NCBI GenBank assembly: GCA_963806185.1
Contig: CAWDXE010000001.1
Coordinates: 800,001 to 864,000, forward strand
Length of the DNA stretch: 64,000 nt
Direction: 5' to 3'
From: an uncultured candidate division Zixibacteria bacterium
GTDB lineage: Bacteria; Zixibacteria; MSB-5A5; GN15; FEB-12
Shown here: piece after piece, positions 1-64,000 of the stretch
How the letters are laid out: each line of letters starts with the position of its first letter
How positions within the stretch are numbered: the stretch's first letter is position 1
Translations under genes and position numbers: made by a program
The notes under the pieces: generated by a model
The model's input: the letters and a program-made list of their open reading frames with translations, nothing else
Told to the model about the DNA's origin: nothing
The model's database searches: none

Positions 1-330
1 ACCTCGTCATCCTGAATCATCCTCTCCCCCCTCGTCATCCTGAACCTTTTCTTAAAGGTTCAGGACCTCAGTGTCCACCGCTCTCTCGATCACGCCATTA
101 CAAGGCTCGCTTCTTAGCGGGCCGTGGCAATCTCGAACCTCCCGTATTTCAATGATTGATCATCTACGCACAACAATTGCCGTGCCGGAATCACCGGGCT
201 GAGCGGAAACGAAGCCTGAATATTCCCTCTGACGTTCGCCCTGCTCTTCTCTTCCCCCTCTCCCTTCAGGGAGAAGGTTGGGGTGAGGGCCCGTAGGGCA
301 GCTGTTTCGTCGCACTTCGACTTCGCTCTG
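1..330 (+). repeat. Mosaic palindromic repeat cluster 1 (GTCATCCTGAA, GTCATTGCGAGG-like, CCCTCTCCC and GCACTTCGACTTCGCTC elements)
   Basis: Hairpins at 33-69, 94-134 and 254-289 match elements repeated in other intergenic gaps of the window. Confidence 0.85.
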
Positions 331-435
331 GATAAACGTCGTCGAACCCCGGTCGTCCCCGTTACCAATAAGAATGGCGCCCTCAGAATTCACTCTGAAC
401 GGCGCCGTGATCATTTTCCTATGTTCGCCGGCTTC

Positions 436-828
436 TCAGTCTTCCCCCACCGCCTCTGCGTAATCCAGGTATTCACCCGCCTGCTTATTCCGGTTCTCCA
501 GCATCTCCAGATACAAGCGCCGCAACGGTGCAAAGTGGCACGTTTGACCGCAGGCCGTCTCGTCACTCAGGATGAAGCAATGTCCCGGACAGCGGGGCGA
601 GTTGTGAAGCGTCTGATCGGGTACGGCTTCTGAGACCAACTGCAGCAGCTCTTCGGCAGGTATTTTGAAAGCCGAGAGGCATGACGGATCTGTATGAAAG
701 AAATAGAAATGCAGACGCTGACTATTTTCGTCAAATTGCAGCCCCAGCGGCTCGAGACTGGTATCGGTCAGCAGTTCACGAACCGTGAACCAGACCTGGC
801 AAGCGGTGCATTGGGAAAATGGGCGCAT
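436..828 (-). CDS. Hypothetical Cys/His-rich protein, possible metal binder
   Basis: 130-aa ORF with CTAC, HxxxxC, CPGHC and CGQTC motifs; GAGG RBS upstream. Confidence 0.6.
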   Translation of the reverse strand: MRPFSQCTACQVWFTVRELLTDTSLEPLGLQFDENSQRLHFYFFHTDPSCLSAFKIPAEELLQLVSEAVPDQTLHNSPRCPGHCFILSDETACGQTCHFAPLRRLYLEMLENRNKQAGEYLDYAEAVGED

Positions 829-969
829 CTGGTATCCTCAGCTTCGTCGTCAAATGATCATGCTCTTTCTATCGGCGATCATCATGACGATTCCAAGAAT
901 TATCTCGCGTCGTCCTTCAGTCTGTTCAGCCCTTTATCAGACGGATGAAACGGTATTGACGCCGACCAA

Positions 970-999
970 TAAAAAACCCGCCGATGTTTCGGCGGGTTG
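970..999 (-). terminator. Intrinsic terminator after rplS
   Basis: AACCCGCCGA/TCGGCGGGTT stem with a T-run on the minus strand. Confidence 0.75.
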
Positions 1000-1022
1000 A
1001 TGGCAAAATGCCAAAAAAATGA

Positions 1023-1411
1023 CTATTCCTTTTCCTTCTTCGCGGCTTCCGCCCCCGATCCGTCGACCAGCAGCTGCTCGCGAATACGAGCCGATTTGCC
1101 CGGTCAGTGAACGCAGGTAGTAGAGCTTGCCGCGACGGACCTGGCCGGCGCGAATCCGTTCGATCTTCGCGATATTCGGCGACCAGAGCGGGAAGACGCG
1201 TTCCACGCCGATCCCGGACGAAATCTTGCGTACCGTAAACGTCGCGCCGTTACCGCCGCCCCGTTTGCCGATCACCGTACCCTGGAACACCTGGATGCGT
1301 TCTTTGTCACCCTCTTTGATTCGGACGTGCACGCTGAATGGTATCCCCCGGGTTAAATTCCGGGTAATCGTCGCGCACGACCAATTTATCGATCTGGGCT
1401 ATCTGTTTCAC
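1023..1411 (-). CDS. rplS: 50S ribosomal protein L19 (frameshifts in assembly)
   Basis: [44 protein letters not shown] start at 1411, TAG at 1023; follows trmD. Confidence 0.95.
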
Positions 1412-1414
1412 GAC

Positions 1415-2203
1415 TTACTTTCCTTTCTCTGATATTGTCAAATTCTCTTTTTTCACTTCGTCTATCACTCGCAACTCTCGTCCGACAGATCGGCTCTCTC
1501 CAGCAAGATCCGGCCGGTGGCTCAGGCACTTCCGGATCGCCTCCTTGGTCCGCCATTTGTCGATCTCGGCATGGTTGCCGGACATCAGCGCTTCCGGTAC
1601 CGGATATCCCCGGTATTCGGGCGGCCTCGTGTAGCACGGTGAGCCGAGCATCTGATTCATGTACGAATCTTCCAGCGCCGATTCGAAATTCCCGAGCACT
1701 TTCGGGATCAGTCGCGCCACCGCGTCGACCATCACCGCCGCCGCCGGCTCACCGCCGGTCAGGATGTAGTCACCGATGGAAACTTCGTCGAGTTCGTACA
1801 GGTCGACGAGCCGTTCATCGATGCCCAGATAGTGACCGCAGATGATGGTCACGCGGTCGCACAGCGAAAGCTCGATCGCCAGCGCCTGCGTAAACGGCTT
1901 CCCCGCCGCCGAGGTCAGGATCAATCGCTCTTTCGTTCGATCGAATCCGCCGTCGGCCTTTCGCCGCCAGCCGAGGTTCTCGAGGCAGAGGTCGAGCGGC
2001 TCGAGTTTCATGACCATTCCGCCGCCGCCGCCGAAGGGATTGTCATCGACCGTGTGATGCTTGTCGGTCGCGAAATCCCGAGGGTTGCGAATGCTGATGT
2101 CAAAGAGCCCCTTTTCCTGCGCTTTGCCCACCAGCGACTGTTTCATCGACAGGCTGAAGTAGTCCGGGAAAAGCGTGATTATCTCAAAGCGCATGGCCAC
2201 CAC
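1415..2203 (-). CDS. trmD: tRNA (guanine-N1)-methyltransferase
   Basis: ITLFP, VDDNPFGGGGGMVM, SIGDYILTGGE, YTRP motifs. Confidence 0.97.
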   Translation of the reverse strand: MVAMRFEIITLFPDYFSLSMKQSLVGKAQEKGLFDISIRNPRDFATDKHHTVDDNPFGGGGGMVMKLEPLDLCLENLGWRRKADGGFDRTKERLILTSAAGKPFTQALAIELSLCDRVTIICGHYLGIDERLVDLYELDEVSIGDYILTGGEPAAAVMVDAVARLIPKVLGNFESALEDSYMNQMLGSPCYTRPPEYRGYPVPEALMSGNHAEIDKWRTKEAIRKCLSHRPDLAGESRSVGRELRVIDEVKKENLTISEKGK

Positions 2204-2207
2204 GACC

Positions 2208-2754
2208 TCATCCCAGATCGCCGATCGCGCGCCAGACTACCCTGATCCGCTTGGCCGCCATGTCAATTTGCTTCACAAAATCCTTCACCGCCGGAAAGAG
2301 CACCTCGCCGCCCGATGTACGTGCGTGATCGACGTACACATCGTTGGCCGGATACTGGTGCACATCGGTCAACTGTGCCGACGGCGTTCGCCGTTCGCTT
2401 CATCGATCACCTCGCAGCCGACCAGATCGAAGACGTAGTGGCTGTCGTCGGGCGGCGGCGTCACCAGCTCTCCGCGGGACGCGAGTTCACGGTTGGTAAG
2501 CGGGCGGCCTCCTCCGGCGTGTTGATCGCTGCCAGCTTCAACACCGGCCGTCCGCCGATCATGCGGGCGAGCTCGATCTTCGAACGTTGCCAGTCGTCGC
2601 GCGATCGCCCGTCGTGGCGGACGCAACGTAAACCTCTTTCAGCGCCAGAAAGCGCTCACTGTTGTTCGAGACGGGCGTGACCCAGAGTTCGCCGCGCACG
2701 CCGCGTGCCCGGCCGAGTTTGCCGATCGTGACATACATCTGCGTTCGCCGTCAC
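2208..2754 (-). CDS. rimM: 16S rRNA processing protein RimM (frameshifts in assembly)
   Basis: Fragments IGKLGRARGVRGELWV and YVFDLVGCEVID; position between khpA and trmD. Confidence 0.85.
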
Positions 2755-2986
2755 CTACTCCAGAATCTCGAGTACTGCTCGTTTTCCCTGGCGTGCCGAC
2801 ATGGCCGCCAGCAAGCGTGCGAATTGCTTTCGCGGTCTGCCCGTTCTTCCCGATCACTTTTCCCAGGTCTCCCTGACCGACTCGCAGTTCATACACTGTC
2901 GTGCGAACACCGATCACTTCCTCTACCGAGATTTGATCCGGATGATCCACCAGAGGCCTGACGATGTATTCGATGAACTCTTTCAT
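2755..2986 (-). CDS. khpA: KH-domain RNA-binding protein
   Basis: MKEFIEYIVRPLVDHPD...DLGKVIGKNGQTAKAIRTL; canonical rpsP-khpA-rimM order; 3' frameshift. Confidence 0.92.
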
Positions 2987-3096
2987 GACTGCTGTCCTTT
3001 CGCGTCATCACAGGCGTCGTATTCCGAATCAGTTCTTTTTCCGGTTCTTAGTCCAGTCCTCGAACCCGCTCGGCGTAGTGTGCATTCGGCCGATCG

Positions 3097-3471
3097 TTAC
3101 TGAGCCGGCGTCTCGCTCGGGGCCATCGTCGCCTTCTTCATCTTGCGCGTCTTCTTCTTCCGTTCCTTGATGTTCGGCTTCAGCGCGATGGCCGAAACAT
3201 CTTCACCCTTCTTCGCCCGCATGTACTTTTCCGTGAAGCCGATCTGCGTCAGCAGGGTGCCGACGGTGTCGCTCGGCACGGCACCCTGGTCCAACCACTT
3301 GGTCACCAGGGCCTCTTCCACCTTCACTGCCGCCGGTTTCTCAATCGGGCTGTAGGTCCCGACGATTTCGAGAAAGCGGCCGTCACGCGAACGACGCGAA
3401 TCAGCGGCCACGATCCGGTAGTACGGGCGCTTCGTCGCCCCCATCCGTTTGAGTCTCAAATGAACTGCCAA
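3097..3471 (-). CDS. rpsP: 30S ribosomal protein S16
   Basis: [11 protein letters not shown]...[23 protein letters not shown]. Confidence 0.97.
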
Positions 3472-3487
3472 TGAATCCTCTCCTTAC

Positions 3488-4822
3488 TCACCCGGGAAAG
3501 CGAAATGACCCAAGTCCTTTGGCCATCCCAGGGAGCTTCTTTTTGCCTATTGAACTAAACATTTTTTGCATTGCCGAAAACTGCTTGAGCAGTTGATTGA
3601 CCGCCTGCACTGAGTTGCCCGACCCCAGCGCAATCCGCTTCTTGCGCGAACCGTCGATCATGTGCGGGTGGCGGCGCTCTTCGACTGTCATCGACTTGAT
3701 GATCGCGGTCATCCGCTCCACCTCGCGCTCATCGACTTTCATCCCCTTGAGCTGCTTGCCGACGCCGGGAATCATGCCCAGTAACGCTTCGAGCGGTCCC
3801 ATCTTTTTGATCTGATTCATCTGATCCAGGAAGTCCTCGAAGTCGAACTGCGCCTTGAGCAGCTTCTCCTGCATCTTTTGCGCCTTCTGGACATCGATTG
3901 ACTCCTGCGCCTTCTCGACGAGCGTCACAATATCGCCCATGCCGAGAATGCGCGAGGCCATCCGGTCCGGATGGAACGGCTCCAGATCCGTCAGTTTCTC
4001 ACCGACCGAGGCCAGCTTGATCGGGCAGCCGGTGACCTGACGAATCGAGAGGGCCGCACCACCACGGGCGTCACCGTCGAGCTTGGACAGCGCTACGCCG
4101 GTAATCTTCAGCCGCTGGTGGAATGTCTCGGCCACCTTGACCGCATCCTGTCCGGTCATGGCGTCGGCCACCAGCAGCATCTCGTCCGGTTTGACCAGCG
4201 CCTGGATCTCTTCCAGCTCCTGCATCAGATCGTCGTCGATATGCAGCCGTCCGGCCGTGTCGAGAATGACCAGATCGATGAAGTTCTTCGAGGCGTACTT
4301 GACCGCTTCGTTGCAGATCACCTGCGGCTTCTTGCCCTCGACGTAGAAATGCTCCACACCGATCTGGTCCGCCAACACTTTGAGCTGTTTGACGGCTGCC
4401 GGACGATAGATGTCCGCCGCTACCAGCAGCGGTTTCTTGTTCTTTCTCTTCGCCTGCAGCGCCATCTTGCCGCACAGGGTCGTCTTGCCGGACCCCTGCA
4501 GGCCGCAGACCATGTAGACGGTCGGCATCTTGTCGATCGGCGCTAGCGGTTCACCCTTGGTGCCGAGCAACGTGACCAATTCGTCGTGCACGATCTTGAC
4601 AATCAACTGCCCCGGATCGATCGACTGGAGAACCTCCGTGCCCACCGCCTTTTCTTCGACCGCCTTGCAAAAATCGCGCGCGACTTTATAATTGACGTCC
4701 GCTTCAAGCAGCGCCTGGCGCACCTCGCGCATCGAATCGCGTATGTTGGCATCACTCAACTTCCCGCGACCGCGCAGCTTCTTGAATACCGACTCAAGTT
4801 TGTCAGACAGATTCGAAAACAT
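3488..4822 (-). CDS. ffh: Signal recognition particle protein
   Basis: GLQGSGKTT, DTAGR, KLDGDARGGAALS, FHPDRMASRILGMGD, M domain. Confidence 0.98.
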   Translation of the reverse strand: MFSNLSDKLESVFKKLRGRGKLSDANIRDSMREVRQALLEADVNYKVARDFCKAVEEKAVGTEVLQSIDPGQLIVKIVHDELVTLLGTKGEPLAPIDKMPTVYMVCGLQGSGKTTLCGKMALQAKRKNKKPLLVAADIYRPAAVKQLKVLADQIGVEHFYVEGKKPQVICNEAVKYASKNFIDLVILDTAGRLHIDDDLMQELEEIQALVKPDEMLLVADAMTGQDAVKVAETFHQRLKITGVALSKLDGDARGGAALSIRQVTGCPIKLASVGEKLTDLEPFHPDRMASRILGMGDIVTLVEKAQESIDVQKAQKMQEKLLKAQFDFEDFLDQMNQIKKMGPLEALLGMIPGVGKQLKGMKVDEREVERMTAIIKSMTVEERRHPHMIDGSRKKRIALGSGNSVQAVNQLLKQFSAMQKMFSSIGKKKLPGMAKGLGSFRFPG

Positions 4823-4926
4823 AACTCTCTAATAGGTAAATTGTCACCGGCCAGTCGACCACTAGATCAACCCCAAGACAATACTAACCCTCTTGGCGAC
4901 AGGATTTCCCGGAGCCAAAGCCCAGT

Positions 4927-4954
4927 AATATATCACTTTACCCCCGTCTGGCAA
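4927..4954 (-). promoter_or_regulatory. Putative sigma70 promoter of the ffh operon
   Basis: TTGCCA-N16-TATATT with TG extension on the minus strand. Confidence 0.6.
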
Positions 4955-5078
4955 GGGGTTCGGTCGAATAACCTCGTCAGCCTATCCGTAGATTATTGCT
5001 GTTAACGTATTGATTGGCAATTGGTTGGAGTATTCGTAGATTAATCTCGATTCGACGAGCCCCAAGACCAGACCGAAA

Positions 5079-5960
5079 TCACTGTCTGCCAGTTAAATAC
5101 TGGCCCAGCCATCGCTTCCGCTCAACATCAATTCGCTTGTAGGAACCGTCTTTGAGCGCCACATGACCGCCCCCATCAACAACGACCAGCTCGTACGGCA
5201 CACCCACAACCGCAAATTCCGCTGAAAGATTCACTGATTGCTCGATCGGAATGGTTCGGTCAGCCGACCCATGCAGCAGCAGAATGGGAACGGTTTTGGG
5301 CAACTGCGATGCAAAGTAGAGTGCCGATATCCGATACAATTCGGCCTGCTTCTCCGGGTCGCTTAGATGTGCGTACTTCGTGTCGATGAACCGGCACCAG
5401 TCCCGTTTGGCTTCACAGAGCGAAGCGACGTCTGACAACCCTGCATGCACAATCGCGCATCGAAAACGCTGATCGAGCAGTAATGCCCGGTACGTTGTCA
5501 TCCCGCCGCGACTCGCCCCTTCTATGCCGATTCGCGACATATCGCAATACGAAAGCTCCTCGACCGCAGCCAACAGGTTGAGCGCGTCGTAGAGATCGCG
5601 GCCGCCGAAATCATCTTCCCCTTCGCTCCCCATGTTGCCGCGGTATTGCGTACCGATCACCACATACCCCCACGCCGCCGTCGACGCAAGAATCAAGTAG
5701 GCAGTCAGGTCGGTCAAGGCACCACGATCCCCAAAGCCGCCTCGGTTCCACAGAAGCACAGGGTACTGCCCCTCTGCCCTTGGTCGAGCGATGTACCCAT
5801 TGACCCGCAGGTCCTCCGAGAGATATGTCACCCGTTCGACTGTCGTATCAGGCACAACCGACCGGTCGTACAGCTTCTCGACCATCCCGGTCTGCACCCG
5901 ATTCAGCACCACCGAGCGCGAGGCAACTATCTTTCCACTGGCGTGGTACGCGTCGTTCAC
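5079..5960 (-). CDS. S9-family alpha/beta hydrolase (prolyl oligopeptidase-like)
   Basis: GASRGG nucleophile elbow, LLHGSAD, GGH. Confidence 0.85.
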   Translation of the reverse strand: MNDAYHASGKIVASRSVVLNRVQTGMVEKLYDRSVVPDTTVERVTYLSEDLRVNGYIARPRAEGQYPVLLWNRGGFGDRGALTDLTAYLILASTAAWGYVVIGTQYRGNMGSEGEDDFGGRDLYDALNLLAAVEELSYCDMSRIGIEGASRGGMTTYRALLLDQRFRCAIVHAGLSDVASLCEAKRDWCRFIDTKYAHLSDPEKQAELYRISALYFASQLPKTVPILLLHGSADRTIPIEQSVNLSAEFAVVGVPYELVVVDGGGHVALKDGSYKRIDVERKRWLGQYLTGRQ

Positions 5961-6376
5961 TTCAATCTGCCCGCCTGGTGAGCGAAGCTGCGCACCGTCA
6001 TTGCCGTATAGGAGTGCATCCCGAATCGCTTATAGAACGCTTCGAGGTTGGGATCACACACCAGATCGATCATGTAGTATCCATCGAGACGAGCCATCAT
6101 CCTGCGAACCAGCTCGGCGCCAATTCCCCGATGTTGATAAGCAGGCAGTACCTCGAGTAGCGGCAGATAGGCAACCAGCACGCCGTCGGAAATGGCATTT
6201 ACGAATCCGACCACGCAGCCGCTCGTCTCATCGATGGCCAACTCCACATGACTGCTTCCTTGAAGAATTTGTAGATGCGTCTCTGTTGTCGGCGGGTTCG
6301 GCCAACCGACAAAGAAGCCGCCTAGCTTGCCGGGCGTGATCCCCTCGATCGAATTGGCATAATGAATCCCGGACAT
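5957..6376 (-). CDS. GNAT N-acetyltransferase
   Basis: VLPAYQHRGIG acetyl-CoA motif, FYKRFG. Confidence 0.88.
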   Translation of the reverse strand: MSGIHYANSIEGITPGKLGGFFVGWPNPPTTETHLQILQGSSHVELAIDETSGCVVGFVNAISDGVLVAYLPLLEVLPAYQHRGIGAELVRRMMARLDGYYMIDLVCDPNLEAFYKRFGMHSYTAMTVRSFAHQAGRLK

Positions 6377-6435
6377 AGACTGCTTTTACCTTTGCATCAA
6401 TGAAAACGGCCCGGCGTGGGCCGAGCCGATCTCGT

Positions 6436-7236
6436 TTACGATTTGCTCACCACCAGATTCACCGGAGTTCCGACATCCAGTTCGGTTCCTTCCGGTTCTG
6501 ATTGCTCCAGTACCGTCTCCGGCAGGTAATCCTCGTTCTTGCGATACTTGATTTCACCAACAGTCAGCGATTTCTCCATGAGCCGCTTCTTCGCCTGGTC
6601 CAGAGTGATGCCGATCAGTTCCGGTACGTAGGTGAAACTCGACGCTCGCCCCCGGTTTACCATCAGGTTGACATGGCCCCCCATCGAAATCTCCGTTCCG
6701 GCAGACGGATACGAAAAAACGACCACCCGTTCGGGGATCGTATCGGAAAACGCCCAGGCGATCTCCCCCACTTTCAGTCCGACTGTCTCCAGATCGAGCA
6801 TGGCTTGACGGACCGACTTGCCCGCCACATTCGGCACCGCAATGAACTTCTCGCCCAGGGAGATGATCACCTTTACTGCTCGACCCGATTTTACCTTTGT
6901 ACCCGCCTTCGGGTATTGATCCAGAATCTTCCCAGCCTCTTTGCCTGGGGCGTACTCCTCCGAGGCTATCTCATGCGTGAGGCCAAGATCTTGTAGCAGC
7001 AGGTCGGCATCGACCAGATTCCTGTCCTTGAGGTCGGGCAACGCAAATTCCGTTCCCTGTCGCGTCACCACTGGCATGATGATCTTGTCAAAAATCCCAG
7101 CGAGAATCATGAGGATAATCAGCGGGATGCCGAAGCCAAAGACCAGCTTCCGTTTAAGCGAGCCGGGCGGTAACGGCTTGGCCAGAAACCGATCCCAGCG
7201 CGACGAGGATAACCTTGAGGCGCGCGGTGCGTTCAT
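6436..7236 (-). CDS. PASTA-domain membrane protein (three PASTA repeats)
   Basis: N-terminal TM helix; LPDL/VPNV/VPEL...Q.P..G repeats. Confidence 0.88.
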   Translation of the reverse strand: MNAPRASRLSSSRWDRFLAKPLPPGSLKRKLVFGFGIPLIILMILAGIFDKIIMPVVTRQGTEFALPDLKDRNLVDADLLLQDLGLTHEIASEEYAPGKEAGKILDQYPKAGTKVKSGRAVKVIISLGEKFIAVPNVAGKSVRQAMLDLETVGLKVGEIAWAFSDTIPERVVVFSYPSAGTEISMGGHVNLMVNRGRASSFTYVPELIGITLDQAKKRLMEKSLTVGEIKYRKNEDYLPETVLEQSEPEGTELDVGTPVNLVVSKS

Positions 7237-7282
7237 GGCCTGTTCCAGTGTGACAAGTTACCCATCTCCTCTAACCAAGGAT

Positions 7283-7312
7283 GTGCGGTCAGGCTCCCGC
7301 GCCTGACCGCAC
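7283..7312. repeat. Isolated perfect hairpin related to the GTAGGTCAGG REP family
   Basis: GTGCGGTCAGGC-TCCCGC-GCCTGACCGCAC. Confidence 0.55.
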
Positions 7313-7477
7313 TCTGACTGCTCATACGGTCACAAGTTTGTAGCTTTTGCTCCCCGACGCAACAACAAATGGGCTCGTTTCAGTGCCCCTGGTCAGGGTA
7401 TGATAAAGTGATATTGCCCGGAATTCCGTGCGCGAAAATCGGTAGACTCCCTTTTCCGTGCCTACTACCTTTAGACC

Positions 7478-8020
7478 ATGATATTGACCTACGATGAAAT
7501 GGCCGGCGCTATGCGCCGCAAAGATCACGAGTACAATGGTCGGTTTTACGTCGGCGTACTTTCGACCGGGATCTACTGCCTTCCCACCTGCCGGGCTCGT
7601 TCACCTCTGCTCAAGAACGTTCGCTTTTTCTTCACGCGCGAGGAAGCCATAGCGGCCGGATTGCGGGGCTGCAAACGGTGTCACGCTGAACGGTATCCAG
7701 ACACACTCCCCGAATGGCTGCCGATACTTCTGCGCCACCTGGCCGATCATCGTAACGAACGTCTGACCGAAAACGATCTGGTCGCCATCTCTGGCGTCAC
7801 AATATCCACTGTCCGCCGCTACTTCCACACTCATTTGCGTACCACGCCGCTTGCCTTTCATCGGCGGCTTCGCCTCGAATATGCCGGAGAACTACTGACC
7901 TCCGGCTGCGGCTATCTGGCTGCCGCCTATGAGTGCGGCTACGAATCACCGTCGGCGTTTCGCGACGCGTTCATGCGCCATTTCGGCAAGACACCAAGTG
8001 CGTATGTCGAACAGCGGTAA
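7478..8020 (+). CDS. adaA: AdaA-like methylphosphotriester methyltransferase / AraC regulator
   Basis: TGIYCLPTC..GCKRC zinc site followed by AraC HTH. Confidence 0.88.
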   Translation: MILTYDEMAGAMRRKDHEYNGRFYVGVLSTGIYCLPTCRARSPLLKNVRFFFTREEAIAAGLRGCKRCHAERYPDTLPEWLPILLRHLADHRNERLTENDLVAISGVTISTVRRYFHTHLRTTPLAFHRRLRLEYAGELLTSGCGYLAAAYECGYESPSAFRDAFMRHFGKTPSAYVEQR

Positions 8021-8031
8021 GGAAGGAACTG

Positions 8032-8589
8032 ATGTCACAAATAGTTTATCTGAATCTTGACAGCCCGCTCGGCCCGATGATCGCCGGCGCCTCGGAACTC
8101 GGCCTTTGCTTTCTGGAATGGCACGATCGCGGCGGCGTGGAACGCATCCTGGCGCGCGTTGAAAAGCGCTACAAAGTCACGGTCGTACCGGGCACCAATC
8201 CCCATCTCGCTCAATTGCGCAAGGAACTGGGTGAGTACTTCGCCGGTGATCGCCGCGAATTCACCATCCCCCTGCACATTGCCGGAACACCATTCGAACA
8301 GCGCGACTGGCAGGAACTTCTCGCTATCCCCTACGGTCAGACTCGATCATACGGCGAAATGGCCACTCTCCTGAACGTCCCCGGTGGCGCACGAGCCGTG
8401 GGTCGCGCCAATGGCGCCAATTACATTGGCATCGTCATTCCCTGCCACCGCGTTATCGAATCCACCGGTAAACTGCGCGGCTACGGCGGCGGCCTCTGGA
8501 GAAAACAGTGGCTCCTCGATCTCGAACGAGGCGTCACCCCGGAAATCCAGCCGTCACAACAGGTCCTGTCGTTTTCGTCCGGGAAGTAG
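8032..8589 (+). CDS. ogt: Methylated-DNA-protein cysteine methyltransferase
   Basis: IPYGQTRSY, RAVGRANGAN, PCHRV active site. Confidence 0.93.
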   Translation: MSQIVYLNLDSPLGPMIAGASELGLCFLEWHDRGGVERILARVEKRYKVTVVPGTNPHLAQLRKELGEYFAGDRREFTIPLHIAGTPFEQRDWQELLAIPYGQTRSYGEMATLLNVPGGARAVGRANGANYIGIVIPCHRVIESTGKLRGYGGGLWRKQWLLDLERGVTPEIQPSQQVLSFSSGK

Positions 8590-8609
8590 ATTGAGAGTGG
8601 AAATACAGC

Positions 8610-9977
8610 TCAAGTGTTGAGCTTGCGGCGCAGACGGGCGCAGAAAGCGCCGTCGAGCCCTTCGAAATAGGGATACGTCTTCACGAATCCGCGGTCATTC
8701 ACCAGTTCCTTGTCAATGATCTGCGCTGCCGATTCGACTTCAAACCGATTATTCCGCAGGAGAAACTCCTCAACTATCTGGTCATTCTCCGCCCGCATTA
8801 TGGTACAGGTCGAATACACCAGTACGCCTCCCGGTTTCACCAGTTTGGCCGCCCGGTCGATCATCTTCTCCTGAATGTGCGTCAGCGTGTCAACGTCCTT
8901 CTGCGTCTTGGCCCAGCGCAAGTCGGCGTTTTTTGACGCTGTCCCCCAGCCGGAGCAGGGTGGATCAAGAAGCACCCGTTCAAACGGCCCCGCCTTGAAT
9001 TCGGCCATGTCGCTCACCACCGGTGAAATGATCTTGATACCCAGTCGCTTGGCATTCTCCGTGAGTACGCTGAGCCGGCCGTGGGACTTGTCGATTGCCG
9101 TTACCCGCCCCTTATTACGCATCCGAATTGCCGCGTAGGTCGCCTTCCCGCCGGGAGCAGCAGTCAGATCGATTACCTCGTCGCCCGGTTTCGGATTGAG
9201 GACACGCACGGGAATGCCCGCCGACTCGTCCTGAACAAATACTTTCCCGGTCTGCACCAATTCCGCATCGAGTGGCAGTCCGCCCCCTTCGATATGCAGA
9301 AATTCGGGAAGGTACTTTCCCGGCCGAAATTCAATCCCCGCTTCGGTGAGCGCCTGCATCACTTCTTCCGGCTTTGCCTTAAGGAAATTGACTCGATAGG
9401 TTACTTTGGGCGCCCGATTGTACGCCTGGAGGATAACCTCGGTCATTTCCTCTCCGAACTCGCGCACGCAGTAGTGAATGAAATAGTCGGGATACGAATA
9501 CGTATCACCCAGGAATCTCGTCAGGTCCTCCTCGCGTGAAATGAACTTCACTTTGTCCGGCTCGCGTAGTTTCGCCCGCATGACCGCGTTGACCAGCTTC
9601 GCTTGCGCCTGATCGGTGAAGTAACGGGCCAGATTGACCGCCTCCGACACTGCCGCCGGCGGAGGAACGCGATTCATGAAAAGAATCTGGTAAAACCCCA
9701 TGCGGAGAATGTTCGATATTTTGAGCGAGAGCTCCTGCGATGGACGGGCGAGGTAGAACTTCATCTCGTGATCGAGTCGCCGGCGCATCTTCGTCGTTCC
9801 ATTCACCAATTGCATCAGGAAACGAATATCGACCGGCCGTAATCGCTCGCGCGGCATCACTTCCCTGACAGCGACATCCGCCTGCTTTCCCTGCTGGATG
9901 AGGATCAACGCCTCCAGCGCCAGGGCGCGAACATGATCGTAGCGCTGTACTACTGCGCTGTTCACAGTGTCGGTCAT
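8610..9977 (-). CDS. rsmB: 16S rRNA m5C967 methyltransferase
   Basis: NusB-like N-terminus; VQD, AAPGGKA, DPPCSG, YSTCT. Confidence 0.95.
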   Translation of the reverse strand: MTDTVNSAVVQRYDHVRALALEALILIQQGKQADVAVREVMPRERLRPVDIRFLMQLVNGTTKMRRRLDHEMKFYLARPSQELSLKISNILRMGFYQILFMNRVPPPAAVSEAVNLARYFTDQAQAKLVNAVMRAKLREPDKVKFISREEDLTRFLGDTYSYPDYFIHYCVREFGEEMTEVILQAYNRAPKVTYRVNFLKAKPEEVMQALTEAGIEFRPGKYLPEFLHIEGGGLPLDAELVQTGKVFVQDESAGIPVRVLNPKPGDEVIDLTAAPGGKATYAAIRMRNKGRVTAIDKSHGRLSVLTENAKRLGIKIISPVVSDMAEFKAGPFERVLLDPPCSGWGTASKNADLRWAKTQKDVDTLTHIQEKMIDRAAKLVKPGGVLVYSTCTIMRAENDQIVEEFLLRNNRFEVESAAQIIDKELVNDRGFVKTYPYFEGLDGAFCARLRRKLNT

Positions 9978-9983
9978 CGGCTC

Positions 9984-12482
9984 CTACAGTTCCATCGGGT
10001 CTATTCGCCGACCATCGGCGTCGCAACGGTAGACGTCGCGACGATGGTAGGCCAGAGCAATCGGTTCATGCCTCAAGCCATCGGCCAGAAACCCGATCAC
10101 CTCAGTCGGCCGGGTATAGCCACCCTCGCCCACACCCAATACCATCACCAGCCGCTCCCCGTCTTCGCGGATCTCATATATCGCCGGTCGAATGTCCACA
10201 ATCTTTTCGCCTTCTTTCCCAGCACGTGTCAATTCCAGCTTCGCCGATGCCGTGGCGGCAGCCACTGCACGACGCAGTTCTTCCCGATCCGACCATTCAT
10301 CGAGCGGCACGGTGTACTCAACCCGGTTCACCAACGCTGACAACGACGCATTCTGTCCCAGTACGGCGCGAGCATCAATCAGGGTCGTCCCATCAAACAT
10401 GTGCCGTCGAAGGTCATCGATCATATACGGCATCAGATTGGCCTCTAACGTAATATCGACATATTCGGCCTCCGAGGTGAACCCTAGCGGCAACGGGGGA
10501 CCAAATGACAACTTCATGGTCGGATTGAACCCCTGAGAATAGGCCACCGGAAGCTGGGACTTGCGAATCGTTCGCTCGATCAGTCTCAGGTTGTCCAAGT
10601 GGGACATGTACTTATACCGGTCCGATTTTCCCCACCGGATGCGTAAACGGTTCTTGGTTGGCGCCACCAGGTTCCGCGCCGGTACCTTCTTTTTGGACCT
10701 CCCGAATTGCCCGGCCACAGAATCATCTTCCGGTTCCACCACTGACTGCCTGGGGACATACTCGCGAAGTTGAAATGATTGGCGCTGACGCTCGTCACGG
10801 AGATGCTCGGCTGTCGGCCCCTTGTCAATGTGTTCCCAAGGCAGTGTCTGAGAAAACGGCATCGCCGCAAGATACTTTCGGTAATCGATCTGATGTTCCG
10901 CAAAGGCCTTATACCAGAGATCAACTTCGCTTTGCTCCTGCCAACCATCGAAACGACATCCGCTCCGGAAGGCCGTTTCGATCACCGGCGCCAGCTCCCG
11001 GCCGCCGCGCCCCAGTACACACGACAACTCAGAGAGCGGGAAATTGTGGAATTTGAAATGCACTTGATTGGCGCGGGTATGACGCTTGATGATCTTGATC
11101 CGCTCCGTCATCTCACCTTCCGGAATCATCTCATCCCACTGAAACGGCGTGTGGGCTTTGGGGATAAAGGGCGATAACGATACATTGACCGTCTTGGAAC
11201 CGGGTGACTCCTTCCCCATATTGGCAATCGTCGTACAAATCTGCCCGATCCCTTTGAGGTCCTCTTCCGTTTCACTCGGTAAGCCGAGCATGAAATACAA
11301 TTTTATCGTCTGCCAGCCGCGATCGAACGCCAGCTTGGCAGTGTCATACACAGCCTGGTCGGGAAAATCTTTGCGAATAAACAAGCGCAGCCGCTCCGTC
11401 CCAGCCTCCGGCGCCAGGGTCAATCCGCTCTTGCGCACCCGTTTGATGGCGTCGAGCAACGACGGTCCAATGCTCCCCGGCCGCATCGACGGCAAGTTCA
11501 CCGCTACTTTCTGCTGTTCGAGCCGACGCGACAGGCTGATCGCCAGTTCATCGATTTGCGGATAATCTGATGATGACAGCGACAATAGCGTCACATCGGA
11601 ATACCCGGTCTTACTGAGCTGCGTGATGACTTGATGCGCGATATCGGCTTGCGACCTCGCTCGCACCGGCTTGTAGATCGGTCCCGCCATGCAAAAGCGA
11701 CACCCCTGCGGACAGCCGCGCATGATCTCAACACTCAGATAATTGTGCACTGTCTCGATGAGTGGCACGATCGGCTGTGACGGATAGTAGTCCGGTTTCA
11801 ATTCGCTGCAAACGCGTGCCTTGATCTTCTCCGGCGCAAACAGACAAACCGGCTTGCGCTGTTCATCATAAAACGCCGGCACATATACCGATTCGACCCG
11901 GCGCACAATCGCTTCCAACTTGTCCCGCCTCGCTGCCCCTTTCATGCCATGCAGAATTTCAAGGATCTGCGGCAACCCTTCCTCCGCGTCGCCGATAAAG
12001 AAGAGGTCGACAAACGGCGCGATCGCTTCCGGATGATACGCCGCCGGCCCGCCCGCCATGATTAATGGTTCACCGTCGCCCCGTTCCGCCGATCGCAACG
12101 GAATGCCCGCAAGATCGAGCATGGCGAGCATGTTGGTGTACACTAACTCGGAGACAAGGGTGAAGCCGATCGCATCGAAATCTCTCGCCGAGCGCCCGGA
12201 CTCAAGGGCGTACAACGGGATCCCGGCCTTGCGCATCAGCGCTTCGGCGTCGGTATCGACCGCAAACACGCGCTCGCAAAGAAATCGATCGTCGCGATTA
12301 ACTATGTGGTAAAGAGTCTGAAGGCCGACATAGGCGTGGCCGATTTCGTATTTGTCGGGGTAGGCGTGCAGGTAACTGACCCGACTGGCCGGGTCTTTGA
12401 CAATCTGTCCCGGCTCACCGCCGGCGTACCGGCCCGGTTTGATCACAAAGGGCAGAAACTGTTTCTCGATCAATTTTCGCAT
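9984..12482 (-). CDS. B12-binding-type radical SAM protein fused to a C-terminal DUF2344-like domain
   Basis: KPGRYAGGE N-terminus, RGCPQGCRFC, APEAGTERLR; C-terminal SHLD...YSQGFNP..KLSFGPPLPLG. Confidence 0.88.
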   Translation of the reverse strand: MRKLIEKQFLPFVIKPGRYAGGEPGQIVKDPASRVSYLHAYPDKYEIGHAYVGLQTLYHIVNRDDRFLCERVFAVDTDAEALMRKAGIPLYALESGRSARDFDAIGFTLVSELVYTNMLAMLDLAGIPLRSAERGDGEPLIMAGGPAAYHPEAIAPFVDLFFIGDAEEGLPQILEILHGMKGAARRDKLEAIVRRVESVYVPAFYDEQRKPVCLFAPEKIKARVCSELKPDYYPSQPIVPLIETVHNYLSVEIMRGCPQGCRFCMAGPIYKPVRARSQADIAHQVITQLSKTGYSDVTLLSLSSSDYPQIDELAISLSRRLEQQKVAVNLPSMRPGSIGPSLLDAIKRVRKSGLTLAPEAGTERLRLFIRKDFPDQAVYDTAKLAFDRGWQTIKLYFMLGLPSETEEDLKGIGQICTTIANMGKESPGSKTVNVSLSPFIPKAHTPFQWDEMIPEGEMTERIKIIKRHTRANQVHFKFHNFPLSELSCVLGRGGRELAPVIETAFRSGCRFDGWQEQSEVDLWYKAFAEHQIDYRKYLAAMPFSQTLPWEHIDKGPTAEHLRDERQRQSFQLREYVPRQSVVEPEDDSVAGQFGRSKKKVPARNLVAPTKNRLRIRWGKSDRYKYMSHLDNLRLIERTIRKSQLPVAYSQGFNPTMKLSFGPPLPLGFTSEAEYVDITLEANLMPYMIDDLRRHMFDGTTLIDARAVLGQNASLSALVNRVEYTVPLDEWSDREELRRAVAAATASAKLELTRAGKEGEKIVDIRPAIYEIREDGERLVMVLGVGEGGYTRPTEVIGFLADGLRHEPIALAYHRRDVYRCDADGRRIDPMEL

Positions 12483-12581
12483 AAGAAAAGGTGCTGCGTG
12501 TGCTCACGCTCTCCATCCGCCGGAAGGATACGAAAGGGCTCGATGGGGAGCAAGAGGGATTTCGACGTGAGGGGAGGACAA

Positions 12582-12872
12582 GTAGGTCAAGCTCCCCGCA
12601 AGCCTGACTTAAGGGACCTTGTGCCGGGAGCGTAGCCCCCACATCGTCATCCTGAATAATTCTTCTGATTCAAGACCTCAGTGTCAGCCGCCTTCTCGAC
12701 CGTGTCATCGCGAGGCTCGCTTCGAGCCGTGGCGATCTCTCAGGGCGTTCTCTTCGATGGTCATTCAATCAATCGTCACCACGCAAAACTGACGACGTCG
12801 CGAAGCGTCACCCTGAGCGGAGTCGAAGGGTGAGTCTCTGGAAACGTAGGTCACGCTCCCCGCGATCCTGAC
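12582..12872 (+). repeat. Mosaic palindromic repeat cluster 2
   Basis: GTAGGTCA REPs at 12582 and 12846; GTCATCCTGAA-linker-GTCATCGCGAGG composite at 12645-12739; GTCACCCTGAGCGGAGTCGAAGGG near 12807. Confidence 0.85.
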
Positions 12873-12947
12873 GCAGGGACGTCGAATACTATACCATCAG
12901 ATTTCGCATAATCGGAGAATACCAGCAATAACAAAATCTGCGCTGAG

Positions 12948-13955
12948 CTACGTCAACGGCATATACGGCACGGCATTGGCCACCAGCTCGCCCGGGCCGT
13001 CCTTCTCGAAACGCCGGACTCCCGCCGCCGCGATCATAGCCGCATTGTCCGTGCACAACGCCATACTCGGACAAAACAGTCGCTTGCCGGCCGCTCTCGC
13101 CCGCTCCGCCATCAGCTTCCGCAGTCGGCTGTTCGCCGCTACCCCCCCGGAGATGGTGATATCGCGCAGCCTCCGATCAACTGCCGCGGCAATGGTCTTC
13201 TCGACCAGTGTTGTCGCGACCCTCTCCTGAAACGACGCAGCGATATCCGCCTTGTGCACCTCGAGCTCGTGCGCCGACAGCGTCTCCAGATAAAGAGCAA
13301 CCGCCGTCTTCAGTCCGGAGAAGGAGAACTCGTACGGATTGTCCGGTTCTTTCAACTTGGTCTTCGGGAACCGCACAAACATCGCATCACCAGCCTGTGC
13401 CAGCTTGTCGATCTGCGCGCCGCCGGGATAGCCCAGTCCCATGATCTTGGCCACCTTGTCGTACGCCTCACCGGCAGCATCGTCGCGCGTCTTGCCAAGT
13501 ATCGTGTAACTGCCGAACCCGTTCACTTCAACCAGCATCGTATGTCCGCCCGAGACAATCAGCGTCAGATGATGAGCTTCGAGCTCCCGATGTTCGAGCA
13601 TGTTGGCGGCCAGGTGTCCTTCGAGATGATTGACCGGCACAAACGGTATGCTCCGCGCAAACGCTAATCCTTTTGCAAACGTCAGCCCCACCAGCAGCGG
13701 ACCCACCAGTCCCGGCCCGGCCGTGGCCGCAATGAGATTGATGTCATCCAGCGTCACCCCGGCGTCTGCCAGTGCACTCTCATAGATCGGAATGATTGTC
13801 TTGATATGTTCGCGGCTGGCCATCTCCGGCACGACCCCGCCGAAACGAGTATGGATTGCCTGCGACAGAATGACGTTCGACAGCACCTCATGATGATCAC
13901 GAACAATCGCGACCGAGGTTTCGTCGCATGAGGTTTCAATACCGAGTGTCAGCAT
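12948..13955 (-). CDS. tsaD: tRNA t6A threonylcarbamoyltransferase
   Basis: GIETSCDET, HLEGH, SGGHT, DDAAGEAYDK, TDNAAMIA. Confidence 0.97.
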   Translation of the reverse strand: MLTLGIETSCDETSVAIVRDHHEVLSNVILSQAIHTRFGGVVPEMASREHIKTIIPIYESALADAGVTLDDINLIAATAGPGLVGPLLVGLTFAKGLAFARSIPFVPVNHLEGHLAANMLEHRELEAHHLTLIVSGGHTMLVEVNGFGSYTILGKTRDDAAGEAYDKVAKIMGLGYPGGAQIDKLAQAGDAMFVRFPKTKLKEPDNPYEFSFSGLKTAVALYLETLSAHELEVHKADIAASFQERVATTLVEKTIAAAVDRRLRDITISGGVAANSRLRKLMAERARAAGKRLFCPSMALCTDNAAMIAAAGVRRFEKDGPGELVANAVPYMPLT

Positions 13956-13956
13956 G

Positions 13957-14874
13957 TCAGGGGCGGATTACCTTGACCGAATCGACCGACGTCGCCTTCA
14001 CGCGGAAGCTGGGCGGGCAATCGACCGCCACGCGAGCGTATCCCGCGGGCGTGAGCGCCCGATAGTCGACCGATACGGTAAGATTATTGGCATTAAGCAG
14101 ATCGATGTCTTCCGGCGGACCGGTCAACTCCACGCGGATTACGTTCGGCTGGATGGTCACGGGCACGTTCGGCGGAGCGTGAAATACTGCCACCGGTAGA
14201 TTATTGTACACCCGCGTCTTGACCGGTACGATCTGCAGCGCCACCGCCACCGAATCAGGCTCGACGCGACAGCCGAAACGCTCCGGCTGTTTGATCGCCA
14301 ATCGAATCGTCACGTTGTTGCGCAAGCCCTTCAACTCTTTGTGCTCGGTAACCACGTACGGAATATCACCCATGGCTGAATGCGGCCCGATCAGGGTCGC
14401 ACGACTGGGGCTAATCTCCATTCGATGCGACACGGCGTACCCGTCATCGGCGACAGCGTCGACATCGACCGTCACCGGAACCCTCCCCCGCTCCAGGCCG
14501 TCAACGTTTAACTGGATCATCGTCGGCGACATGATCTCATCCAGCGTAACATTCCCGGTTGGGCCGATCAGGAAAGTATTGGCCGTCGAAAGACTCACCG
14601 TATGTATTCCCGCCTGATACTGGGTGGCATTGATGCGCAGTCCCCGGTTCCGCCATGATTGTCGGAGCAGTTGCTTGCCACTGGCCGAAACAGACACCAG
14701 GAGGGAGTCCGGCGGACGCTCCGCCAGAATCAGTTTCTCCTTCAGCGCTACTTCCGTGACCGGCAGTTTCAATTCATATGTGTACGGCTTCTCGGTGGCA
14801 ACATGCAGCCAGATCAGGCACCCGAGCACCAGGGCCAGGAGTTTTAACCAGAAGTTCTCAAACAACTTACGCAT
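13957..14874 (-). CDS. YbbR/CdaR-like protein
   Basis: NFWLKLLAL TM start; repeated P..V.L.GP YbbR-type domains. Confidence 0.8.
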   Translation of the reverse strand: MRKLFENFWLKLLALVLGCLIWLHVATEKPYTYELKLPVTEVALKEKLILAERPPDSLLVSVSASGKQLLRQSWRNRGLRINATQYQAGIHTVSLSTANTFLIGPTGNVTLDEIMSPTMIQLNVDGLERGRVPVTVDVDAVADDGYAVSHRMEISPSRATLIGPHSAMGDIPYVVTEHKELKGLRNNVTIRLAIKQPERFGCRVEPDSVAVALQIVPVKTRVYNNLPVAVFHAPPNVPVTIQPNVIRVELTGPPEDIDLLNANNLTVSVDYRALTPAGYARVAVDCPPSFRVKATSVDSVKVIRP

Positions 14875-14970
14875 GATGATCGCTATTTGTCAGTCCGGCA
14901 TTCCACGGCCTGTCCTCTGCCGACATAGTAATGCATCAACTAAGGGCAATCAACTGGTAAACTGGCCGGA

Positions 14971-16431
14971 TTAATCGATCCGATTCGGATTGTTCCACCA
15001 GAAGCGCGTGAGGCCGTGGTCGCTGCCGATCCACAGGTAGTCACCATCCAGCAGCAGGGTATAGACGGTGCTCGACGGTAGTCCGTCGTCGGTTGAGAAT
15101 TCCCGGCTGTGGTCTTGTTTATCCAGGAAAAAGATCGTCACACCCCGCTCCGTTGAGATGGCCGCTATGCGCTCATTTGCGGCGATAGGCCGCCTGACGT
15201 TCCGGCTCCAGATCGATCGATACGTCTGCATCGCCCCGGTCGTCACATCCACGCTGAGGAGTCCTCCGTCTGATCCCATCCAGAGCTGCGTGCCGGCGCT
15301 CGTGATATCGTATACATTGGAGAACAGGAAACCGGTCGGCGCCTGGAAACGAGACATCTCGCCGCTCCCCAGCGTTAGACGATAAGCGCCAATACTCGAA
15401 CCGATCCAAACATGCCCGTTTTCATATTCCAGATCATAAATGGCATGGTTGAAGAATACGCTGGGATAAACCTGCCCGATAGAGTCCTTGTCCATGCGTA
15501 TGACATTCAGGCCGCCGCCGGTCCCTACAAACAGCGAATCCCCGACAATCTTCAGCGACAGAATCTCATCGTCGACCAACTCTCTCCGTCCATACAGGTG
15601 TCGAAGCACGTGTTGCGTCTGCCGATCAAGGATGTACAAACCGTCCGTGGTGCCGGCATAGACTTTGACATCACTCACTGCCAACGCCGTGATATCGGCG
15701 CTGGGGAAATTGAGCGTCTGCCCCGATTCCATGTAACTGAAACTGTTGTTCGGTGGGTCAAACATCGTGATCCCCGTCCGCGGGCTGTTGGCCGCCAACC
15801 CCGACATCCAGAGTAGACTGTCGACTTTGACGAGGGTGTAAACGTTGTCGGATAATAGGCCGTAAGGAAGTAATTCCATCAGCCTGCTGCTGCTGTTCGC
15901 TTTGGCCGGACCGTACCCCCATGTCCCTATCCACAGATCTCCGGAATTGTCGTCAATGATCTCGCGAATAGAATATGTCCCGCCCCCCGGATCAGTGAGC
16001 TGTCCATTCCCCAGGTAGGTTCCCCCTATCGGAGGCATCAAGTCCTCCGGCGCTGGCACACGGGAAATCGGATTGTCTATCTGCGGCAATTCCGTGATGG
16101 GATACCATCGATCAAACGTCAGGTCGTATTCATAATAGCTGACCGTTGTCTGGACATACAACCGATCATCAAAGCGCTCCACCCAGATACGCTGAATACT
16201 CTCGCCATTCAGACCGTCGGCGCCGGTGAGCGGAAGTTCCCACCTGCGTTCCAGCTTGTTGTATCGGATAATGCCGTTCGTCGTGGCAAAATACACCTTG
16301 TTTACACTCGACGTCACCGATCGCACATAGTTGAAATCGGCCCAGGTGATCGCCTGGCCCGGCAATTGTTCCGCCGTCGCGGCGGCAGCCAGCAACAATC
16401 CTGCGATGACACACCGCACCAACGTTCTCAT
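14971..16431 (-). CDS. Secreted beta-propeller protein (two-component regulator propeller-like repeats)
   Basis: Signal peptide; repeated LWIG(T/S)..GL and GLPS..V motifs. Confidence 0.7.
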   Translation of the reverse strand: MRTLVRCVIAGLLLAAAATAEQLPGQAITWADFNYVRSVTSSVNKVYFATTNGIIRYNKLERRWELPLTGADGLNGESIQRIWVERFDDRLYVQTTVSYYEYDLTFDRWYPITELPQIDNPISRVPAPEDLMPPIGGTYLGNGQLTDPGGGTYSIREIIDDNSGDLWIGTWGYGPAKANSSSRLMELLPYGLLSDNVYTLVKVDSLLWMSGLAANSPRTGITMFDPPNNSFSYMESGQTLNFPSADITALAVSDVKVYAGTTDGLYILDRQTQHVLRHLYGRRELVDDEILSLKIVGDSLFVGTGGGLNVIRMDKDSIGQVYPSVFFNHAIYDLEYENGHVWIGSSIGAYRLTLGSGEMSRFQAPTGFLFSNVYDITSAGTQLWMGSDGGLLSVDVTTGAMQTYRSIWSRNVRRPIAANERIAAISTERGVTIFFLDKQDHSREFSTDDGLPSSTVYTLLLDGDYLWIGSDHGLTRFWWNNPNRID

Positions 16432-17633
16432 CGCGACCCCGCGTGCAATGCGTCTATCACCGCCGCCGCCAATAAAGCGCTTCCCACCGGCATCGCGGCC
16501 TCGTCGGCGATAAACTCCGGTGAATGCCACGGCTTGTCGGCTTTGATCTTCTTGTTCATAACACCAAGTCGAAACATGGCGCCGGGCACTTCTTCCAGAT
16601 AGCAGGCGAAGTCTTCCCCGCCCAGCACCTGGGGTGTCTCTTCGATCTTGCCCGCCCCGTACAGCGACTCGAAGTTCCGCGCCAGCAGCTTGTTGACCGA
16701 CGGATCATTCTTCAACACCGGATAATCGGCAATCTCCCGTATTTCGAATTTCGCCCCGCGCGCACGGCAAACCCCATCCACGGTACGACGGACAAGCTTC
16801 GGGATTCTCTTCTTTGCCGTGGCCGATAGTGTGCGCGCCGTTCCGACTATCGTTACCCGGTCGGCGACAATGTTGCGCGCCACTCCCCCTTCGATCTGCC
16901 CAAACGTAATCACGACCGGCGCGATGGGATCAACCTCCCGTGCCACCACTTTCTGCAGCGAGTCAATCACCTCGGCCGCCGTGGCAATTGCATCAACCGT
17001 CAGATGCGGCCGCGCTGCATGGCCGGCCTCGCCGCAAACAATCAGGTCGAAATCGTACACCGATGCCATTGTCGCCCCGTCCCTTAAACCGATCTTCCCC
17101 GTAGCCAGATGCGGATCGTTGTGCAGGCCGAAAATCATCTTCACACCCGCAAGCGCCCCGGCTTCGATCAGCGGCCGCGCCCCGCCCGGCGGCATTTCTT
17201 CGGCCGGCTGAAACAGGAAGCGCACCGTCCCATTTACCTGATCGCGAAGTTGAGCCAGAATTGCCGCCGCGCCAAGCACGGTCGCCATGTGGATGTCGTG
17301 CCCGCAGGCATGCATCTTCCCCTTTGTCTGCGACGCAAAGGGCACACCGCTCTTCTCGACAATGGGCAGAGCATCAATATCGGTCCGCACAGCCACCACG
17401 CCTCCATCGCTCTTCCCCTTGAGTTCGGCGATCAACCCGGTCGCCTGCGGAGCCTTTTGTGCTTTGAGGCCGAGTTGCCGAACTACGTCGGTCAGGAACG
17501 CGGTGGTTTTGAACTCTTCGTTGGAAAGCTCCGGGTTCTGGTGCAGATGCCGCCGCCAGTCGCGCTGCGTCTGCGCCAACGATACTGCGGCAGCCAGAAT
17601 GGCCGTATGGGTCGGATTCGACAGTGTCTTCAT
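16428..17633 (-). CDS. M20D amidohydrolase
   Basis: HQNPELS, RTDIDALP, MHACGHD, FQPAEE, EDFA, WHSPEF. Confidence 0.93.
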   Translation of the reverse strand: MKTLSNPTHTAILAAAVSLAQTQRDWRRHLHQNPELSNEEFKTTAFLTDVVRQLGLKAQKAPQATGLIAELKGKSDGGVVAVRTDIDALPIVEKSGVPFASQTKGKMHACGHDIHMATVLGAAAILAQLRDQVNGTVRFLFQPAEEMPPGGARPLIEAGALAGVKMIFGLHNDPHLATGKIGLRDGATMASVYDFDLIVCGEAGHAARPHLTVDAIATAAEVIDSLQKVVAREVDPIAPVVITFGQIEGGVARNIVADRVTIVGTARTLSATAKKRIPKLVRRTVDGVCRARGAKFEIREIADYPVLKNDPSVNKLLARNFESLYGAGKIEETPQVLGGEDFACYLEEVPGAMFRLGVMNKKIKADKPWHSPEFIADEAAMPVGSALLAAAVIDALHAGSR

Positions 17634-17838
17634 AAGTCCCTTGGGCTGAATAGCAGCAACAGTATACACTACTGGCACCGATTTAGGCAATGATGAGCTC
17701 TTTCGGATATGCCCGGTTACCGCCCCCCCTTTGGCCGGCCATTCGACCAACTAGACTCCGCCTGCATGTATACGCCTAATTCACCAGGCGATGAGCGGAA
17801 TTCAGCTTTCGGCGAGCTCGGAGTGGTCAATCCACGGC

Positions 17839-18258
17839 TCAGATATCCAGCAGCACCTGAACGCGACACTGGCCTGTCGGCGGCTGACTCACTTCAATCA
17901 GATGATATGACGCCGCCTTGACCTGGATGCCGTGACCGTGACGGCCCTTGTCAAACGGTTCGCCGCGGGCAGTGGCCCGCAGCCTGCTTTCAGACTCGAT
18001 GACCACTTCGAAGCGACCGAAAACCATCCGGTCAACTTCATGGCGAATGATCAATTCCGAAAGGAAATTGACCAGCAGGCTTTCGTGGTCGATGGCGTGT
18101 ACGTTGATGTCGATCTGCGATCGCTCTTCGATGATCGCTTTGCCGGTGATGATGTCGAACATGCCGACTGCCGCCCCGGCAAACGCCTCGGCCAGGGTAT
18201 CGCCGTAGGCGCGCACGATGACATCGGCCGTATGATCGATCAGCTCATAGCGGGGCAT
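17839..18258 (-). CDS. Archease
   Basis: DHTAD N-terminus, VKAASYH, C-terminal LDI. Confidence 0.92.
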   Translation of the reverse strand: MPRYELIDHTADVIVRAYGDTLAEAFAGAAVGMFDIITGKAIIEERSQIDINVHAIDHESLLVNFLSELIIRHEVDRMVFGRFEVVIESESRLRATARGEPFDKGRHGHGIQVKAASYHLIEVSQPPTGQCRVQVLLDI

Positions 18259-18263
18259 GGAGG

Positions 18264-19379
18264 CTACTTCTCGCGCTTCTTCTTCCCCAAAAACACCACG
18301 CTCCAGTTGAACTCTTTTCCGAACCGCGCGATCTTCCAGAACTCGTCCACCGGCATGCTGATCGAACGCGCCTTACGCTTGTCCTCGTAATACCCGACAT
18401 ACGGATCGTGAAAAAACAGATGATCGTCGGCGTACCCTGTCACCACCACCCAGTGCGGCGCCTTCTCCCGAAATAGTCGATAGTAGCTGATCAGCACGAT
18501 CGGCACCATGTCCGCATTCAGCGCGTTGATCAGGTCGTCAAGAGTATACCGGTGATACTCGATTTCCGCCCCGGCCGCAATCGCCTGACGGCGCATCTCC
18601 TCATGTATGATCTTCACGATCTCCCGCTTGTCCGATCGCTTCACCTGCGTCAGAAACGGCACTCCCTCCTGGGCAATCACCGTGCGCACGGCGTACCCAC
18701 GGTTGCGCGCCGCCAGCGCCATGCCGGCCGAGTCACACCCCCCCAGCCCGGTGTTCATGAAAATCAACGTCGCGTCCTTCCAGATCATCAGTTCCAGCGC
18801 TCGATCCAGCTTCAGCTTCGGGTCAAGATATCCCATCGCCATCATCAAGCAGGCCGAACCACAGGTGAAGTCGGTCGTCTGCTCGAAGAAGGGCACATCC
18901 AGCATCACACTCGCCGCGTCCGATCGCCGGAGTTGCTTCCGCATCGACAGGGCATTGCACCCGTCTTCGTAATACCCCTCCAGCGTCCCCACCACCTGAT
19001 ACTTATGCTTCATATACAGGCTGATCGCCGTCTTGTTGTCGGCCCGCACCTCCAGCGCAATCAACTTACACCGGCGCACCAGCGCCGCCTGTTCGCACGT
19101 CTCGAGCAATACCCGCCCCAATCCCTGGCCGCGATGCGACGGATGTATCGCGATCGTGTAGAGACGCCCCATCGGCCCGTGCTCGCGCCAGAGCATCACC
19201 GCCGCACCCCTGAGATGGTCGCGTTCGCGAATGACAAACACCGACGCATTCGCGCGCGTCAACAGATATCGGTATTGATTGCGGGTAAATCGGTCGCTCG
19301 AGAAGGCGACCCCTTCAAGGTCCAGCAGAACGTCGAGATCGGCCAAGCTGGCGGTCTCCACCTGTGCCTGACGATCCAT
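18264..19379 (-). CDS. RimI-like GNAT fused to a C39-like (DUF3335-type) peptidase
   Basis: RGQGLG, LEVRADN..A..LY; QTTDFTCG (Cys), PHWVVVTG (His), HDPY (Asp). Confidence 0.88.
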   Translation of the reverse strand: MDRQAQVETASLADLDVLLDLEGVAFSSDRFTRNQYRYLLTRANASVFVIRERDHLRGAAVMLWREHGPMGRLYTIAIHPSHRGQGLGRVLLETCEQAALVRRCKLIALEVRADNKTAISLYMKHKYQVVGTLEGYYEDGCNALSMRKQLRRSDAASVMLDVPFFEQTTDFTCGSACLMMAMGYLDPKLKLDRALELMIWKDATLIFMNTGLGGCDSAGMALAARNRGYAVRTVIAQEGVPFLTQVKRSDKREIVKIIHEEMRRQAIAAGAEIEYHRYTLDDLINALNADMVPIVLISYYRLFREKAPHWVVVTGYADDHLFFHDPYVGYYEDKRKARSISMPVDEFWKIARFGKEFNWSVVFLGKKKREK

Positions 19380-19391
19380 AAGCCTTCCGTC

Positions 19392-20267
19392 CTATTCCAG
19401 CAGGAACCGCACCAGCTTCTCATAAATCTGCGGCGCGTTCTGATCTTCTTCCCCTGACCCGATCGTGGGGTTATCATTCACTTCGATAACGGTAAATTCG
19501 TCACCCACCTGCTTCAAGTCAACCCCATACAATCCGTACCCGATCGCCCGGGCTGCCTTGACCGCGGTCTCCAGAAGCAACGGGTCAACTTGATCCAGAT
19601 CATACCCCTTCACCGGCCCGTAGATTGTTCGTCCGTTCTCGGTGTAGGTCATGATCTTCCACCGCTTCTTCGGTATGCGGTACTGGCAGACATAGAACGG
19701 TTCGTTTCCCAGCACGCCGACGCGCCAGTCGAACTCCGACTGCACGAACTTCTGCGCCACCACTCGGTCGGCCCGGCGCAGGAATCGCTTGCCCACCCGG
19801 ACAAATTCCTGCGGCGAGTGTACCCGCTCAACATACATCGAAAACGAACTGTTCGGCGCCTTCATCACCAGGGGCGTCGAAAGCGTCTGCAGATAATGCT
19901 CTCCGAGCTCCAGCGTCAGATCCTTCTCTCCGAGGAACACCGTCTCCGGCATATTCACCTTGGCGTTGATCAGATGCCGGTACATGTTGATCTTGTCGCA
20001 GCAAATCACGATCGAATCCGGATCATCGATCACTCTCTTGCCGTGCATCTCGGCCAGCCGCGAGCAGACATACGACGTGTTCATCGGATCGGTCAACGCC
20101 CGGATGAAAATGGCGTCATATTCCGGCACCTTGTACAAGTCGGGACGGAACAGGAAGTCAACTCGGTGCCCCAGTTTGAGCGCCACCTGGCTCAACCGCA
20201 TCAGCGCGCCCATTTCCTCGGCCCGGCTGACGGTATACCGCTCGACAAAGACGCCTAAAGTTGCCAT
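19392..20267 (-). CDS. RimK-family ATP-grasp ligase
   Basis: FIRALT, VIDDP..I..CCDK, KAPNSSFS, QKF...FDWRVGVL, YGVDLK, IEVNDNP. Confidence 0.9.
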   Translation of the reverse strand: MATLGVFVERYTVSRAEEMGALMRLSQVALKLGHRVDFLFRPDLYKVPEYDAIFIRALTDPMNTSYVCSRLAEMHGKRVIDDPDSIVICCDKINMYRHLINAKVNMPETVFLGEKDLTLELGEHYLQTLSTPLVMKAPNSSFSMYVERVHSPQEFVRVGKRFLRRADRVVAQKFVQSEFDWRVGVLGNEPFYVCQYRIPKKRWKIMTYTENGRTIYGPVKGYDLDQVDPLLLETAVKAARAIGYGLYGVDLKQVGDEFTVIEVNDNPTIGSGEEDQNAPQIYEKLVRFLLE

Positions 20268-20977
20268 GTGACCGACTTGTGAAGATGAATCAACTCGCGC
20301 GCGTTCAGTTTCTCGAACGGCAGCGACTGAAGGTTGGACAGTTGCATGCTCCCGTCGGCCAGCTGGACGACCCGCACCTGCGCCAGCGGCACGCGGTACA
20401 AACGCCAGATCGTTTCGGCCAGCGGACGGAACGGCGCCGGAATGCACCAGCCGAGAATCGACCGGAAATAGAGGATCTTCGCCCCCTCCGGCAGTTCCTG
20501 ACAACAGATGGCATAGGTGTTATTGCGCGTCATCGACTTTGCCACGCGCGACTGCGCCCCGGGCTTGAGCACGATACTCTGACGGGTCATAAACGGATTG
20601 AGCGAATCGACAATCACCGGCGGCTCGAAATACCCGTTGGTGATATAGAAATCAGGGACCGCCAACCCTGCCCGTTTCGCCTTTTCAAGCATCAGCGGCA
20701 CTACCGTGGCGTCCAGAATCTCTTTGCAGTTAGGCGCGATGGGCCGGTCGCTCGATTCATAGTCTTGCGACATATAGTACGCTGACCCCAGATAGTAGTA
20801 GTCGCCGCGGAGATTGACGTACGTTCCATCGGCGTCGAAATAGGCTATGTAGTGGTTTTCCAGAGCCAACTGATGGCTGGCGTGGCGGTGGCCGCCCTTA
20901 AGCTGTCGGGGTGCGTTGGGAATATACAAGCCGCCGGTCCGTGCCGCGTCGGTATACGGAGCCGGAGGCATAGGCAT
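20255..20977 (-). CDS. Stand-alone RLAN (RimK-like ATP-grasp N-terminal) domain protein
   Basis: VNL.GDY.YLG.AYY.S pattern, then a truncated ATP-grasp-like segment; overlaps the ligase start; start codon uncertain. Confidence 0.75.
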   Translation of the reverse strand: MPMPPAPYTDAARTGGLYIPNAPRQLKGGHRHASHQLALENHYIAYFDADGTYVNLRGDYYYLGSAYYMSQDYESSDRPIAPNCKEILDATVVPLMLEKAKRAGLAVPDFYITNGYFEPPVIVDSLNPFMTRQSIVLKPGAQSRVAKSMTRNNTYAICCQELPEGAKILYFRSILGWCIPAPFRPLAETIWRLYRVPLAQVRVVQLADGSMQLSNLQSLPFEKLNARELIHLHKSVTWQL

Positions 20978-21163
20978 CGGTAACTCGTCCGATGCGCTGT
21001 CGTCCCGGGTTTCTCGTCGCAGCGACGTTTCGCCGCCGGACATATGGGATGTGTTATGCGTACTCACAAAATCTTTCCGCGCAATTAATCGGTTCAATGC
21101 GGTCTGTCAAGGCAAAGGTGCCCAAACTTCACACTTCTTCATATTTTAGATGGATTTGGCCGA

Positions 21164-21931
21164 TTAGTTCCGGCTATCTGACACGAGCAGTGTCGGCAGG
21201 CCGACCGTTATGGCATGGTAGAGGGTCAGCGCTTCTTCGGGCGGCATCACCAGCGTCAGCACCGGGTCGCCAAACGGACGGCTCAGCGTCTGACTCAAAT
21301 TCATTAGCTTATTCTTCACCGCGTCCTTTTCCTCCCCCTGGACACTGGTGCGAATCTCCAGAATCGGCCCGTCCTGCCACTGAAGCTGGAACCGCTCCGG
21401 AATCTCTCGCTGTAGAAGATCGGGCGACACCTTCACCACTTCGCCCACGATCTTCAGCACTGAATCCGGCGTCTTCTTCGCCGACGCAAACAGGTACTTA
21501 CGCGAAACCGGTCGGACCAGCGTGTAATCGTCCCCCAGGAAAGCGTCGACAAAATCGCCCGGATCCGGCTTCTCGATCGAATCCGGAACCAGCGGTGCGT
21601 TGAAGATTACCGCCCCCTTAAGCATCAGACGAACCTGCTTCCGGATCACATTGATTTCCAGGTACGGCTTTTCCGATTGTGCCAGTTTGAGCTCGTGCTG
21701 CAGGAACCGATATTCTGTTGCAGCCGACTTCTCGTCAAACGGCTGATTATCCTGCTTGGCGGCGTTCTTGTTGGCTTTGGTTGGCTTGGCGGACTTCACC
21801 GCGGGCGCCGGCTCAGTTTTCGGACTGGCTTCAGAGTTGTCCGAACCGCACGACAGCCCGGCGGTCATTACGGCCACTGCCATACCGAGCAACAGCAGAT
21901 GCTTTGTCCGGATGATCCGGTCAGAATACAT
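21164..21931 (-). CDS. Lipoprotein with degenerate L,D-transpeptidase-like domain
   Basis: LSC lipobox; PYLEIN...VRL; C-terminal M..EEA..LY..I.VG.P.LL without catalytic His/Cys. Confidence 0.6.
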   Translation of the reverse strand: MYSDRIIRTKHLLLLGMAVAVMTAGLSCGSDNSEASPKTEPAPAVKSAKPTKANKNAAKQDNQPFDEKSAATEYRFLQHELKLAQSEKPYLEINVIRKQVRLMLKGAVIFNAPLVPDSIEKPDPGDFVDAFLGDDYTLVRPVSRKYLFASAKKTPDSVLKIVGEVVKVSPDLLQREIPERFQLQWQDGPILEIRTSVQGEEKDAVKNKLMNLSQTLSRPFGDPVLTLVMPPEEALTLYHAITVGLPTLLVSDSRN

Positions 21932-22565
21932 AGACAGGCGTTCCGATCGGCACTTTTTTGTACAGTCGATCCAAATCTTCTGCACCCATGCGCACACAGC
22001 CGTGAGTGACATTGATTCCCAGCAAGCGCTCGTAGATAGTCCCATGAATGAAGTAACCGTCACCAAAACCCATGGCATAGTCGCCCATCATGTTGCCGTC
22101 GAGTCGCTCCTTGTCATTCTTCGGTATCGTCTCGCCCTCCTCGATGAACGCCCAGTCCGGTTTACGCCACCAGGGATCGGCTATCTTGCTGGATATTTTG
22201 AATACGCCATGCGGCGTCATAAATGACCATTTCCGCCCCGACGCACTGTCGATCAATTCGCCCCCCGATCCGGCTGAGCACTGGCCGACCAGGAGAACCG
22301 AGTCTTCCGTGCGCAAGTACACTTTGTTGGCGTGGGTGTTGATCACGATATACGGCTGCTTCGGTAGCAACTTGTCGTACGTCTTCCTGGCGTTCTTCAG
22401 TTCCTTCTGCGCCGTTGTCCGATCTGCAGGCAGCGTCACGCTCGCCGGAATGAGGTCCGGAGGCAACGAGACTCTCTCTACCCTGTTGACCTTCACGACA
22501 ATCACCACCAGCGCGATCAGCGCCAGCGCGACCAGCGAGCCGAGAATGATCCAAATCTTCTTCAT
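21921..22565 (-). CDS. L,D-transpeptidase (YkuD)
   Basis: TPHGVF, YFIHGT...THGCVRM, GTPVYVF. Confidence 0.92.
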   Translation of the reverse strand: MKKIWIILGSLVALALIALVVIVVKVNRVERVSLPPDLIPASVTLPADRTTAQKELKNARKTYDKLLPKQPYIVINTHANKVYLRTEDSVLLVGQCSAGSGGELIDSASGRKWSFMTPHGVFKISSKIADPWWRKPDWAFIEEGETIPKNDKERLDGNMMGDYAMGFGDGYFIHGTIYERLLGINVTHGCVRMGAEDLDRLYKKVPIGTPVYVF

Positions 22566-23643
22566 CGTAGTATGGTGGCTTTCCGAACTATGGTCACCGG
22601 CGTGCCCGCCGTGACATAGGTCATCAAATGATCCATATCCTTATTAGTCAGCGCCACACACCCTTCTGTCCAGTCTTTTCCGCGACCGCCATCGCCGTGA
22701 ATTTCAATCAGTCCCCCGATACCGGCACGCTGCGAAATGACTCCCCGCTGCTTATTCTCCCTAAACCGCATCCGGTCGTTTTCGTTCGGGTAGTTAATGA
22801 GCAAAGCTTTATAGTACTTACTGCCGGTCGGCCGAACCTTGGTCACTCGGTACTTCCCCTCCGGCGTCGCCCCGTCACCGGAAGCCAGCTTCTGATCCCC
22901 CGGATTGTGCCCCAGTTCGCAGTCGTACGTCTTGATTCGCTTGCCTGATCGCACTAAATACATCTTGTGCTGCGACTTATCAACGATGACGGCATACGTT
23001 CCGGATGACTGCGACTCGTCCAAAGTCTCCTCAACCCACCGGTTCCAGACCGCAACCTTCTTGTCTTCCTCCTCTCGATAGGCCTCGTGGAGGTCAACCA
23101 TCCGCTGGAGCTGATACTTGCCCTTATTCACCGCGTCGATCGCTTCGTTAAACTCCGCTTTCGCTGCCAGACTCTGACTGATGCGCAAATAGAACTCGGC
23201 TCGACTACAGAGCTGCTCCAGCCGGTTGCGCACCAGTGAACTGTTCATCGGGTCACGTGCGTCTTGATCGCCCGGCGCAATTCATTGGAGCCGGCAAAGT
23301 ACCTCTCGTGAATTCCAGTGACACTGTCGCGCGCCGCCGTCTTGGCCTGGACAGCCGTAGCACTTGCCAGCCGAAGCAGTGAATCAGCTACCCGGTAATC
23401 GCGGAGAAAACCGAGTCGTCCGTTCTGACGGGCGATTTCCATCCACCCGTTCTGCACGAGTTGTTCGGCGGTCCGATACGAACGCTCCGCATAGCGCAAA
23501 GCACCCGCATCAGCCGCCAGCTTGACCTCGTTCTTGGCCGATTCCAGCAGACCGGTCGGCGGATTGTCGCAGCCGGTCAGACCAAAAAAAAGCGCCCCGA
23601 TCAGCGCCAGCCCCACCAGGTTGTGGGCGTGGGTTCTCATCAT
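22562..23643 (-). CDS. Lipoprotein with helical (DUF4398-like) domain and L,D-transpeptidase domain; one frameshift near 23250
   Basis: LTGC lipobox; GDGATPEG.Y, INYPN, IEIHG...WTEGCVAL. Confidence 0.8.
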
Positions 23644-23752
23644 TTCCTTCGTATCCTCTATTCACGTTTTTGGCGCCCTAAAGTGCCACGAGAGCCGGAC
23701 AACTGATCCGGCCCTCGTGCTAAATAATCGGATGTATCGTCGGGGAGTTTAC

Positions 23753-24353
23753 TTACTTCGCCGGCCTTTTTAGCGACAGCGTTGGCAATTTCCGTCTGGA
23801 TGCTGGTCGCCTGTTGCATGACTGCTTCGAGCTTGCCGCGGGCAGACATATACTTGCCACCGTCGTAGTCGGCCTTCGCCTGATCAAAGGCCGACTGGAC
23901 ACCGGCCAGATCGCTCTTGATCAGTTCGATGTCAGCCTTGTTCCCCTTGCCGACTGGGGCCTTGGCTAGCACTTTACCGGTCGAGTCAATCGCCGCCTGA
24001 GCGGTGGTCAGCATTTCCATAACCTGGACGCGAACCTTTTCCTTCTCAGTCTCAGCCTGGCCGGCCGCTGCCTTCGCCAAACCCTCGGCCTGTACGAACA
24101 TCTCTTTCGACTTGCCGTAGCTGCGGAAGAGCGCGAACTTGCCGTCCTGAGTGGTCTTCTCAGCATTCGCCGCGTTCAACGAATCGGTCGCTTTACGCAG
24201 CGCATCGGGAGCATACAGCTCCGCTTCAGCGGTACGGGCGACTTCGATCGCCGCGTTTGCCGCGTTGATTTCAGCTTCCGGGGGTTTGCTGCAGCCGGCA
24301 ATTACTACCAGAAGCGCAAAGACCACAAGAAGTGCTGAAACTCGCTTGGTCAT
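23753..24353 (-). CDS. Ala-rich helical lipoprotein (DUF4398-like)
   Basis: IAGC lipobox, KPPEAEI..A..AI..A...AE.YAP; stop placed at 23753 by assuming a 1-nt insertion (the ORF as given runs to 23658). Confidence 0.75.
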
Positions 24354-24992
24354 TGATGCATTCCTTTCCGCCTGACTCTCATCAGGTCTCTCCTCGGGCT
24401 GGCTCCAGTGAAACACACCCCGCCGCCGTGAGGAATTGTTCCCAGTTAGTTGATTGTCTGTTCTCGTTGCCGCGCCTGGTTGCGCTGCTCGTCCTTTCAC
24501 TATCGCCCAGGAAAGACTACAATTCTCTACGCTGGACATTTTGAAGGCACAAATAATCGGAGTTCTACTTCCTTTGTCAACGCATTTTTTTTATTCTCCA
24601 TTCCGTTCGTGACTCCGCTTGTCCAGAAACACAAATCAGGACTCGCCGGCCCGTAAATTCTCCCCGAAAACGCTACAACACTTTGATCGCCAACGCATTA
24701 GACGGTCACCGAACCACTCGTGCCAACTCTCCAATTTTCTTGAACATGGACACGAAATTCCATTATGCCACCCCGGCGGACATCCGAATAAGCCCTGAAT
24801 CCTCTCCGTTTCGTGAAAAGATGCACAAACACCTTTCGCACCCTGTGCAAAATCGGACACCTCCTACGCTAACGCCGTACTTACCTTCGACGATACAAGT
24901 CCACTAACGGGGACCTCCGGACCTCGTTCGCAGGTCCTCCCACGTGAGGAATGACTACTCTGAGGACCATCTAAAACGTAGGAGGGGGAATC

Positions 24993-26458
24993 ATGCCTAC
25001 CAAGTTCGCGTGCGCCGTATTGGTCGTTGCGTAGTCTCGTCCTGACACCGTGCCTGCCGCCCAGGACTTTCAGAAATTGCTCGAGGCCGTCGACCGCATC
25101 GATCAGAACCTGAGGGCCCTGGTCAACGACGAGGCGGCCACCGCACCAAGGATGTCACGGCTCTGAAGAAGGAAATCACCGGTTAAAGACCGGCGACCCG
25201 ACAGCTTCCGGCAATCATTGCCCGATTCCACCTACGCTCTCTGCAGAAGCAGATCGACGATCTGCGGGCGCAATTGGCTGCTGCCTCCGGCACCGGCTCA
25301 GTCTCTGCCGCCGGCGGCGACATCCCGGCAATGGTCACCGAAATCGCCCAACTGAAAGCCGAAACCAAGTACCTGCGGGGCCTGGTCGAACAGAATGCCA
25401 AACAACTGGCGTCACTGGATGACGAGGACGCGATGAGCCTCGGCGCACCGGACGCCAGCCCTCAGTTTGCCGAACTGACCGATCGGATCACCACGCTCAA
25501 TACCAACGTCGAAAAGTACATCAGCGACCGGAAGAGCGAGAACAAGAATCGCCCGACGGTGAACAAAGGCGACGTTGTGTTCAGCGGCCTGCTCCACCAG
25601 CAGTTTTATACGTCGCAGGATCAGACCCAGCGCTCGACCTTCGACACCAAGCGTTGCCGTTTCGGCGCCAAGGGAACAGTCAACCAGTACGCCAAAGTCG
25701 AGATCGTCGGAGAATTCGCCCGTAGCGTCAAATTGCTCGAAGGGTATTTGAGCTTGTCGCCGAGTTCGCGCTGGACCCTGACCGTCGGTCAGACCCGCCC
25801 GACCTTCGGCACTGACTTCAACCGCGCCGCGGCCAACATGATGTTCGTGACTACCGCGTTGTCCACCGCTCTCGGCTCCGACCGCGATATCGGCGCCTCG
25901 GTAAGCTACGCGGCTCCGGCCGCGCCGGACGTCAACATTATCGCCAGCACAGGCGTCTGGAATGGTTCAGGTATCAACGCTGCTGACAAGAACAGCGACA
26001 AGAATATCGTGTCACGCTTCGAAATCCAGGCCAAGAAGACCTGGACTGTTGCTGCTAACACGATCTTCGGCCAGACTAACGACACCGGCATGGCTCGCCA
26101 GACGATTAAGACGTACGGCGGCTCGATCAACTGGACAAAGGGCATGAATACGCTCGAAGGTGAGTACATCTTCTCGAAAGTCGGCTCGACCGAGAAGCAG
26201 GGATGGTATCTCTGGGGTGGCCACACCTTCGTGACCAAATCAAAGGTAGTACCCGAGGTTCAGCCGATGTTTCGCTATGAGCAGTACGATAAGGACGTTA
26301 ACGTGCCTTCCAATCGTGTCGATCGCATCACGCTGGGCACGAATCTGTATATTGACAAGAAGTTCACCAAGATTCAGTTGAACTATCAGTTGATCAATGA
26401 ACAGGGCACGGAAACCAACAACGACGAGTTCCTCGTCAATTTGCAGGTAGCGTTCTAA
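24993..26458 (+). CDS. Outer-membrane porin (OprO/OprP-like) with N-terminal coiled coil; 5' frameshifts
   Basis: GGAGG RBS, signal-like start, KRCRFG.KG, RDIG, terminal LQVAF beta-signal. Confidence 0.75.
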
Positions 26459-26483
26459 AAGCGAACGAATACTGATGTTTTAA

Positions 26484-27090
26484 TGACCGGCGTACGTCTC
26501 GTGCGCCGGCCATCTTATATTCCCCACATCATCACCAGGATAGTCATGCTGAAGCCGCTTCTTAGCGCGCTTCAGCATCTCGATGTGCACCAAATCGTCA
26601 TACAGGTCATCGCGAGGCTCGCTTCGAGCCGTGGCGATCCTTCAGCTCTCTTTGTAGGTCGAAACCCTTGTGGTTTCGACCTGGGACAGAGCAATTCCCA
26701 AAGTCGACTCGACTCGCACTGAGCCTTCCCTTCATCGCACTGAACCCTTCAGGGAGAGGGGGCAGGGGTGAGGGCCAGTGGAGAGCGTGACTTTGTTGTG
26801 TCGGGCACAGAGGAGGGTAGGTCAAAACCCCTGTGGTTTTGACAGTGAGGATCAGAAATGTCATTCAATGGCTGGCGTACGTCTCGTGCGCCAGCCGCAT
26901 TTTGTGCTTTCTGTCCCCAAATCTGACTGTGCAGTGACTTGAAGTAGGGCAGCATCGATGCCCGTCGCAGACGGGCGGATGCTGCCGAGGTGGTCCCTGT
27001 ATGCCGGACGGCAGCACCCGCTCGAAGACTCGCATCGGTGCTGCCCTACATGCCGGCTGTCGTAGGTCAGGGGCCTTGCGCCCCTGACGA
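26484..27090 (+). repeat. Mosaic palindromic repeat cluster 3 (between convergent porin and aqpZ)
   Basis: About ten hairpin elements of at least six families, including the REP doublet at 26944-27049. Confidence 0.9.
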
Positions 27091-27119
27091 ACTCCTCTAG
27101 ATCGTCACTCGTCGAGTAT

Positions 27120-27812
27120 TCACTTCCCCGACGCCGGCTTCCCTTCAAATAGCGGCTTCCATACCAGTGCCGCGATTACCCCGCCAATTATCGGCGCCAC
27201 AATAAACAGCCAGACCTGCGCCAACGCATCACCACCGACCAGCAACGCCGGGCCGATACTCCGCGCCGGGTTGACCGATGTACCGGTGATCGGGATACCT
27301 ACCAGGTGAATGAACACCAGCGTCAGACCAATTGACACGCCCGCAAACCCCTTGGGGGCGTCTTTGTGGGTGGCGCCAAAGATGGCGAAGAGAAACAGGA
27401 AAGTCAGAACGACCTCGGCCACAAAACAGGCCAGCATGGAATACCCATCCGGCGAATGCAGCCCGTACCCGTTCTGACCGAGTCCGCCGATATCGACGGA
27501 GTACCCTGCTTTTCCCATGGCGATAAACATGAGCACGGACGCGGCGACAATCGCGCCCACACACTGGGCGACGATATACCCGATCGCATCCTTACCGCTG
27601 ATCTTACCGGCGGTCAGCATCGCCACGGTAATCGCCGGATTTATGTGACAACCGGAAATCGGCCCGATGGCGTAGACCATCGCCAACACCGCTAGTCCAA
27701 AGGCCATCGAGATGCCCACAAATCCGATGTGCGCGCCGGCAATGGCGGCGCTTCCACACCCGATCAATACAAGGGCAAAGGTTCCGATTAGTTCTGCCAG
27801 ATACTTTTTCAT
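27120..27812 (-). CDS. aqpZ: Aquaporin Z
   Basis: AELIGTF, SGCHINPA and TSVNPARS (two NPA motifs). Confidence 0.95.
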   Translation of the reverse strand: MKKYLAELIGTFALVLIGCGSAAIAGAHIGFVGISMAFGLAVLAMVYAIGPISGCHINPAITVAMLTAGKISGKDAIGYIVAQCVGAIVAASVLMFIAMGKAGYSVDIGGLGQNGYGLHSPDGYSMLACFVAEVVLTFLFLFAIFGATHKDAPKGFAGVSIGLTLVFIHLVGIPITGTSVNPARSIGPALLVGGDALAQVWLFIVAPIIGGVIAALVWKPLFEGKPASGK

Positions 27813-27985
27813 GGCACTCCTCATTTGGAACGGTTCAGCTATGCGAAAGCATCAAACCCCGGATCCCGGGACCCTCATAATAGACAATTGACCGCTTAGC
27901 CGGGCAAGATAAAAAGGAGAAGTCTTTGTCATTCCGGACCGAAGGTCCGGAATCCATGGGGTCAACCCTGACGGCGAACGAAGAC

Positions 27986-28175
27986 ATGCGTGGCGTATGT
28001 CCCGTGCGCCAGTGCCCCCTCGTCATCCTGAATCATTCCCCCCTTCATCATCCTGAATCATTCCCATGATTCAGGATCTCGTTGTCCACCGTCCTCTCGA
28101 TCCTGTCATTGCGCCGCTCGCTTCCCGCCCCCAAGTCATTGCGAGGCTCGCTTCTTAGCGAGCCGTGGCAATCTC
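27986..28175 (+). repeat. Mosaic palindromic repeat cluster 4
   Basis: GCGTGGCGTA element, stuttered GTCATCCTGAA, TGTCCACCG linker, stuttered GTCATTGCGAGG. Confidence 0.85.
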
Positions 28176-28261
28176 AAATCACCCGACGTCATTCCGCCCT
28201 TCCCCATAGCACAACTTCGGCGTGAGCAGGACAACACGATCGGTACATACTAGCGCGGCAC

Positions 28262-28726
28262 TCATCGATAAATAATGACCCGCGTCCTCGCTGCTCGATC
28301 GCCGAACCGCGCCCTTTCGGCGGATGTGAGAATGAGTATTACGCCGAGGATGTTCAACGCGGGGAGCGCGTCGACGAAACGCAGGAGATTTCTCACCAGC
28401 GCCGCCGGCAGTCCGGGACGACGGCCATCGAGTCCCACCACCCGAAGACCCAGCACCCGCTTCCCGATAGTAGCGCCAAACATCCCCTCCGCCAGTACGA
28501 AATACAGCACCATCACAACCAGGAATATCACGCACAACGGATCGGTCACCATCCACCATCCGTGGGTCCACTCATGCTCCGAGCGGCTCATGATCCAGAC
28601 CCCTTTTACTACTCTGGTAACAGGGAAGAAGACAAGACACAAGACGAAGAGATCAACAGCGAGAGCCGCGAAACGACGCCCGAGGCCGCCATATGTGAAT
28701 GTTGCTGCTTGAGCTGGCAATCTCAT
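28262..28726 (-). CDS. RDD-family membrane protein
   Basis: RRFAALAVD, GATIGKRVLGLRVV, RFGDRAARTRV. Confidence 0.88.
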   Translation of the reverse strand: MRLPAQAATFTYGGLGRRFAALAVDLFVLCLVFFPVTRVVKGVWIMSRSEHEWTHGWWMVTDPLCVIFLVVMVLYFVLAEGMFGATIGKRVLGLRVVGLDGRRPGLPAALVRNLLRFVDALPALNILGVILILTSAERARFGDRAARTRVIIYR

Positions 28727-28792
28727 ACGCCATCCTCACCCCCAATTGATTCAAGATAGAGTAGTTCAACAACTCGAACAACTACCCACCTC

Positions 28793-29298
28793 GTAGGTCA
28801 GGATCCCCGCTTCTTAGCGGGTGATCCTGACGTTCTGTTCTGGGCTGAGCGAGGTCGAAGTGCGACGATCGCCCACAAACCCCTCGTCACAGTCATTGCG
28901 AGGCGCGTTTCGCGCCGTGGCAATCTTTCAGTTCTCTTCCCCCTCTCCCACTGGGAGAGAGCTGGGGTGAGGGCCGATAGGGACCTCGACATCACACGAC
29001 TCTCACAAAGACAAAGACGTCGCACTGAGCGAAGTCGAAGTGCGACGATCACCCACAAACCCCTCGTTACGGTCATTGCGAGGCGCGCTTCGCGCCGTGG
29101 CAATCTTTCAGTTCTCTTCTCTTCCCCCTCTCCCTCTGAGAGAGGGCTGGGGTGAGGGCTGCTTGGGACCTCGACATCACACGGCTCTCACAAAGACAAA
29201 AACGTCGCACTGAGCGAAGTCGAAGTGCGATTGTGCGGGCCCCCCGTGCATGTTCCGTCAAGTCCTGCGACGCTTCTTAGCGGCGTGTGACCGGACGG
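28793..29298 (+). repeat. Mosaic palindromic repeat cluster 5 with ~180-bp tandem duplication
   Basis: CTGAGCGA(G/A)GTCGAAGTGCG recurs at 28845, 29025 and 29210; intervening sequence nearly identical. Confidence 0.9.
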
Positions 29299-29588
29299 TT
29301 ACCCGGACTCTGGGTCGCACCCCCTCGCGCATTGCACCACGGCAATTGGCCGGTGCGGCGCCACACACTACTAATGCCTGAAACTCCGGCCTGCTATCCA
29401 ACGTTGAATAGATAGATATCCGTTAACGATAGAGCGCGTGCAAACCTCTTATCAGGATGTCTGGGTGAGCGAGGGATTGCTCGCCCGCCTATTCTCAGCG
29501 TTGTCGGGCCACACCACCTGACAACTTTTGAAATAGAAGACGCGGCGCCCGAGCATCACTGTTCCGGCGCCGCGTATATTTTTGAGTC

Positions 29589-30992
29589 TTACTTCTTCGC
29601 CCCGCGATTGGGATACGTCATCTCTTCCGGCCGTACTTTCTGGTCGAATTCCTCGGCCGTCAACAGCCCCAGCGACACGGCCGCTTCCTTGAGCGTGATG
29701 TGCTCTTTGTGCGCCTTCTTCGCCACCTTGGCCGCATTGTCATATCCGATATACGGATTGAGCGCTGTCACCAGCATCAGCGAACTCTCCAGATGCTTTG
29801 TGATCACCCGCATATTCGGTTCAATCCCCACGGCGCAATGCTCGTTGAACATCTCACATGAATCCGCCAGCAGGCGAATCGACTGAAGCACATTGTGGAT
29901 GATGAGTGGCTTAAATACGTTGAGTTCAAAGTTCCCTGAGGCCCCGCCAATATTCACCGCTACATCATTACCCAGTACCTGCGCGCAGGCCATCGTCATG
30001 GCCTCCGGCTGAGTGGGGTTCACCTTGCCTGGCATGATCGATGACCCCGGCTCATTCTCCGGAATCGTAATCTCACCGATACCGCACCGCGGCCCCGACG
30101 CAAGCCAGCGAATGTCATTGGCAATCTTGAAGAATGATACCGCCAGCGTCTTGAGCTGGCCATGGCACTCCACCAGCGCATCATGCGTCGCCAACGCCTC
30201 AAATTTGTTCGGCGCCGTCACGAACGGCTTGCCTGTCTCTTTGGCGATCGCCGCCGCCACTCTCACCGCAAACTCCGGGTGCGTATTCAACCCGGTCCCG
30301 ACCGCCGTGCCGCCGATCGCCAGCGGATAGAGCCGCTTGAGTGCGTCGTGTAACCGCTCAAGCCCGTTGGTCAGCGCCTGCACATACCCCGAAATTTCCT
30401 GCCCCAACGTCAGCGGTGTCGCATCCATCAGGTGCGTCCGCCCCATCTTAATGATACTGTCAAACTCCTCGGACTTTTTCGCCAGCGTGTCGCGAAGCTG
30501 TGTCACCATCGGAATCAGGCGACGATGTATCTCCTCTACCGTGGCTATGTGCATGGCGGTCGGAAAGGTGTCGTTCGACGACTGTGCCTTGTTGACGTCG
30601 TCATTCGGATGGATCGGCTTCTTGGAACCCATCACGCCACCAGCCAACTCGATTGCCCGATTGGAAATGACCTCGTTGGCGTTCATGTTGGTCTGGGTCC
30701 CCGAACCGGTCTGCCAGATTACCAGCGGAAAGTGCTCGTCCAGTTTCCCCGAAACCACTTCCTCCGCCGCTCTTACGATCAGATCGCCTTTCTCCTTCGG
30801 CAGAATTCCCAGTTCCACATTGACGATGGCCGAAGCTTTCTTCAGAATACCCAGCGCCCGAATCAACTCACGAGGCATCCGCTCACCGCTGATCCGGAAA
30901 TGGAACAGCGAGCGAGCTGTCTGGGCGCCGTAATATTTGTCAGTAGGTACTTGTATCTCCCCCATCGAATCCGTCTCGGTACGATAGGACAT
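29589..30992 (-). CDS. fumC: Class II fumarate hydratase
   Basis: [31 protein letters not shown]. Confidence 0.97.
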
Positions 30993-31038
30993 AGCCGCCT
31001 CCTTCTTGTACAAAACTTCTCAGACCTTCATTGGTCGG

Positions 31039-31066
31039 AATATACTCGTTGCCTGATTAGGAGCAA
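31039..31066 (-). promoter_or_regulatory. Putative fumC promoter
   Basis: TTGCTC-N16-TATATT. Confidence 0.55.
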
Positions 31067-31309
31067 GTCGCGAGGGCTACTGCTTTTCAGTCGCCGGCCC
31101 AGAGTGAGTAGAGTTGAGGAAGAGTCGTTTGGGTCGCCTGATCTTTTTTCAGCAAATTAGGATAGATTCCCTCCCGATCCACCAGTACCGCAAAGCAACG
31201 CTTTGAGTTATCCAATAAGCCGATCGCCGGGACTGACTCAATCTGAGTTCCTCGCGGATCGATAATTCATTCTGTGTGCCGTCGTTTCTCAGCCAAAATG
31301 CAGGCCGGA

Positions 31310-33862
31310 CTACTTGACCTCCGACTCAGCGAGAACCGAGCCGAACGGATTCGCTATCACATGACGAGGTTCTGACGGCAACGTCGGAAATTCAAACGTA
31401 ACCGATGGCTGATTGACCTCGATGCGAGCATACCATCGCCCTTCACCGTCGAACTCAATCTCGATCGGGAAATACATCTTGAAATGTTCCGGTATACCCG
31501 AGCTGGAGATCTGCCCCGTTGCCACCCAGGCACTCCCTTCGCCTGCTCGCGTGGTGTACGTCACCGTATACTTGGGAATATCGCTCCCGTAGACCCACTG
31601 CCGGAAAAACCACCTCATATCCTGACCCGCATGCCGTTCGATTACCTGCCGAAACAGTTCGGTGGTGGCATCCTTGTTCCGCAGGAGCGTCACATAATCG
31701 CGCATGGTGGCCAGGTAGGTGTCCTCACGAAGATTCTCAAGATCCAACAGCATATGCCGCAGCATGTGCAGAACATAAGCCCCCTTCAAATACACGATCA
31801 CGTCCATATCCCCGGCCGACTTGCTCGTCGCCGTCCGATATCCCAGCGCCACCGGCCCCGGATCCTGCCTTTGCCCCAACGTGTATTGACTCAGTGAAAT
31901 GATCTCTTTGCGTGCTTGATCCACAAAACTGAGAAACTGCCCTTGTCCTACCGCCGTCTGCAAGTACCACATCCCGCAATACGTCGACAATCCATCGGAT
32001 AACCACTGATCGTGGTAGGTCTCATAATTGATCAGGCCGCCGAACCACTGTAAGGCCACGCCCCGTCCCCGGCGCGCCCGCTCACTGCCATACCGGTCAG
32101 TGGAAAAGAACGTATCCCATCCGAGATGTATCACTCCCGGCACGACCTCATCCATCGGCGTCATCGTCTCCACCACGCGCACGGTATCATATGGCAGTTG
32201 CCCGAGCGACGCACTGAAGAGCCGCAGCGATGCCATGATATCCTCGGCTACCTGACGTTCCATCTGCTTCCCGCCGACGCGAATCGGATCGTCCTTCATC
32301 GACTCACGAGGACTATCGGAGCGTTCTCCGGTCAGAAGATCGAGCACAAAGGACTTCGTCAGCTTTCTCGCTTCTCGGCCAAGCACGACTGAATCCTTGG
32401 AGCTTTTTGGATCATACGTATCCGATTCCCCGCTGACCGTCCCCTCGGATTCCGGAATATCCTCGGCCATCGGCTGATCCATCATTCGTCCTGCACTGTC
32501 ACGGTGCAGCGCCGCGAGATGGTACACCACCACCGGCGGAATTTCCGGCGCCATGAATAGAAATCTCTCGTACTCTCCGACATCAAACGATACTGCCGCC
32601 TGCGGCTGGGTCACCTGCCAGCGCGTGGTAACAAGTCTCCCCGCCCGCGTGCTGTCGACAAACTGCGCGGCCACGACGCCTTGATACTTGGCCGGGAATG
32701 TCAGCGCGATATTAAATATCGCCTTCTGCGTCCGCTCATACCGCGGATACCAGTCCGCTCCGGCAAACGTCTGCAGCCGTCCCATGTGCCGCGCCCCCAG
32801 TTTCCCGTGATAATAGAAACTGAGTCTGGTCGTCTCTCCCTGGTTCAGGGGCTGATTGAGTATCACCCACAGCGCCGCCGAACGGTGCTCATCCTTTGTC
32901 CATCGCCGGAAATGCACCACCCGGTTTTCACCGTCGCGAACACTATCCACCTCCAGCCTCGGATGCAACGATAGCTCCACCAGCTGTGTCCCGGCCATTT
33001 CGCCGGTGCACGCCATCTCTGCCCGGCCGGTGTAATCACCATCATCCTCCAGCATCCCGGTGAGAGCATAAGCGTCCGCCCGCAGGGCCGTTTTGTCGAT
33101 CCCATTAAGCTGCTCGTACGTACTGTCCAGGTACACGGAATACTGACATACCGTCTCCATGCCGTGCGATACGATGAACTCTTCATGATGATTCGACAGC
33201 CGTACTTCTTCCCTTTGATACGGATCGAATTGATACATCACCGTGCCGCCGTCCTTAAGTTTCATAAGCACCGTCAAAAACGGCTGCGTGCGCGGCCTGA
33301 CCAGATTCTTGAGCGCCGCAAATAAGTACCGATAGTCCTCGCGCTCGGTGAGCCTTTCGCGAAAATTCCGGTAATCCGACAGGTCGTCCTTGTTCGGCGA
33401 AAACAGCTGCCCCACTGTCGAATCAATCAACTCCTGGTAGAATTTGTCATTGAAGAGGAGCACCGCCGATTCCACCTGGCGATCCAGCGAATCATTGCCG
33501 AAGAAGCGGTGGACTTCCTGCTGCTCCATGGTCACCGGCGGGGCAAACTGAACCCGGGCGCCCCCCGAGAAGAATGCTGCGTAGTACTTCGACGTCGTAT
33601 CCAGCTGCACCGGTCTGGCGAACACCAGCCGGCCCGAGGTCATGGTCAGAGAGAAATTCGTCTGCGAAAGAGTCAGCCCGCTCACCGTCCGACCGGTTGA
33701 CGGTTCCAACTCCAGTTTCTCCATCTGCGCCAGCGCCGCATTCAACCGCCCCGCCTCGGCCGCCCGGGTCGATATACCGCTGAAAATCAGGGTCGCGGCG
33801 ATTCCGACACACCATATGCCATTCGCTATTCGCCATTGGGTAGCCAACGAACCGCTCCTCAC
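31310..33862 (-). CDS. Secreted M1-aminopeptidase-like protein lacking HEXXH
   Basis: QWFG, WLSDGLSTY, VYLKGAYVLHMLR and FFRQWV match the M1 scaffold; zinc ligands absent. Confidence 0.75.
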   Translation of the reverse strand: MRSGSLATQWRIANGIWCVGIAATLIFSGISTRAAEAGRLNAALAQMEKLELEPSTGRTVSGLTLSQTNFSLTMTSGRLVFARPVQLDTTSKYYAAFFSGGARVQFAPPVTMEQQEVHRFFGNDSLDRQVESAVLLFNDKFYQELIDSTVGQLFSPNKDDLSDYRNFRERLTEREDYRYLFAALKNLVRPRTQPFLTVLMKLKDGGTVMYQFDPYQREEVRLSNHHEEFIVSHGMETVCQYSVYLDSTYEQLNGIDKTALRADAYALTGMLEDDGDYTGRAEMACTGEMAGTQLVELSLHPRLEVDSVRDGENRVVHFRRWTKDEHRSAALWVILNQPLNQGETTRLSFYYHGKLGARHMGRLQTFAGADWYPRYERTQKAIFNIALTFPAKYQGVVAAQFVDSTRAGRLVTTRWQVTQPQAAVSFDVGEYERFLFMAPEIPPVVVYHLAALHRDSAGRMMDQPMAEDIPESEGTVSGESDTYDPKSSKDSVVLGREARKLTKSFVLDLLTGERSDSPRESMKDDPIRVGGKQMERQVAEDIMASLRLFSASLGQLPYDTVRVVETMTPMDEVVPGVIHLGWDTFFSTDRYGSERARRGRGVALQWFGGLINYETYHDQWLSDGLSTYCGMWYLQTAVGQGQFLSFVDQARKEIISLSQYTLGQRQDPGPVALGYRTATSKSAGDMDVIVYLKGAYVLHMLRHMLLDLENLREDTYLATMRDYVTLLRNKDATTELFRQVIERHAGQDMRWFFRQWVYGSDIPKYTVTYTTRAGEGSAWVATGQISSSGIPEHFKMYFPIEIEFDGEGRWYARIEVNQPSVTFEFPTLPSEPRHVIANPFGSVLAESEVK

Positions 33863-35178
33863 GGATGAAACTGCCGTACAAACTCCATTCGCTTCTTCAG
33901 CGATGGATGACTGTAAAACCAGAACTCCACTAACGCATTCGGATCAGGATCCGACAAATTGTACGCCGACAGCTTGTCAAACGCCGTCGCCGCTACTTCC
34001 CCGCTCACCCCGGTAATACGCATACCGTAAATGTCCGACTGGTGTTCCATCGAGCGACTCGCACCGTTCATTATCGGCTGCCCCACAAACAGGATAATCG
34101 TCAACAGCAGCATCACCAGCGGCAACGACGCAAAGTCCTCCAGTCGGTCAAACCGGAATGACCGCACGTTGCTTTGGATGAATCCGTGGATCAACTTGTT
34201 CACCAGCCAGAGCGCGACAATCAGGAAAATAATCGCCAGCCCCAACCCGATCCACATATGGTTCATGACATAGTGCCCCATCTCGTGGCCCATCACAAAC
34301 CGGATTTCGTCGACGGTGAAATTCTTGATCAACGTATCGAACAATACAATCCGTTTGGTATTGAACAATCCCGTGACATACGCATTGACCTTCTCCGATT
34401 GTTTAGATGCATCAACCTCGAAGACATTCGATCCTTCTATCCCCGCCTGGCTGGCCAGCGTCAAAATCTGCGTCTCAAGGTTCTTGTCCTGCAGCGGTTC
34501 GAACTTGTTGAACAAGGGCGAGATGAACACCGGCGCGACGACGATCATCAGGATCATGAACGGAATCGCTCCGAGCGAAAACACCAGCCACCAGTTCTTG
34601 AACCGCGAAATCACCCAGTAGAAGAAAAACATCGGGACAATCCCCAGTAGGATCGCAAGCCCGAGATACTTAAGCCCGTCCAGCCACCATTCCATGAACG
34701 TCTGGTTGAGAAACCCGTAGTTCCCCTCGACAACAAATTCGCGATAGTAAGACAGGGGGAAACTGAGGATGTAGTTGATGACCAGAAACAGCGCGAGATA
34801 AATCCAGGCCGAGAGGAACCGACTTTTTAACGACGATGCCCACGTGCGCAGCTTGGCCGACAAACCGGTGTACAGGAAGATGCAGAAGATCACCAGCGAC
34901 GCTATGAAATCCACGAATCGCCAGATATTCGTGAATCGCGAGTACGCGGTCAACTTCGCCTTGCGCTCCGGTGACAGCGGATACTGCACCTCGTCGGATG
35001 ATCCCCCTTGGGTGGCCGTAACCGCCACCGAATCCGACGGTGTCTGTGCGGGCGTATCCACCTGTGTGGCCGCCGCCGAATCAACGGGCACCGCGGTTGT
35101 GTCTCCTAAAATGCTGGAAACGCAGATCAGTGTAAGTCCGGCAATAATCAGTAGGCGCCAATAACCAGCCATGTGCAT
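33859..35178 (-). CDS. M48 (Ste24/CAAX-like) membrane metallopeptidase
   Basis: NAYVTG, RIVLFDTL, HEMGH, E..SD, SHPS. Confidence 0.92.
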   Translation of the reverse strand: MHMAGYWRLLIIAGLTLICVSSILGDTTAVPVDSAAATQVDTPAQTPSDSVAVTATQGGSSDEVQYPLSPERKAKLTAYSRFTNIWRFVDFIASLVIFCIFLYTGLSAKLRTWASSLKSRFLSAWIYLALFLVINYILSFPLSYYREFVVEGNYGFLNQTFMEWWLDGLKYLGLAILLGIVPMFFFYWVISRFKNWWLVFSLGAIPFMILMIVVAPVFISPLFNKFEPLQDKNLETQILTLASQAGIEGSNVFEVDASKQSEKVNAYVTGLFNTKRIVLFDTLIKNFTVDEIRFVMGHEMGHYVMNHMWIGLGLAIIFLIVALWLVNKLIHGFIQSNVRSFRFDRLEDFASLPLVMLLLTIILFVGQPIMNGASRSMEHQSDIYGMRITGVSGEVAATAFDKLSAYNLSDPDPNALVEFWFYSHPSLKKRMEFVRQFHP

Positions 35179-35279
35179 CCCCTGGTGAAGAATAATCGAA
35201 GTTGAGCCCAAAGTAGGTCCGGTTCTAAATCGTTGTCAAGCAAAACAGTAGGTGGCGCGCGACCAGTGGCGCGCAGGAA

Positions 35280-35313
35280 TAAAAAAAGCCGCCCGGCATA
35301 CTGCCAAGCGGCT
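35280..35313 (-). terminator. Intrinsic terminator after rpmA
   Basis: AGCCGC...GCGGCT stem with T7 on the minus strand. Confidence 0.65.
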
Positions 35314-35353
35314 GACTTTTGATGGGCCAAAGCCCTGAGCGTATTCTTAATGC

Positions 35354-35605
35354 CTATTCGTAGACTGAAACCTGTTTGCCGGTTTTGCCGACTCGTTCGT
35401 ATTTCACGACGCCGGTAATTTTAGCGAACAGCGTGTTATCCGAACCGATGCCGACATTGTGGCCCGGGCGGATCGGGGTGCCGCACTGACGGACCAGAAT
35501 CGATCCGGCCAGTACTGCCTGCCCTCCGTAGACCTTCGTCCCGCGTCGCTGACTGTTTGAGTCGCGACCGTTCTTGGACGATCCTACACCTTTTTTATGA
35601 GCCAT
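35354..35605 (-). CDS. rpmA: 50S ribosomal protein L27
   Basis: [16 protein letters not shown]. Confidence 0.98.
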
Positions 35606-35685
35606 TACAAACCTCTATCGCTGAATCGTTTTCTTTACGTAGTCAATCCGTAGGGAATGGTCTCGGCCGCCTACGGGAGCCACAT

Positions 35686-35713
35686 AATATACACGGCTTC
35701 CTCTTTTCCGCAA
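35686..35713 (-). promoter_or_regulatory. Putative rpmA promoter
   Basis: TTGCGG-N16-TATATT. Confidence 0.6.
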
Positions 35714-35780
35714 GCGAGAAGTTAACATTATGTACTAAAACGACTTACACCGTGCCGTAGGTCCTTCCCGCATGGGTATC

Positions 35781-36092
35781 GTACCCCACCGGAACGGTGG
35801 GTTCATGATTCAATGGTTTCCCCTTCACCCGCATGCTGGCGCTCTCCCCGTACCCCACCGGAACGGTGGGTTCATGATTCAATGGTTTCCCCTTCACCCG
35901 CATGCTGGCGCTCTCCCTGTAGCCCACCGGAACGGTGGGTTCATGATTCAATGGTTTCCCCTTCACCCGCATGCTGGCGCTCTCCCCGTACCCCACCGGA
36001 ACGGTGGGTTCATGATTCAATGGTTTCCCCTTCACCCGCATGCTGGCGCTCTCCCCGTACCCCACCGGAACGGTGGGTTCAGGTTTCAATGG
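35781..36092 (+). repeat. 69-bp tandem REP array, five REP copies, downstream of RAYT
   Basis: GTA(C/G)-CCCACCG-GAA-CGGTGGG at 35781, 35850, 35919, 35988, 36057. Confidence 0.95.
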
Positions 36093-36615
36093 CTTCAGTA
36101 TCCATTTCAAGTTTACATCCACGTATGCCAGCGTACCAGCGACAGCTCGACCACTCCCACTGCTCAGCTGACTTGATCAACCCCGCCCTAACTGGATTAT
36201 TGTGACAATACTCGATAGCTTTCCGTACCTCTTCTACGTTCCGGCACGATTTGTCAAAACACCGCTTGTACCATAAACTGAACCTATGCTCGTGTCCTTG
36301 CTTGGTAGTAAGCCGATCAATCAGGTAACCGCCATGTCTGCCAATCTGAACGTGAATGCGCCGCGTGCTTTCCCTCTTGATGACTCCGATGACTCCCCCC
36401 AATTCAGTCTCTGAGGGAGGCACGATTACCAAGTGTACATGATCAGGCATGATCACCCAGCCCAACAGTGAGAATTGTGCGCATGCTCGTGCCTCGGCGA
36501 TGCTATCGACGACTGCCTGGCGCGAAGAATCGTTGGAAAGCAATGGAATCTGATGACGTGTGCCAAAAGTGACGAATCGAGCCCGTCCATCGTGATCATA
36601 GTGAGTCAGAAGCAT
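36079..36615 (-). mobile_element. REP-associated tyrosine transposase (RAYT / TnpA-REP, Y1 HUH)
   Basis: FVTF.T, VIMPDHVH (HUH), EYCHNNPVRAGL (catalytic Tyr), W.WSS; flanked by REP hairpins. Confidence 0.92.
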
Positions 36616-36670
36616 AGAAGCGTCACATCACGTAGGAGTGAATCGGCGGCAATAACCTCGCCCCCGTACT

Positions 36671-37036
36671 GTACCCCACCGGAACGGTGGGTTCATGATT
36701 CAATGGTTTCCCCTTCACCCGCATGCTGGCGCTCTCCTCGTACCCCACCGGAACGGTGGGTTCATGATTCAATGGTTCCCCCTTCACCCGCATGCTGGCG
36801 CTCCCCCCGTACCCCACCGGAACGGTGGGTTCATGATTCAATGGTTCCCCCTTCACCCGCATGCTGGCGCTCCCCCCGTACCCCACCGGAACGGTGGGTT
36901 CATGATTCAATGCTTTCCCCTTTACGCCAGGCTGCTCTCATCATCCGCCAACGTCTCTGGCCACACAAGACATCCAAATTCACCCACACGCCGGTTATAG
37001 CCAATGAACTTCAAGCCCACCGTTCCGGTGGGCTAC
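36671..37036 (+). repeat. 69-bp tandem REP array, four copies plus one inverted REP, upstream of RAYT
   Basis: Copies at 36671, 36740, 36809, 36878; inverted GTAG copy at 37016-37036. Confidence 0.95.
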
Positions 37037-37051
37037 CGAAATCCACCCCCC

Positions 37052-40000
37052 TTACTCGCACCCCACCTTCAGCGGCTCGAACGTGATGAACAGATGATTT
37101 ATCAGCGCCGTCAAATCCCCGATATCCACCTGACAATCCCCCGTCACATCCGCCACCAACGGCGGCTCGATCGGCTCGAAGGTTATGAAGAGATTATTGA
37201 TCAACGTTGTCAAATCCCCGATATCCGTCCCGTGCGAATGATCAACATCCCCCAGCGTCCAGGTCCAGAATTCCTTCGTCGCGGCGAGCGTGCTCGCATG
37301 CTGACGGTCCCACGCCGTCACCCGCCACCAGTAATGCGTCCCGAACTCCAGCGAATCGGAAATCGTAAACGACGTTCGCCAACAGCGAATCCCGCACATA
37401 CGCAAACGCGAAATTCGCCCGATCCGAAACCTCCAGCTTATACCGCACCGTATCCTGCGGATCGAGATCGACCGCCGTCTGCCAGACAAACTGCGGCAGA
37501 AGATTGAACACCGGCTTGTTATCCGGCATCGGTGGCGATGTCAGCGCGAATGCCGCCGGCGGCTCATTGGCACCATTGACCAGGAACTGACCATACGATG
37601 TCCACGCCGAGTACTCAAACCCGTCGAACGCCCGCACCCGCCACCAGTACCGGCAGTTCTCCGCCAGCGCCTCGATAATCGCGCCTGCGGTGGAGTCTTG
37701 CCCCGACGGTACATTGGTCAATTCAATCGCCGGCCCCGCCACACAGTCGGTGTCGTGGAACCCGGCGAAATCGTAGGTGAGCGGATCGTTTTCGGCGTCT
37801 GACGAATTGCTGACCCACAGATTGGGGTAACTTCCGACGATCGCCATATTGATCGGCCCGATCATCACCGGCACCGCGGGCACGGAATTCATGCGGAACG
37901 AACTGTAATACCACGGCGACCAGAGCGTGCCGTTATAGACGCGAAGTCTCAGGTAGTAGGTCTGCCCGTCGCTAAGGGGCGAACCGTTGTAGACGACGAA
38001 CGTATCGCTCGACACCACCGGCGCCGGATTCCACATCTCGGAGTAGGTCCACTCGTTATCGGACCCAACCGCGATTTCGAACTGGGTCTGGGATCCCACC
38101 GGCGAGCCCCCATACCCCCATGTCAGGACGGGGAGAGTATTCATCACATGTACGTTGGTCATCACACCATCTACATCCACATGATTCAGTTCGAATACAG
38201 AGCTGTCTGCAGGAACGCTGTTCGCTCTGAAAGCAGCCGAAATGATGTCACTTTCGGTGTTTCCGGCCAGAATGGCAAAGCTGACCGTATCCACGGCGTT
38301 TGGCGCCAAGCTGATCGGCCCGGCCGACACAACCTGCACGATATCGGTAGCGGCGCCGATCTGCGTTGTCGCCGTTGCAAACCCATTGGTCAAGGACGTA
38401 TACTTCTCATCCGAAGTGAAACCGTTGCCACCCCAAAACGGAATCCAAGCGGTGGAGCCGAGCGCAGTCCAGGCAGATGCCCAGTCTCCTTCGATCACTT
38501 TGGCCCCGCGAAAATCAGATTTCGTACCACTGCTGTTTTGCGCCACCCAAGCCACATGGTTGGTTGCGTCATAGGCGCCGCAGTTGGGAGCGGGACTCTG
38601 GTTGATATACGGCGTCTCCCAGTCCATATATAGCCCGACATACATCGAAGGGATCGCCGAACCGCTGATGTTCTTGACAATGTACCTGATGATCAAAAAA
38701 TCATCGTTTGGCGCGGCCTGGCCGAAAGTCTCCTGGGTAACTTCGACGCCGATCGGCGACGCCGCCCCGTCGTCGGTGAACATCGACCGTGTTATGGTAA
38801 GTGATCCGGCGGTCGTCACTTGAAGATTCCCGTCTGCAACGGGAGTGAAATCGCGATCAGGCTCGAAACTGATACTGTGTACCGCGCTTGGCACCTGACC
38901 AAAGCCGGTGCCGATCATGAGCCCACCCTCCAGCAGCTGATTGCCTGAGGCATTAAACTTGAAGCCGACACCACCTGCTGGAAAACCGAGATTCGGACCA
39001 AGCCCCACGGCACCCCAATTGCTGACGCTCAACTGGATCTTGCCGGTGCTGTGCGTGTAGAGCTGGCGTGTCACCTTCGGGGAGACGAGCACAGACAGAG
39101 TTGTAGAAACGTCGCCGAAACCCGTGCCGGAAATCAACACCGACATCGGCAGGACGGCCCCCTCAAGTGCCGATGAATCGACGACTACTTTGATGATGTC
39201 GAGCGCCTTGCCGGTATCCAGCGCCGTGATCGTCCCAAACGATGCCGCACCGTCGATGACAGTCAACAGCGGGTCGGCCGACTGAACGTTGAGCGTCACG
39301 TTGCTGCCGGTCGCGTTACCCGTGTTCTGGAGTACTACGTACCCGGTGAGAGTGTCGCCGGGACCGACCTGATTCGCGATCAAATCGTACACGCTCAGCA
39401 GCGGCGAAGCCGCAGGCGCCGGCAGAGCGGCCAGAGGCCGCCACGCAGTCGATCTGTCCCCAACCGTAATCATTGTTGGGCAACGCTCCCCAATTTGAGC
39501 CGGGTGCAGCCGCCGCTGAATTCAGTATGGCCGTTTTGATCTGCGCCGGAGTCGCATTCGGGTTCTTCTGGCGCATCAGCGCCACCAGGCCGGAGACATG
39601 CGGAGCCGCCATTGACGTGCCCGACATGAAGCCGGTCGTGTTGGTCGGAATAGTGGAAAGTATGTTGGTACCCGGAGCGACGACGTTTGGCTTCACCATC
39701 CCTGCCTGGCAGGGGGACGGCCCACGCGACGATGATCCGCTGAGTACCGGCGGACTGACGGTAGAATTGAGATTGCCAATGGCAAAACAGTCAATGGTGC
39801 TCAGCGCCCGCTCGGCCGGATTGCGCGGTCCGGTAGCGCCTTCATTGCCAACCGCAAAAATATTCACGATTCCAAGAGCTTCGGTATTGTCGATGGCCTC
39901 GTAATAGATGTCCATACATTCGAAACCCTGGAAACCCCAACTGTGGTTGATCACGTCGGGCATATCCTCTACGGTCGACGGATTCCCATCGGGATCAGCG

Positions 40001-40863
40001 GCCCATTCAAAGGCGTCCAGTATCGATGCGTCGACATCGACCACACCGGCCGAGATCCACTTGGCACCCGGGGCTACACATAGCGTATCGCCGGTGGCGG
40101 GGTTGCGCCCTACCATAATACCCATGGTGTGCGTGCCATGGTTGCGGGAGCTAGGGTCAACTGACGAAATCAGATGTGGGTATTTCAATTTATCGATCGG
40201 GTCAAACCAGGCGGCAGCAGAGTCACCGTCGGTCCCCTTCCACGTACCGCTCAGTCCGGCGTTTGTGCCTTCAACGCCGGAGTCAAAAGAACAGACTATT
40301 CTTCCCCGGCCGGTATACCCCAGCAACCAAGCGAGATTGGCCTTTATGTAGGTGATATTACTCGCTACGCCTGCCGCGCTCGGTGGCAAGTCACGGCTAC
40401 TGGATTCTTCCACCGGAGCAATGAGGGTCGGGCGCGGGATCGTGGTCACCAACTCAACATCAGGACGCGCCGCCAGAGCGAGCAATGCACTCACCGGGAC
40501 TTCTGCCTCCACGACATTGGCAATCCAGTGGCCTTTTGGCGGACGGGTTGCCCTGCCTTTTCCGAGCGAGGATAGTTCATCCAGCAGGCGTGTCTGCGCC
40601 ATCCGGCTGTTATCGCGCAGCGCTTGAATAGTCTCACGGTGGCGGACAGCCGGGGGAAGCGTCTGGTCGGCAGCGATACCTCTTGCATCCATGCGAATGG
40701 AGGGTGGCGCCACCTTGATCCAGACCCGGACCAGGCTGGTATCGGGCAGACTCTGGACCCGTGCCAAAAGATCGGAAGAGAGTTCCCCCGCCACGCCGGC
40801 TGAGGTGAGAGCGACGAGAAGCAAGATGAAGCCGATATGCACTTGACTAGTGAGCTTTCGCAT
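37052..40863 (-). CDS. Large secreted S8 subtilase with C-terminal dockerin-like pair; frameshifts near 39440 and 37370
   Basis: FDSGV, HGTHTMG, GTSMAAPH triad; GDVD...DIGDLT.LIN.LF twice. Confidence 0.88.
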
Positions 40864-41054
40864 AAGAGAATACCTCCAGCACAATCAGTTTCGAGAGCAC
40901 AACCCTACGTTGCGGATCCGATGACGCTGCCCGTACACCGGAAGGCATACTGCGGCAAACAGGAAAATCACCACCCCGCGCATACTCGCTCTCATATCAC
41001 CCTCGGAGATTAGTACCAGTCGAACGTGTGAACTGTCGGTCTTTGTGTGCTGTA

Positions 41055-41089
41055 CCCCCAATATACCCCCACCCCCTCCCCCACGTCAA
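41055..41089 (-). promoter_or_regulatory. Putative S8 promoter overlapping a G-quadruplex motif
   Basis: Minus strand: TTGACG T GGGGG A GGGGG T GGGGG TATATT GGGGG. Confidence 0.55.
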
Positions 41090-41349
41090 TGAAAAATGGA
41101 TAACTCAGGCTGTGACAGATTCTGTCAGTGCTTGCGCCGACGTGCCAAAACCAATTCAGCGATCGCAAACAGATATCACAAAAACCGTAACCTCTTGCCT
41201 CCCCGCCACCTGACTCTCTACAAGATTGTAGCACTTCGCTACAAAGTGTGGAACCGGGGCCCTTTTATATAGAGACGCATCAACAAACGAACCGGTTCGT
41301 CCGCGTCCTCTCCGTCCCACTGCTGGGGCGCCCCGCATAATTTAGGTGG

Positions 41350-42005
41350 CGTGGCGTCAGGCCGGGTGGCGTTGGCAACGAACAGCGTAAGCTGTCCGGA
41401 TGCCTCCCGACCTGATTGCCCACGTAGGTACTATTTTTCAAAGGAGTCTTCATGTCCCCCGTTCTTTCCTCCCCCGTCGCACCGTCCGCCCCCCGCGCCT
41501 CCCTGTCTGCTGCGCACGCTCTATTCTGTGGCTGGCGTACGTCTCGTGCGCCAGCCCTTCCCCCCCGCGTGGCGCACGGGACGTACGCCACGCACTGAGC
41601 TGAAAGATCGCCACGGCGCTCGGAAGCGCCTCGCGATGACGCGCAGGTAAATTCGGTGGCCATTGAGATCCTGAACCTTTAAGAAAAGGTTCAGGACGAC
41701 GAACGGGAGAAAGTGATTCAGGATGACGAGGGGTGAATCGTAGGTCGGGTTCCGAAGTTTGCCGCAGGCAAACGTAGAAACCCGACACGATGTGCTGCCC
41801 CTCTTGCTCCCTCTCCCTCCGGGAGTGGGCTGGGGTGACGGCCGGTGGGGCCACGAGTAGAACAAGTAGGGGTCCGCCAAACGTAAGATCGAGAAGAGAA
41901 GATGGCAAACCCCTTGATAAATGGAAAATGGGGTTTGCTCTACGGGATCATCGCAGCTGCCCCTCTTGCTCTCTCTCCCTCCGGGAGTGGGTCGAGGTGA
42001 GGGCA
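41350..42005. repeat. Mosaic palindromic repeat cluster 6
   Basis: GGCGTACG doublet 41530-41593, minus-strand composite 41604-41729, GTAGGTC element at 41740, two CTCTCCCTCCGGGAG elements. Confidence 0.85.
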
Positions 42006-42084
42006 TGTAAGTCGGGTCCTCCCCCCACATCACCGCCCATGCTCCGCATGCGGCGGTAATCGTGTTCCCCAAATTACCCCATAC

Positions 42085-42115
42085 AAAAACCCCGCGCTCG
42101 TCTCAGAACGCGGGG
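42085..42115 (-). terminator. Intrinsic terminator after clpC
   Basis: CCCCGCG...CGCGGGG stem plus T-run on the minus strand. Confidence 0.65.
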
Positions 42116-42144
42116 CCAATAGTCAATTCAATCGGCGCTGTGTC

Positions 42145-44602
<2,458 letters not shown>

Positions 44603-44665
44603 GGTGCATCTTCCTTTCATGTCACAACACACTCAAATATACGCTCACACAGATGTCGATGCAAG

Positions 44666-45744
44666 TCAGATCGCTTTACCCGAGTTCCGCAGCTTCTCGC
44701 GAACCATCTGGGCCCGCACGAAATCGCGCCGATTCGTGTCCATTTCCTGTCCGATAGTACTTCTGCAGATGCGCCGGCTGCGACAACAGCAGAATCTCGT
44801 TGATCAGTGCCGACGTTCAGAAAGTCGATGATCTTCATCGCGTGGCCCAGCCGAACGGCCGACAGCAGGTTCATCACTTCATCCGAGGTCAGCACCCGGG
44901 CATACTTCAGGATGCCGTAACGCCCGCCATATCTTGTCTTCGATCATATCGGCTGCTTCGTCCACGAGCCGCTGGCGCGCGGCAGCTTCATCGTCGATGA
45001 TCTCTCTGGTCACCTGGGTGATCTGCGCCAGAATGTCCGTCTTCCGAGATCCCCAGCGTGTTCTGGTTGGAGATCTGGAACAGATTCCCAAGTACATCCG
45101 AACCTTCGCCGTAGAACCCGCGGACCATCAACCCGCTGCGTGTGATACGCGAGATCACTTTGTCGATTTCACGCGTCAGCACCAGACCCGGCAGGTGGAT
45201 CAACACCGACGCCCGCATGCCGGTTCCGGCATTGGTCGGACAGGCGGTCAGGTAGCCGAAATCATGATCGTAATCGTATTCGAGATACTGGCCGATTTCC
45301 GCTTCGTATTTCGACGCCAGCGCGTAGGCCCCGTTCGGGTCAAGCCCGGCCGACAGCGCCTGAATGCGCAGGTGATCTTCTTCGTTGACCATAATGGAAA
45401 CGTGTTCCCCGGACCGATAAAGAGCGCCTTGGACAATATCTCCATTCAGAAACAGCGGCGAAATGAGATGCCGTTCGACCAGGAAATCCCGGTCGAGTCG
45501 GATAATGTCGGCCGCCTTGATGTACTTCCCTTCGGTCAGCAACTTGCGAACGGGTCATGGCCGAGTCAAAGTAACTGACCACTCGACTGCGTGGTCTCCG
45601 TATCGGCCGAGCGACGGGATAGCTGCAACCGGCGACATTGCGCGCCAGACGGACCCGCGTCGACAGCACCACCAGCGCTTCTTCACCCTTGCCGGAGAGC
45701 CAGGCCGCCGGGGATTTGGCCATTTCTTCAAACATCACGCTCAC
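44666..45744 (-). CDS. mcsB: Protein arginine kinase (frameshifts in assembly)
   Basis: STRVRLARN, NEEDHLR, GYLTACPTN.GTGMRAS, QISNQ.TLG. Confidence 0.93.
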
Positions 45745-45762
45745 CTGTCGCTCCTCGTCGGC

Positions 45763-46296
45763 CTACTGACCAACCTCCATACGTTCACGCACCATCTTCA
45801 GTTTGTCGCGCAGTTCCGCGGCTCGTTCGAAATCTTCGGCCTCGATCGCCTTGTGCAGTTCCTGCTCCAGCCGCTCTTCTTCCTTGACCGACATCGGTCG
45901 TTGCTGGCTTTCGCCCACTGTCACCGCCGACTCGGGATTACGCCCGCGGTGCAGCGACGCCCCGTGAATTTTGCGCATGATAGATTCCAGTCGCGGGCGA
46001 AACGCATGATAGCACTCACCGCACCCAAAGCGCCCCTGACGGGCAAATTCGTCAAAGGTCATACCGCACGTCTGGCAGGTCAACTGCTCCAGCGGCTCGG
46101 CCTTGCCGGTCGGCTGCGGCCCTTTGACCATTCCTGACAGAATATCGGCCAGCGGAAACGGCTTGTTGTCCAGCGGCGAATGAAACCCCCGCGCCGCCGC
46201 ACACTCACGACACAGCGACAGACCCATCTTCTCGTTCTTCACGATCTGTATCATCTGGACAACCGCCTCGCGCTTTCGACAATCCTGACAAAGCAT
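45763..46296 (-). CDS. mcsA: McsA activator (CxxC repeats, UVR domain)
   Basis: MLCQDC, LCRECA, CQTCG, GCGECY, EDFERAAELRD. Confidence 0.93.
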   Translation of the reverse strand: MLCQDCRKREAVVQMIQIVKNEKMGLSLCRECAAARGFHSPLDNKPFPLADILSGMVKGPQPTGKAEPLEQLTCQTCGMTFDEFARQGRFGCGECYHAFRPRLESIMRKIHGASLHRGRNPESAVTVGESQQRPMSVKEEERLEQELHKAIEAEDFERAAELRDKLKMVRERMEVGQ

Positions 46297-46317
46297 GGCT
46301 ATTCCCTTTCCTCCCCG

Positions 46318-47025
46318 CTATCCGACCACCATCCCGTCAGCCATCTGAAACTCCCGGTCACACGAATCTGCCAACTCACGATTATGCGTGGCGATCAAAA
46401 AGCTTGTCGATTTCTCGGAATTAAGACGAAAGAGAAGTTCGTGCAGCTTACGACCGGTCGCCGTATCGAGATTTCCCGAGGGCTCATCGGCCAGAACCAC
46501 TTCCGGCTCATTGGCCAACGCTCGCGCTACCGCCACTCGCTGTTGTTCACCGCCCGATAATTCCCGCGGACGGTGGCTTCGTCTATGTGATAAACCAACC
46601 TGAGCCAGAAGCTGTTCCCCGTTCTCTTTCGCCTCGGCCTGTGTCTTACCGGCTAACAGCATAGGAATCATCACATTCTCGACTGCCGAAAAATCATCCA
46701 AGAGATAATGAAACTGAAATACAAACCCGATCTTTCGGTTTCGTAGTCGCGCCAGACTCTCTTCCGATAGCCCTTTAAGCGACGTCTCACCCAATAATAC
46801 TTCACCCTGATTGGGACGGTCCAACCCACCCAGAATATGCAGGAGGGTTGATTTGCCCACCCCGGAGGCACCCGTCACTGAGGCCGTCTCTCCGCGCTTC
46901 AACGTCAGACTTATCCCTTTCAGTACCGGTAACTTACCCTCACTGGTCACAAACGACCGGTGAATCTCCCGGGCGGTCAATATCGCCCCCCCTTGCCCGG
47001 TACCTGCATCTGGTTGGTTTCCCAT
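46318..47025 (-). CDS. lolD: Lipoprotein-releasing ABC ATPase
   Basis: GASGVGKST, GFVFQFHYLL, LSGGEQQRVA, ADEPSGNLD. Confidence 0.88.
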   Translation of the reverse strand: MGNQPDAGTGQGGAILTAREIHRSFVTSEGKLPVLKGISLTLKRGETASVTGASGVGKSTLLHILGGLDRPNQGEVLLGETSLKGLSEESLARLRNRKIGFVFQFHYLLDDFSAVENVMIPMLLAGKTQAEAKENGEQLLAQVGLSHRRSHRPRELSGGEQQRVAVARALANEPEVVLADEPSGNLDTATGRKLHELLFRLNSEKSTSFLIATHNRELADSCDREFQMADGMVVG

Positions 47026-47095
47026 ACTCAGCGCTTCTTTATTGATGTCGTCACATGGTGCCAAAGTTTTAGCTAACCCCGATCATTACTTTGTT

Positions 47096-48322
47096 TTACC
47101 GCCGCAAAACATCCACCACCGGGATCCGCGCCGCCTGCGACGCCGGCCAGATCGCCGCCAAAAAACAGATCCCATATGTTACTACACCGGCCAGCGCAAA
47201 ATCTGCCCAGTGTGCGTCAATCGGCAGGTAGGTGATAAAATAAATATCCGCCGGCAACGAAATCACATGATACGTGTTCTGGATTATCGCCAATAGCAAC
47301 GCCAGCAACCACCCAGTCACCACACCAATCGTGGCGATCGCCAGCCCTTTCATCACGAAAATCCGCCGAATCCCCGCCGGTGTGGTCCCCATCGTCTTGA
47401 GAATGCCGATTTCCTGACGCTTTTCCATAGTCAACATGACGAGTGTGGAGATGATGCTGAATGCGGCTACAATCACAATAAGAATAAAGCCGAGAAAAAG
47501 AATCTTCTTTTCGATGGCTATCCATGTGAACAAATTCTTATGCAGCACTCGCCACGGCACGACATCGTATTCGTGACCCAACGCCGAATCGATCCTCGGC
47601 GCCATCGCATCGGCCAGATAGATGTCGGTCAGTTTCAGATGCACCGCCGTCACGGCATCGCCTGTGCGAAACAGGTCCTGTGCGTCTTTCAGCGAGATGT
47701 ACGCCAGCTGACCGTCGAACTCGTACATCCCCGTCTCGAATTCGCCCGCCACATAGAACTTCTTAACCCGTGGCCGGATGTTCTTTCGCATCTCGTCGCC
47801 GCGCAGCGAATACAAGACTATTGGCTGTCCGACATACACACCCAGTCGCTCGGCCAGTCCGTTGCCGAGAACAATGCCGGGCGTCGTGTCGCCGTCGACA
47901 ATCTCAGTGGAGAAGGTGTAGTGCCCGATCTTGACATCCTCGGCGATGCCGGCGGTTTTCGCCTCCATGTCGGCATCGACGCCGCGCACGATGATGCCGT
48001 CACCTTCCGTCTCCGATGATATCGCCGCCTTGTAGTAGATGAACGGCGAGGCCGCTAACACGCCGTCCATCTTTTCGAGTCGATCCACCAGCGCCATGTA
48101 GTCGGTGATGAGCGGCTGTTTGAGAGGGAAGATGGAGATGTGCGATGTTGTCCCCAGCAGTCGGGTGCGGATTTCCGACTCAAAGCCGTTGTGCATGGAC
48201 ATGACAAAGCAGACGGTGGCGACGCCGAGCATGACGCCGAGGACGGTGATCCAGGTGGAGACGGAGATAAAGAATCGACCGGAGCGAAAATATCTTCGGG
48301 CGATGTAGCTTTCGAATTTCAT
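47096..48322 (-). CDS. lolE: Lipoprotein-releasing ABC permease (LolC/E family)
   Basis: IARRY, MS..NGFE, FETGMYEFD, VAAF.IISTL, EIGILKTMG, YFI..LP. Confidence 0.85.
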   Translation of the reverse strand: MKFESYIARRYFRSGRFFISVSTWITVLGVMLGVATVCFVMSMHNGFESEIRTRLLGTTSHISIFPLKQPLITDYMALVDRLEKMDGVLAASPFIYYKAAISSETEGDGIIVRGVDADMEAKTAGIAEDVKIGHYTFSTEIVDGDTTPGIVLGNGLAERLGVYVGQPIVLYSLRGDEMRKNIRPRVKKFYVAGEFETGMYEFDGQLAYISLKDAQDLFRTGDAVTAVHLKLTDIYLADAMAPRIDSALGHEYDVVPWRVLHKNLFTWIAIEKKILFLGFILIVIVAAFSIISTLVMLTMEKRQEIGILKTMGTTPAGIRRIFVMKGLAIATIGVVTGWLLALLLAIIQNTYHVISLPADIYFITYLPIDAHWADFALAGVVTYGICFLAAIWPASQAARIPVVDVLRR

Positions 48323-48502
48323 GCGAACTGTGCCGACCTTTCCCGGCGCCGCCAGTCGGCTCAGGCGAGGAGTGCGCCGTGGCGCACGGACCTGCTTTAG
48401 GTGGAGTATATGGCCTCCCCGCCGACAAATGCAACGTCTTTCATCTCATAATGATACGTTACACAGTACCTCAAAGTCGAGCCAAATAAATGGGTGGAAA
48501 AC

Positions 48503-48722
48503 GTAGGGCGGAACTCATTTGCGATCACCACAGGTTACGCATCACCGGACGGAACGGGCAACGTAGGGCGGAACTCTCTTGCGATCACCAAAGGTTATGC
48601 ATCACCGGACGGAACGCGCAACGTAGGGCGGAACGCTCTTGCGATCACCAAAGGTTATGCATCACCGGACGGAACGCGCATTGAACACAGCCGTCAATCA
48701 GCGCAAGGGAGTTCCGCCCTAC
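48503..48722 (+). repeat. 60-bp tandem triplication of a GTAGGGCGGAAC arm closed by one inverted arm
   Basis: GTAG at 48503, 48563, 48623; inverse GCAAGGGAGTTCCGCCCTAC at 48703-48722. Confidence 0.9.
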
Positions 48723-48761
48723 TACGGCTATGCGGTTCGGGTTAGGTTCACTTGGGATCCG

Positions 48762-49160
48762 GTCATGGCGAGGCCCCCCCACAAACGTCATCGCGAGGCT
48801 CTCCCCCACAAACGTCATCGCGAGGCTCGCTTCGAGCCGTGGCGATCTTTCAGTTCTCTTCTTTTGTAGGTCAGGATCCCCGCTTCCGAGCGGGTGATCC
48901 TGACGCTCTGTTCAGCAAGGACGGCATCCCCACGCATACACACCGCTCGTCGCGCAGTGTCGTCCTGAGCGCCCCCCACCGTCGTCCTGAGCGCTCCCCC
49001 ACCGTCGTCCTGAGCGCCCCCCCACCGTCGTCCTGAGCGCTCCCCCACCGTCGTCCTGAGCGCAGTCGAAGGACGAGATAGTCAGCGTTAATGCGTGGCG
49101 TACGCCCCGTGCGCCAAGCAGGGTGAAAGAAGGCTGGCGCACGAGACGCACGCCAGCCAT
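48762..49160 (+). repeat. Mosaic palindromic repeat cluster 7
   Basis: Stuttered GTCATCGCGAGG, GTAGGTCAGGATC REP at 48866, stuttered GTCGTCCTGAGCG at 48959-49075, GGCGTACG doublet. Confidence 0.9.
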
Positions 49161-49223
49161 GAAGGCAACGCTCAATGTGAGACAAGAGGTCCGGGTAGAA
49201 GCGCATCACTTCACTAATACACC

Positions 49224-49258
49224 AAAACCCCCGCCGGGCTTTCGCCCAGCGGGGGTTT
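49224..49258 (-). terminator. Intrinsic terminator after hppA
   Basis: AAACCCCCGC.GGGC-TTTC-GCCC.GCGGGGGTTT. Confidence 0.7.
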
Positions 49259-49284
49259 CAATTCATCCAACCAATCCTCGCGCC

Positions 49285-51546
49285 CTAAATAAACAGCGGC
49301 GCCAGCACCAGCGTAATCGTCGATAACAGTTTCACCAGCACGTGAAGCGACGGACCAGCCGTGTCCTTAAACGGATCACCTACCGTGTCGCCCACCACCG
49401 CCGCACCGTGAATCGGGTTCTTCACCTTGCTGCCGTCGGCCAAAGTCAGATACTTCCCGCCATGCGCGCCGGTTTCGATATACTTCTTGGCGTTGTCCCA
49501 CGCGCCACCCGCGTTGTTCAGGAAGAGCGCCATGATGATACCGCCGATCGTCCCCACCATCAGAAACGCCGCCACCGACTGCGCGCCAATCAGCGGCTCA
49601 GCATCGGTGCGGAAGAGCAACTTGAAGACGACACCGACCAGTATCGGCGCGCAGACCACCAACAGACCCGGCAGTACCATCTCGCGCAGGGCCGACTTGG
49701 TGACGATATCCACGCACGCGCCGTATTCCGGCTTGAAGTCAGGCGTGAACACGATCATGTCGTTCTTGCGTGCCAGCTTAGAATACTGACGACGTACCTC
49801 TTCGATAATCGCCTTGGCCGCTTTACCCACCGCACGAATACAGAGCGACGAGAACAGGAAAACCAGCATGCAGCCGAGCATCGCGCCGACAAACACGACC
49901 GGATTCGACAGATCGACACGGAACGGTTCGCCACCGTTCGCAATAGATACCGGCGTAGTGCAGGACCTCGTCCATGTACGCCTGGAACAACAGGAAGGCC
50001 GCCAGACCGGCCGAGCCGACCGCGTACCCTTTGGTCAACGCCTTGGTCGTGTTGCCGACTGAATCCAGACGGTCCGTGCGTTCGCGAATATGTTCCGGCT
50101 GACTCGACATCTCGACAATACCACCGGCGTTGTCGGTGATCGGGCCAAACGTATCCATCGCCAGAATGTACGCGGCAGTGGCCAGCATACCCATCGTGGC
50201 GACCGCCGTACCAAACAGGCCGCCGCTCACCGATGCCATCCGGGAACGCCGCCTGGCCGAGGAAATACGACGCCAACAGCGCGCCGCCGGTGACCATCAC
50301 CGGGAGAGCCGTGCATTCAAAGCCGACCGCCACACCGGCAATGATGTTGGTCGCCGGACCGGTCGTCGAGGCGTCGGCAATCGACTCTCACCGGGCGATA
50401 TCGATATTCAGTGTAATACTGCGTGATGAACACGTAGAGAATCGACGTCACCACGCCGACGATACCGCAGACGAAGAAATGCCACCAGGCGTTTTCGGCG
50501 GCCGGTGTATACAGCAGCCAGCGGGTGGCCGCACCAAAACCGATCATGGCGAGAATCGCGGTGAAGAAATAACCGCGGTTGAGCGCCTGCATCGGATCTT
50601 CTTTTTCATTTTTCAGCTTCACCGACACGATGCCGATGATCGACGCGATGATACCAAACGCACGGGCGATCAACGGGAACATCATCACACCGATAATACC
50701 GGCGTCGAAATTGATATCCGCTCGCGCCGCCGCGGCCGCGAGCGTGGCGCCCAGAATCATGGCGCCGATATTTTCAGCGGCCGTCGATTCGAACAGGTCG
50801 GCCCCACGACCGGCGCAGTCACCGACGTTGTCACCGACCAGATCGGCGATCACCGCGGGGTTGCGCGGATCGTCTTCCGGAATACCGGCTTCGACTTTAC
50901 CCACCAGGTCCGCGCCGACGTCGGCCGCCTTGGTGTAAATACCGCCGCCCACCTGGGCGAACAGGGCGACAAACGACGCGCCAAAACCATAGCCGACAAT
51001 CAGGAGAGGAATCTGTGTGTCCGGGACCGCGGTTGTGTAGCGCACCAGCGCATACAGACCGGCGACACCCAGCAGCGACATGGCAACCACCAGACAGGCC
51101 CGACACCGCGCCGCCGCGAAGCGCGACGCGCAGGGCGTCGTTCAGATTATCCAGCGCCGCCGCAGCCGTGCGGATATTGGAGCGGATCGACACCCACATC
51201 CCGACATACCCGGCGATCACGGAACAGATGGCGCCGAGAACGAAAGATATCGTCACCCAGAACGCCAACTGCATCGGTGAGGATACCGGGTCAAATTCGC
51301 GATGACCGCGCAGGACGCCGTAGCCGAGAAAGAGCGCCACCGCGACCAGAAGCGCCAGCATGAGCGATGGTTCGGTTCTGGCGGCGAAGGAACGACTCGG
51401 CTCCCTCTTTGATGGCGTTGGAGATTTTCTGCATCGCCTCGGTGCCAGTGCCCTCGAGCAAGAACCCATCGGGCGAGCCACCAGGCGGCGAGCAGGCCAA
51501 AGAGGCTGATCCCAATGATGAGCCCTAGAAGCAGTCCTTCAGACAT
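49285..51546 (-). CDS. hppA: Membrane H+-translocating pyrophosphatase (frameshifts in assembly)
   Basis: [58 protein letters not shown]. Confidence 0.95.
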
Positions 51547-51733
51547 TAACCTCTCCTTTCGAATTCCTGTAATGGATTAAACAGCCGGGCAAAGGTATGG
51601 CCAACAGCGGGTTTTGGCAAGTATTTTGTGACGGCGAGAGGCCGGCGTGGACCCACCCGGTCGGTGCTGGAGGGGAATGATTTTCCGTCTGCAAAGCAAA
51701 ACCCCCTATCGTAGATCGGGAGTGCGATAATAA

Positions 51734-51763
51734 TTGCGGGGGGGGGGGCGCAGTAGCTATATT
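51734..51763 (+). promoter_or_regulatory. Putative promoter with G11 tract in the -35/-10 spacer
   Basis: TTGCGG-N18-TATATT; G run 51738-51748; ATG at 51809. Confidence 0.5.
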
Positions 51764-51808
51764 GCGACAGGCACACGTCTGTCGCCGGGGATAAAGTCGG
51801 GGTCGCCT

Positions 51809-54295
51809 ATGGAATTGCGGCAAAGCGTGAGGATCGTGATACTGTGCGCGGTGCTTTGCGCGGCGTTCGGCGTTGTGGCGTTTGCTCAGAATGACCCCAC
51901 TCATCGCCCGCGGTTCGATTACTTTCCTCATAACAACGGCAATATGCAGATGTGGATATCCAATCTGGGAACGTATGGTGACGGTGGGGAGGACGAACAA
52001 TTCTACGTTGATCCGCTGTCAGGCCAGTCACTTCCTTTCACGTTTGTCTATCCCAGAAACTCCCATGTCGTTTTCGGCGTCTTTGATCTTTGGATTGGCG
52101 GGAAGGTCAGTGGCGAGCCATCCGTTTCACAGGGTTACTGGGGCGAGCTGGTTTCTGATTATTCGCTTGCCAATCCGATGAGTATATCCACCATCGATCC
52201 GACAAAGGCCTGGTATTCGCCGCAGGCCCGATCAGAACTGGATATCAACTGTGAATACACCGATACTTTCCCGCGCCGCCAGCCGTTTCCGGTGGGCGAT
52301 CCAAATGATCCACTGATTCACCCTCCCCTGGGTGTGCGCGTGCACCAACGATCGATGTCCTGGTCGGCGGAGACTGTCAACGATTTCATTCTCATAGACC
52401 TGGTGTTCACGAATATCGGACGCGATGGGATCAAGGACGTGTATGTAGGCATCAGCGGAACTTCGACGTTCGCGGCATATATCGAATCGTATGCCGATTT
52501 CGATACTCTGCCCCATCAAGATGATCTGGCCGGATACCTGCGGAGCATGATTCTTCCTGGTGACTGCAACGAGCCGACCGAGCTCGGCGTCGCGTATATC
52601 ATGGATAACGACGGCGACCCCGAGGCTGGAGTCTTCGATGCCAAGTCGGCCCTTCCGGCTGTGGGGACGATCGTCCTGCGCTGCCCCGGGGATACACCGA
52701 CTGTCAGCTTCAATTGGTGGGCCTGGTTGCAGAACTACGGCCAACCAGTTCGCGAAGATTGGGGCCCGATGCACGAACGTCGCGAAGGTGAACCGCGTCC
52801 ACCAGTCGGCATGGGCACCGAGTACCCTTACGGCGACATTCAGCGCTATTATATCATGAGCCGCCCCGAGATTGACTATGATCAGGTGTATGCGGCCATT
52901 CTTCAGCAGGGTTGGATGCTGCCGGCCCGCCATGCCGATGAAGTCGCAGCCGGCAGTGGGGTGGCAATGCTTCACTCCGCCGGGCCGTTCGATCTCTTTC
53001 CCGGTCAGAGTGCTGAGTTTACCTTTGCTTTTGTCGGCGGCGAAAATGTCCACACCGACCCGACCAATTTCGAGCGCAACTTCATTCCCAGCAATCCAAG
53101 CGCCTATCTGGCCAATCTTGATTTTTCCGATCTCGCGCTCAACGCCCGCTGGGCACAGTGGGTGTATGATAATCCCGGTTTTGATACCGACGGCGACGGT
53201 TACCGCGGCGAGTACAGAATCTGTGACGGCGACACGCTTTGGTACCAGGGCGACGGTATCCCCGATTTCCGCGCCGACGTGCCGCCACCCGCTCCGCTGT
53301 TGCACGTTTACCCGTCGCAGGGGAAGCTGGTTTATCGCTGGAACGGCTACAACAGCGAGACATTTGTTGATCCGTTCACGCGCATCAAGGATTTCGAGGG
53401 GTACCGCGTGTACATGGGCCTCGACCAGCGCGAGTCGAGCCTGTCGATGATCAGCCAGTTTGATTATCCCAATTTCAACCGCTTTGTGATGCGCCAGAAA
53501 CTGAACGGAACGTGGGATTGGCAGAACAAAGATTTGCCCCTCTCGCTCGACTCACTGCGAAAATTCTTCAATGATCCGGAATTTGAGCCATCACTGTATC
53601 CACGGACCGACCCGCTCAAATTCCTGGACACCTTCTACTATTTCCAGACACAATCGTATAACGCGGCGCTGGCGCCGGACCAGGTGCACAAGGTCTACCC
53701 GGATGCGATAAAGCCGCCCGACGACACGCTTCAATGGACTGCCGACATGCTGACCGAAGAACATGGCAAACCGCTGCCCAGGTATTACGAGTATGAGTAT
53801 GTGCTGGACAAATTGCTGCCGACTATCGAGTATTATGCCAGTGTGACGGCGTTTGATTTCGGGTTTGCGTTTGGAGGGATACCTTCGAGGGAAGCAAGCA
53901 AGTATGCCAACATCACCAATGCGTATGCGATTCCTTCTGCGCAAACCGTAGCCAGTGAACACAGAGACGTCTACATCTGGCCCAATCCCTACCGGTATGA
54001 CGGCAACTATCTGGAGCAGGGATTCGAGAACCACGATCAGAGTCTCTGGTATGACCGGGCGCGACGGATTCACTTTGGCAATCTCCCCGCCAAGTGCACG
54101 ATCTCAATTCTCTCCCTCGACGGCGATCTGATCAAGGAGATTCATCACAGTTTTGCGCCGGACGATCCTGAGGCGCAACACGATTCGTTTGACCTGATCA
54201 GCCGAGCGGGTTTGCTGGTGGTCTCGGGTATTTATTACTGGGTGGTAGAGGGTGACGGCCGGACGCAGATGGGGAAGCTGGTGATAATTGAGTAG
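51809..54295 (+). CDS. Large secreted hypothetical protein (Fn3-like segment, PNPY C-terminal sorting-like domain)
   Basis: Signal peptide; DNDGD, GPFDL.PG, DFEGYRVY, YYASVTAFD, WPNPY...GIYYWVVE. Confidence 0.75.
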   Translation: MELRQSVRIVILCAVLCAAFGVVAFAQNDPTHRPRFDYFPHNNGNMQMWISNLGTYGDGGEDEQFYVDPLSGQSLPFTFVYPRNSHVVFGVFDLWIGGKVSGEPSVSQGYWGELVSDYSLANPMSISTIDPTKAWYSPQARSELDINCEYTDTFPRRQPFPVGDPNDPLIHPPLGVRVHQRSMSWSAETVNDFILIDLVFTNIGRDGIKDVYVGISGTSTFAAYIESYADFDTLPHQDDLAGYLRSMILPGDCNEPTELGVAYIMDNDGDPEAGVFDAKSALPAVGTIVLRCPGDTPTVSFNWWAWLQNYGQPVREDWGPMHERREGEPRPPVGMGTEYPYGDIQRYYIMSRPEIDYDQVYAAILQQGWMLPARHADEVAAGSGVAMLHSAGPFDLFPGQSAEFTFAFVGGENVHTDPTNFERNFIPSNPSAYLANLDFSDLALNARWAQWVYDNPGFDTDGDGYRGEYRICDGDTLWYQGDGIPDFRADVPPPAPLLHVYPSQGKLVYRWNGYNSETFVDPFTRIKDFEGYRVYMGLDQRESSLSMISQFDYPNFNRFVMRQKLNGTWDWQNKDLPLSLDSLRKFFNDPEFEPSLYPRTDPLKFLDTFYYFQTQSYNAALAPDQVHKVYPDAIKPPDDTLQWTADMLTEEHGKPLPRYYEYEYVLDKLLPTIEYYASVTAFDFGFAFGGIPSREASKYANITNAYAIPSAQTVASEHRDVYIWPNPYRYDGNYLEQGFENHDQSLWYDRARRIHFGNLPAKCTISILSLDGDLIKEIHHSFAPDDPEAQHDSFDLISRAGLLVVSGIYYWVVEGDGRTQMGKLVIIE

Positions 54296-54670
54296 GGCAG
54301 CACCGATACGAGTCTTCGAGCGGGTGCTGCCGTCTTGGTGAGGTCAAGGAATCTTATCGGCAGCATCCGTCCGCTAAGAAGCGGACATCGATGCTGCCCT
54401 ACGACCCGCCGTCAGGCTCACAGCGAGCCTGAGCTACTGTGTTGCCCCTCGTCATCCTGAATCATTCCCCTAAATCGTCATCCTGAATCATTATTATGAT
54501 TCAGGATCTCACTGTCCACCGTGTCTATCTGTGCCGCCGCAAAGCGTCGCACTGAGCGCTAGTCGAAGTGCGATTGAAGGGAATGGGGAGTCATCGCGAG
54601 GCGCGCTTCGAGCCGAGGCAGTTTTTCAGTTCTCTCTTGTGGGTCGAAACCGCAGGGCTATCGACCTGCA
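54292..54670. repeat. Mosaic palindromic repeat cluster 8
   Basis: REP doublet 54292-54402, minus REP 54410-54437, stuttered GTCATCCTGAA, CGTCGCACTGAGC and GTCATCGCGAGG elements. Confidence 0.9.
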
Positions 54671-54674
54671 ATCA

Positions 54675-55937
54675 TCAGAAGTTAGTAAGGCAGAACGGTC
54701 CGTGCGGCTGGGCAAACAGGCGGTCGATTGATTGGATCTGCCGGTCGTCGGAAATCTCCGCCAGCCCGTACAGGTGAAGTCTCGAAAACGAGATTGCCCC
54801 CAATACCAGCGATGAGAACTCGGCCACATTCATCGCAATCTCCACCTGCGGCTGTCCGCCCGCCACAACATGGGGACGGCCATGGTCGAACGAGACCGTT
54901 ACCGCGCCGTCGTTCTCCGGCATAAACGAATCGCGGATCACGAACCGGACGGTTACCGATTGATCGCCGAAGGAATGATCTTCGGTCACTTCGAAGAATC
55001 GTTTTGTATTGATCACCCGATACATCGCGCCGGCCGAATACAAACCTATCTGGTGGTAGACCGGTCCAAGCATGGTACCCGATCCGTCGCGCGGATCACG
55101 CACGGCAAAGTGGAAACTGGTGTCCCAGGTAGTAAAGATCACCCGGTTCACCTGATCGAACTGGCTCTGCATGAAAGCGCAGAGTTCCAAAAGCGCTGCG
55201 CGATCCTCCCACATCGGCTGCAACACGCGCAGATCATTCATCAGCATATTCAGCTGGTGCGCCGACTCGAAACGGAACAGCAGATAGCCGCGGATTTCCC
55301 CTCCTTCATCCACATAGCCGATATACCTGTTCTGCGGATTGGATTCCATTTTGATCCGCCAGTTCAGTTCAGTTTCATCGAGCAGACCGGTGTGTCGATC
55401 GTAGAAGCGCGAGTAGCAGGCCGCGAGCAGCGGCGCGTCATCGAGCGTCAGGTAGCGGACGTGCGCCTTCGCCTTCCCTTTCGGCAGTTCGGACGGCAGA
55501 AACTTGTACTGCACGATCGGCACGCTGTTGCCGAAGCCCATCTGGTAATAGAAATCGTGGCGGAACGGCCAGAGCACGGCAAGCGGCGCTTCGCGTTCGC
55601 GATAGAACTGCAGGTAGTACTGAACCATTTCCTTGGCGACCGCTTCCTTCTTGTGAAAGAGATCGACCGCTACCATTCCCAGGCCGCCGCAGCCGGCCGT
55701 TGTTTCAAACAGGCGCATCCGGTAGTCGATCATGCGCATGCCGCCGAGCATCTGCCCGTTGCGAAACAGCCCGTAACTCGCCGCGCGCGGATCGTCGTCC
55801 CACCGTCGCATCTTGGGCACGAACTTGCGGATTTCCTCTTCCGTGCTGGCCATCTTGAAGCCGGGATAGGCATCGACAACGAGCTGCCCGTAGCGGAAAT
55901 AGTCGTCGTCGGAGTTGATATGGCGAATGTCGACCAT
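54675..55937 (-). CDS. Eis-like GNAT acetyltransferase with C-terminal SCP2-like domain
   Basis: LGMVAV, LWPF..DFY..MGFG, IRD.F.PEN.G. Confidence 0.85.
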   Translation of the reverse strand: MVDIRHINSDDDYFRYGQLVVDAYPGFKMASTEEEIRKFVPKMRRWDDDPRAASYGLFRNGQMLGGMRMIDYRMRLFETTAGCGGLGMVAVDLFHKKEAVAKEMVQYYLQFYREREAPLAVLWPFRHDFYYQMGFGNSVPIVQYKFLPSELPKGKAKAHVRYLTLDDAPLLAACYSRFYDRHTGLLDETELNWRIKMESNPQNRYIGYVDEGGEIRGYLLFRFESAHQLNMLMNDLRVLQPMWEDRAALLELCAFMQSQFDQVNRVIFTTWDTSFHFAVRDPRDGSGTMLGPVYHQIGLYSAGAMYRVINTKRFFEVTEDHSFGDQSVTVRFVIRDSFMPENDGAVTVSFDHGRPHVVAGGQPQVEIAMNVAEFSSLVLGAISFSRLHLYGLAEISDDRQIQSIDRLFAQPHGPFCLTNF

Positions 55938-55980
55938 GGGTATAGTCTATGATACTTCGTCCGCTTTGGCAAGTCGAACG

Positions 55981-57966
55981 TTACTCGTGCGCGGTCATCG
56001 TTGCGGGGCGCAGGGCATGGGTGCGGTATTCGCGGTAGGCCGTCTGATACCAGGCGATGGCGTCGCGCACCAGGCCCGAATCGGAATCCACCGGCAAGCG
56101 GGTGAATTTGCCGGTATCCGGGTCGCGCGCCCACAATTCTATATCCTGCTTCAGGCCGAGAACGGCGAGTCGATTGTCGCGCAGCAATGCCACGTCGCGA
56201 TTGTGATTCATCAGCGCCCAGGTTTGACCCTCGGCGACATCGAGCAGATTCCGCCCGAAGAACTGGCTTTCATAGCTCACGTTCAACAATCCGAGAATCG
56301 TCGGAGCGACGTCCAGCTGCGATCCGAGAATGTCGACCGGGCGCGCCTCGGGAATTAGTGCCGGGCAGTAGAGCAGTACCGGAATTTCATACGAATCCAT
56401 CGGAATCTGTTGCGCACCGTAGACGCGCGCGCCGTGATCGCCCAAGAACACAAACAGGGTGCTGTCGAAAAATTTGTGTGACCGGGCGTCGCGAATGAAT
56501 TTGCCGATGGCATAATCGGCGTATGACACGGCATTCTCGCGGCGCTGCTGCTTCGGATCGGCCGCGATGCGCCCCTCCGGATAGGTATAGGGCGTGTGAT
56601 TTGAGACCGTCAGCAGGGTCGCGAAGAAGGGCTTCCCGCCTGCGCTCATCGAATCACACACGGTCAGGGCGTTGTTGAACAAGTCCTCGTCGCACACTCC
56701 CCAAATGGTTTTGAACTGCACGTTGCGCATGTCCGTCTGGTCGATCACCCGGTCGAAATCGTTGTTGGCGGCAAAATCACCCAGATTATCAAAGTACGAC
56801 CGACCGCCATAGATGAACGTCGTCTGATACCCCTGCGATTTAAGCACCGACGGCAATGTAAACACATGATGACCGCCGGGGCGACGAACAATCGAGTTGC
56901 CCGGCAACGGCGGGAAACCGGCCAGCGTTGCCTCGATGCCGCGTACGGTTCGATTGCCCGTGGCATAAATGTGGCGCAGGAGCAGGCCGTGCATTGCCAG
57001 GCTGTCAAACTCAGGTGTAAGATGTCCATTCTCGGGGTGAAGCAGGCCGACAAACTTTGAGCCAAAGCTCTCTTCCAACACCAGCACGACATTGAATCGT
57101 CGCGCCTCACCCGCTCCCCGTATCATTCGCCCCTGCGGAACAGACTCGCGAGTGGTGTCAATCACATCGGATTCTTTGCGCACCATATCGCGAACGCGCC
57201 TGTCGGCCTCGGCATCGTCGATACGGGCATAATACGTGTCGTAATCCAGCTCATTGGTACTCAATGCATAGAAGAAACTATAGTAGCCGTTCCCGGCGAT
57301 TTCGTTGAGCACGCGGTTATCAGACACCTGCGTGAAGCGATACGACAGGCCAAAGTAGCCAAGAGCCGCAATCGCAACGTACAGAAGCAGGTATTTGGGC
57401 CACGCACCTCTGGGCTGCGGCAGGACCCGACTGACGAGAATGGTTCGACGCAAATAGTATACGACAAGCAGGGCGATGATCGCCGATGCAATGAGCACCT
57501 GGAAAACCGGATAGGTATCCCAGAGATTGACAAAGACTTCGTGGGGAAAGAGGAGGTAATCGACGGCGACATAGTTGAACCGGGAATCGAATTCGCCGAA
57601 GAAGAAGTATTCCACTACACCCAGATACAACAAGCCAAAGGTATAGATGAAAAAGCCAACCAGCACCAGTCCCCGCACTGTCACCGACTTGAGCCAACGT
57701 TCCGGCAAGATTGTCAGAAAGACAAAGTAGAGTGCGCACAAACAGGCGGCGACAAAGAGATCGAAAAGCAGGCCGACGAGCAGGGCCGGGATGATGGACA
57801 GAAAATCGCCGTGCAGTTCACCTGCCCCGGCAAGAATCAAACTGATTCGAGTAAGTACGCAGACTGCGAGGTAGATACCAACGGCCACGCCCCAACCGGA
57901 ATAGCGGCTGTGAAAGAGAGCGGTGAGGGCACTGCGCGTGCGCGAACTGATTTGAGACAGAACCAT
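55981..57966 (-). CDS. LTA synthase family membrane sulfatase / phosphoglycerol transferase
   Basis: TM N-terminus; LEES, GNRTVRG, TVSNH.PY, GDHG, SQLDVAPT. Confidence 0.88.
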   Translation of the reverse strand: MVLSQISSRTRSALTALFHSRYSGWGVAVGIYLAVCVLTRISLILAGAGELHGDFLSIIPALLVGLLFDLFVAACLCALYFVFLTILPERWLKSVTVRGLVLVGFFIYTFGLLYLGVVEYFFFGEFDSRFNYVAVDYLLFPHEVFVNLWDTYPVFQVLIASAIIALLVVYYLRRTILVSRVLPQPRGAWPKYLLLYVAIAALGYFGLSYRFTQVSDNRVLNEIAGNGYYSFFYALSTNELDYDTYYARIDDAEADRRVRDMVRKESDVIDTTRESVPQGRMIRGAGEARRFNVVLVLEESFGSKFVGLLHPENGHLTPEFDSLAMHGLLLRHIYATGNRTVRGIEATLAGFPPLPGNSIVRRPGGHHVFTLPSVLKSQGYQTTFIYGGRSYFDNLGDFAANNDFDRVIDQTDMRNVQFKTIWGVCDEDLFNNALTVCDSMSAGGKPFFATLLTVSNHTPYTYPEGRIAADPKQQRRENAVSYADYAIGKFIRDARSHKFFDSTLFVFLGDHGARVYGAQQIPMDSYEIPVLLYCPALIPEARPVDILGSQLDVAPTILGLLNVSYESQFFGRNLLDVAEGQTWALMNHNRDVALLRDNRLAVLGLKQDIELWARDPDTGKFTRLPVDSDSGLVRDAIAWYQTAYREYRTHALRPATMTAHE

Positions 57967-58082
57967 CCGGTCGCCCGTAAACCTCCGGTTAATGATCGAT
58001 TGGTAAGCTCTAATTTATACATTCTGACTGAGGAACGCACCGAGTTTTCTATCCGCTCGATATGTTGCAATAATGCAACGGG

Positions 58083-58580
58083 TTACGAGTCTATGCGCGC
58101 GAGTCGCCGGAGTGCTTCATCGGTCACACGGAAAACGGTCCAGTCAGTCTGCGGAACGGCGCCGAGATTCTGATAAAATTCTATAGCCGGTTCATTCCAA
58201 TCCAGCACCGCCCACTCAAATCGTCCGCAATCACGCTCCATTGCGATTTGTGCGAGGCGAACCAGCATCTTTCGACCAAACCCTCGCCCCCGTATTTCGG
58301 GCGCGACATACAGGTCTTCCAGGTATAGCCCCGGTTTACCAAGAAACGTCGAAAAATTATGAAAGAACAACGCAAAGGCCACCGGCTCGCCGTCGTACTC
58401 CCCGATTATGGCCTCCGCCACTTTGCGCCCCCCGAACAGATTGTGCCGCAGCGTGTCCTCTGTGGCAACGACCGCGTGCGCCAACTTCTCGTACTCGGCC
58501 AGTTCCTTGATCAATCGAAGCAACAGCGCGACATCGCTGACAGTTGCTTCGCGGATAACCAACTGCTCGGATGCAGACAT
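58083..58580 (-). CDS. GNAT acetyltransferase (diamine acetyltransferase-like)
   Basis: ELAEYEK, FSTF.G, LEDLYV, RGRGFG, VLDWN.PA..FY. Confidence 0.9.
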   Translation of the reverse strand: MSASEQLVIREATVSDVALLLRLIKELAEYEKLAHAVVATEDTLRHNLFGGRKVAEAIIGEYDGEPVAFALFFHNFSTFLGKPGLYLEDLYVAPEIRGRGFGRKMLVRLAQIAMERDCGRFEWAVLDWNEPAIEFYQNLGAVPQTDWTVFRVTDEALRRLARIDS

Positions 58581-58590
58581 AGCCAATCTC

Positions 58591-59199
58591 CTACCAGATT
58601 TCTTCGTTCAGGCTCCGCCACAGGTACCACGAGGCAACCGAGCGATGCGGCTGCCACCGCTGGGCGAAATCGTCGTATTCGGCGACGGTCTCGAATGCTT
58701 CATACCATTTGTCGATCGCTTTGCGCAGCCCCAGATCAAGCGGCGCGAAAACGTCGGGGCGCGCCAGCACGAAGATCAGGTACATCTGCGCCGACCAGTT
58801 GCCGACACCGATCACCTGCGTCAGTTCGGCGATAACGTCATGATCGGGGATTTTGGCCAAACGGTGGAAATTCACCTGCCCCTGTTCCACCTTGGTCGCG
58901 AGATCGCGAACATATCTGATTTTTCCGCTGGAGAGGCCGGCCGAACGAAGCGAAACGTCATCAATACTCAACAGAGATTCCGGGGTCAGCTTGCGACCGT
59001 CATTGAGCGCGCGTACGCGGCGATTTATGGCATCGGCTGAAGCTCCGGACAGCTGCTGCCCGATAATGATCTCGATCATGCGTCCGAATCCGCCCGGCCG
59101 TCGACAAATCGGACATGGCCCGACGCGCCGGATGATTTTTCGCATGACCGGATCGACCGCGCAAAGATGTCGTTCGGCGTGATGGTTGGCGCTTGGCAT
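58591..59199 (-). CDS. alkA: DNA-3-methyladenine glycosylase II family (HhH-GPD)
   Basis: GQQLS, GLS..K..Y, GVG.WSA.MYL, R.DV....D, WQP.RS.A. Confidence 0.85.
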   Translation of the reverse strand: MPSANHHAERHLCAVDPVMRKIIRRVGPCPICRRPGGFGRMIEIIIGQQLSGASADAINRRVRALNDGRKLTPESLLSIDDVSLRSAGLSSGKIRYVRDLATKVEQGQVNFHRLAKIPDHDVIAELTQVIGVGNWSAQMYLIFVLARPDVFAPLDLGLRKAIDKWYEAFETVAEYDDFAQRWQPHRSVASWYLWRSLNEEIW

Positions 59200-59337
59200 G
59201 CGGAATAATACCGCTTCCCGAACATGGAGCGCAACAGTCTCATCGTCACTTTCGTATTCAATTTTGGTTGCTGACCGACCAGCCGTTGGTGATATTGTCC
59301 GGACAGGTTGCCGCCATTAACTGATTTCGGAGTCAAT

Positions 59338-62295
59338 GTGAATCTGCTATCGAACGATGACACCCGTCCCTTTCCGGTGTTGAGCGCCGGAGTCATGATC
59401 GGCCACTATCAGATCATCGAACGGATAGGAGCAGGTGGCATGGGCGAGGTGTTTCTGGCCGAGGACACCCAGCTTAAACGACGAGTGGCTCTGAAGTTTC
59501 TCCCTCCCCAATTCCTGGCCGAGGAAGACTACAAGACCCGCTTTCGTCGCGAGGCCCAGGCCGCGGCCGCTCTGAATCATCCCAATATCGTGACTATCCA
59601 CGAGGTAGCCGAACACATGGGACGGCCGTATATCGCCATGGAGCACGTCACCGGTCAGTCATTGCGGCAGAAGATTCAGACGGCGCCGCTGGCCATTGAG
59701 GACATTCTCGATCTGGGCATACAGATCGGCGAAGGACTGGCCAAGGCGCATCAACACGGCATCATCCATCGCGATATCAAGTCTATGAACATTCTGGTCG
59801 ACGCTGACGGTCGGGCGCGCATTCTCGATTTCGGACTGGCCGCGGTACAGGGAAGCGAACAGCTCACGCGCGCCGGCTCCACGCTGGGCACGGTGGCCTA
59901 TATGTCGCCGGAGCAGGTACTGGGCAAGCCGACCGATCACCGCTCCGACATTTTTTCGTTTGGCGTCGTACTCTTCGAGATGATCACCGGCCGCCTGCCG
60001 TTCACGCGCGATAACGACATCGCCACAGCCCAGGCGATTGCCAATGATCCGGCGCCACCGCTGCAAAATCTGCGCGCCTCCGCCACACCCGGTCTTCAGG
60101 CGATTATCGACAAGGCCCTGGATAAGGACAATAAGACCCGATATCAGACCGCCAACGATATGGTGGCTGATCTCAGGCGCGAAAAGCGGCTGCTGGATTC
60201 CGGCGCCCGCACAGCGTCGTATTCCGGTTCGGCGCTAGCGACCGCAAAAAAGAAACCGGCGTGGCGGGCAATTGCCCTCTCCGGAACGGCCCTCGTGATC
60301 GTCGTCGCCGCACTTCTCGTCCTGAAACCGTGGCAGTTCGAACTGAAATCGAGCAACGATGCCGTCGCGGGTGAAAACCGGCTCGCCATCATGTATTTCG
60401 ACAATCTGGCCGACCCCGACGATTCCCAGCGCATGGGACAGATCGTCACCGATCTGCTCATCACCGATTTGTCGGAGGCGCAGAATCTCAATGTCGTCTC
60501 CAGTCAGCGCCTCTATGATCTCCTCAAGCAGTTGGGCAAGGAGGGGGTGCGGTCGGTCGACAAGGAGACCGCGTCGCGCGTGGCGGAAAAGGCGCGCGCC
60601 AAGTGGATGCTGACCGGCAAGATTCTTCAGAGCACGCCAAAAGTCGTGCTGACCGCACAGGTGATCGACGTACAGAGCGGCGAAGTGAAGGCATCGAAGC
60701 GGATGGCGAGTAATGACGGCGAAGATATCTTCTCGCTGGTCGATAGACTGACGCTTGAATTGAGCAACGATCTTTCCGCGCCGGTATCCTCCGGACCGTC
60801 CAGTCACGCCCTCGCCGGCGCGACCACTCACTCGCAGGACGCCTATCGGTTGTTCCTCGAGGGCGTCGAGTTGATGATGGAGTTCAAAATGGATCAGGCC
60901 CGCGAGCGGTTTGTCGAGGCGCTCAAATATGATTCGACCATGGCGATGGCCTATTACCTGCTGTCGAACGGCAGTTCCAACGAGCAGGCGCAGGAGTATC
61001 TGGCCAAGGCGGTCAAGTTCGCCGATCGCGCCAGCCAGAAAGAGCGGTGGTATATCGCCAGCCGTCAGGCGGCGTTTAACGGTCGCTCCGATAGCGCCGT
61101 GTACTTTCTCAACCAGATCATCCAGCGCTACCCCGATGACAAAGAGGCGCACTACTTTCTGGCCACCGGGTACAGCGATCAAGGGCGTTTCCCCGAGGCA
61201 ATCGCGGAACTGGAAAAGGTGCTGGCGCTCGATCCCACCTACAAGGTAGCCGTGAATCAGCTCGGGTACATGTATATGCGCACGCAGGAATTTGCCAAAG
61301 CCGAAGACATCTTCAATCGTTACATCGCCATTGTACCGGACGAACCGAACCCGTACGACAGTCGCGCCGATCTCTACGCCTGGACCGGCCGGTTCACTGA
61401 GGCTATAGCCTCGTACAGTCGCACGCTGAAGGTTGATTCGTCCTTCTTCCAGAGCCGCATGAAGCTCTTCTCGCTCTATGTCTGGGTCGGCAACTACGAC
61501 AGCGCGGCGACGCTCATCCCTCGACTCCTGCAGGGAAGGAATGCCGAGGAGGTGGCGTTGGGTCGATCCGGCTCGGCCGCGATCAAGCTGGCACAAGGAC
61601 AATTTCGCGGGGCCTATGACGATATCTCGTCGGAATTCGCTGCCGTGTTCAGGAACGGCAAGCCGGCCGAACAGTTGGTCGGGTATCAGCGACTTTTCGG
61701 CATCGCCTACTACGCGGGCTGGACGGACACCATGAAAGCAGTGCTGCTGCGCATGGAACCGATACTGGCCGCTATCCCCGAGAACATCTTCCGCGGCCGC
61801 GATACCTGGGCGAGGTACTACGCACTGGTGGGTGATAAACAGAAGGCCGACAGCCTACTGACTTCTCTTGAAACCGATCTGCTGGCGAAATTCAAATCGC
61901 TGCCGGACGACTATCTGACAACCCGCGCAGTCCTGGACACTTGGCTGGGACGGCCGGAACGATCGGTCGCCCCGCTCGAACGGATGATGACGAAAATTCC
62001 GCTCCCCTTCGGGTCAGCCGTTCGCCTGTGTCAAGCGTACGTAGCGCTCAAGCAGTACGACAAGGCGATTGTTCTGCTTGAGAAGGCGATGCAGGTCTGC
62101 AATTCCGATTGGCTCTTCTCGGCCACTCTGCACGCTGAAGGGTACTACATGCTGGGGCAAGCGTACGAGGCGACGCAGCAGAATCAGAAGGCGGCCGAGG
62201 CGTACACCAGGTTTCTTGATATCTACAAGAACGCCGATCCGGGCCAGCCGAAGGTGGCTGATGCGCGGGCGCGCCTGGCGAAGTTGAAGGCGTAG
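59338..62295 (+). CDS. Hanks-type Ser/Thr kinase with TM, TolB-like and TPR domains
   Basis: GAGGMG.V, VALK, HRDIK, DFG, YMSPEQ, SDIFS; TPR repeats; start uncertain. Confidence 0.93.
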   Translation: MNLLSNDDTRPFPVLSAGVMIGHYQIIERIGAGGMGEVFLAEDTQLKRRVALKFLPPQFLAEEDYKTRFRREAQAAAALNHPNIVTIHEVAEHMGRPYIAMEHVTGQSLRQKIQTAPLAIEDILDLGIQIGEGLAKAHQHGIIHRDIKSMNILVDADGRARILDFGLAAVQGSEQLTRAGSTLGTVAYMSPEQVLGKPTDHRSDIFSFGVVLFEMITGRLPFTRDNDIATAQAIANDPAPPLQNLRASATPGLQAIIDKALDKDNKTRYQTANDMVADLRREKRLLDSGARTASYSGSALATAKKKPAWRAIALSGTALVIVVAALLVLKPWQFELKSSNDAVAGENRLAIMYFDNLADPDDSQRMGQIVTDLLITDLSEAQNLNVVSSQRLYDLLKQLGKEGVRSVDKETASRVAEKARAKWMLTGKILQSTPKVVLTAQVIDVQSGEVKASKRMASNDGEDIFSLVDRLTLELSNDLSAPVSSGPSSHALAGATTHSQDAYRLFLEGVELMMEFKMDQARERFVEALKYDSTMAMAYYLLSNGSSNEQAQEYLAKAVKFADRASQKERWYIASRQAAFNGRSDSAVYFLNQIIQRYPDDKEAHYFLATGYSDQGRFPEAIAELEKVLALDPTYKVAVNQLGYMYMRTQEFAKAEDIFNRYIAIVPDEPNPYDSRADLYAWTGRFTEAIASYSRTLKVDSSFFQSRMKLFSLYVWVGNYDSAATLIPRLLQGRNAEEVALGRSGSAAIKLAQGQFRGAYDDISSEFAAVFRNGKPAEQLVGYQRLFGIAYYAGWTDTMKAVLLRMEPILAAIPENIFRGRDTWARYYALVGDKQKADSLLTSLETDLLAKFKSLPDDYLTTRAVLDTWLGRPERSVAPLERMMTKIPLPFGSAVRLCQAYVALKQYDKAIVLLEKAMQVCNSDWLFSATLHAEGYYMLGQAYEATQQNQKAAEAYTRFLDIYKNADPGQPKVADARARLAKLKA

Positions 62296-62313
62296 GAGTC
62301 GGGCCACTTCGTA

Positions 62314-62792
62314 GTAGGTCAGGGGCCTCGCGCCCCTGACAGAAGGCTGCACTGCGGCATCAGAATAGAACGTCAGGATCACCCGCTAAGAAGCGGGGAT
62401 CCTGACCTACAAGACACTTACTTCTCCCCAAGGTCATCCCCGCCCTCCCCAATGTCATCCCCGCCCTCCCCAATGTCATCCCCGCCCTCCCCAATGTCAT
62501 CCCCGCCTTGAGCGGGGATCTATCCTCGGCACCAATGCGCCAAGTGACCATCTCTGCACAGCGGGTGTGATCCATCAGCAAAAGAGAGCTGAGAGATCGC
62601 CACGGCGCGAAGCGCGCCTCGCGATGACATCATAGGCGGATTTCATCTGTATTCGCGTATCACGGCGCTCACTCTTCCTCCCTCTCCCTCTGGGAGAGGG
62701 TTGGAGTGAGGGCCAAGTACGCTGAAGCGGCCGGCGAACGAGAGGTACGCCGGCCATAACCGACCGTCAGGCTCGCAGGGAGCCTGACCTAC
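62314..62792. repeat. Mosaic palindromic repeat cluster 9 (between convergent kinase and lysS)
   Basis: GTAGGTCAGG REPs, 21-bp stutter 62433-62521, GTCATCGCGAGG, CCCTCTCCC and GGCGTAC elements. Confidence 0.9.
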
Positions 62793-64000
62793 TTTTTCTC
62801 TTCTTCAATCAGCTGCACCAGAATCTTCGATACCGGCACCGAGCCGTCCTTGGTGTCCTTCATCTGCGGGAAGAAGAGCACGTCGCGGATCGACTGCTGA
62901 TCGGTGAGCAGCATCACCAGCCGATCGATGCCAAACCCCAGCCCGGCGGTCGGCGGCATGCCATACGCCAGCGCGGTGATGAAATCGTCATCGAGCGGCT
63001 GTGCTTCCTCGTCACCGGCCTCCATCGCCTTCCCCTGCTGCAGGAAGCGATTGAGCTGATCGACCGGATCGTTCAGCTCGCTGAACGCATTCCCCATTTC
63101 CTGACCGCAGATAAACAGTTCAAACCGTTCGGTAAAGCGCGGGTCGGTGCGATGGCGCTTGGCCAACGGAGAGATTTCCACCGGGTGATCGGCAATGAAC
63201 GTCGGCTGTATCAGATTCGGTTCAACCTTCGCCTCCCATACCGCCTCGATCACCTTGCCGAGATTGATCATCCCTTCTTCGGGCATGTGCAGCTTTTTCG
63301 CCGCATCCTTGGCCTGTTCGAATGACAGTTCGGTGAAATCGACTCCGGTCGCCTCCTTCACCGAATCAACCATCGATACCCAGCGGAACTTCGGTTCGAA
63401 ATCAATCTCCTGACCGCCGAACGTGATCTTGTACTTACCATACAATGCGAACACCGTGTGCCGGAGCATCTCTTCGTAGAATGCCGCCATGTCGTGATAA
63501 TCGGCATACGCCCAGTACAGCTCGATCATCGAGAATTCCGGATTGTGCTTGCGGTCCATCCCTTCGTTGCGGAAATCCTTGCAGAACTCCCAGACCTTTT
63601 CGATACCCGCCGACAATCAACCGCTTAAGGTACAGTTCGTCGGCAATTCGCATGTACATCGGGATATCGAGCGTGTTGTGATGCGTCTTGAACGGGCGCG
63701 CCGACGCCCCGCCATAGAGCGGCTGAAGAATCGGCGTCTCCACTTCGAGAAATCCCTTATTATTCAGATAGTCGCGCAGGATCTGAATAATCTTTGAACG
63801 CTGCACAAACGTCGCACGAACGTCCGGGTTGACGATCAGGTCGGCGTAGCGGCGGCGGTAGCGCGTCTCAATATCGGTGAGACCCGAATGTTTGTCCGGA
63901 AGCGGGTGCAGTGACTTGGACAGCAGCTGAAAGGAGCTGACTTTGACCGTCCGCTCACCGGTGCGCGTGACGAAAACGTTACCCTGGCAGCCGATGATAT
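62789..64000 (-). CDS. lysS: Lysyl-tRNA synthetase, 3' part (frameshift near 63610)
   Basis: [33 protein letters not shown]. Confidence 0.97.

What the first reader, a model, noticed from the sequence alone, without database searches (positions are those of the whole stretch)
39..62410. One TTCTTA apical loop is shared by unrelated palindromic repeat families
Seen: TTCTTA (TAAGAA on + for minus-strand copies) sits at the hairpin apex nine times: 49, 111, 26559, 28152, 28811, 29274, 41680, 54375 and 62387. The carriers have different tags and stems: GTCATCCTGAA, GTCATTGCGAGG, GTCATGCTGAA, GTAGGTCAGGATC, GTAGGGCAGCATC and the 29255 element. The closing stem varies (CCTT/AAGG versus CGC/GCG) while the loop does not. 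Sister copies carry other apices (TTCCGA at 48884 and near 41620, TTCG, TCGCAGA). In eight of nine cases TTCTTA reads on the same strand as the element's 5' tag; the 29255 element has no clear tag. Inference: the apex is an exchangeable module or a recognition signal for one factor acting across GTAG- and GTCA-tagged families. I do not know of a described system with this property; this is my best candidate for something new.
Basis: partly seen in the sequence, partly recalled or inferred. Interest (0 to 1): 0.8.

Follow-up and report, generated by a model that had tools for sequence, protein, structure and literature searches.

The report
Hairpin cap hopping between repeat families
Six families of small palindromic DNA repeats in this bacterium end in the same tiny hairpin tip (a TCTT loop), which was likely copied into the loops of otherwise separate repeats and then spread as passive cargo, making it a new twist on known REP repeats rather than a proven new signal.

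Summary
All nine apices are present, and TTCTTA is the top hairpin apex in the genome: 46 of 674 sites have a stem of at least 5 bp, against 0.14% for all hexamers. The conserved unit is a TC(Y)N tetraloop, mostly TCTT, closed by T-A here and by C-G, G-C or T·G elsewhere.

The carriers are REP repeats of the two known superfamilies, GTAG (RAYT-linked) and CGTC (Ssn-like GIY-YIG-linked), in a Zixiibacteriota genome. One GTAG family is a 27-nt element across the phylum; only this genome of 285 has it with a 12-nt TTCYNA insert.

A single recognising factor is unsupported. There is no transcription bias, and relatives rich in TTCTTA keep uncapped GTAG repeats. Published SsnA and E. coli RAYT data show the distal loop is not read. 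Rhizobial genomes also share caps across both superfamilies, and this scan noted hairpins nested in REP loops in other genomes. Why T-C stays fixed is unexplained.

Side finding: the chromosome has a sawtooth GC skew with many upward jumps, and the repeats point at them.

The parts
34..68 (+). CGTC-type REP, family F1 (GTCATCCTGA), cap CCTT-T[TCTT]A-AAGG; TTCTTA at 49-54
94..132 (+). degenerate CGTC-type REP, family F2, TTCTTA at 111-116
   Evidence: sequence 20-140 printed
26543..26579 (+). CGTC-type REP, family F3 (GTCATGCTGAAG), TTCTTA at 26559
28135..28173 (+). CGTC-type REP, family F2 (GTCATTGCGAG), cap CTCGC-T[TCTT]A-GCGAG
28793..28832 (+). GTAG REP, family F4; phylum-wide 27-nt frame plus a 12-nt cap insert
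29255..29298 (+). family F6 element (GTCAGGTCCTGCG frame, degenerate copy; no GTAG tag), TTCTTA at 29274
41666..41700 (-). CGTC-type REP, family F1, TTCTTA cap
54359..54402 (-). GTAG REP, family F5 (GTAGGGCAGC), TTCTTA cap
62371..62410 (-). GTAG REP, family F4, TTCTTA cap
41606..41640 (-). sister F2 copy with TCCG tetraloop (TTCCGA)
48866..48905 (+). sister F4 copy with TCCG tetraloop (TTCCGA at 48884)
27010..27049 (-). F5 copy with TCTT tetraloop closed by G-C above opposed G/A bases (likely tandem sheared pairs); same loop, other closing pair
   Evidence: sheared-pair reading is recalled knowledge
54292..54331 (+). F5 copy with G-TCTT-C cap, inverted partner of 54359-54402
28047..28079 (+). 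F1 copy with TCCC tetraloop (TTCCCA)
62765..62792 (-). uncapped short GTAG element (F4b), the ancestral-length form of the F4 frame
36079..36615 (-). RAYT (REP-associated tyrosine transposase) gene; flanked by GTACCCCACC arrays (35781-36080, 36671-36901) that do not carry the cap
   Evidence: NF047646, 104.9 bits over cut-off 80

Best explanation
The shared apex is a 12-14-nt hairpin cap with a TC(Y)N tetraloop that sits in the loop of GTAG and CGTC REP repeats, was likely copied from co-resident CGTC repeats into a few GTAG founders, and was then likely amplified as passive cargo by each family's own nuclease. Shown: the cap, its fixed orientation on the tagged strand, the insert in F4 that is unique to this genome among 285, and RAYT and small GIY-YIG genes bracketed by capped repeats. 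From the literature: SsnA does not need the loop, and E. coli RAYT needs the upper stem-loop only as a structure. Inferred: the direction of transfer (CGTC to GTAG); the copying route (template switching or gene conversion through short CGC/GCG or CCGC matches between folded single strands); about 4-6 independent acquisitions; and retention of T-C by selection on how the tagged strand folds, not by a dedicated reader.
For: Short F4 is phylum-wide, the capped form is found only in G000, and a different hairpin was inserted into the same loop in G170. F2 also exists as a minimal 26-nt form in G008. Rare loop variants are shared across superfamilies: TCTG in F2, F4 and F5; TCCG in F1, F2 and F4; and one 18-nt cap is identical in one F2 and two F5 copies. 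The cap on the CGTC F2 frame recurs in records from many phyla (84 stretches; 42 of 84 matches are closed by 3 or more pairs), so CGTC is the plausible donor. In G286 the loop is TCTT in 42 of 46 copies while the closing pair is C-G, T·G (6) or T-A (5) (my count). In G285, 18 of 19 long elements keep TTCTTA with the loop left free in the search, and the stem covaries (6 pairs changed on both sides; score 0.180 against 0.117; 0 of 500 shuffles). Cap-stem mismatches on the tagged strand are A/G 126 against C/T 18. Two rhizobial-order genomes share TCTT/CCTT and GNA/GNNA caps between GTAG and CGTC families. The RAYT at C6:16738 is flanked by three F5 copies with TCTT on different stems, and the GIY-YIG at C7:1009901 by two TTCTTA F2 copies. 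Loop tolerance: PMC11893778 and PMC8266576.
Against: Nearest-neighbour DNA energies give no tagged-strand advantage for T-A-closed caps (lower in 47 of 98), and no paper on special TCTT stability was found. The selective reason for T-C (58 of 58 T-A-closed tetraloops) is therefore not shown. No donor-recipient pair was caught side by side: the F4 copy at C7:1010517 has a CTCGC stem while its F2 neighbours have CTCAC. The 18-nt identity is mostly palindrome and is only suggestive. G·T barely exceeds A·C (39 against 28). Short-REP RAYTs do read their loops (PMC8266576), and these RAYTs were not assigned to a group. F1 caps have other inner stems (CCTT/AAGG, TCA/TGA), which would need later compensated drift.
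Confidence: 0.55

Rival explanations
1. One host factor (a single-strand hairpin-binding, priming or protective protein) reads the TC(Y)N loop on any stem, so every repeat family in such a host is selected to wear it.
For: T-C is invariant in 58 of 58 T-A-closed loops. The loop stays fixed on drifting stems in G285, G040 and G140. Abundant use is patchy, 3 of 285 phylum genomes. It is never reversed (0 of 315).
Against: 187 of 315 elements in G000 use other caps. GTAG F4/F5 copies are uncapped in G040 and G140. GIY-YIG genes are flanked by mixed caps (L007, L181). Rhizobial caps vary at loop position 1 (T, C, A, G). Only 3 stand-alone TTCTTA hairpins with 5 bp or more, against about 1 expected.
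Confidence: 0.15
2. The cap is itself a non-autonomous mini-element, inserted into folded loops by a site-specific enzyme, a parasite of REPs.
For: Clean 12-nt insert in F4 and an independent different insert in G170. In G140 a CCGCC-NNN-GGCGG mini-palindrome replaces part of an arm while TTCTTA stays.
Against: Cap ends differ between families (CCTT, TCA, CCGC, CTCGC, CCC), so there are no fixed termini. All 11 F4 copies share one junction, which points to one event. There are almost no free copies. No inter-family half-hybrids at the loop (90 concordant, 0 discordant, 7 one-armed).
Confidence: 0.13
3. There was no transfer: each family evolved a TCYN cap on its own because few loops (GNA, GNNA, pyrimidine tetraloops) fold well on one strand only.
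For: The same small repertoire recurs in distant phyla and in both superfamilies. GNA/GNNA mini-hairpins are known to be extraordinarily stable (PMC13037366, search listing only).
Against: A 12-nt insert matching the co-resident cap appeared only in a genome rich in that cap. Inner stems and rare variants are shared too. The energy model shows no TCTT advantage.
Confidence: 0.12
4. All carriers descend from one capped ancestor and the outer stems diverged afterwards.
For: F1, F2 and F3 share the GTCAT...ATCY frame. Di Nocera et al. suggest tagged repeats may be related. Stems covary quickly.
Against: Uncapped F4 and F2 frames are widespread in the phylum and capped F4 is unique to G000. The two superfamilies flank unrelated enzymes.
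Confidence: 0.05

Closest known systems
GTAG- and CGTC-tagged REP superfamilies (Di Nocera, De Gregorio and Rocco 2013, PMC3733652)
   Same: Unpaired 5' tag, short stem, several families per genome, intergenic. Complex self-complementary loop variants are described within GTAG-3 and GTAG-14.
   Different: CGTC loops are given there as 4-5 nt; here they are replaced by 12-20-nt hairpins. One cap shared across both superfamilies was not stated in the parts I read. Figures 1-2 with the consensus loops and the supplements were not seen and may bear on this.
Ssn nucleases with NTS/SRM repeats (Chenal et al. 2025, PMC11893778)
   Same: Small single-domain GIY-YIG genes bracketed by inverted CGTC-tagged hairpins. 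The loop is dispensable and extendable in vitro, which fits a cargo position.
   Different: The published SRM search pattern does not match F1-F3, even with a widened loop. cd10448 membership could not be tested. The passages read do not treat natural caps; TTCTTA has 0 occurrences in the main text.
REPtrons, RAYT/TnpA-REP (Corneloup et al. 2021, PMC8266576; Quentin et al. 2018, PMC6006769)
   Same: Six RAYT-type genes, all over the NF047646 cut-off, flanked by their own repeats. In long E. coli-type REPs the upper stem-loop has a non-specific structural role.
   Different: There the loop is either ignored or read by the cognate enzyme only; here one loop spans the substrates of unrelated enzymes.
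attC sites of sedentary chromosomal integrons (Loot et al. 2017, PMC5371416)
   Same: Works-like analogue for orientation: the reactive strand is kept on the leading-strand template. Here the tagged strand lies on the locally C-rich strand (228 of 260), which by the usual G-rich-leading convention is the leading-strand template.
   Different: No integrase or cassette is involved, and which strand is leading was inferred, not shown.

Membership tests
GTAG REP / REPtron (F4, F5) | unpaired GTAG directly 5' of the hairpin | tested here: met
GTAG REP / REPtron (F4, F5) | family members flank a RAYT gene | tested here: met
   F5 flanks the RAYT at C6:16738. The RAYT at C1:1018330 is flanked by the sister F4b frame, not by capped F4.
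GTAG REP / REPtron (F4, F5) | strand-specific cleavage by the RAYT | not testable with these tools
   needs an in vitro assay
CGTC REP (F1-F3) | CGTC/TGTC tag, stem starting with AT, short unpaired tail | tested here: met
CGTC REP (F1-F3) | 4-5-nt loop | tested here: not met
   loop replaced by a capped hairpin; a variant of the kind
Ssn / SRM | small stand-alone GIY-YIG gene flanked on both sides by inverted tagged hairpins | tested here: met
   4 of 6 small GIY-YIG genes in G000 (C1:760886, C1:866536, C6:151220, C7:1009901)
Ssn / SRM | published degenerate SRM pattern | tested here: not met
   matches the GTCATTCCCG and GTCACCCCCG families but not F1-F3
Ssn / SRM | CDD cd10448 assignment and ssDNA cleavage | not testable with these tools
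   no CDD library here; no NCBIfam hit for 4 proteins; no PDB hit for 1 protein
RNA loop signal or terminator | fixed orientation relative to transcription | tested here: not met
   15 sense, 16 antisense, 18 convergent, 6 divergent of 55, with my own ORF-based gene calls
Polar chromosome motif (Chi/KOPS-like) | strand polarity outside repeats | tested here: not met
   125 TTCTTA against 139 TAAGAA on the C-rich strand with repeats masked; z about 2.9 the other way, rank 1841 of 2015
Independent mini-element | fixed ends and free-standing copies | tested here: not met
   variable ends; 3 free copies against about 1 expected
Independent mini-element | empty/filled alleles among close strains | not tested
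   no same-genus genome was returned by the relative searches

The most novel reading that the evidence does not exclude
The TC(Y)N cap is a loop signal read by a host single-strand factor, and the oriented REP clusters that carry it mark or help fire several replication-initiation zones. That would explain why this bacterium shows at least nine upward GC-skew jumps, with dnaA at none of them and the repeats pointing at each: a bacterial chromosome with multiple, repeat-associated origins.
Probability: 0.07. Interest if true: 0.92.

Novelty: new variant of a known kind. Interest (0 to 1): 0.45.

Why it matters
How REP families arise and diversify is an open question. This genome gives a lineage-specific case of one superfamily likely acquiring the other's hairpin tip, with the uncapped ancestor still present in relatives. 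It shows that the REP apex behaves as a cargo slot, in line with in vitro loop tolerance of SsnA and E. coli RAYT. It also defines a small, cheap test: whether TCTT is kept for folding asymmetry or for a reader protein. The associated sawtooth skew may matter more than the cap and deserves its own follow-up.

Tried and rejected
(1) RNA-level signal: no transcription bias.

(2) Polar motif: not polarised outside repeats.

(3) Loop as a cut-and-rejoin site between families, prompted by the CT dinucleotide that RAYTs cleave: 0 discordant arm pairs of 90, and TCCG and TCCC variants lack CT.

(4) A GIY-YIG clade dedicated to the cap: only 3 of 80 genome-scan loci read had a GIY-YIG hit within the 1.5-kb flanks, and the flanking caps are mixed. 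No tree was built.

(5) Folding-energy advantage: not seen for T-A-closed caps.

(6) Resemblances recalled from memory and not tested by a call: the CS-6 loop of plasmid single-strand origins, the pC194 nick region, primase trinucleotides and methylase sites. All were dropped because the bases after TTCTTA vary.

(7) Uninformative or empty searches: pattern too loose; 0 matches, gap too narrow, replaced; no plasmid match; 121 matches in viral contigs, 9 starting GTCATTGC, about 3 true elements; 13 of 120 matches had a complementary outer stem, several of them true GTAG REPs.

(8) DnaA-box clusters at the skew jumps: none (0-2 per 20 kb, background 0.6).

(9) The automatic apex caller mis-centred some elements, so I use its T-A-closed subset and the regex counts. 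Four of the 98 T-TCYN-A matches (family F4b) are incidental, not apices.

Literature searches that found no description of a shared REP cap. They cover open-access full text only.
Full report
Observation. The window is G000:C1:800001-864000 of a 3.65-Mb, 8-contig assembly. A genome of the same order is titled Candidatus Zixiibacteriota. Genome-wide, 46 of 674 TTCTTA sites are closed by a perfect stem of 5 bp or more, against 0.14% of all hexamer sites; it ranks first by count and by fraction. TCTT/AAGA is also the top tetraloop on stems of 6 bp or more (60 of 1,508). By my reading, 43 of the 46 are in repeat families.

What the motif is. Folding shows that T1 pairs with A6, so the loop is TCTT. 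I catalogued 315 elements of 11 frames by their arms, leaving the middle free; four further frames (F7, F11-F13) were left out of these counts. TTCTTA occurs in 55 elements of six families. Sister apices are TTCTGA (10), TTCCCA (8), TTCCTA (8), TTCCGA (5), TTCTCA (5), TTCCAA (5, four of them incidental) and TTCTAA (2). A further 30 elements match TCYN closed by G-C or C-G, and 187 have other caps. None has the reversed motif on the tagged strand. All 58 T-A-closed tetraloops found by the apex caller begin T-C. An alphaproteobacterial genome settles the point: 42 of its 46 copies keep TCTT while the closing pair is C-G, T·G or T-A (my count).

The carriers. F1, F2 and F3 share the GTCAT...ATCY frame of the CGTC superfamily; F4 and F5 are GTAG-tagged; F6 shares F4's outer stem without the tag. 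These are the two superfamilies of Di Nocera et al. (PMC3733652; I read the abstract, background, start of results, section 6, first part of the discussion and passages, not the figures or supplements). The genome has six RAYT-type genes and six small GIY-YIG genes, four of them bracketed by inverted CGTC hairpins. That pairing is the published Ssn/NTS system (PMC11893778; abstract, section 8 and passages), to which earlier scan notes pointed me. F1-F3 do not fit the published SRM pattern, and cd10448 could not be tested, so I call these genes Ssn-like. One RAYT is flanked by three F5 copies with TCTT on different inner stems, and one GIY-YIG by two TTCTTA-capped F2 copies.

Is the loop read by these enzymes? 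Not by the characterised relatives. SsnA cuts with the loop removed or extended. For E. coli RAYT, SELEX found no loop preference, and the upper stem-loop is needed only as a structure; RAYTs of short REPs, in contrast, do read loop bases (PMC8266576, abstract and passages). In my data, GIY-YIG genes are flanked by mixed caps.

Distribution. The F2 frame occurs in 114 of 285 phylum genomes with many different apices (150 of 1,086 rows listed). TTCTTA-capped CGTC elements are abundant in 3 of 285 (G000 20, G040 94, G140 22 matches). Every other genome had at most 3 matches, mostly chance, with true low-copy cases in G068, G108-G110 and G022. G040 uses the cap on at least four CGTC frames and one other repeat, with new inner stems (16 of the 20 stretches were chosen for known hits). 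A scan of named genomes found the F2 frame with TTCYTA in 84 stretches from many phyla, half of the matches at a clean apex. In G285, 18 of 19 long elements keep TTCTTA when the loop is left free. An alignment of 19 copies (19 of 20 fetched, chosen by a loop-fixed search, so its loop invariance is by selection) shows stem covariation: 6 pairs changed on both sides, score 0.180 against 0.117, 0 of 500 shuffles; relatedness inflates this control. The loop is therefore under constraint while the stem drifts.

Evidence for capture. The F4/F5-type frame is present in 221 of 285 genomes and is short, essentially 27-28 nt, in all 150 rows listed. Searching only for long forms gave 11 TTCYNA-capped copies in G000, one copy in G170 with a different hairpin, six tandem overlaps and one unrelated match. 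Aligned with short copies from G140 and G054, the G000 form is the short form plus 12 nt in the loop. All 11 share that junction, so this was probably one event followed by amplification. F2 likewise has a minimal form in G008. Rare variants cross the superfamily line, including one identical 18-nt cap in F2 and F5; this is suggestive only, since most of it is palindrome. In G140 another mini-palindrome has replaced part of an arm. Two genomes drawn from a rhizobial order share TCTT, CCTT, GNA and GNNA caps between a GTAG and a CGTC family (3 of 201 genomes had the GTAG family, first rows only). Metagenomes show the CGC-TTCTTA-GCG cap on other GTAG families. Sharing caps is thus a general habit of REPs, and this genome is a strong case of it.

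Evidence against one recognising factor. G040 and G140 leave all 28 of their F4/F5-frame copies uncapped. Most G000 elements wear other caps. Orientation is neutral to transcription. Non-repeat TTCTTA does not follow the repeats' strand. Free-standing TTCTTA hairpins are near chance. No hybrids join arms of different families at the loop. Rhizobial caps vary at loop position 1.

What remains open. Nearest-neighbour energies give no tagged-strand advantage for T-A-closed caps (47 of 98), although they do for G-C/C-G-closed ones (23 of 30), and A/G mismatches outnumber C/T 126 to 18 on the tagged strand. No paper on special TCTT stability was found. The reason T-C is fixed is therefore inferred, not shown, and a reader protein is not excluded.

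Orientation and skew. The tagged strand lies on the locally C-rich strand in 228 of 260 elements in skewed regions, whatever the cap, and in 30 of 42 in sampled G040 stretches. F5 copies, which come as inverted pairs, show no such bias yet keep the loop on the tagged strand, so the loop follows the tag. The skew itself is unusual. It has the same sign for genes on both strands (rho 0.93) but is a sawtooth, with nine detected upward jumps and one downward, one of them near the end of this window. dnaA at C1:994 kb is not at a jump. With three more jumps added by eye, 200 of 315 elements lie within 50 kb of a jump (32% of the genome), and 219 of 253 within 100 kb point toward it; there are local exceptions such as C1 190 kb. 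Sampled windows of G040's single contig suggest the same pattern every 250-300 kb, while repeat-poor G102 shows weak, irregular skew. Misassembly can distort skew (PMC7111523, passages) and was not excluded. Keeping a cleavable strand on the leading-strand template has a precedent in attC sites (PMC5371416, abstract and section 12). I offer that as the likely reason for the bias, assuming G-rich means leading.

Verdict. The feature is real and more than chance. It is a new variant of REP modularity. Within-family loop variants are in print, enzyme tolerance of the loop is in print, and this scan noted hairpins nested in REP loops in other genomes (unchecked notes). I found no description of one cap crossing the GTAG/CGTC line (open-access full text only). 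PMC6006769 and PMC4690160 were seen as passages only and PMC13037366 as a search listing. Interest 0.45.

Noticed in passing
G000 whole genome; one jump at about C1:856-864 kb (window about 56,000-64,000): Sawtooth GC skew at 4-fold sites with nine detected abrupt upward jumps and gradual declines, the same for both gene strands. dnaA is not at a jump and there are no DnaA-box clusters. REPs cluster at the jumps and point toward them. A similar pattern is suggested in sampled G040 and is weak in G102. Possible multiple replication origins; misassembly not excluded. Probably more interesting than the finding itself.
   Followed up: partly
G000 skewed regions: CGCTGG is the most polarised hexamer (696 on the C-rich strand against 1,385 on the G-rich strand), resembling a Chi core (recalled). 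Its flip at individual jumps is inconsistent.
   Followed up: partly
G000:C1:760886, C1:866536, C6:151220, C7:1009901; L181, L185-L187, L189, L191, L195, L051, L062, L086, L125: Ssn-like GIY-YIG genes beside or between CGTC hairpins. By eye, the protein subtype tracks the stem type (GTCATTGCGAG versus GTCATTCCCGC), beyond the published SRM pattern.
   Followed up: partly
L010 (G000:C5:189740), L179, L184, L188: A second small GIY-YIG type sits after a tRNA-like sequence and is followed by a partial copy of it, in three cases with a mini-palindrome in the copy.
   Followed up: no
window 35781-36901: RAYT gene (36079-36615) between tandem arrays of a GTACCCCACC hairpin with 69-nt spacing, five copies on one side and four on the other; the tag reads GTAC/GTAG.
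   Followed up: no
window 26868-26898, 41528-41555, 49133-49160: The most abundant repeat of the genome (GTGGCTGGCG...CGCCAGC, 47 matches) flanks the RAYT at C5:58623 and never carries the cap.
   Followed up: no
window 28022-28079, 48787-48847, 54451-54509, 41666-41727: Many elements are preceded by a partial copy of their own 5' arm and a pyrimidine-rich spacer, suggesting repeated re-initiation during copying.
   Followed up: no
G140:C13:31528, C30:4231, C35:80372, C57:7890: A CCGC(C/A)-NNN-GGCGG mini-palindrome replaces part of one arm of an F2 element while TTCTTA remains.
   Followed up: partly
L130, L131 (G040:C1:235642-262041): A further repeat (GGTGCCCCAACCC frame) with no GTCA or GTAG tag at its stem also carries the TTCTTA cap.
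   Followed up: no
window 42145-43242 and 49285-49896: The listed ORFs match only the C-terminal parts of ClpB-type and pyrophosphatase models, so these genes may be frameshifted in the assembly.
   Followed up: no

What the first reader, a model, noticed from the sequence alone, without database searches (positions are those of the whole stretch)
1..62792. Intergenic gaps are multi-family palindrome mosaics, with only one candidate mobiliser in view
Seen: nine clusters (1-330, 12582-12872, 26484-27090, 27986-28175, 28793-29298, 41350-42005, 48503-49160, 54292-54670, 62314-62792), many downstream of gene 3' ends, stack about ten families side by side. Known: GTAG-tagged REPs are tied to RAYT HUH nucleases, and CGTC-tagged palindromes are a described class with no settled mobiliser. 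The REP of the one RAYT here (CCCACCG-GAA-CGGTGGG) was not seen in any mosaic. Inference: several other nucleases elsewhere in the genome (more RAYTs, perhaps small GIY-YIG or DUF559-type genes) each maintain a family, and families preferentially land beside one another.
Basis: partly seen in the sequence, partly recalled or inferred. Interest (0 to 1): 0.72.

Follow-up and report, generated by a model that had tools for sequence, protein, structure and literature searches.

The report
Hairpin mosaics tracing multiple replication origins
These patchworks of short DNA hairpins resemble the repeats of three known small-nuclease systems, and across the genome they mostly point toward about ten places where the DNA's strand bias flips, which suggests this bacterium likely starts copying its chromosome at many sites rather than one.

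Summary
Genome-wide, 621 hairpins of 19 types share gaps far beyond chance. Six RAYT genes and four Ssn-type GIY-YIG genes are each flanked by their own repeat. The third class (BoxC) flanks DUF559 genes in relatives, but no such gene was found here. This scan has reported these repeat–nuclease kinds before on other DNA.

The new result is what orders them. Hairpins of unrelated nucleases stack head-to-tail on the locally C-rich strand (69 of 74 mosaics), independent of transcription. GC skew here is a sawtooth with ten upward flips, one inside this window. None lies at dnaA; the dif-like site has the same skew on both sides. A separate 55-bp element, one copy at window 41,222–41,278, lies within 35 kb of 11 of 14 rises. 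A single-contig relative shows the same sawtooth, with a 300-bp DnaA-box repeat at all four mapped rises; another relative looks single-origin.

Best reading: replication likely starts at many sites, and fork direction likely decides where the repeats persist. This rests on sequence composition only: no reads, no initiator identified.

The parts
1..330 (+). Mosaic: CGTC-type S1, a degenerate S2, BoxC-type K; continues upstream of the window
12582..12872 (+). Mosaic: GTAG-type R1b, S1-26 nt-S2 doublet, S3; 4 of 4 on the + (C-rich) strand although flanking genes are on -
26484..27090 (+). Mosaic: S1-S2 doublet, R1e x2, R4, inverted R2 pair, R1d; 7 of 8 on +
27928..28175 (+).
28793..29298 (+). 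Mosaic with an internal ~185-bp duplication: R1c, S2, K, S3, S2, K, S3, R1g; 8 of 8 on +
35781..37036 (.). RAYT cassette: nine tandem R5 repeats (69-bp unit) and one inverted copy around the gene
36079..36615 (-). REP-associated tyrosine transposase (RAYT), 178 aa
   Evidence: Pfam Y1_Tnp; NCBIfam NF047646 at 104.9 bits, cut-off 80
41050..41430 (.). Extended non-REP element O; 41,227-41,428 is 88% identical to a copy on contig C7
41222..41278 (+). Conserved ~55-bp core of element O, one of 12 copies in the genome; candidate marker of an initiation zone
   Evidence: no Rfam match
41350..42005 (.). Mosaic at the start of the skew ramp, mixed orientation (4 +, 4 -): R4 pair, S2, S1, R1f, K x2, R3b
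48503..49160 (+). Mosaic: R3-derived 60-bp tandem array, S2, R1c, 23-bp tandem partial S3 arms plus full S3, R4
54292..54670 (+). Mosaic: inverted R2 pair (folds as one long hairpin, z = -7.35), S1, S3
62314..62792 (.). Mosaic near the skew flip, mixed orientation (3 +, 3 -): R1d, R1c, S4 with 21-bp partial arms, S2, K, R1b
40000..64000 (.). Rising part of the GC-skew flip: third-position skew about -0.25 left of 40 kb, about 0 at 50-70 kb, about +0.2 beyond 70 kb; fitted centre near 59,000, width 40-60 kb

Best explanation
The mosaics are head-to-tail stacks of hairpin repeats of three nuclease-linked classes that lie mostly on the locally C-rich strand and crowd around about ten upward flips of GC skew, likely because this chromosome is replicated from many initiation zones and fork direction likely decides where each repeat can persist. 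Shown: three repeat classes; cognate RAYT and Ssn-type genes flanked by their own repeat; non-random sharing of gaps; common polarity; a sawtooth skew decoupled from dnaA, from the dif-like site and from gene orientation; a separate element (O) near most rises. Inferred, step 1: the rises are bidirectional initiation zones with diffuse termination between them. Inferred, step 2: the C-rich strand is the leading-strand template. RAYT and Ssn enzymes act only on the single-stranded tagged strand, so copies exposed on the lagging-strand template would be cut and lost (or new copies would be laid down in the nascent lagging strand). One orientation is then safe where forks run one way, and neither where they run both ways, which gives polarity and the lack of repeats where skew is near zero. 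Inferred, step 3: occupied gaps grow by insertion next to resident hairpins, by copying of ready-made doublets and by local duplication. What fires the extra origins is not identified; O here and a 300-bp DnaA-box repeat in relative G040 are the candidates.
For: Polarity: 352 of 404 elements and 69 of 74 mosaics where |skew| >= 0.1 (p 2e-15); transcription predicts 30 of 52 and regional gene bias 48 of 97; where transcription and skew disagree, 16 of 19 follow skew. Unlike RAYT-type/Ssn-type neighbours point the same way in 112 of 135 pairs. Clusters per 20 kb fall from 1.68 within 20 kb of a rise to 0.14 beyond 150 kb. Sawtooth: 9 rises above 0.2 against 2 falls in 172 steps of 20 kb, skewness p 4e-5; element-free intergenic DNA tracks it at r = 0.86 over 86 bins; 10 upward sign changes. 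Skew is -0.08/-0.09 either side of dnaA and +0.27/+0.29 either side of the dif-like site, where gene-strand share drops from 0.72 to 0.16. Rises are 10-60 kb ramps; gene-strand bias does not flip with them; an 11-gene block inside one ramp is collinear with G012. No skew step at individual mosaics. Second genome G040 (one contig, another family): a rise predicted in advance near 3.40 Mb was found at 3.385 Mb, with three more at about 190-270 kb spacing; a 300-bp repeat lies within about 13 kb of all four and predicts skew outside that span (r = 0.53, 32 loci, p about 0.007; single-origin model 0.38). Control G012 flips at dnaA. O marks 11 of 14 rises within 35 kb against a mean of 5.1 for random mosaics (p 1e-4).
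Against: All of it is base composition: no sequencing run was listed, so no coverage test. No shared initiator gene among 108 proteins at eight rises, no Rep_3 protein, and DnaA is intact. O is near the rises, not at them: 4 within 15 kb, no better than chance (p 0.35); the rises at C4:183k, C6:152k and C7:155k have none; it has no DnaA-box cluster and no counterpart in 284 other genomes of the phylum beyond three single one-mismatch hits. The G040 repeat has only one perfect DnaA box, in 6 of 8 aligned copies, and of four further copies inside held loci two show a rise, one is flat and one falls. Half of my advance prediction failed: skew did not stay positive to 3.63 Mb. In G012 a RAYT-type repeat shows no polarity (23 of 49 on the C-rich arm, counted). 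R5 (8 of 15), R2 and R3b (6 of 9 each) are weakly or not polar, and the published SRM motif alone gives 11 of 17, p 0.33. G012 was sampled only every 95 kb (21% of the genome), G027 not at all.
Confidence: 0.6

Rival explanations
1. One ordinary origin; the skew flips come from inversions or misjoins at the repeats, and the repeats were polarised along two replichores before the genome or the assembly was shuffled.
For: Aberrant skew in complete genomes was traced to probable misassembly at repeats in 5 of 12 cases examined (PMC7111523, passages). Gene order differs widely from G012. One stretch (C7:120-155 kb) has an abrupt fall followed by a rise, as an inversion would. In G040 the rises sit at copies of one repeat.
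Against: Inversions give abrupt falls as often as abrupt rises; here 9 against 2, with slow declines between. Rises are ramps tens of kb wide. Gene-strand bias does not flip with skew and still turns at the dif-like site. G040's repeat copies are 68-87% identical to the query, and its 3.3-4.0 Mb span shows only rises.
Confidence: 0.1
2. Extra replication is real but not the normal cell cycle: breaks or nicks at repeat-rich zones, or phage-like run-off replication from O-type elements, start occasional bidirectional synthesis whose products are inherited. Here the nucleases and repeats help cause the skew rather than only record it.
For: Three of five hairpin-flanked GIY-YIG genes lie within 10 kb of a rise, against 21% of mosaics. 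Mosaics at the rises have mixed orientation. Neither RNase HI model hits any of 5 genomes. The two relatives with off-dnaA rises (G040, G022) carry the S2 repeat and G012 does not. G040 keeps a weak two-arm trend.
Against: No skew step at individual mosaics. Most rises have no nuclease gene. The RNase HI absence is shared with G012, which looks single-origin. Three genomes against one is too few for the S2 link.
Confidence: 0.2
3. Strand-selective uptake: Ssn cuts the tagged strand of incoming DNA, so only the untagged strand recombines; its deamination builds the skew around polarised repeats, with no extra origins.
For: SsnA cuts only the tagged single strand and lowers transformation by repeat-bearing DNA in Neisseria (PMC11893778, parts 2-3). 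The sign fits: the untagged strand is the G-rich one.
Against: It does not explain why repeats converge on a few points, linear declines over 100-300 kb, strong skew in repeat-free stretches such as C1:890-930 kb, or the absence of a local step.
Confidence: 0.05
4. Ordinary BIME/NIME-like mosaics kept as terminators or mRNA stabilisers at gene 3' ends, oriented by transcription, with skew incidental.
For: Convergent gaps are over-represented: 55 of 177 occupied against 269 of 2045. REPs lie mostly downstream of genes (PMC3733652, abstract).
Against: Transcription predicts orientation in 30 of 52 mosaics, skew in 16 of 19 discordant cases. Clustering survives stratification by gap orientation.
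Confidence: 0.05

Closest known systems
Ssn nucleases with NTS/SRM repeats (Chenal et al. 2025, PMC11893778; parts 1-5 of 11 and passages read)
   Same: Small single-domain GIY-YIG genes between inverted CGTC-type hairpins; four proteins here match an NTS-flanked Neisseria protein at 43-47% identity, E 6e-27 to 2e-17; repeats cluster in gaps.
   Different: Four such genes with three repeat types in one genome; only S4 fits the published SRM motif (20 of 43; 0 of 256 others); stacked with RAYT and BoxC repeats; polarity follows skew (the word 'lagging' does not occur in that paper).
GTAG REPs with RAYT/TnpA-REP, REPtrons, BIMEs (PMC3733652, part 1 of 8 and passages; PMC6006769, passages)
   Same: Six Y1 genes with HUH and Y-x-x-x-N-P motifs, each flanked by its own GT(A/G)G/GTAC-tagged hairpin; some inverted doublets.
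   Different: Mostly single head-to-tail units interleaved with other classes. For CGTC repeats the 2013 survey calls head-to-tail dimers negligible; here unlike CGTC neighbours are co-oriented in 84 of 89 pairs.
BoxC / PIT / TM-ECO triplex motif (Holder et al. 2015, PMC4666352, passages)
   Same: 12 of 44 K copies match the consensus exactly and 37 of 44 within two mismatches; intergenic.
   Different: That paper found no mobility gene and no strand bias in E. coli. Here K lies inside mosaics (21 of 28 on the C-rich strand), and in relatives such motifs flank stand-alone DUF559 genes.
Neisserial mosaic intergenic regions (as cited in PMC3733652, passage)
   Same: CGTC-1/dRS3 repeats interleaved with other repeat families in large gaps.
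   Different: Three nuclease classes and up to 8 types per cluster, with one polarity.
Multi-origin and origin-independent replication: archaea, some cyanobacteria; skew-based proposals for Wigglesworthia, Wolbachia, Synechocystis, Mycoplasma pulmonis (PMC3269012 and PMC12999951, passages)
   Same: Several changes of skew polarity on one chromosome; dnaA not at a flip.
   Different: A regular abrupt-rise, slow-fall profile of large amplitude in a 57% GC genome that keeps dnaA, parS-like and dif-like sites; an independent readout from repeat polarity; a dispersed element near the rises; a second genome with the same profile.
IS200/IS605 lagging-strand targeting (abstract start of PMC6006769)
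   Same: HUH enzymes acting on single-stranded hairpins at the fork give strand-biased placement.
   Different: [quoted passage not shown]

Membership tests
RAYT / REPtron | Y1 HUH protein of the REP-associated class | tested here: met
   NF047646 above cut-off for the two proteins scanned (104.9 and 98.9 bits); all six hit Y1_Tnp and show HxH and YxxxNP
RAYT / REPtron | Gene flanked by tagged hairpins that are also dispersed in the genome | tested here: met
   6 of 6 flanked on both sides by R1a, R2, R3, R4, R5, R5; 12-66 copies each
RAYT / REPtron | Cleavage of single-stranded DNA next to the REP | not testable with these tools
   needs purified protein
Ssn nuclease / SRM | Small single-domain GIY-YIG protein matching SsnA at E below 1e-10 | tested here: met
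   4 of 6 small GIY-YIG genes pass with an NTS-flanked N. gonorrhoeae protein as query; C5:47.8k (2e-7) and C5:189.7k (4e-4) do not
Ssn nuclease / SRM | Gene flanked on both sides by hairpin repeats | tested here: met
   4 of 4 (S2, S2, S5, S4; the second S4 arm is a variant read by eye)
Ssn nuclease / SRM | Repeats fit the published SRM search motif | tested here: inconclusive
   met for S4 (20 of 43), not met for S1, S1c, S2, S3, S5 (0 of 256)
Ssn nuclease / SRM | Assignment to CDD family cd10448; ssDNA-only cleavage upstream of the hairpin | not testable with these tools
   no CDD library; no assay
BoxC / TM-ECO | Match to the published consensus; intergenic | tested here: met
   12 exact, 37 within two mismatches, of 44
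BoxC / TM-ECO | Triplex formation | not testable with these tools
   the folding tool models only the hairpin
DUF559-BoxC cassette (scan-internal kind) | Stand-alone DUF559 gene flanked by the motif in the same genome | tested here: not met
   no DUF559 in this 82%-complete assembly; in relatives 7 of 7 stand-alone genes have the motif on at least one side, 6 of 7 on both
Canonical single-origin bacterial chromosome | One upward skew flip at dnaA/oriC and one downward flip at dif | tested here: not met
   10 upward sign changes; no flip at dnaA or at the dif-like site; met in G012
DnaA-dependent oriC (for element O and the G040 repeat) | Cluster of DnaA boxes plus AT-rich unwinding element | tested here: not met
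   O: no box cluster. G040 repeat: one perfect box in 6 of 8 copies, 54-60% AT
Multi-origin replication | Several peaks in marker frequency or switches in Okazaki-fragment strand | not testable with these tools
   no run was listed

The most novel reading that the evidence does not exclude
Some members of this uncultured bacterial order have moved from one oriC to ten to twenty chromosomal origins, seeded by lineage-specific non-coding elements that spread inside nuclease-linked hairpin mosaics, while keeping dnaA, parS and dif. The mosaics then record fork direction across the chromosome, and GC skew has the abrupt-rise, slow-fall profile expected of many origins with diffuse termination.
Probability: 0.5. 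Interest if true: 0.93.

Novelty: new variant of a known kind. Interest (0 to 1): 0.8.

Why it matters
One origin per bacterial chromosome is close to a rule; the exceptions proposed from skew were noisy and open to other readings. Here the profile is regular, is seen in two genomes of different families, is backed by an independent marker (repeat polarity), and comes with candidate cis-elements. That makes multi-origin replication in bacteria directly testable by read depth in existing metagenomes and by DnaA assays. It also gives a first clue to the life cycle of Ssn- and RAYT-linked repeats (loss from, or avoidance of, the lagging-strand template). If true, growth-rate estimates from coverage and assembly checks by GC skew would mislead for such genomes. 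The repeat-nuclease pairings alone are known or were already noted by this scan and would merit about 0.3.

Tried and rejected
DUF559 in this genome: none by profile or by tblastn with six relatives' proteins (best E 0.07). Transcription and regional gene bias as the cause of polarity: rejected. Local skew made by each mosaic: no step at 1-kb or 5-kb scale. Shared initiator gene at the rises: none among 108 of 269 listed proteins scanned at E 1e-15; Rep_3 absent in 5 of 5 genomes. DnaA-box clusters at the rises: only the C1:1,095k cluster lies near a weak one. G040's repeat in other genomes: 0 of 60 and not in G000. O in other genomes: 0 of 40 by BLAST; three single one-mismatch hits in 284 by pattern, like the reversed control. 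A short resemblance between O and the G040 repeat is too weak to call homology. Rfam: nothing for either element. An analogous element in G022: none in 20 held loci. The idea that G040 copies with a decayed DnaA box are inactive: not supported, both show a rise. RNase HI loss as the cause: absent in G012 too. Sequencing runs: none was listed. Dense skew sampling of G012 and G027 was not obtained, so the single-origin control rests on 40 stretches of 20 kb. Literature: searches (DUF559, BoxC, ycjD; skew, multiple origins, Zixibacteria) listed nothing that reports the DUF559-BoxC link or this skew profile; most subscription papers are not searched and no supplements were read (those of PMC7111523 list aberrant-skew genomes and may bear on novelty).

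Full report
Setting. The window is C1:800,001-864,000 of a 3.65-Mb, 8-contig, 82%-complete genome. An earlier scan note calls the organism Zixibacteria; I did not test that label. Several window genes are split by frameshifts (ClpC-type, pyrophosphatase), which suggests a long-read assembly with indel errors (inference).

Observation. The nine clusters are there. I wrote 19 two-armed patterns from the window and from genome-wide word counts; a shuffled genome gave 0 exact and 14 one-mismatch hits. After removing overlaps there are 621 elements in 195 clusters, 116 with two or more types: 299 CGTC-type (S), 278 GTAG-type (R), 44 of a purine/pyrimidine type (K). 611 are intergenic. They fill 177 of 2045 gaps; 80 gaps hold three or more superfamilies and 27 hold all three classes. 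Eight null models gave at most 50 and 19 in 500 permutations each.

Nucleases. Six Y1 genes are each flanked by their own R family; the two scanned pass the RAYT model. Of six small GIY-YIG genes, four sit between inverted S repeats and match an NTS-flanked Neisseria protein below the E 1e-10 threshold used by Chenal et al. (PMC11893778, parts 1-5 of 11 and passages read). A fifth has S3 on one side and fails the threshold; the sixth sits between a tRNA and its partial repeat. Only S4 fits the published SRM motif. K matches the BoxC/TM-ECO consensus (PMC4666352, passages). No DUF559 gene was found here. Among 13 DUF559 matches in 40 relatives I printed 10 loci: 7 stand-alone genes all carry K-like motifs (6 on both sides), 3 weak matches do not; 2 weak matches in long genes were not inspected and 1 locus repeats another. 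This scan had noted both the REP-plus-Ssn mosaics and the DUF559-BoxC link on other DNA.

Grammar. Unlike neighbours within 130 nt point the same way: R with S 112 of 135, S with S 84 of 89, R with R 36 of 51; K is looser (29 of 56). The 2013 survey found head-to-tail CGTC dimers negligible (PMC3733652, passage). Each family carries its own short 3' tail whatever follows it. S1 to S2 is exactly 26 nt in 17 of 25 pairs, with no indel but 49% identity in the last 15 nt, so this doublet is an old unit under a length constraint. Local duplications add to it.

What sets the polarity. Orientation is regional. I computed GC skew at third codon positions with the coding-strand offset removed (own gene caller, 3129 genes). 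Where |skew| is at least 0.1 the tagged strand is the C-rich strand for 352 of 404 elements and 69 of 74 mosaics. Dropped before that count: 55 elements beside nuclease genes or without a skew value and 162 in weak skew; for mosaics, families R2, R3, R3b, R5 and K were left out of the vote, and 6 ties and 23 weak-skew cases were set aside from 103. Transcription predicts 30 of 52, and loses 16 of 19 discordant cases. Density falls twelvefold with distance from the rises. Against: R5, R2 and R3b are weakly or not polar; the published SRM motif alone gives 11 of 17; a RAYT-type repeat in G012 is not polar (23 of 49).

The skew itself is the surprise. It rises abruptly and declines slowly, again and again: 9 rises against 2 falls above 0.2 in 172 steps, 10 upward sign changes, amplitude up to 0.47. 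Element-free intergenic DNA follows it (r 0.86). One rise is centred near window position 59,000, where the mosaics turn from all-plus to mixed. dnaA is intact but lies in a slow decline. Two parS-like sites and a four-box DnaA cluster lie near a weak rise at the end of C1, and a dif-like site on C7 has +0.27 and +0.29 on its two sides while gene-strand share drops there from 0.72 to 0.16 (the parS and dif labels rest on recalled consensus motifs). So gene orientation keeps the oriC-dif plan and substitution bias does not. Misjoins are unlikely: ramps are 10-60 kb wide, gene bias does not flip, and one ramp holds a block collinear with G012.

Other genomes. G012 (same family, one contig; 40 stretches of 20 kb) has two arms with the rise at dnaA: 30-34 of 40 signs agree and residual SD is 0.06, against 25-26 of 40 and 0.094 for G040. 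G022 shows a second rise near 400 kb of contig C3, where its repeats flip. For G040 (same order, one contig) I noted in advance that repeat polarity predicts a rise near 3.40 Mb and positive skew to 3.63 Mb. The rise was found; the second half was wrong because skew falls and rises again near 3.57, 3.76 and 4.02 Mb. Repeats lie on the C-rich strand 50 to 22 in G040, 15 to 4 in G022, 8 to 6 in G012 (one G040 locus at a nuclease cassette left out). A 300-bp non-coding repeat has 19 strong and 5 weak matches in G040, lies within about 13 kb of all four rises, and has a 25-nt match beside dnaA. Treating its copies as origins predicts skew outside the discovery span (r 0.53, 32 loci, p about 0.007). 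At fine scale two further copies show a rise, one is flat and one falls, and it has a single perfect DnaA box. Dense controls in G012 and G027 are missing.

With the list of rises fixed earlier, O marks 4, 8, 11 and 11 of 14 rises within 15, 25, 35 and 50 kb; p 0.35, 0.004, 1e-4, 1e-4 against random mosaics. For about seven copies skew crosses zero 15-30 kb ahead of it; for three it crosses at or behind it. It is thus a marker of the zones, not shown to be the start site. It is confined to this genome among those searched.

Mechanism. By the usual rule (established knowledge; G012 obeys it) the G-rich strand is the lagging-strand template, which is exposed as single strand. An abrupt rise is then a bidirectional start and a slow fall is diffuse termination. 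The tagged strand, the only one SsnA cuts (PMC11893778), would lie on the leading-strand template. Loss of exposed copies explains both polarity and the lack of repeats where forks run both ways; deposition in the nascent lagging strand would fit equally. I give this 0.6. Occasional break- or phage-type initiation, where the nucleases help cause the pattern, gets 0.2; rearrangement or misassembly 0.1.

Novelty. The three repeat classes are known, two with described enzymes. Multi-origin replication is established in archaea and was proposed from skew for a few bacteria, with caveats (PMC3269012, passages; PMC12999951, passages). My searches (scan look-ups) listed no report of this profile or of repeat polarity tied to it; one scan note describes a dispersed DnaA-box repeat that follows replication direction in another genome. 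Verdict: real; known parts in a new arrangement that points to an unusual mode of replication; interest 0.8.

Noticed in passing
window 42145-44480, 44988-45542, 49285-51090: ClpC-type ATPase, McsB and the membrane pyrophosphatase appear in pieces, probably assembly frameshifts; this may explain the low completeness score.
   Followed up: no
window 28151-28162, 28810-28821, 26557-26568, 54371-54382 and others: The same short loop insert (GCTTCTTAGC type) sits inside hairpins of seven families of both classes: R1c 12 of 12, S1c 4 of 4, S2 21 of 95, R2 8 of 27, R1g 7 of 22, S1 7 of 55, S5 1 of 64. It also occurs in relatives. It suggests exchange of loops between classes.
   Followed up: partly
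window 12678-12703 and 16 other S1-S2 linkers: An invariant C seven bases before the S2 tag in 17 of 17 linkers of 26 nt; it may mark the cut region of the cognate nuclease.
   Followed up: no
window 62424-62528, 48950-49063: Tandem runs of left arms only (21- and 23-bp units) stand directly before full S4 and S3 hairpins, as if copying restarted at the hairpin foot.
   Followed up: no
G000:C1:866467-866769 (L057:6467-6769): Ssn-type gene between inverted S5 repeats, 2.5 kb past the window end and within 10 kb of the skew rise.
   Followed up: yes
G000:C5:189656-190050: A small GIY-YIG gene lies between tRNA-Met and a repeat of its 3' end, a different cassette type.
   Followed up: no
L104:15959-18994 (G040 3.381-3.384 Mb): Two inverted copies of the G040 repeat enclose a Dam-type methyltransferase and an unknown 473-aa gene: possible cargo capture.
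   Followed up: partly
G000, G012, G022, G027, G040: Neither RNase HI model (PF00075, PF13456) hits any of the five genomes.
   Followed up: no
G000:C6:138289, C6:205863, C6:226498: A further 240-bp non-coding family in three copies that shares a short palindrome with the region left of the window's O copy.
   Followed up: no
G000:C1:199.4k, 501.5k, 1079.5k; C5:275.1k; C4:283.8k: One subfamily of O has an upstream part with an 11-bp direct repeat about 21 bp apart, iteron-like in spacing (the comparison with iterons is recalled).
   Followed up: no
G000:C7:120000-155000: An abrupt fall followed by a rise in skew, the one stretch that looks like an inversion.
   Followed up: no

Follow-up and report, generated by a model that had tools for sequence, protein, structure and literature searches.

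A variable REP tag and a matching upstream dinucleotide in a clade of RAYT transposases, seen from a double REP array in a Zixibacteria genome

A RAYT transposase gene lying between two direct arrays of REP elements, most of which start with GTAC instead of GTAG, raises the question of whether such a tag is a peculiarity of one locus or a property of a whole group of enzymes, and of how the arrays came about. The locus is situated in a stretch of 64,000 nucleotides (hereafter the window) from the genome of an uncultured candidate division Zixibacteria bacterium. The reading we favour, with a probability of roughly 0.6, is that the window contains an intact RAYT with its REPs, that the GT of the tag is fixed while its third and fourth letters likely act as a DNA guide, with GTAC pointing to a G|T site, and that the double array arose by placement of a REP followed by slippage or exchange. 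The relevant features are:

35781..36077, plus strand: left array (downstream of the gene), four full 69-bp units and a fifth REP
35781 (GTAC), 35850 (GTAC), 35919 (GTAG), 35988 (GTAC) and 36057 (GTAC), plus strand: tag starts of the left array
36079..36615, minus strand: gene for the RAYT (TnpA-REP), 178 aa, intact, NF047646 and PF01797
36666..36670, plus strand: GTACT, immediately preceding the first right-hand tag
36671..36925, plus strand: right array (upstream of the gene), three full 69-bp units and a fourth REP with a diverged tail
36671, 36740, 36809 and 36878, plus strand: tag starts of the right array, all GTAC
37016..37036, minus strand: lone inverted REP with a GTAG tag, in the orientation typical of the upstream REP of the clade

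The layout described in the initial annotation was borne out: five plus four REPs, all on the plus strand, follow one another at an exact 69-bp period around the gene, and eight of the ten REPs carry GTAC, with GTAG confined to 35919 and the inverted copy at 37036. All ten share an identical 17-nt hairpin with one perfect 7-bp stem, and a search of the window for this hairpin (at most three mismatches) returned 20 strand-matches against 0.23 expected. The seven full units are identical to the first one at 67-69 of 69 positions, and each row ends in a partial copy (46/69 and 51/69). The stop codon of the RAYT gene had been placed in the last left unit; it does lie in the tail of the fifth copy, 1 nt beyond the hairpin, but this copy is not a full unit. 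Linkers this uniform differ from the unique spacers of a CRISPR array, and a single REP per unit, always in the same orientation, differs from the inverted doublets of BIMEs or REPINs. Rfam gave three weak matches, all under the gathering score; the 69-nt unit, its REP stem aside, folds no better than shuffled sequences; and a promoter and terminator scan stayed at chance level. The window contains further repeats, including three 60-bp direct units at 48500-48725, each starting with a GTAG tag and followed by an inverted partial copy, which belong to a different repeat family, and short tandem repeats at 28015-28065, 28845-29230, 48762-49063 and 62424-62507, several with GTC-type starts. Genome-wide, 80 hairpins follow TGTC against 19 expected, which suggests a REP family of the CGTC/TGTC type.

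The gene is indeed a RAYT, as it had been called. Its product scores 104.9 bits against NF047646 (cut-off 80) as opposed to 24.7 bits against the IS200 model NF033573 (cut-off 55), and it carries H59-x-H61 and Y136..N140-P141, the HuH and catalytic Y---NP motifs by which RAYTs are defined (PMC6006769). H59, H61, Y136, N140 and P141 are invariant among 55 aligned proteins, and the AlphaFold model (pLDDT 89.6) has 4ER8 as its top Foldseek match (E 5.9e-10, TM 0.70). The protein belongs to a clade with the motif W-x-R-R-C-(Y/F)-D-H-N-C-R, and its own version, WYKRCFDKS at residues 115-123, reads as previously noted. Since it deviates at four of 40 well-conserved columns, the enzyme may be impaired; 19 of 145 relatives depart equally or more.

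The genome (G000; 3.65 Mb in 8 contigs, 82% complete) encodes seven NF047646 matches, six of them over the cut-off, and a single copy of this gene, as opposed to the near-identical mobile copies typical of IS200/IS605 elements. The nearest paralog (C6:108159-108650; 53% identity, sister in the tree with support of 0.91) is flanked by two inverted GTAC REPs. The tail of its downstream REP (C6:108021-108089), which overlaps the 3' end of the gene, matches the 48-nt linker of the window (35802-35849) at 28 of 48 ungapped positions, a score reached in 0 of 20,000 shuffles, and this homology implies that the 69-bp unit is old. The exact window hairpin occurs elsewhere in the genome as three solo copies on contig C6, all with GTAC, i.e. 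it is dispersed at low copy number, and the gene is bracketed by an inverted pair, 36057(+)/37036(-), discordant in tag (GTAC/GTAG). Judged by these sequence features, the locus is a real REPtron. A census of the window stem type in the genome counted 55 distinct REPs, 36 with GTAC and 10 with GTAG. The window RAYT adjoins rpmA. Among the rpmA loci of 14 relatives, 13 have no RAYT within at most 1.5 kb; in the remaining one (L169 in genome G005), a RAYT from the other sub-clade (41% identity, GTGG tags) occupies the corresponding side of rpmA with matching orientation, possibly an independent use of one intergenic site.

To place the tag in context, we collected 271 homologous loci, mostly (among the best of them) from records titled Zixiibacteriota or Ignavibacteria, of which 261 encode proteins of at least 150 aa, 199 remain at less than 90% identity, and 146 have a REP within 1 kb. 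The remaining 53 loci, many of them distant relatives, lack a REP of the window stem type; as the stem pattern was defined after the first 45 loci had been viewed, it detects the window-type REP family only. A pass over the first 159 loci that was blind to the tag found GT-- on one side of 324 of 357 stem-defined hairpins. The 400 REPs flanking the 146 genes divide into GTGC (145), GTAC (90), GTGG (90), GTAG (40), GTAA (23), GTAT (10) and GTGA (2), so that 270 of them depart from the canonical GT[AG]G. One tag dominates at most loci (GTGC at 31, GTGG at 28, GTAC at 25, GTAG at 15, GTAA at five and GTAT at one); 29 loci have a single REP, and tags are mixed at 12 of the 117 loci with at least two. 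Pattern counts that did not demand a perfect stem are in agreement, with GTGC 727, GTAC 394, GTGG 371 and GTAW 129 in 101 genomes of the phylum, and GTAG 259 in 151. Of the 400 clade REPs, 364 have G or T as the base preceding the tag, yet this base is mostly C in the genome studied here. In a sample of 201 genomes of the phylum, 121 match the clade profile at E<=1e-30, with up to eight matches per genome, the weaker of which may represent other RAYT types.

The two REPs bracketing a gene share one tag in 84 of 98 pairs (among the 199 loci) as compared with 22 after shuffling, and a tree of 82 labelled proteins needs 29 tag changes instead of the 46.8 of shuffled labels; on this evidence the tag is heritable but labile. 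A phylogeny with flanking tags was the check proposed in the initial annotation, and GTAC proves normal for this RAYT clade and not a peculiarity of the locus. The suspected shift in tetranucleotide specificity holds insofar as the non-GTAG tag is real and probably means a different cut site; it is not specific to the locus, and a changed DNA guide is a likelier cause than a changed protein read-out. A link between WYKRCFDKS and GTAC was rejected: among the 25 non-redundant GTAC loci, 17 keep Q116 and 24 keep N123, the string is private to the window protein, and the others mostly read WQ(R/K)RC(F/Y)D(H/R)NCR. No motif residue at positions 115-125 sorts with the tag, and none elsewhere sorts prominently with its fourth letter (top mutual information 0.21, in scattered columns); position 18 tracks the third letter but follows the two sub-clades.

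Genes of the clade normally have one REP upstream, about 77 nt from the start codon, and one inverted REP downstream, the latter at a median gap of 12 nt from the gene (120 loci, five of them with 1 nt), so that the small gap in the window is ordinary. The copy at 36057 is the typical downstream REP, whereas the typical upstream one, 37036, is farther from the start codon than at any other of 121 loci (421 nt, as against a clade median of 77) and is separated from the gene by the four downstream-type copies of the right array. The initial annotation noted that REPs usually occur as inverted doublets or BIMEs; tandem arrays of single REPs are, however, published (PMC3116915, PMC3733652), and in our set rows adjoin the gene at 17 of 146 loci, with at least three copies at eight, but same-direction rows on both sides of the gene are found at the window locus only. 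Another locus (L025/L216) has a twelve-copy direct array with a 38/39-bp period upstream of its RAYT, mostly with the 17-nt hairpin of the window and GTGC tags. Recombination between the direct arrays of the window could loop out the gene, which is geometrically possible; the double array is in itself a local curiosity of modest interest.

The finding of value lies in the clade as a whole, where the variable tag is accompanied by a matching dinucleotide just upstream. In 188 of 363 distinct REP flanks, a dinucleotide equal to letters 3-4 of the tag (hereafter the echo) starts at positions -7 to -3, as compared with 104 in shuffled data (maximum 127 in 2000 shuffles), although these and the following permutation values overstate certainty because related REP copies are not fully independent. 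The signal peaks at -6 and -5, and control windows at -14 to -10 and -21 to -17 are flat (86 vs 89 and 89 vs 94). It persists with one REP per locus (80/145 vs 42) and when tags are shuffled inside protein clusters, cut at four heights (observed/shuffled 174/117, 149/117, 104/87 and 87/77), and the rule was top (z 11) among eight dinucleotide rules tested, the seven alternatives being lower. Contrasted pairwise by tag, the echo differs at p<0.01 in eight of nine Fisher tests, the exception being GC, which precedes GTGG (39/87) as often as GTGC (60/123; p 0.58). The genome studied here shows the same pattern internally, with AC before 20 of 36 GTAC and 0 of 10 GTAG copies (Fisher p 0.002) and AG before two of 36 GTAC and five of 10 GTAG copies (p 0.003). 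The outcome is ambiguous for the other GTAG family of this genome (GTAG-GTCAGG type), which has AG in 17 of 32 cases as compared with 14 and five of 32 in control windows.

Dispersed copies fetched afterwards replicated the result, with the echo in 63 of 140 as against 35.9 after shuffling (maximum 54), and in 39 as against 26.6 where hairpins are identical; this set comes from 145 loci after removal of 22 REPs near a RAYT, 20 double-tagged ones, seven duplicates and one edge case, with one GTGT copy left unused. The base preceding the echo is background-like and the one following it is biased. The echo is present in only about half of the REPs, and in a test confined to 32 loci with mixed tags the excess fell short of significance (55 vs 49, p 0.07). 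The 3' tail has no clear enrichment of the own or complementary dinucleotide, and its sequence logo no universal motif. In the window itself, the units and the left array edge are devoid of the echo; among the array edges, AC occurs upstream of the first right-hand copy alone, where it starts at -3, a non-enriched position.

How the echo could arise is suggested by work on characterized enzymes. The E. coli structure shows the protein enclosing G1 and T2, which leaves A3 and G4 alone available for pairing with the C|T site of cleavage (PMC3479197), and in the Marinomonas enzyme TnpA-Mb an engineered change of GTAG to GTAC moved cleavage to GA/GT, while in TnpA-Sm GTAC abolished it (PMC8266576). 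The clade keeps the letters held by protein and varies those that pair. The reverse complement of the echo is the cut site predicted by this in vitro guide model (GTAC gives G|T), located just 3' of an inverted REP, and E. coli TnpA-REP cuts at 'iREP' sites and at a distance, the published amplification model beginning at a site of this kind (PMC3333891). If letters 3-4 act as a guide, as is likely, the predicted site of cutting and joining for GTAC copies is G|T in place of the textbook C|T. The enzyme would bind a single-stranded REP, the guide would pair, in cis or in trans, with its complementary dinucleotide, situated on the opposite strand immediately beyond the inverted copy, and the enzyme would cut the complementary strand there and join it to a target that has this dinucleotide as well, strand transfer at that point fixing the 5' end of each new REP copy. 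As far as sequences can tell, the echo is likely the genomic footprint of naturally retargeted guides. The broader proposition, that this widespread clade represents a series of single-strand nucleases retargeted in nature, in which the two-letter guide of each REP picks an opposite-strand junction 3-7 nt beyond the tag, has in our estimate about even odds.

Junctions bear on the same point. The homologous loci contain six clean tandem duplications, a count that excludes the array-internal and indel rows L025, L059, L095, L218 and L285. In each of the six, a position 3-6 nt 5' of the tag is fused to a non-homologous site 80-747 nt downstream. Three of the junctions have microhomologies of at least 2 nt, namely AC (L092, GTAC), ACT (L212, GTAC; fetched after the echo idea had been noted) and AA (L010, GTAA); the other three (L087, L052, L017), with at most 1 nt, obey the rule only in one parent or in the product. 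When 52 pairs of recent copies are compared, the shared 5' sequence starts at the echo in 15 (including one misclassified long match, five pairs from the four copies of L215 and several cross-genome pairs), contains it in three, lacks it in 12 and is shorter than 3 nt in 22 (seven of them from the window array). The four dispersed GTGC copies of L215 have a common GCTTC before the tag and diverge beyond. Two direct REP-plus-tail pairs 1.2-1.4 kb apart were observed in the genome of the window (C1:462174/C1:463421 and C1:491182/C1:492587), the common sequence of the GTAG pair beginning exactly at AG and that of the GTAC pair two bases ahead of AC. At L010/L189, a 747-bp tandem comprises the whole gene-plus-REP cassette, with two full-length RAYT frames that are 96.6% identical and the AA microhomology of its junction lying 5-6 nt before the GTAA tag.

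Hairpins promote polymerase slippage, and the junctions lie a few nucleotides from a hairpin foot, three of the six with at most 1 nt of microhomology; both junctions and arrays might thus be products of hairpin-stimulated slippage with no part played by the enzyme. We regard this as very unlikely as a general account, for it leaves unexplained the tag-following dinucleotide upstream of dispersed single copies as well as the 84 concordant bracketing pairs out of 98. For the window rows alone the situation differs: each consists of n units plus one REP, so the breakpoints are hidden within the shared stretch of about 26 nt and slippage fits them equally well as an enzymatic origin. The opposite idea, close to the rolling-circle-type amplification by the HUH enzyme proposed in the initial annotation, is that both arrays are the work of the RAYT, through repeated cycles of nicking, extension and rejoining. 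A model of this type has been published for BIMEs (PMC3333891), and the rows next to the gene at 17 of 146 loci and the six duplications with non-homologous junctions at the REP foot speak for it. We nevertheless consider it rather unlikely for the window, whose units are devoid of the junction footprint seen elsewhere in the clade and whose edge copies are diverged while the inner ones are homogenized. Under the reading preferred here, the enzyme would have placed a downstream-type REP copy upstream of its gene, and slippage or unequal exchange between REPs would then have multiplied and homogenized one 69-bp unit on both sides. The first right-hand unit resembles the left ones while units 36740 and 36809 have two changes in common, a pattern that fits an exchange between the rows.

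The echo could also be read without any guide, if the fourth tag base were a free spacer and the upstream dinucleotide were inherited with the REP lineage or read by the protein. The conserved base before the tag would permit a motif in another register, and the mixed tags at 12 of 117 loci and the weak within-locus test point the same way. We judge this unlikely, as the echo follows both letters, varies in position from -7 to -4, comes after background-like bases and coincides with duplication breakpoints, while the 115-125 motif offers no residue sorting with the tag. An assembly artefact seems extremely improbable as the source of the copy number in the window. Of six public sequencing runs listed, none contained half of the sequence words looked for and no RNA run contained them; the four examined further yielded mainly rpmA, one 35-nt REP piece and one 36-nt gene piece, leaving array and gene uncovered, and most unit variants are in or beside C/T runs. 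Neighbouring genes are also apparently split, with a subtilase, Ig-like and dockerin coding region spread across three overlapping frames at 37052-40884 and a seemingly split Clp-ATPase-like ORF at 42145-43292, both possibly owing to indel errors in the assembly. Yet the units carry distinct variants shared in an ordered manner, with diverged edges, the contig is 1.1 Mb long, and similar arrays exist in other genomes.

The closest characterized system by structure is the E. coli TnpA-REP (YafM) REPtron (4ER8; group 2/subclass 2.2), with which the window RAYT shares the Y1-HuH fold and the HuH and Y...NP motifs, a gene bracketed by REPs, a 5' tetranucleotide at the hairpin foot and tandem local amplification. 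The identity of the two proteins is only about 20%, the clade has short perfect 7-bp stems and single head-to-tail REPs where E. coli has bulged stems and BIME doublets, and its tag varies at letters 3-4, whereas E. coli tolerates no change of GTAG (PMC3479197, PMC8266576). The Group 3/subclass 2.5 REPtrons of S. maltophilia (Sm) and Marinomonas (Mb) have short perfect palindromes too, and a D at the E100-equivalent position, and Mb cleavage can be retargeted in vitro by changing GTAG to GTGG or GTAC; their natural tag is, however, GTAG, the GTAC having been engineered, while GTAC, GTGC, GTAA and GTAT are natural and common in the clade (PMC8266576). Head-to-tail singles and tandem clusters near RAYTs also feature in surveys of the GTAG superfamily (PMC3733652, PMC6006769) and in the P. 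fluorescens SBW25 arrays (PMC3116915). In the accessible parts of PMC3733652, tag variation concerns letters 2-3 only (GYAG, GYRG, GTRG, GTMG), unlike letters 3-4 here, and a tag-matched upstream dinucleotide does not appear in the descriptions seen in these three sources. The automatic REP search of PMC6006769 required GT[AG]G, so C, A or T at the fourth letter would be missed. IS200/IS605 transposases (IS608, ISDra2), the next-best structural matches to the model, use a guide tetranucleotide 5' of the hairpin to select the cut site by base pairing; the window protein differs from them in its NF033573 score and its lack of identical copies in the genome, and the putative site of the clade is two bases long instead of four. 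In the open-access literature, the only paper found on RAYT and REP sequences with GTAC was PMC8266576, with nothing on TnpAREP in Zixibacteria and no paper on GTGC among those listed, and no earlier report of these natural tags or of the footprint was found there, although the manually found motifs of subclass 2.6 and class 3 (PMC6006769, Table S1) may include such tags.

How RAYTs spread REPs in living cells is an open question, and the guide role of GTAG has so far been based on a crystal structure and on engineered substrates of one flexible enzyme. Covariation of tag and site could not be seen before because natural tags were thought to be nearly fixed. A tag that varies across the clade, together with a junction dinucleotide that matches it, is valuable because the in vivo guide model becomes directly testable: the six natural tags of the clade yield predictions such as G|T for GTAC, G|C for GTGC, C|C for GTGG, T|T for GTAA and C|T for GTAG, and the echo at the 5' boundary of the copies points to a likely insertion junction and hints at its strand. 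Most repeats of this family would escape surveys that require GT[AG]G. RAYTs are said not to duplicate themselves (review preprint 10.1101/2021.07.10.451892); if the proposed mechanism is true, the enzyme would also be able to duplicate a whole gene-plus-REP cassette, as the tag-matched junction of the 747-bp tandem suggests, and the clade with its retargeted guides would be a genomic read-out of REP insertion in vivo.
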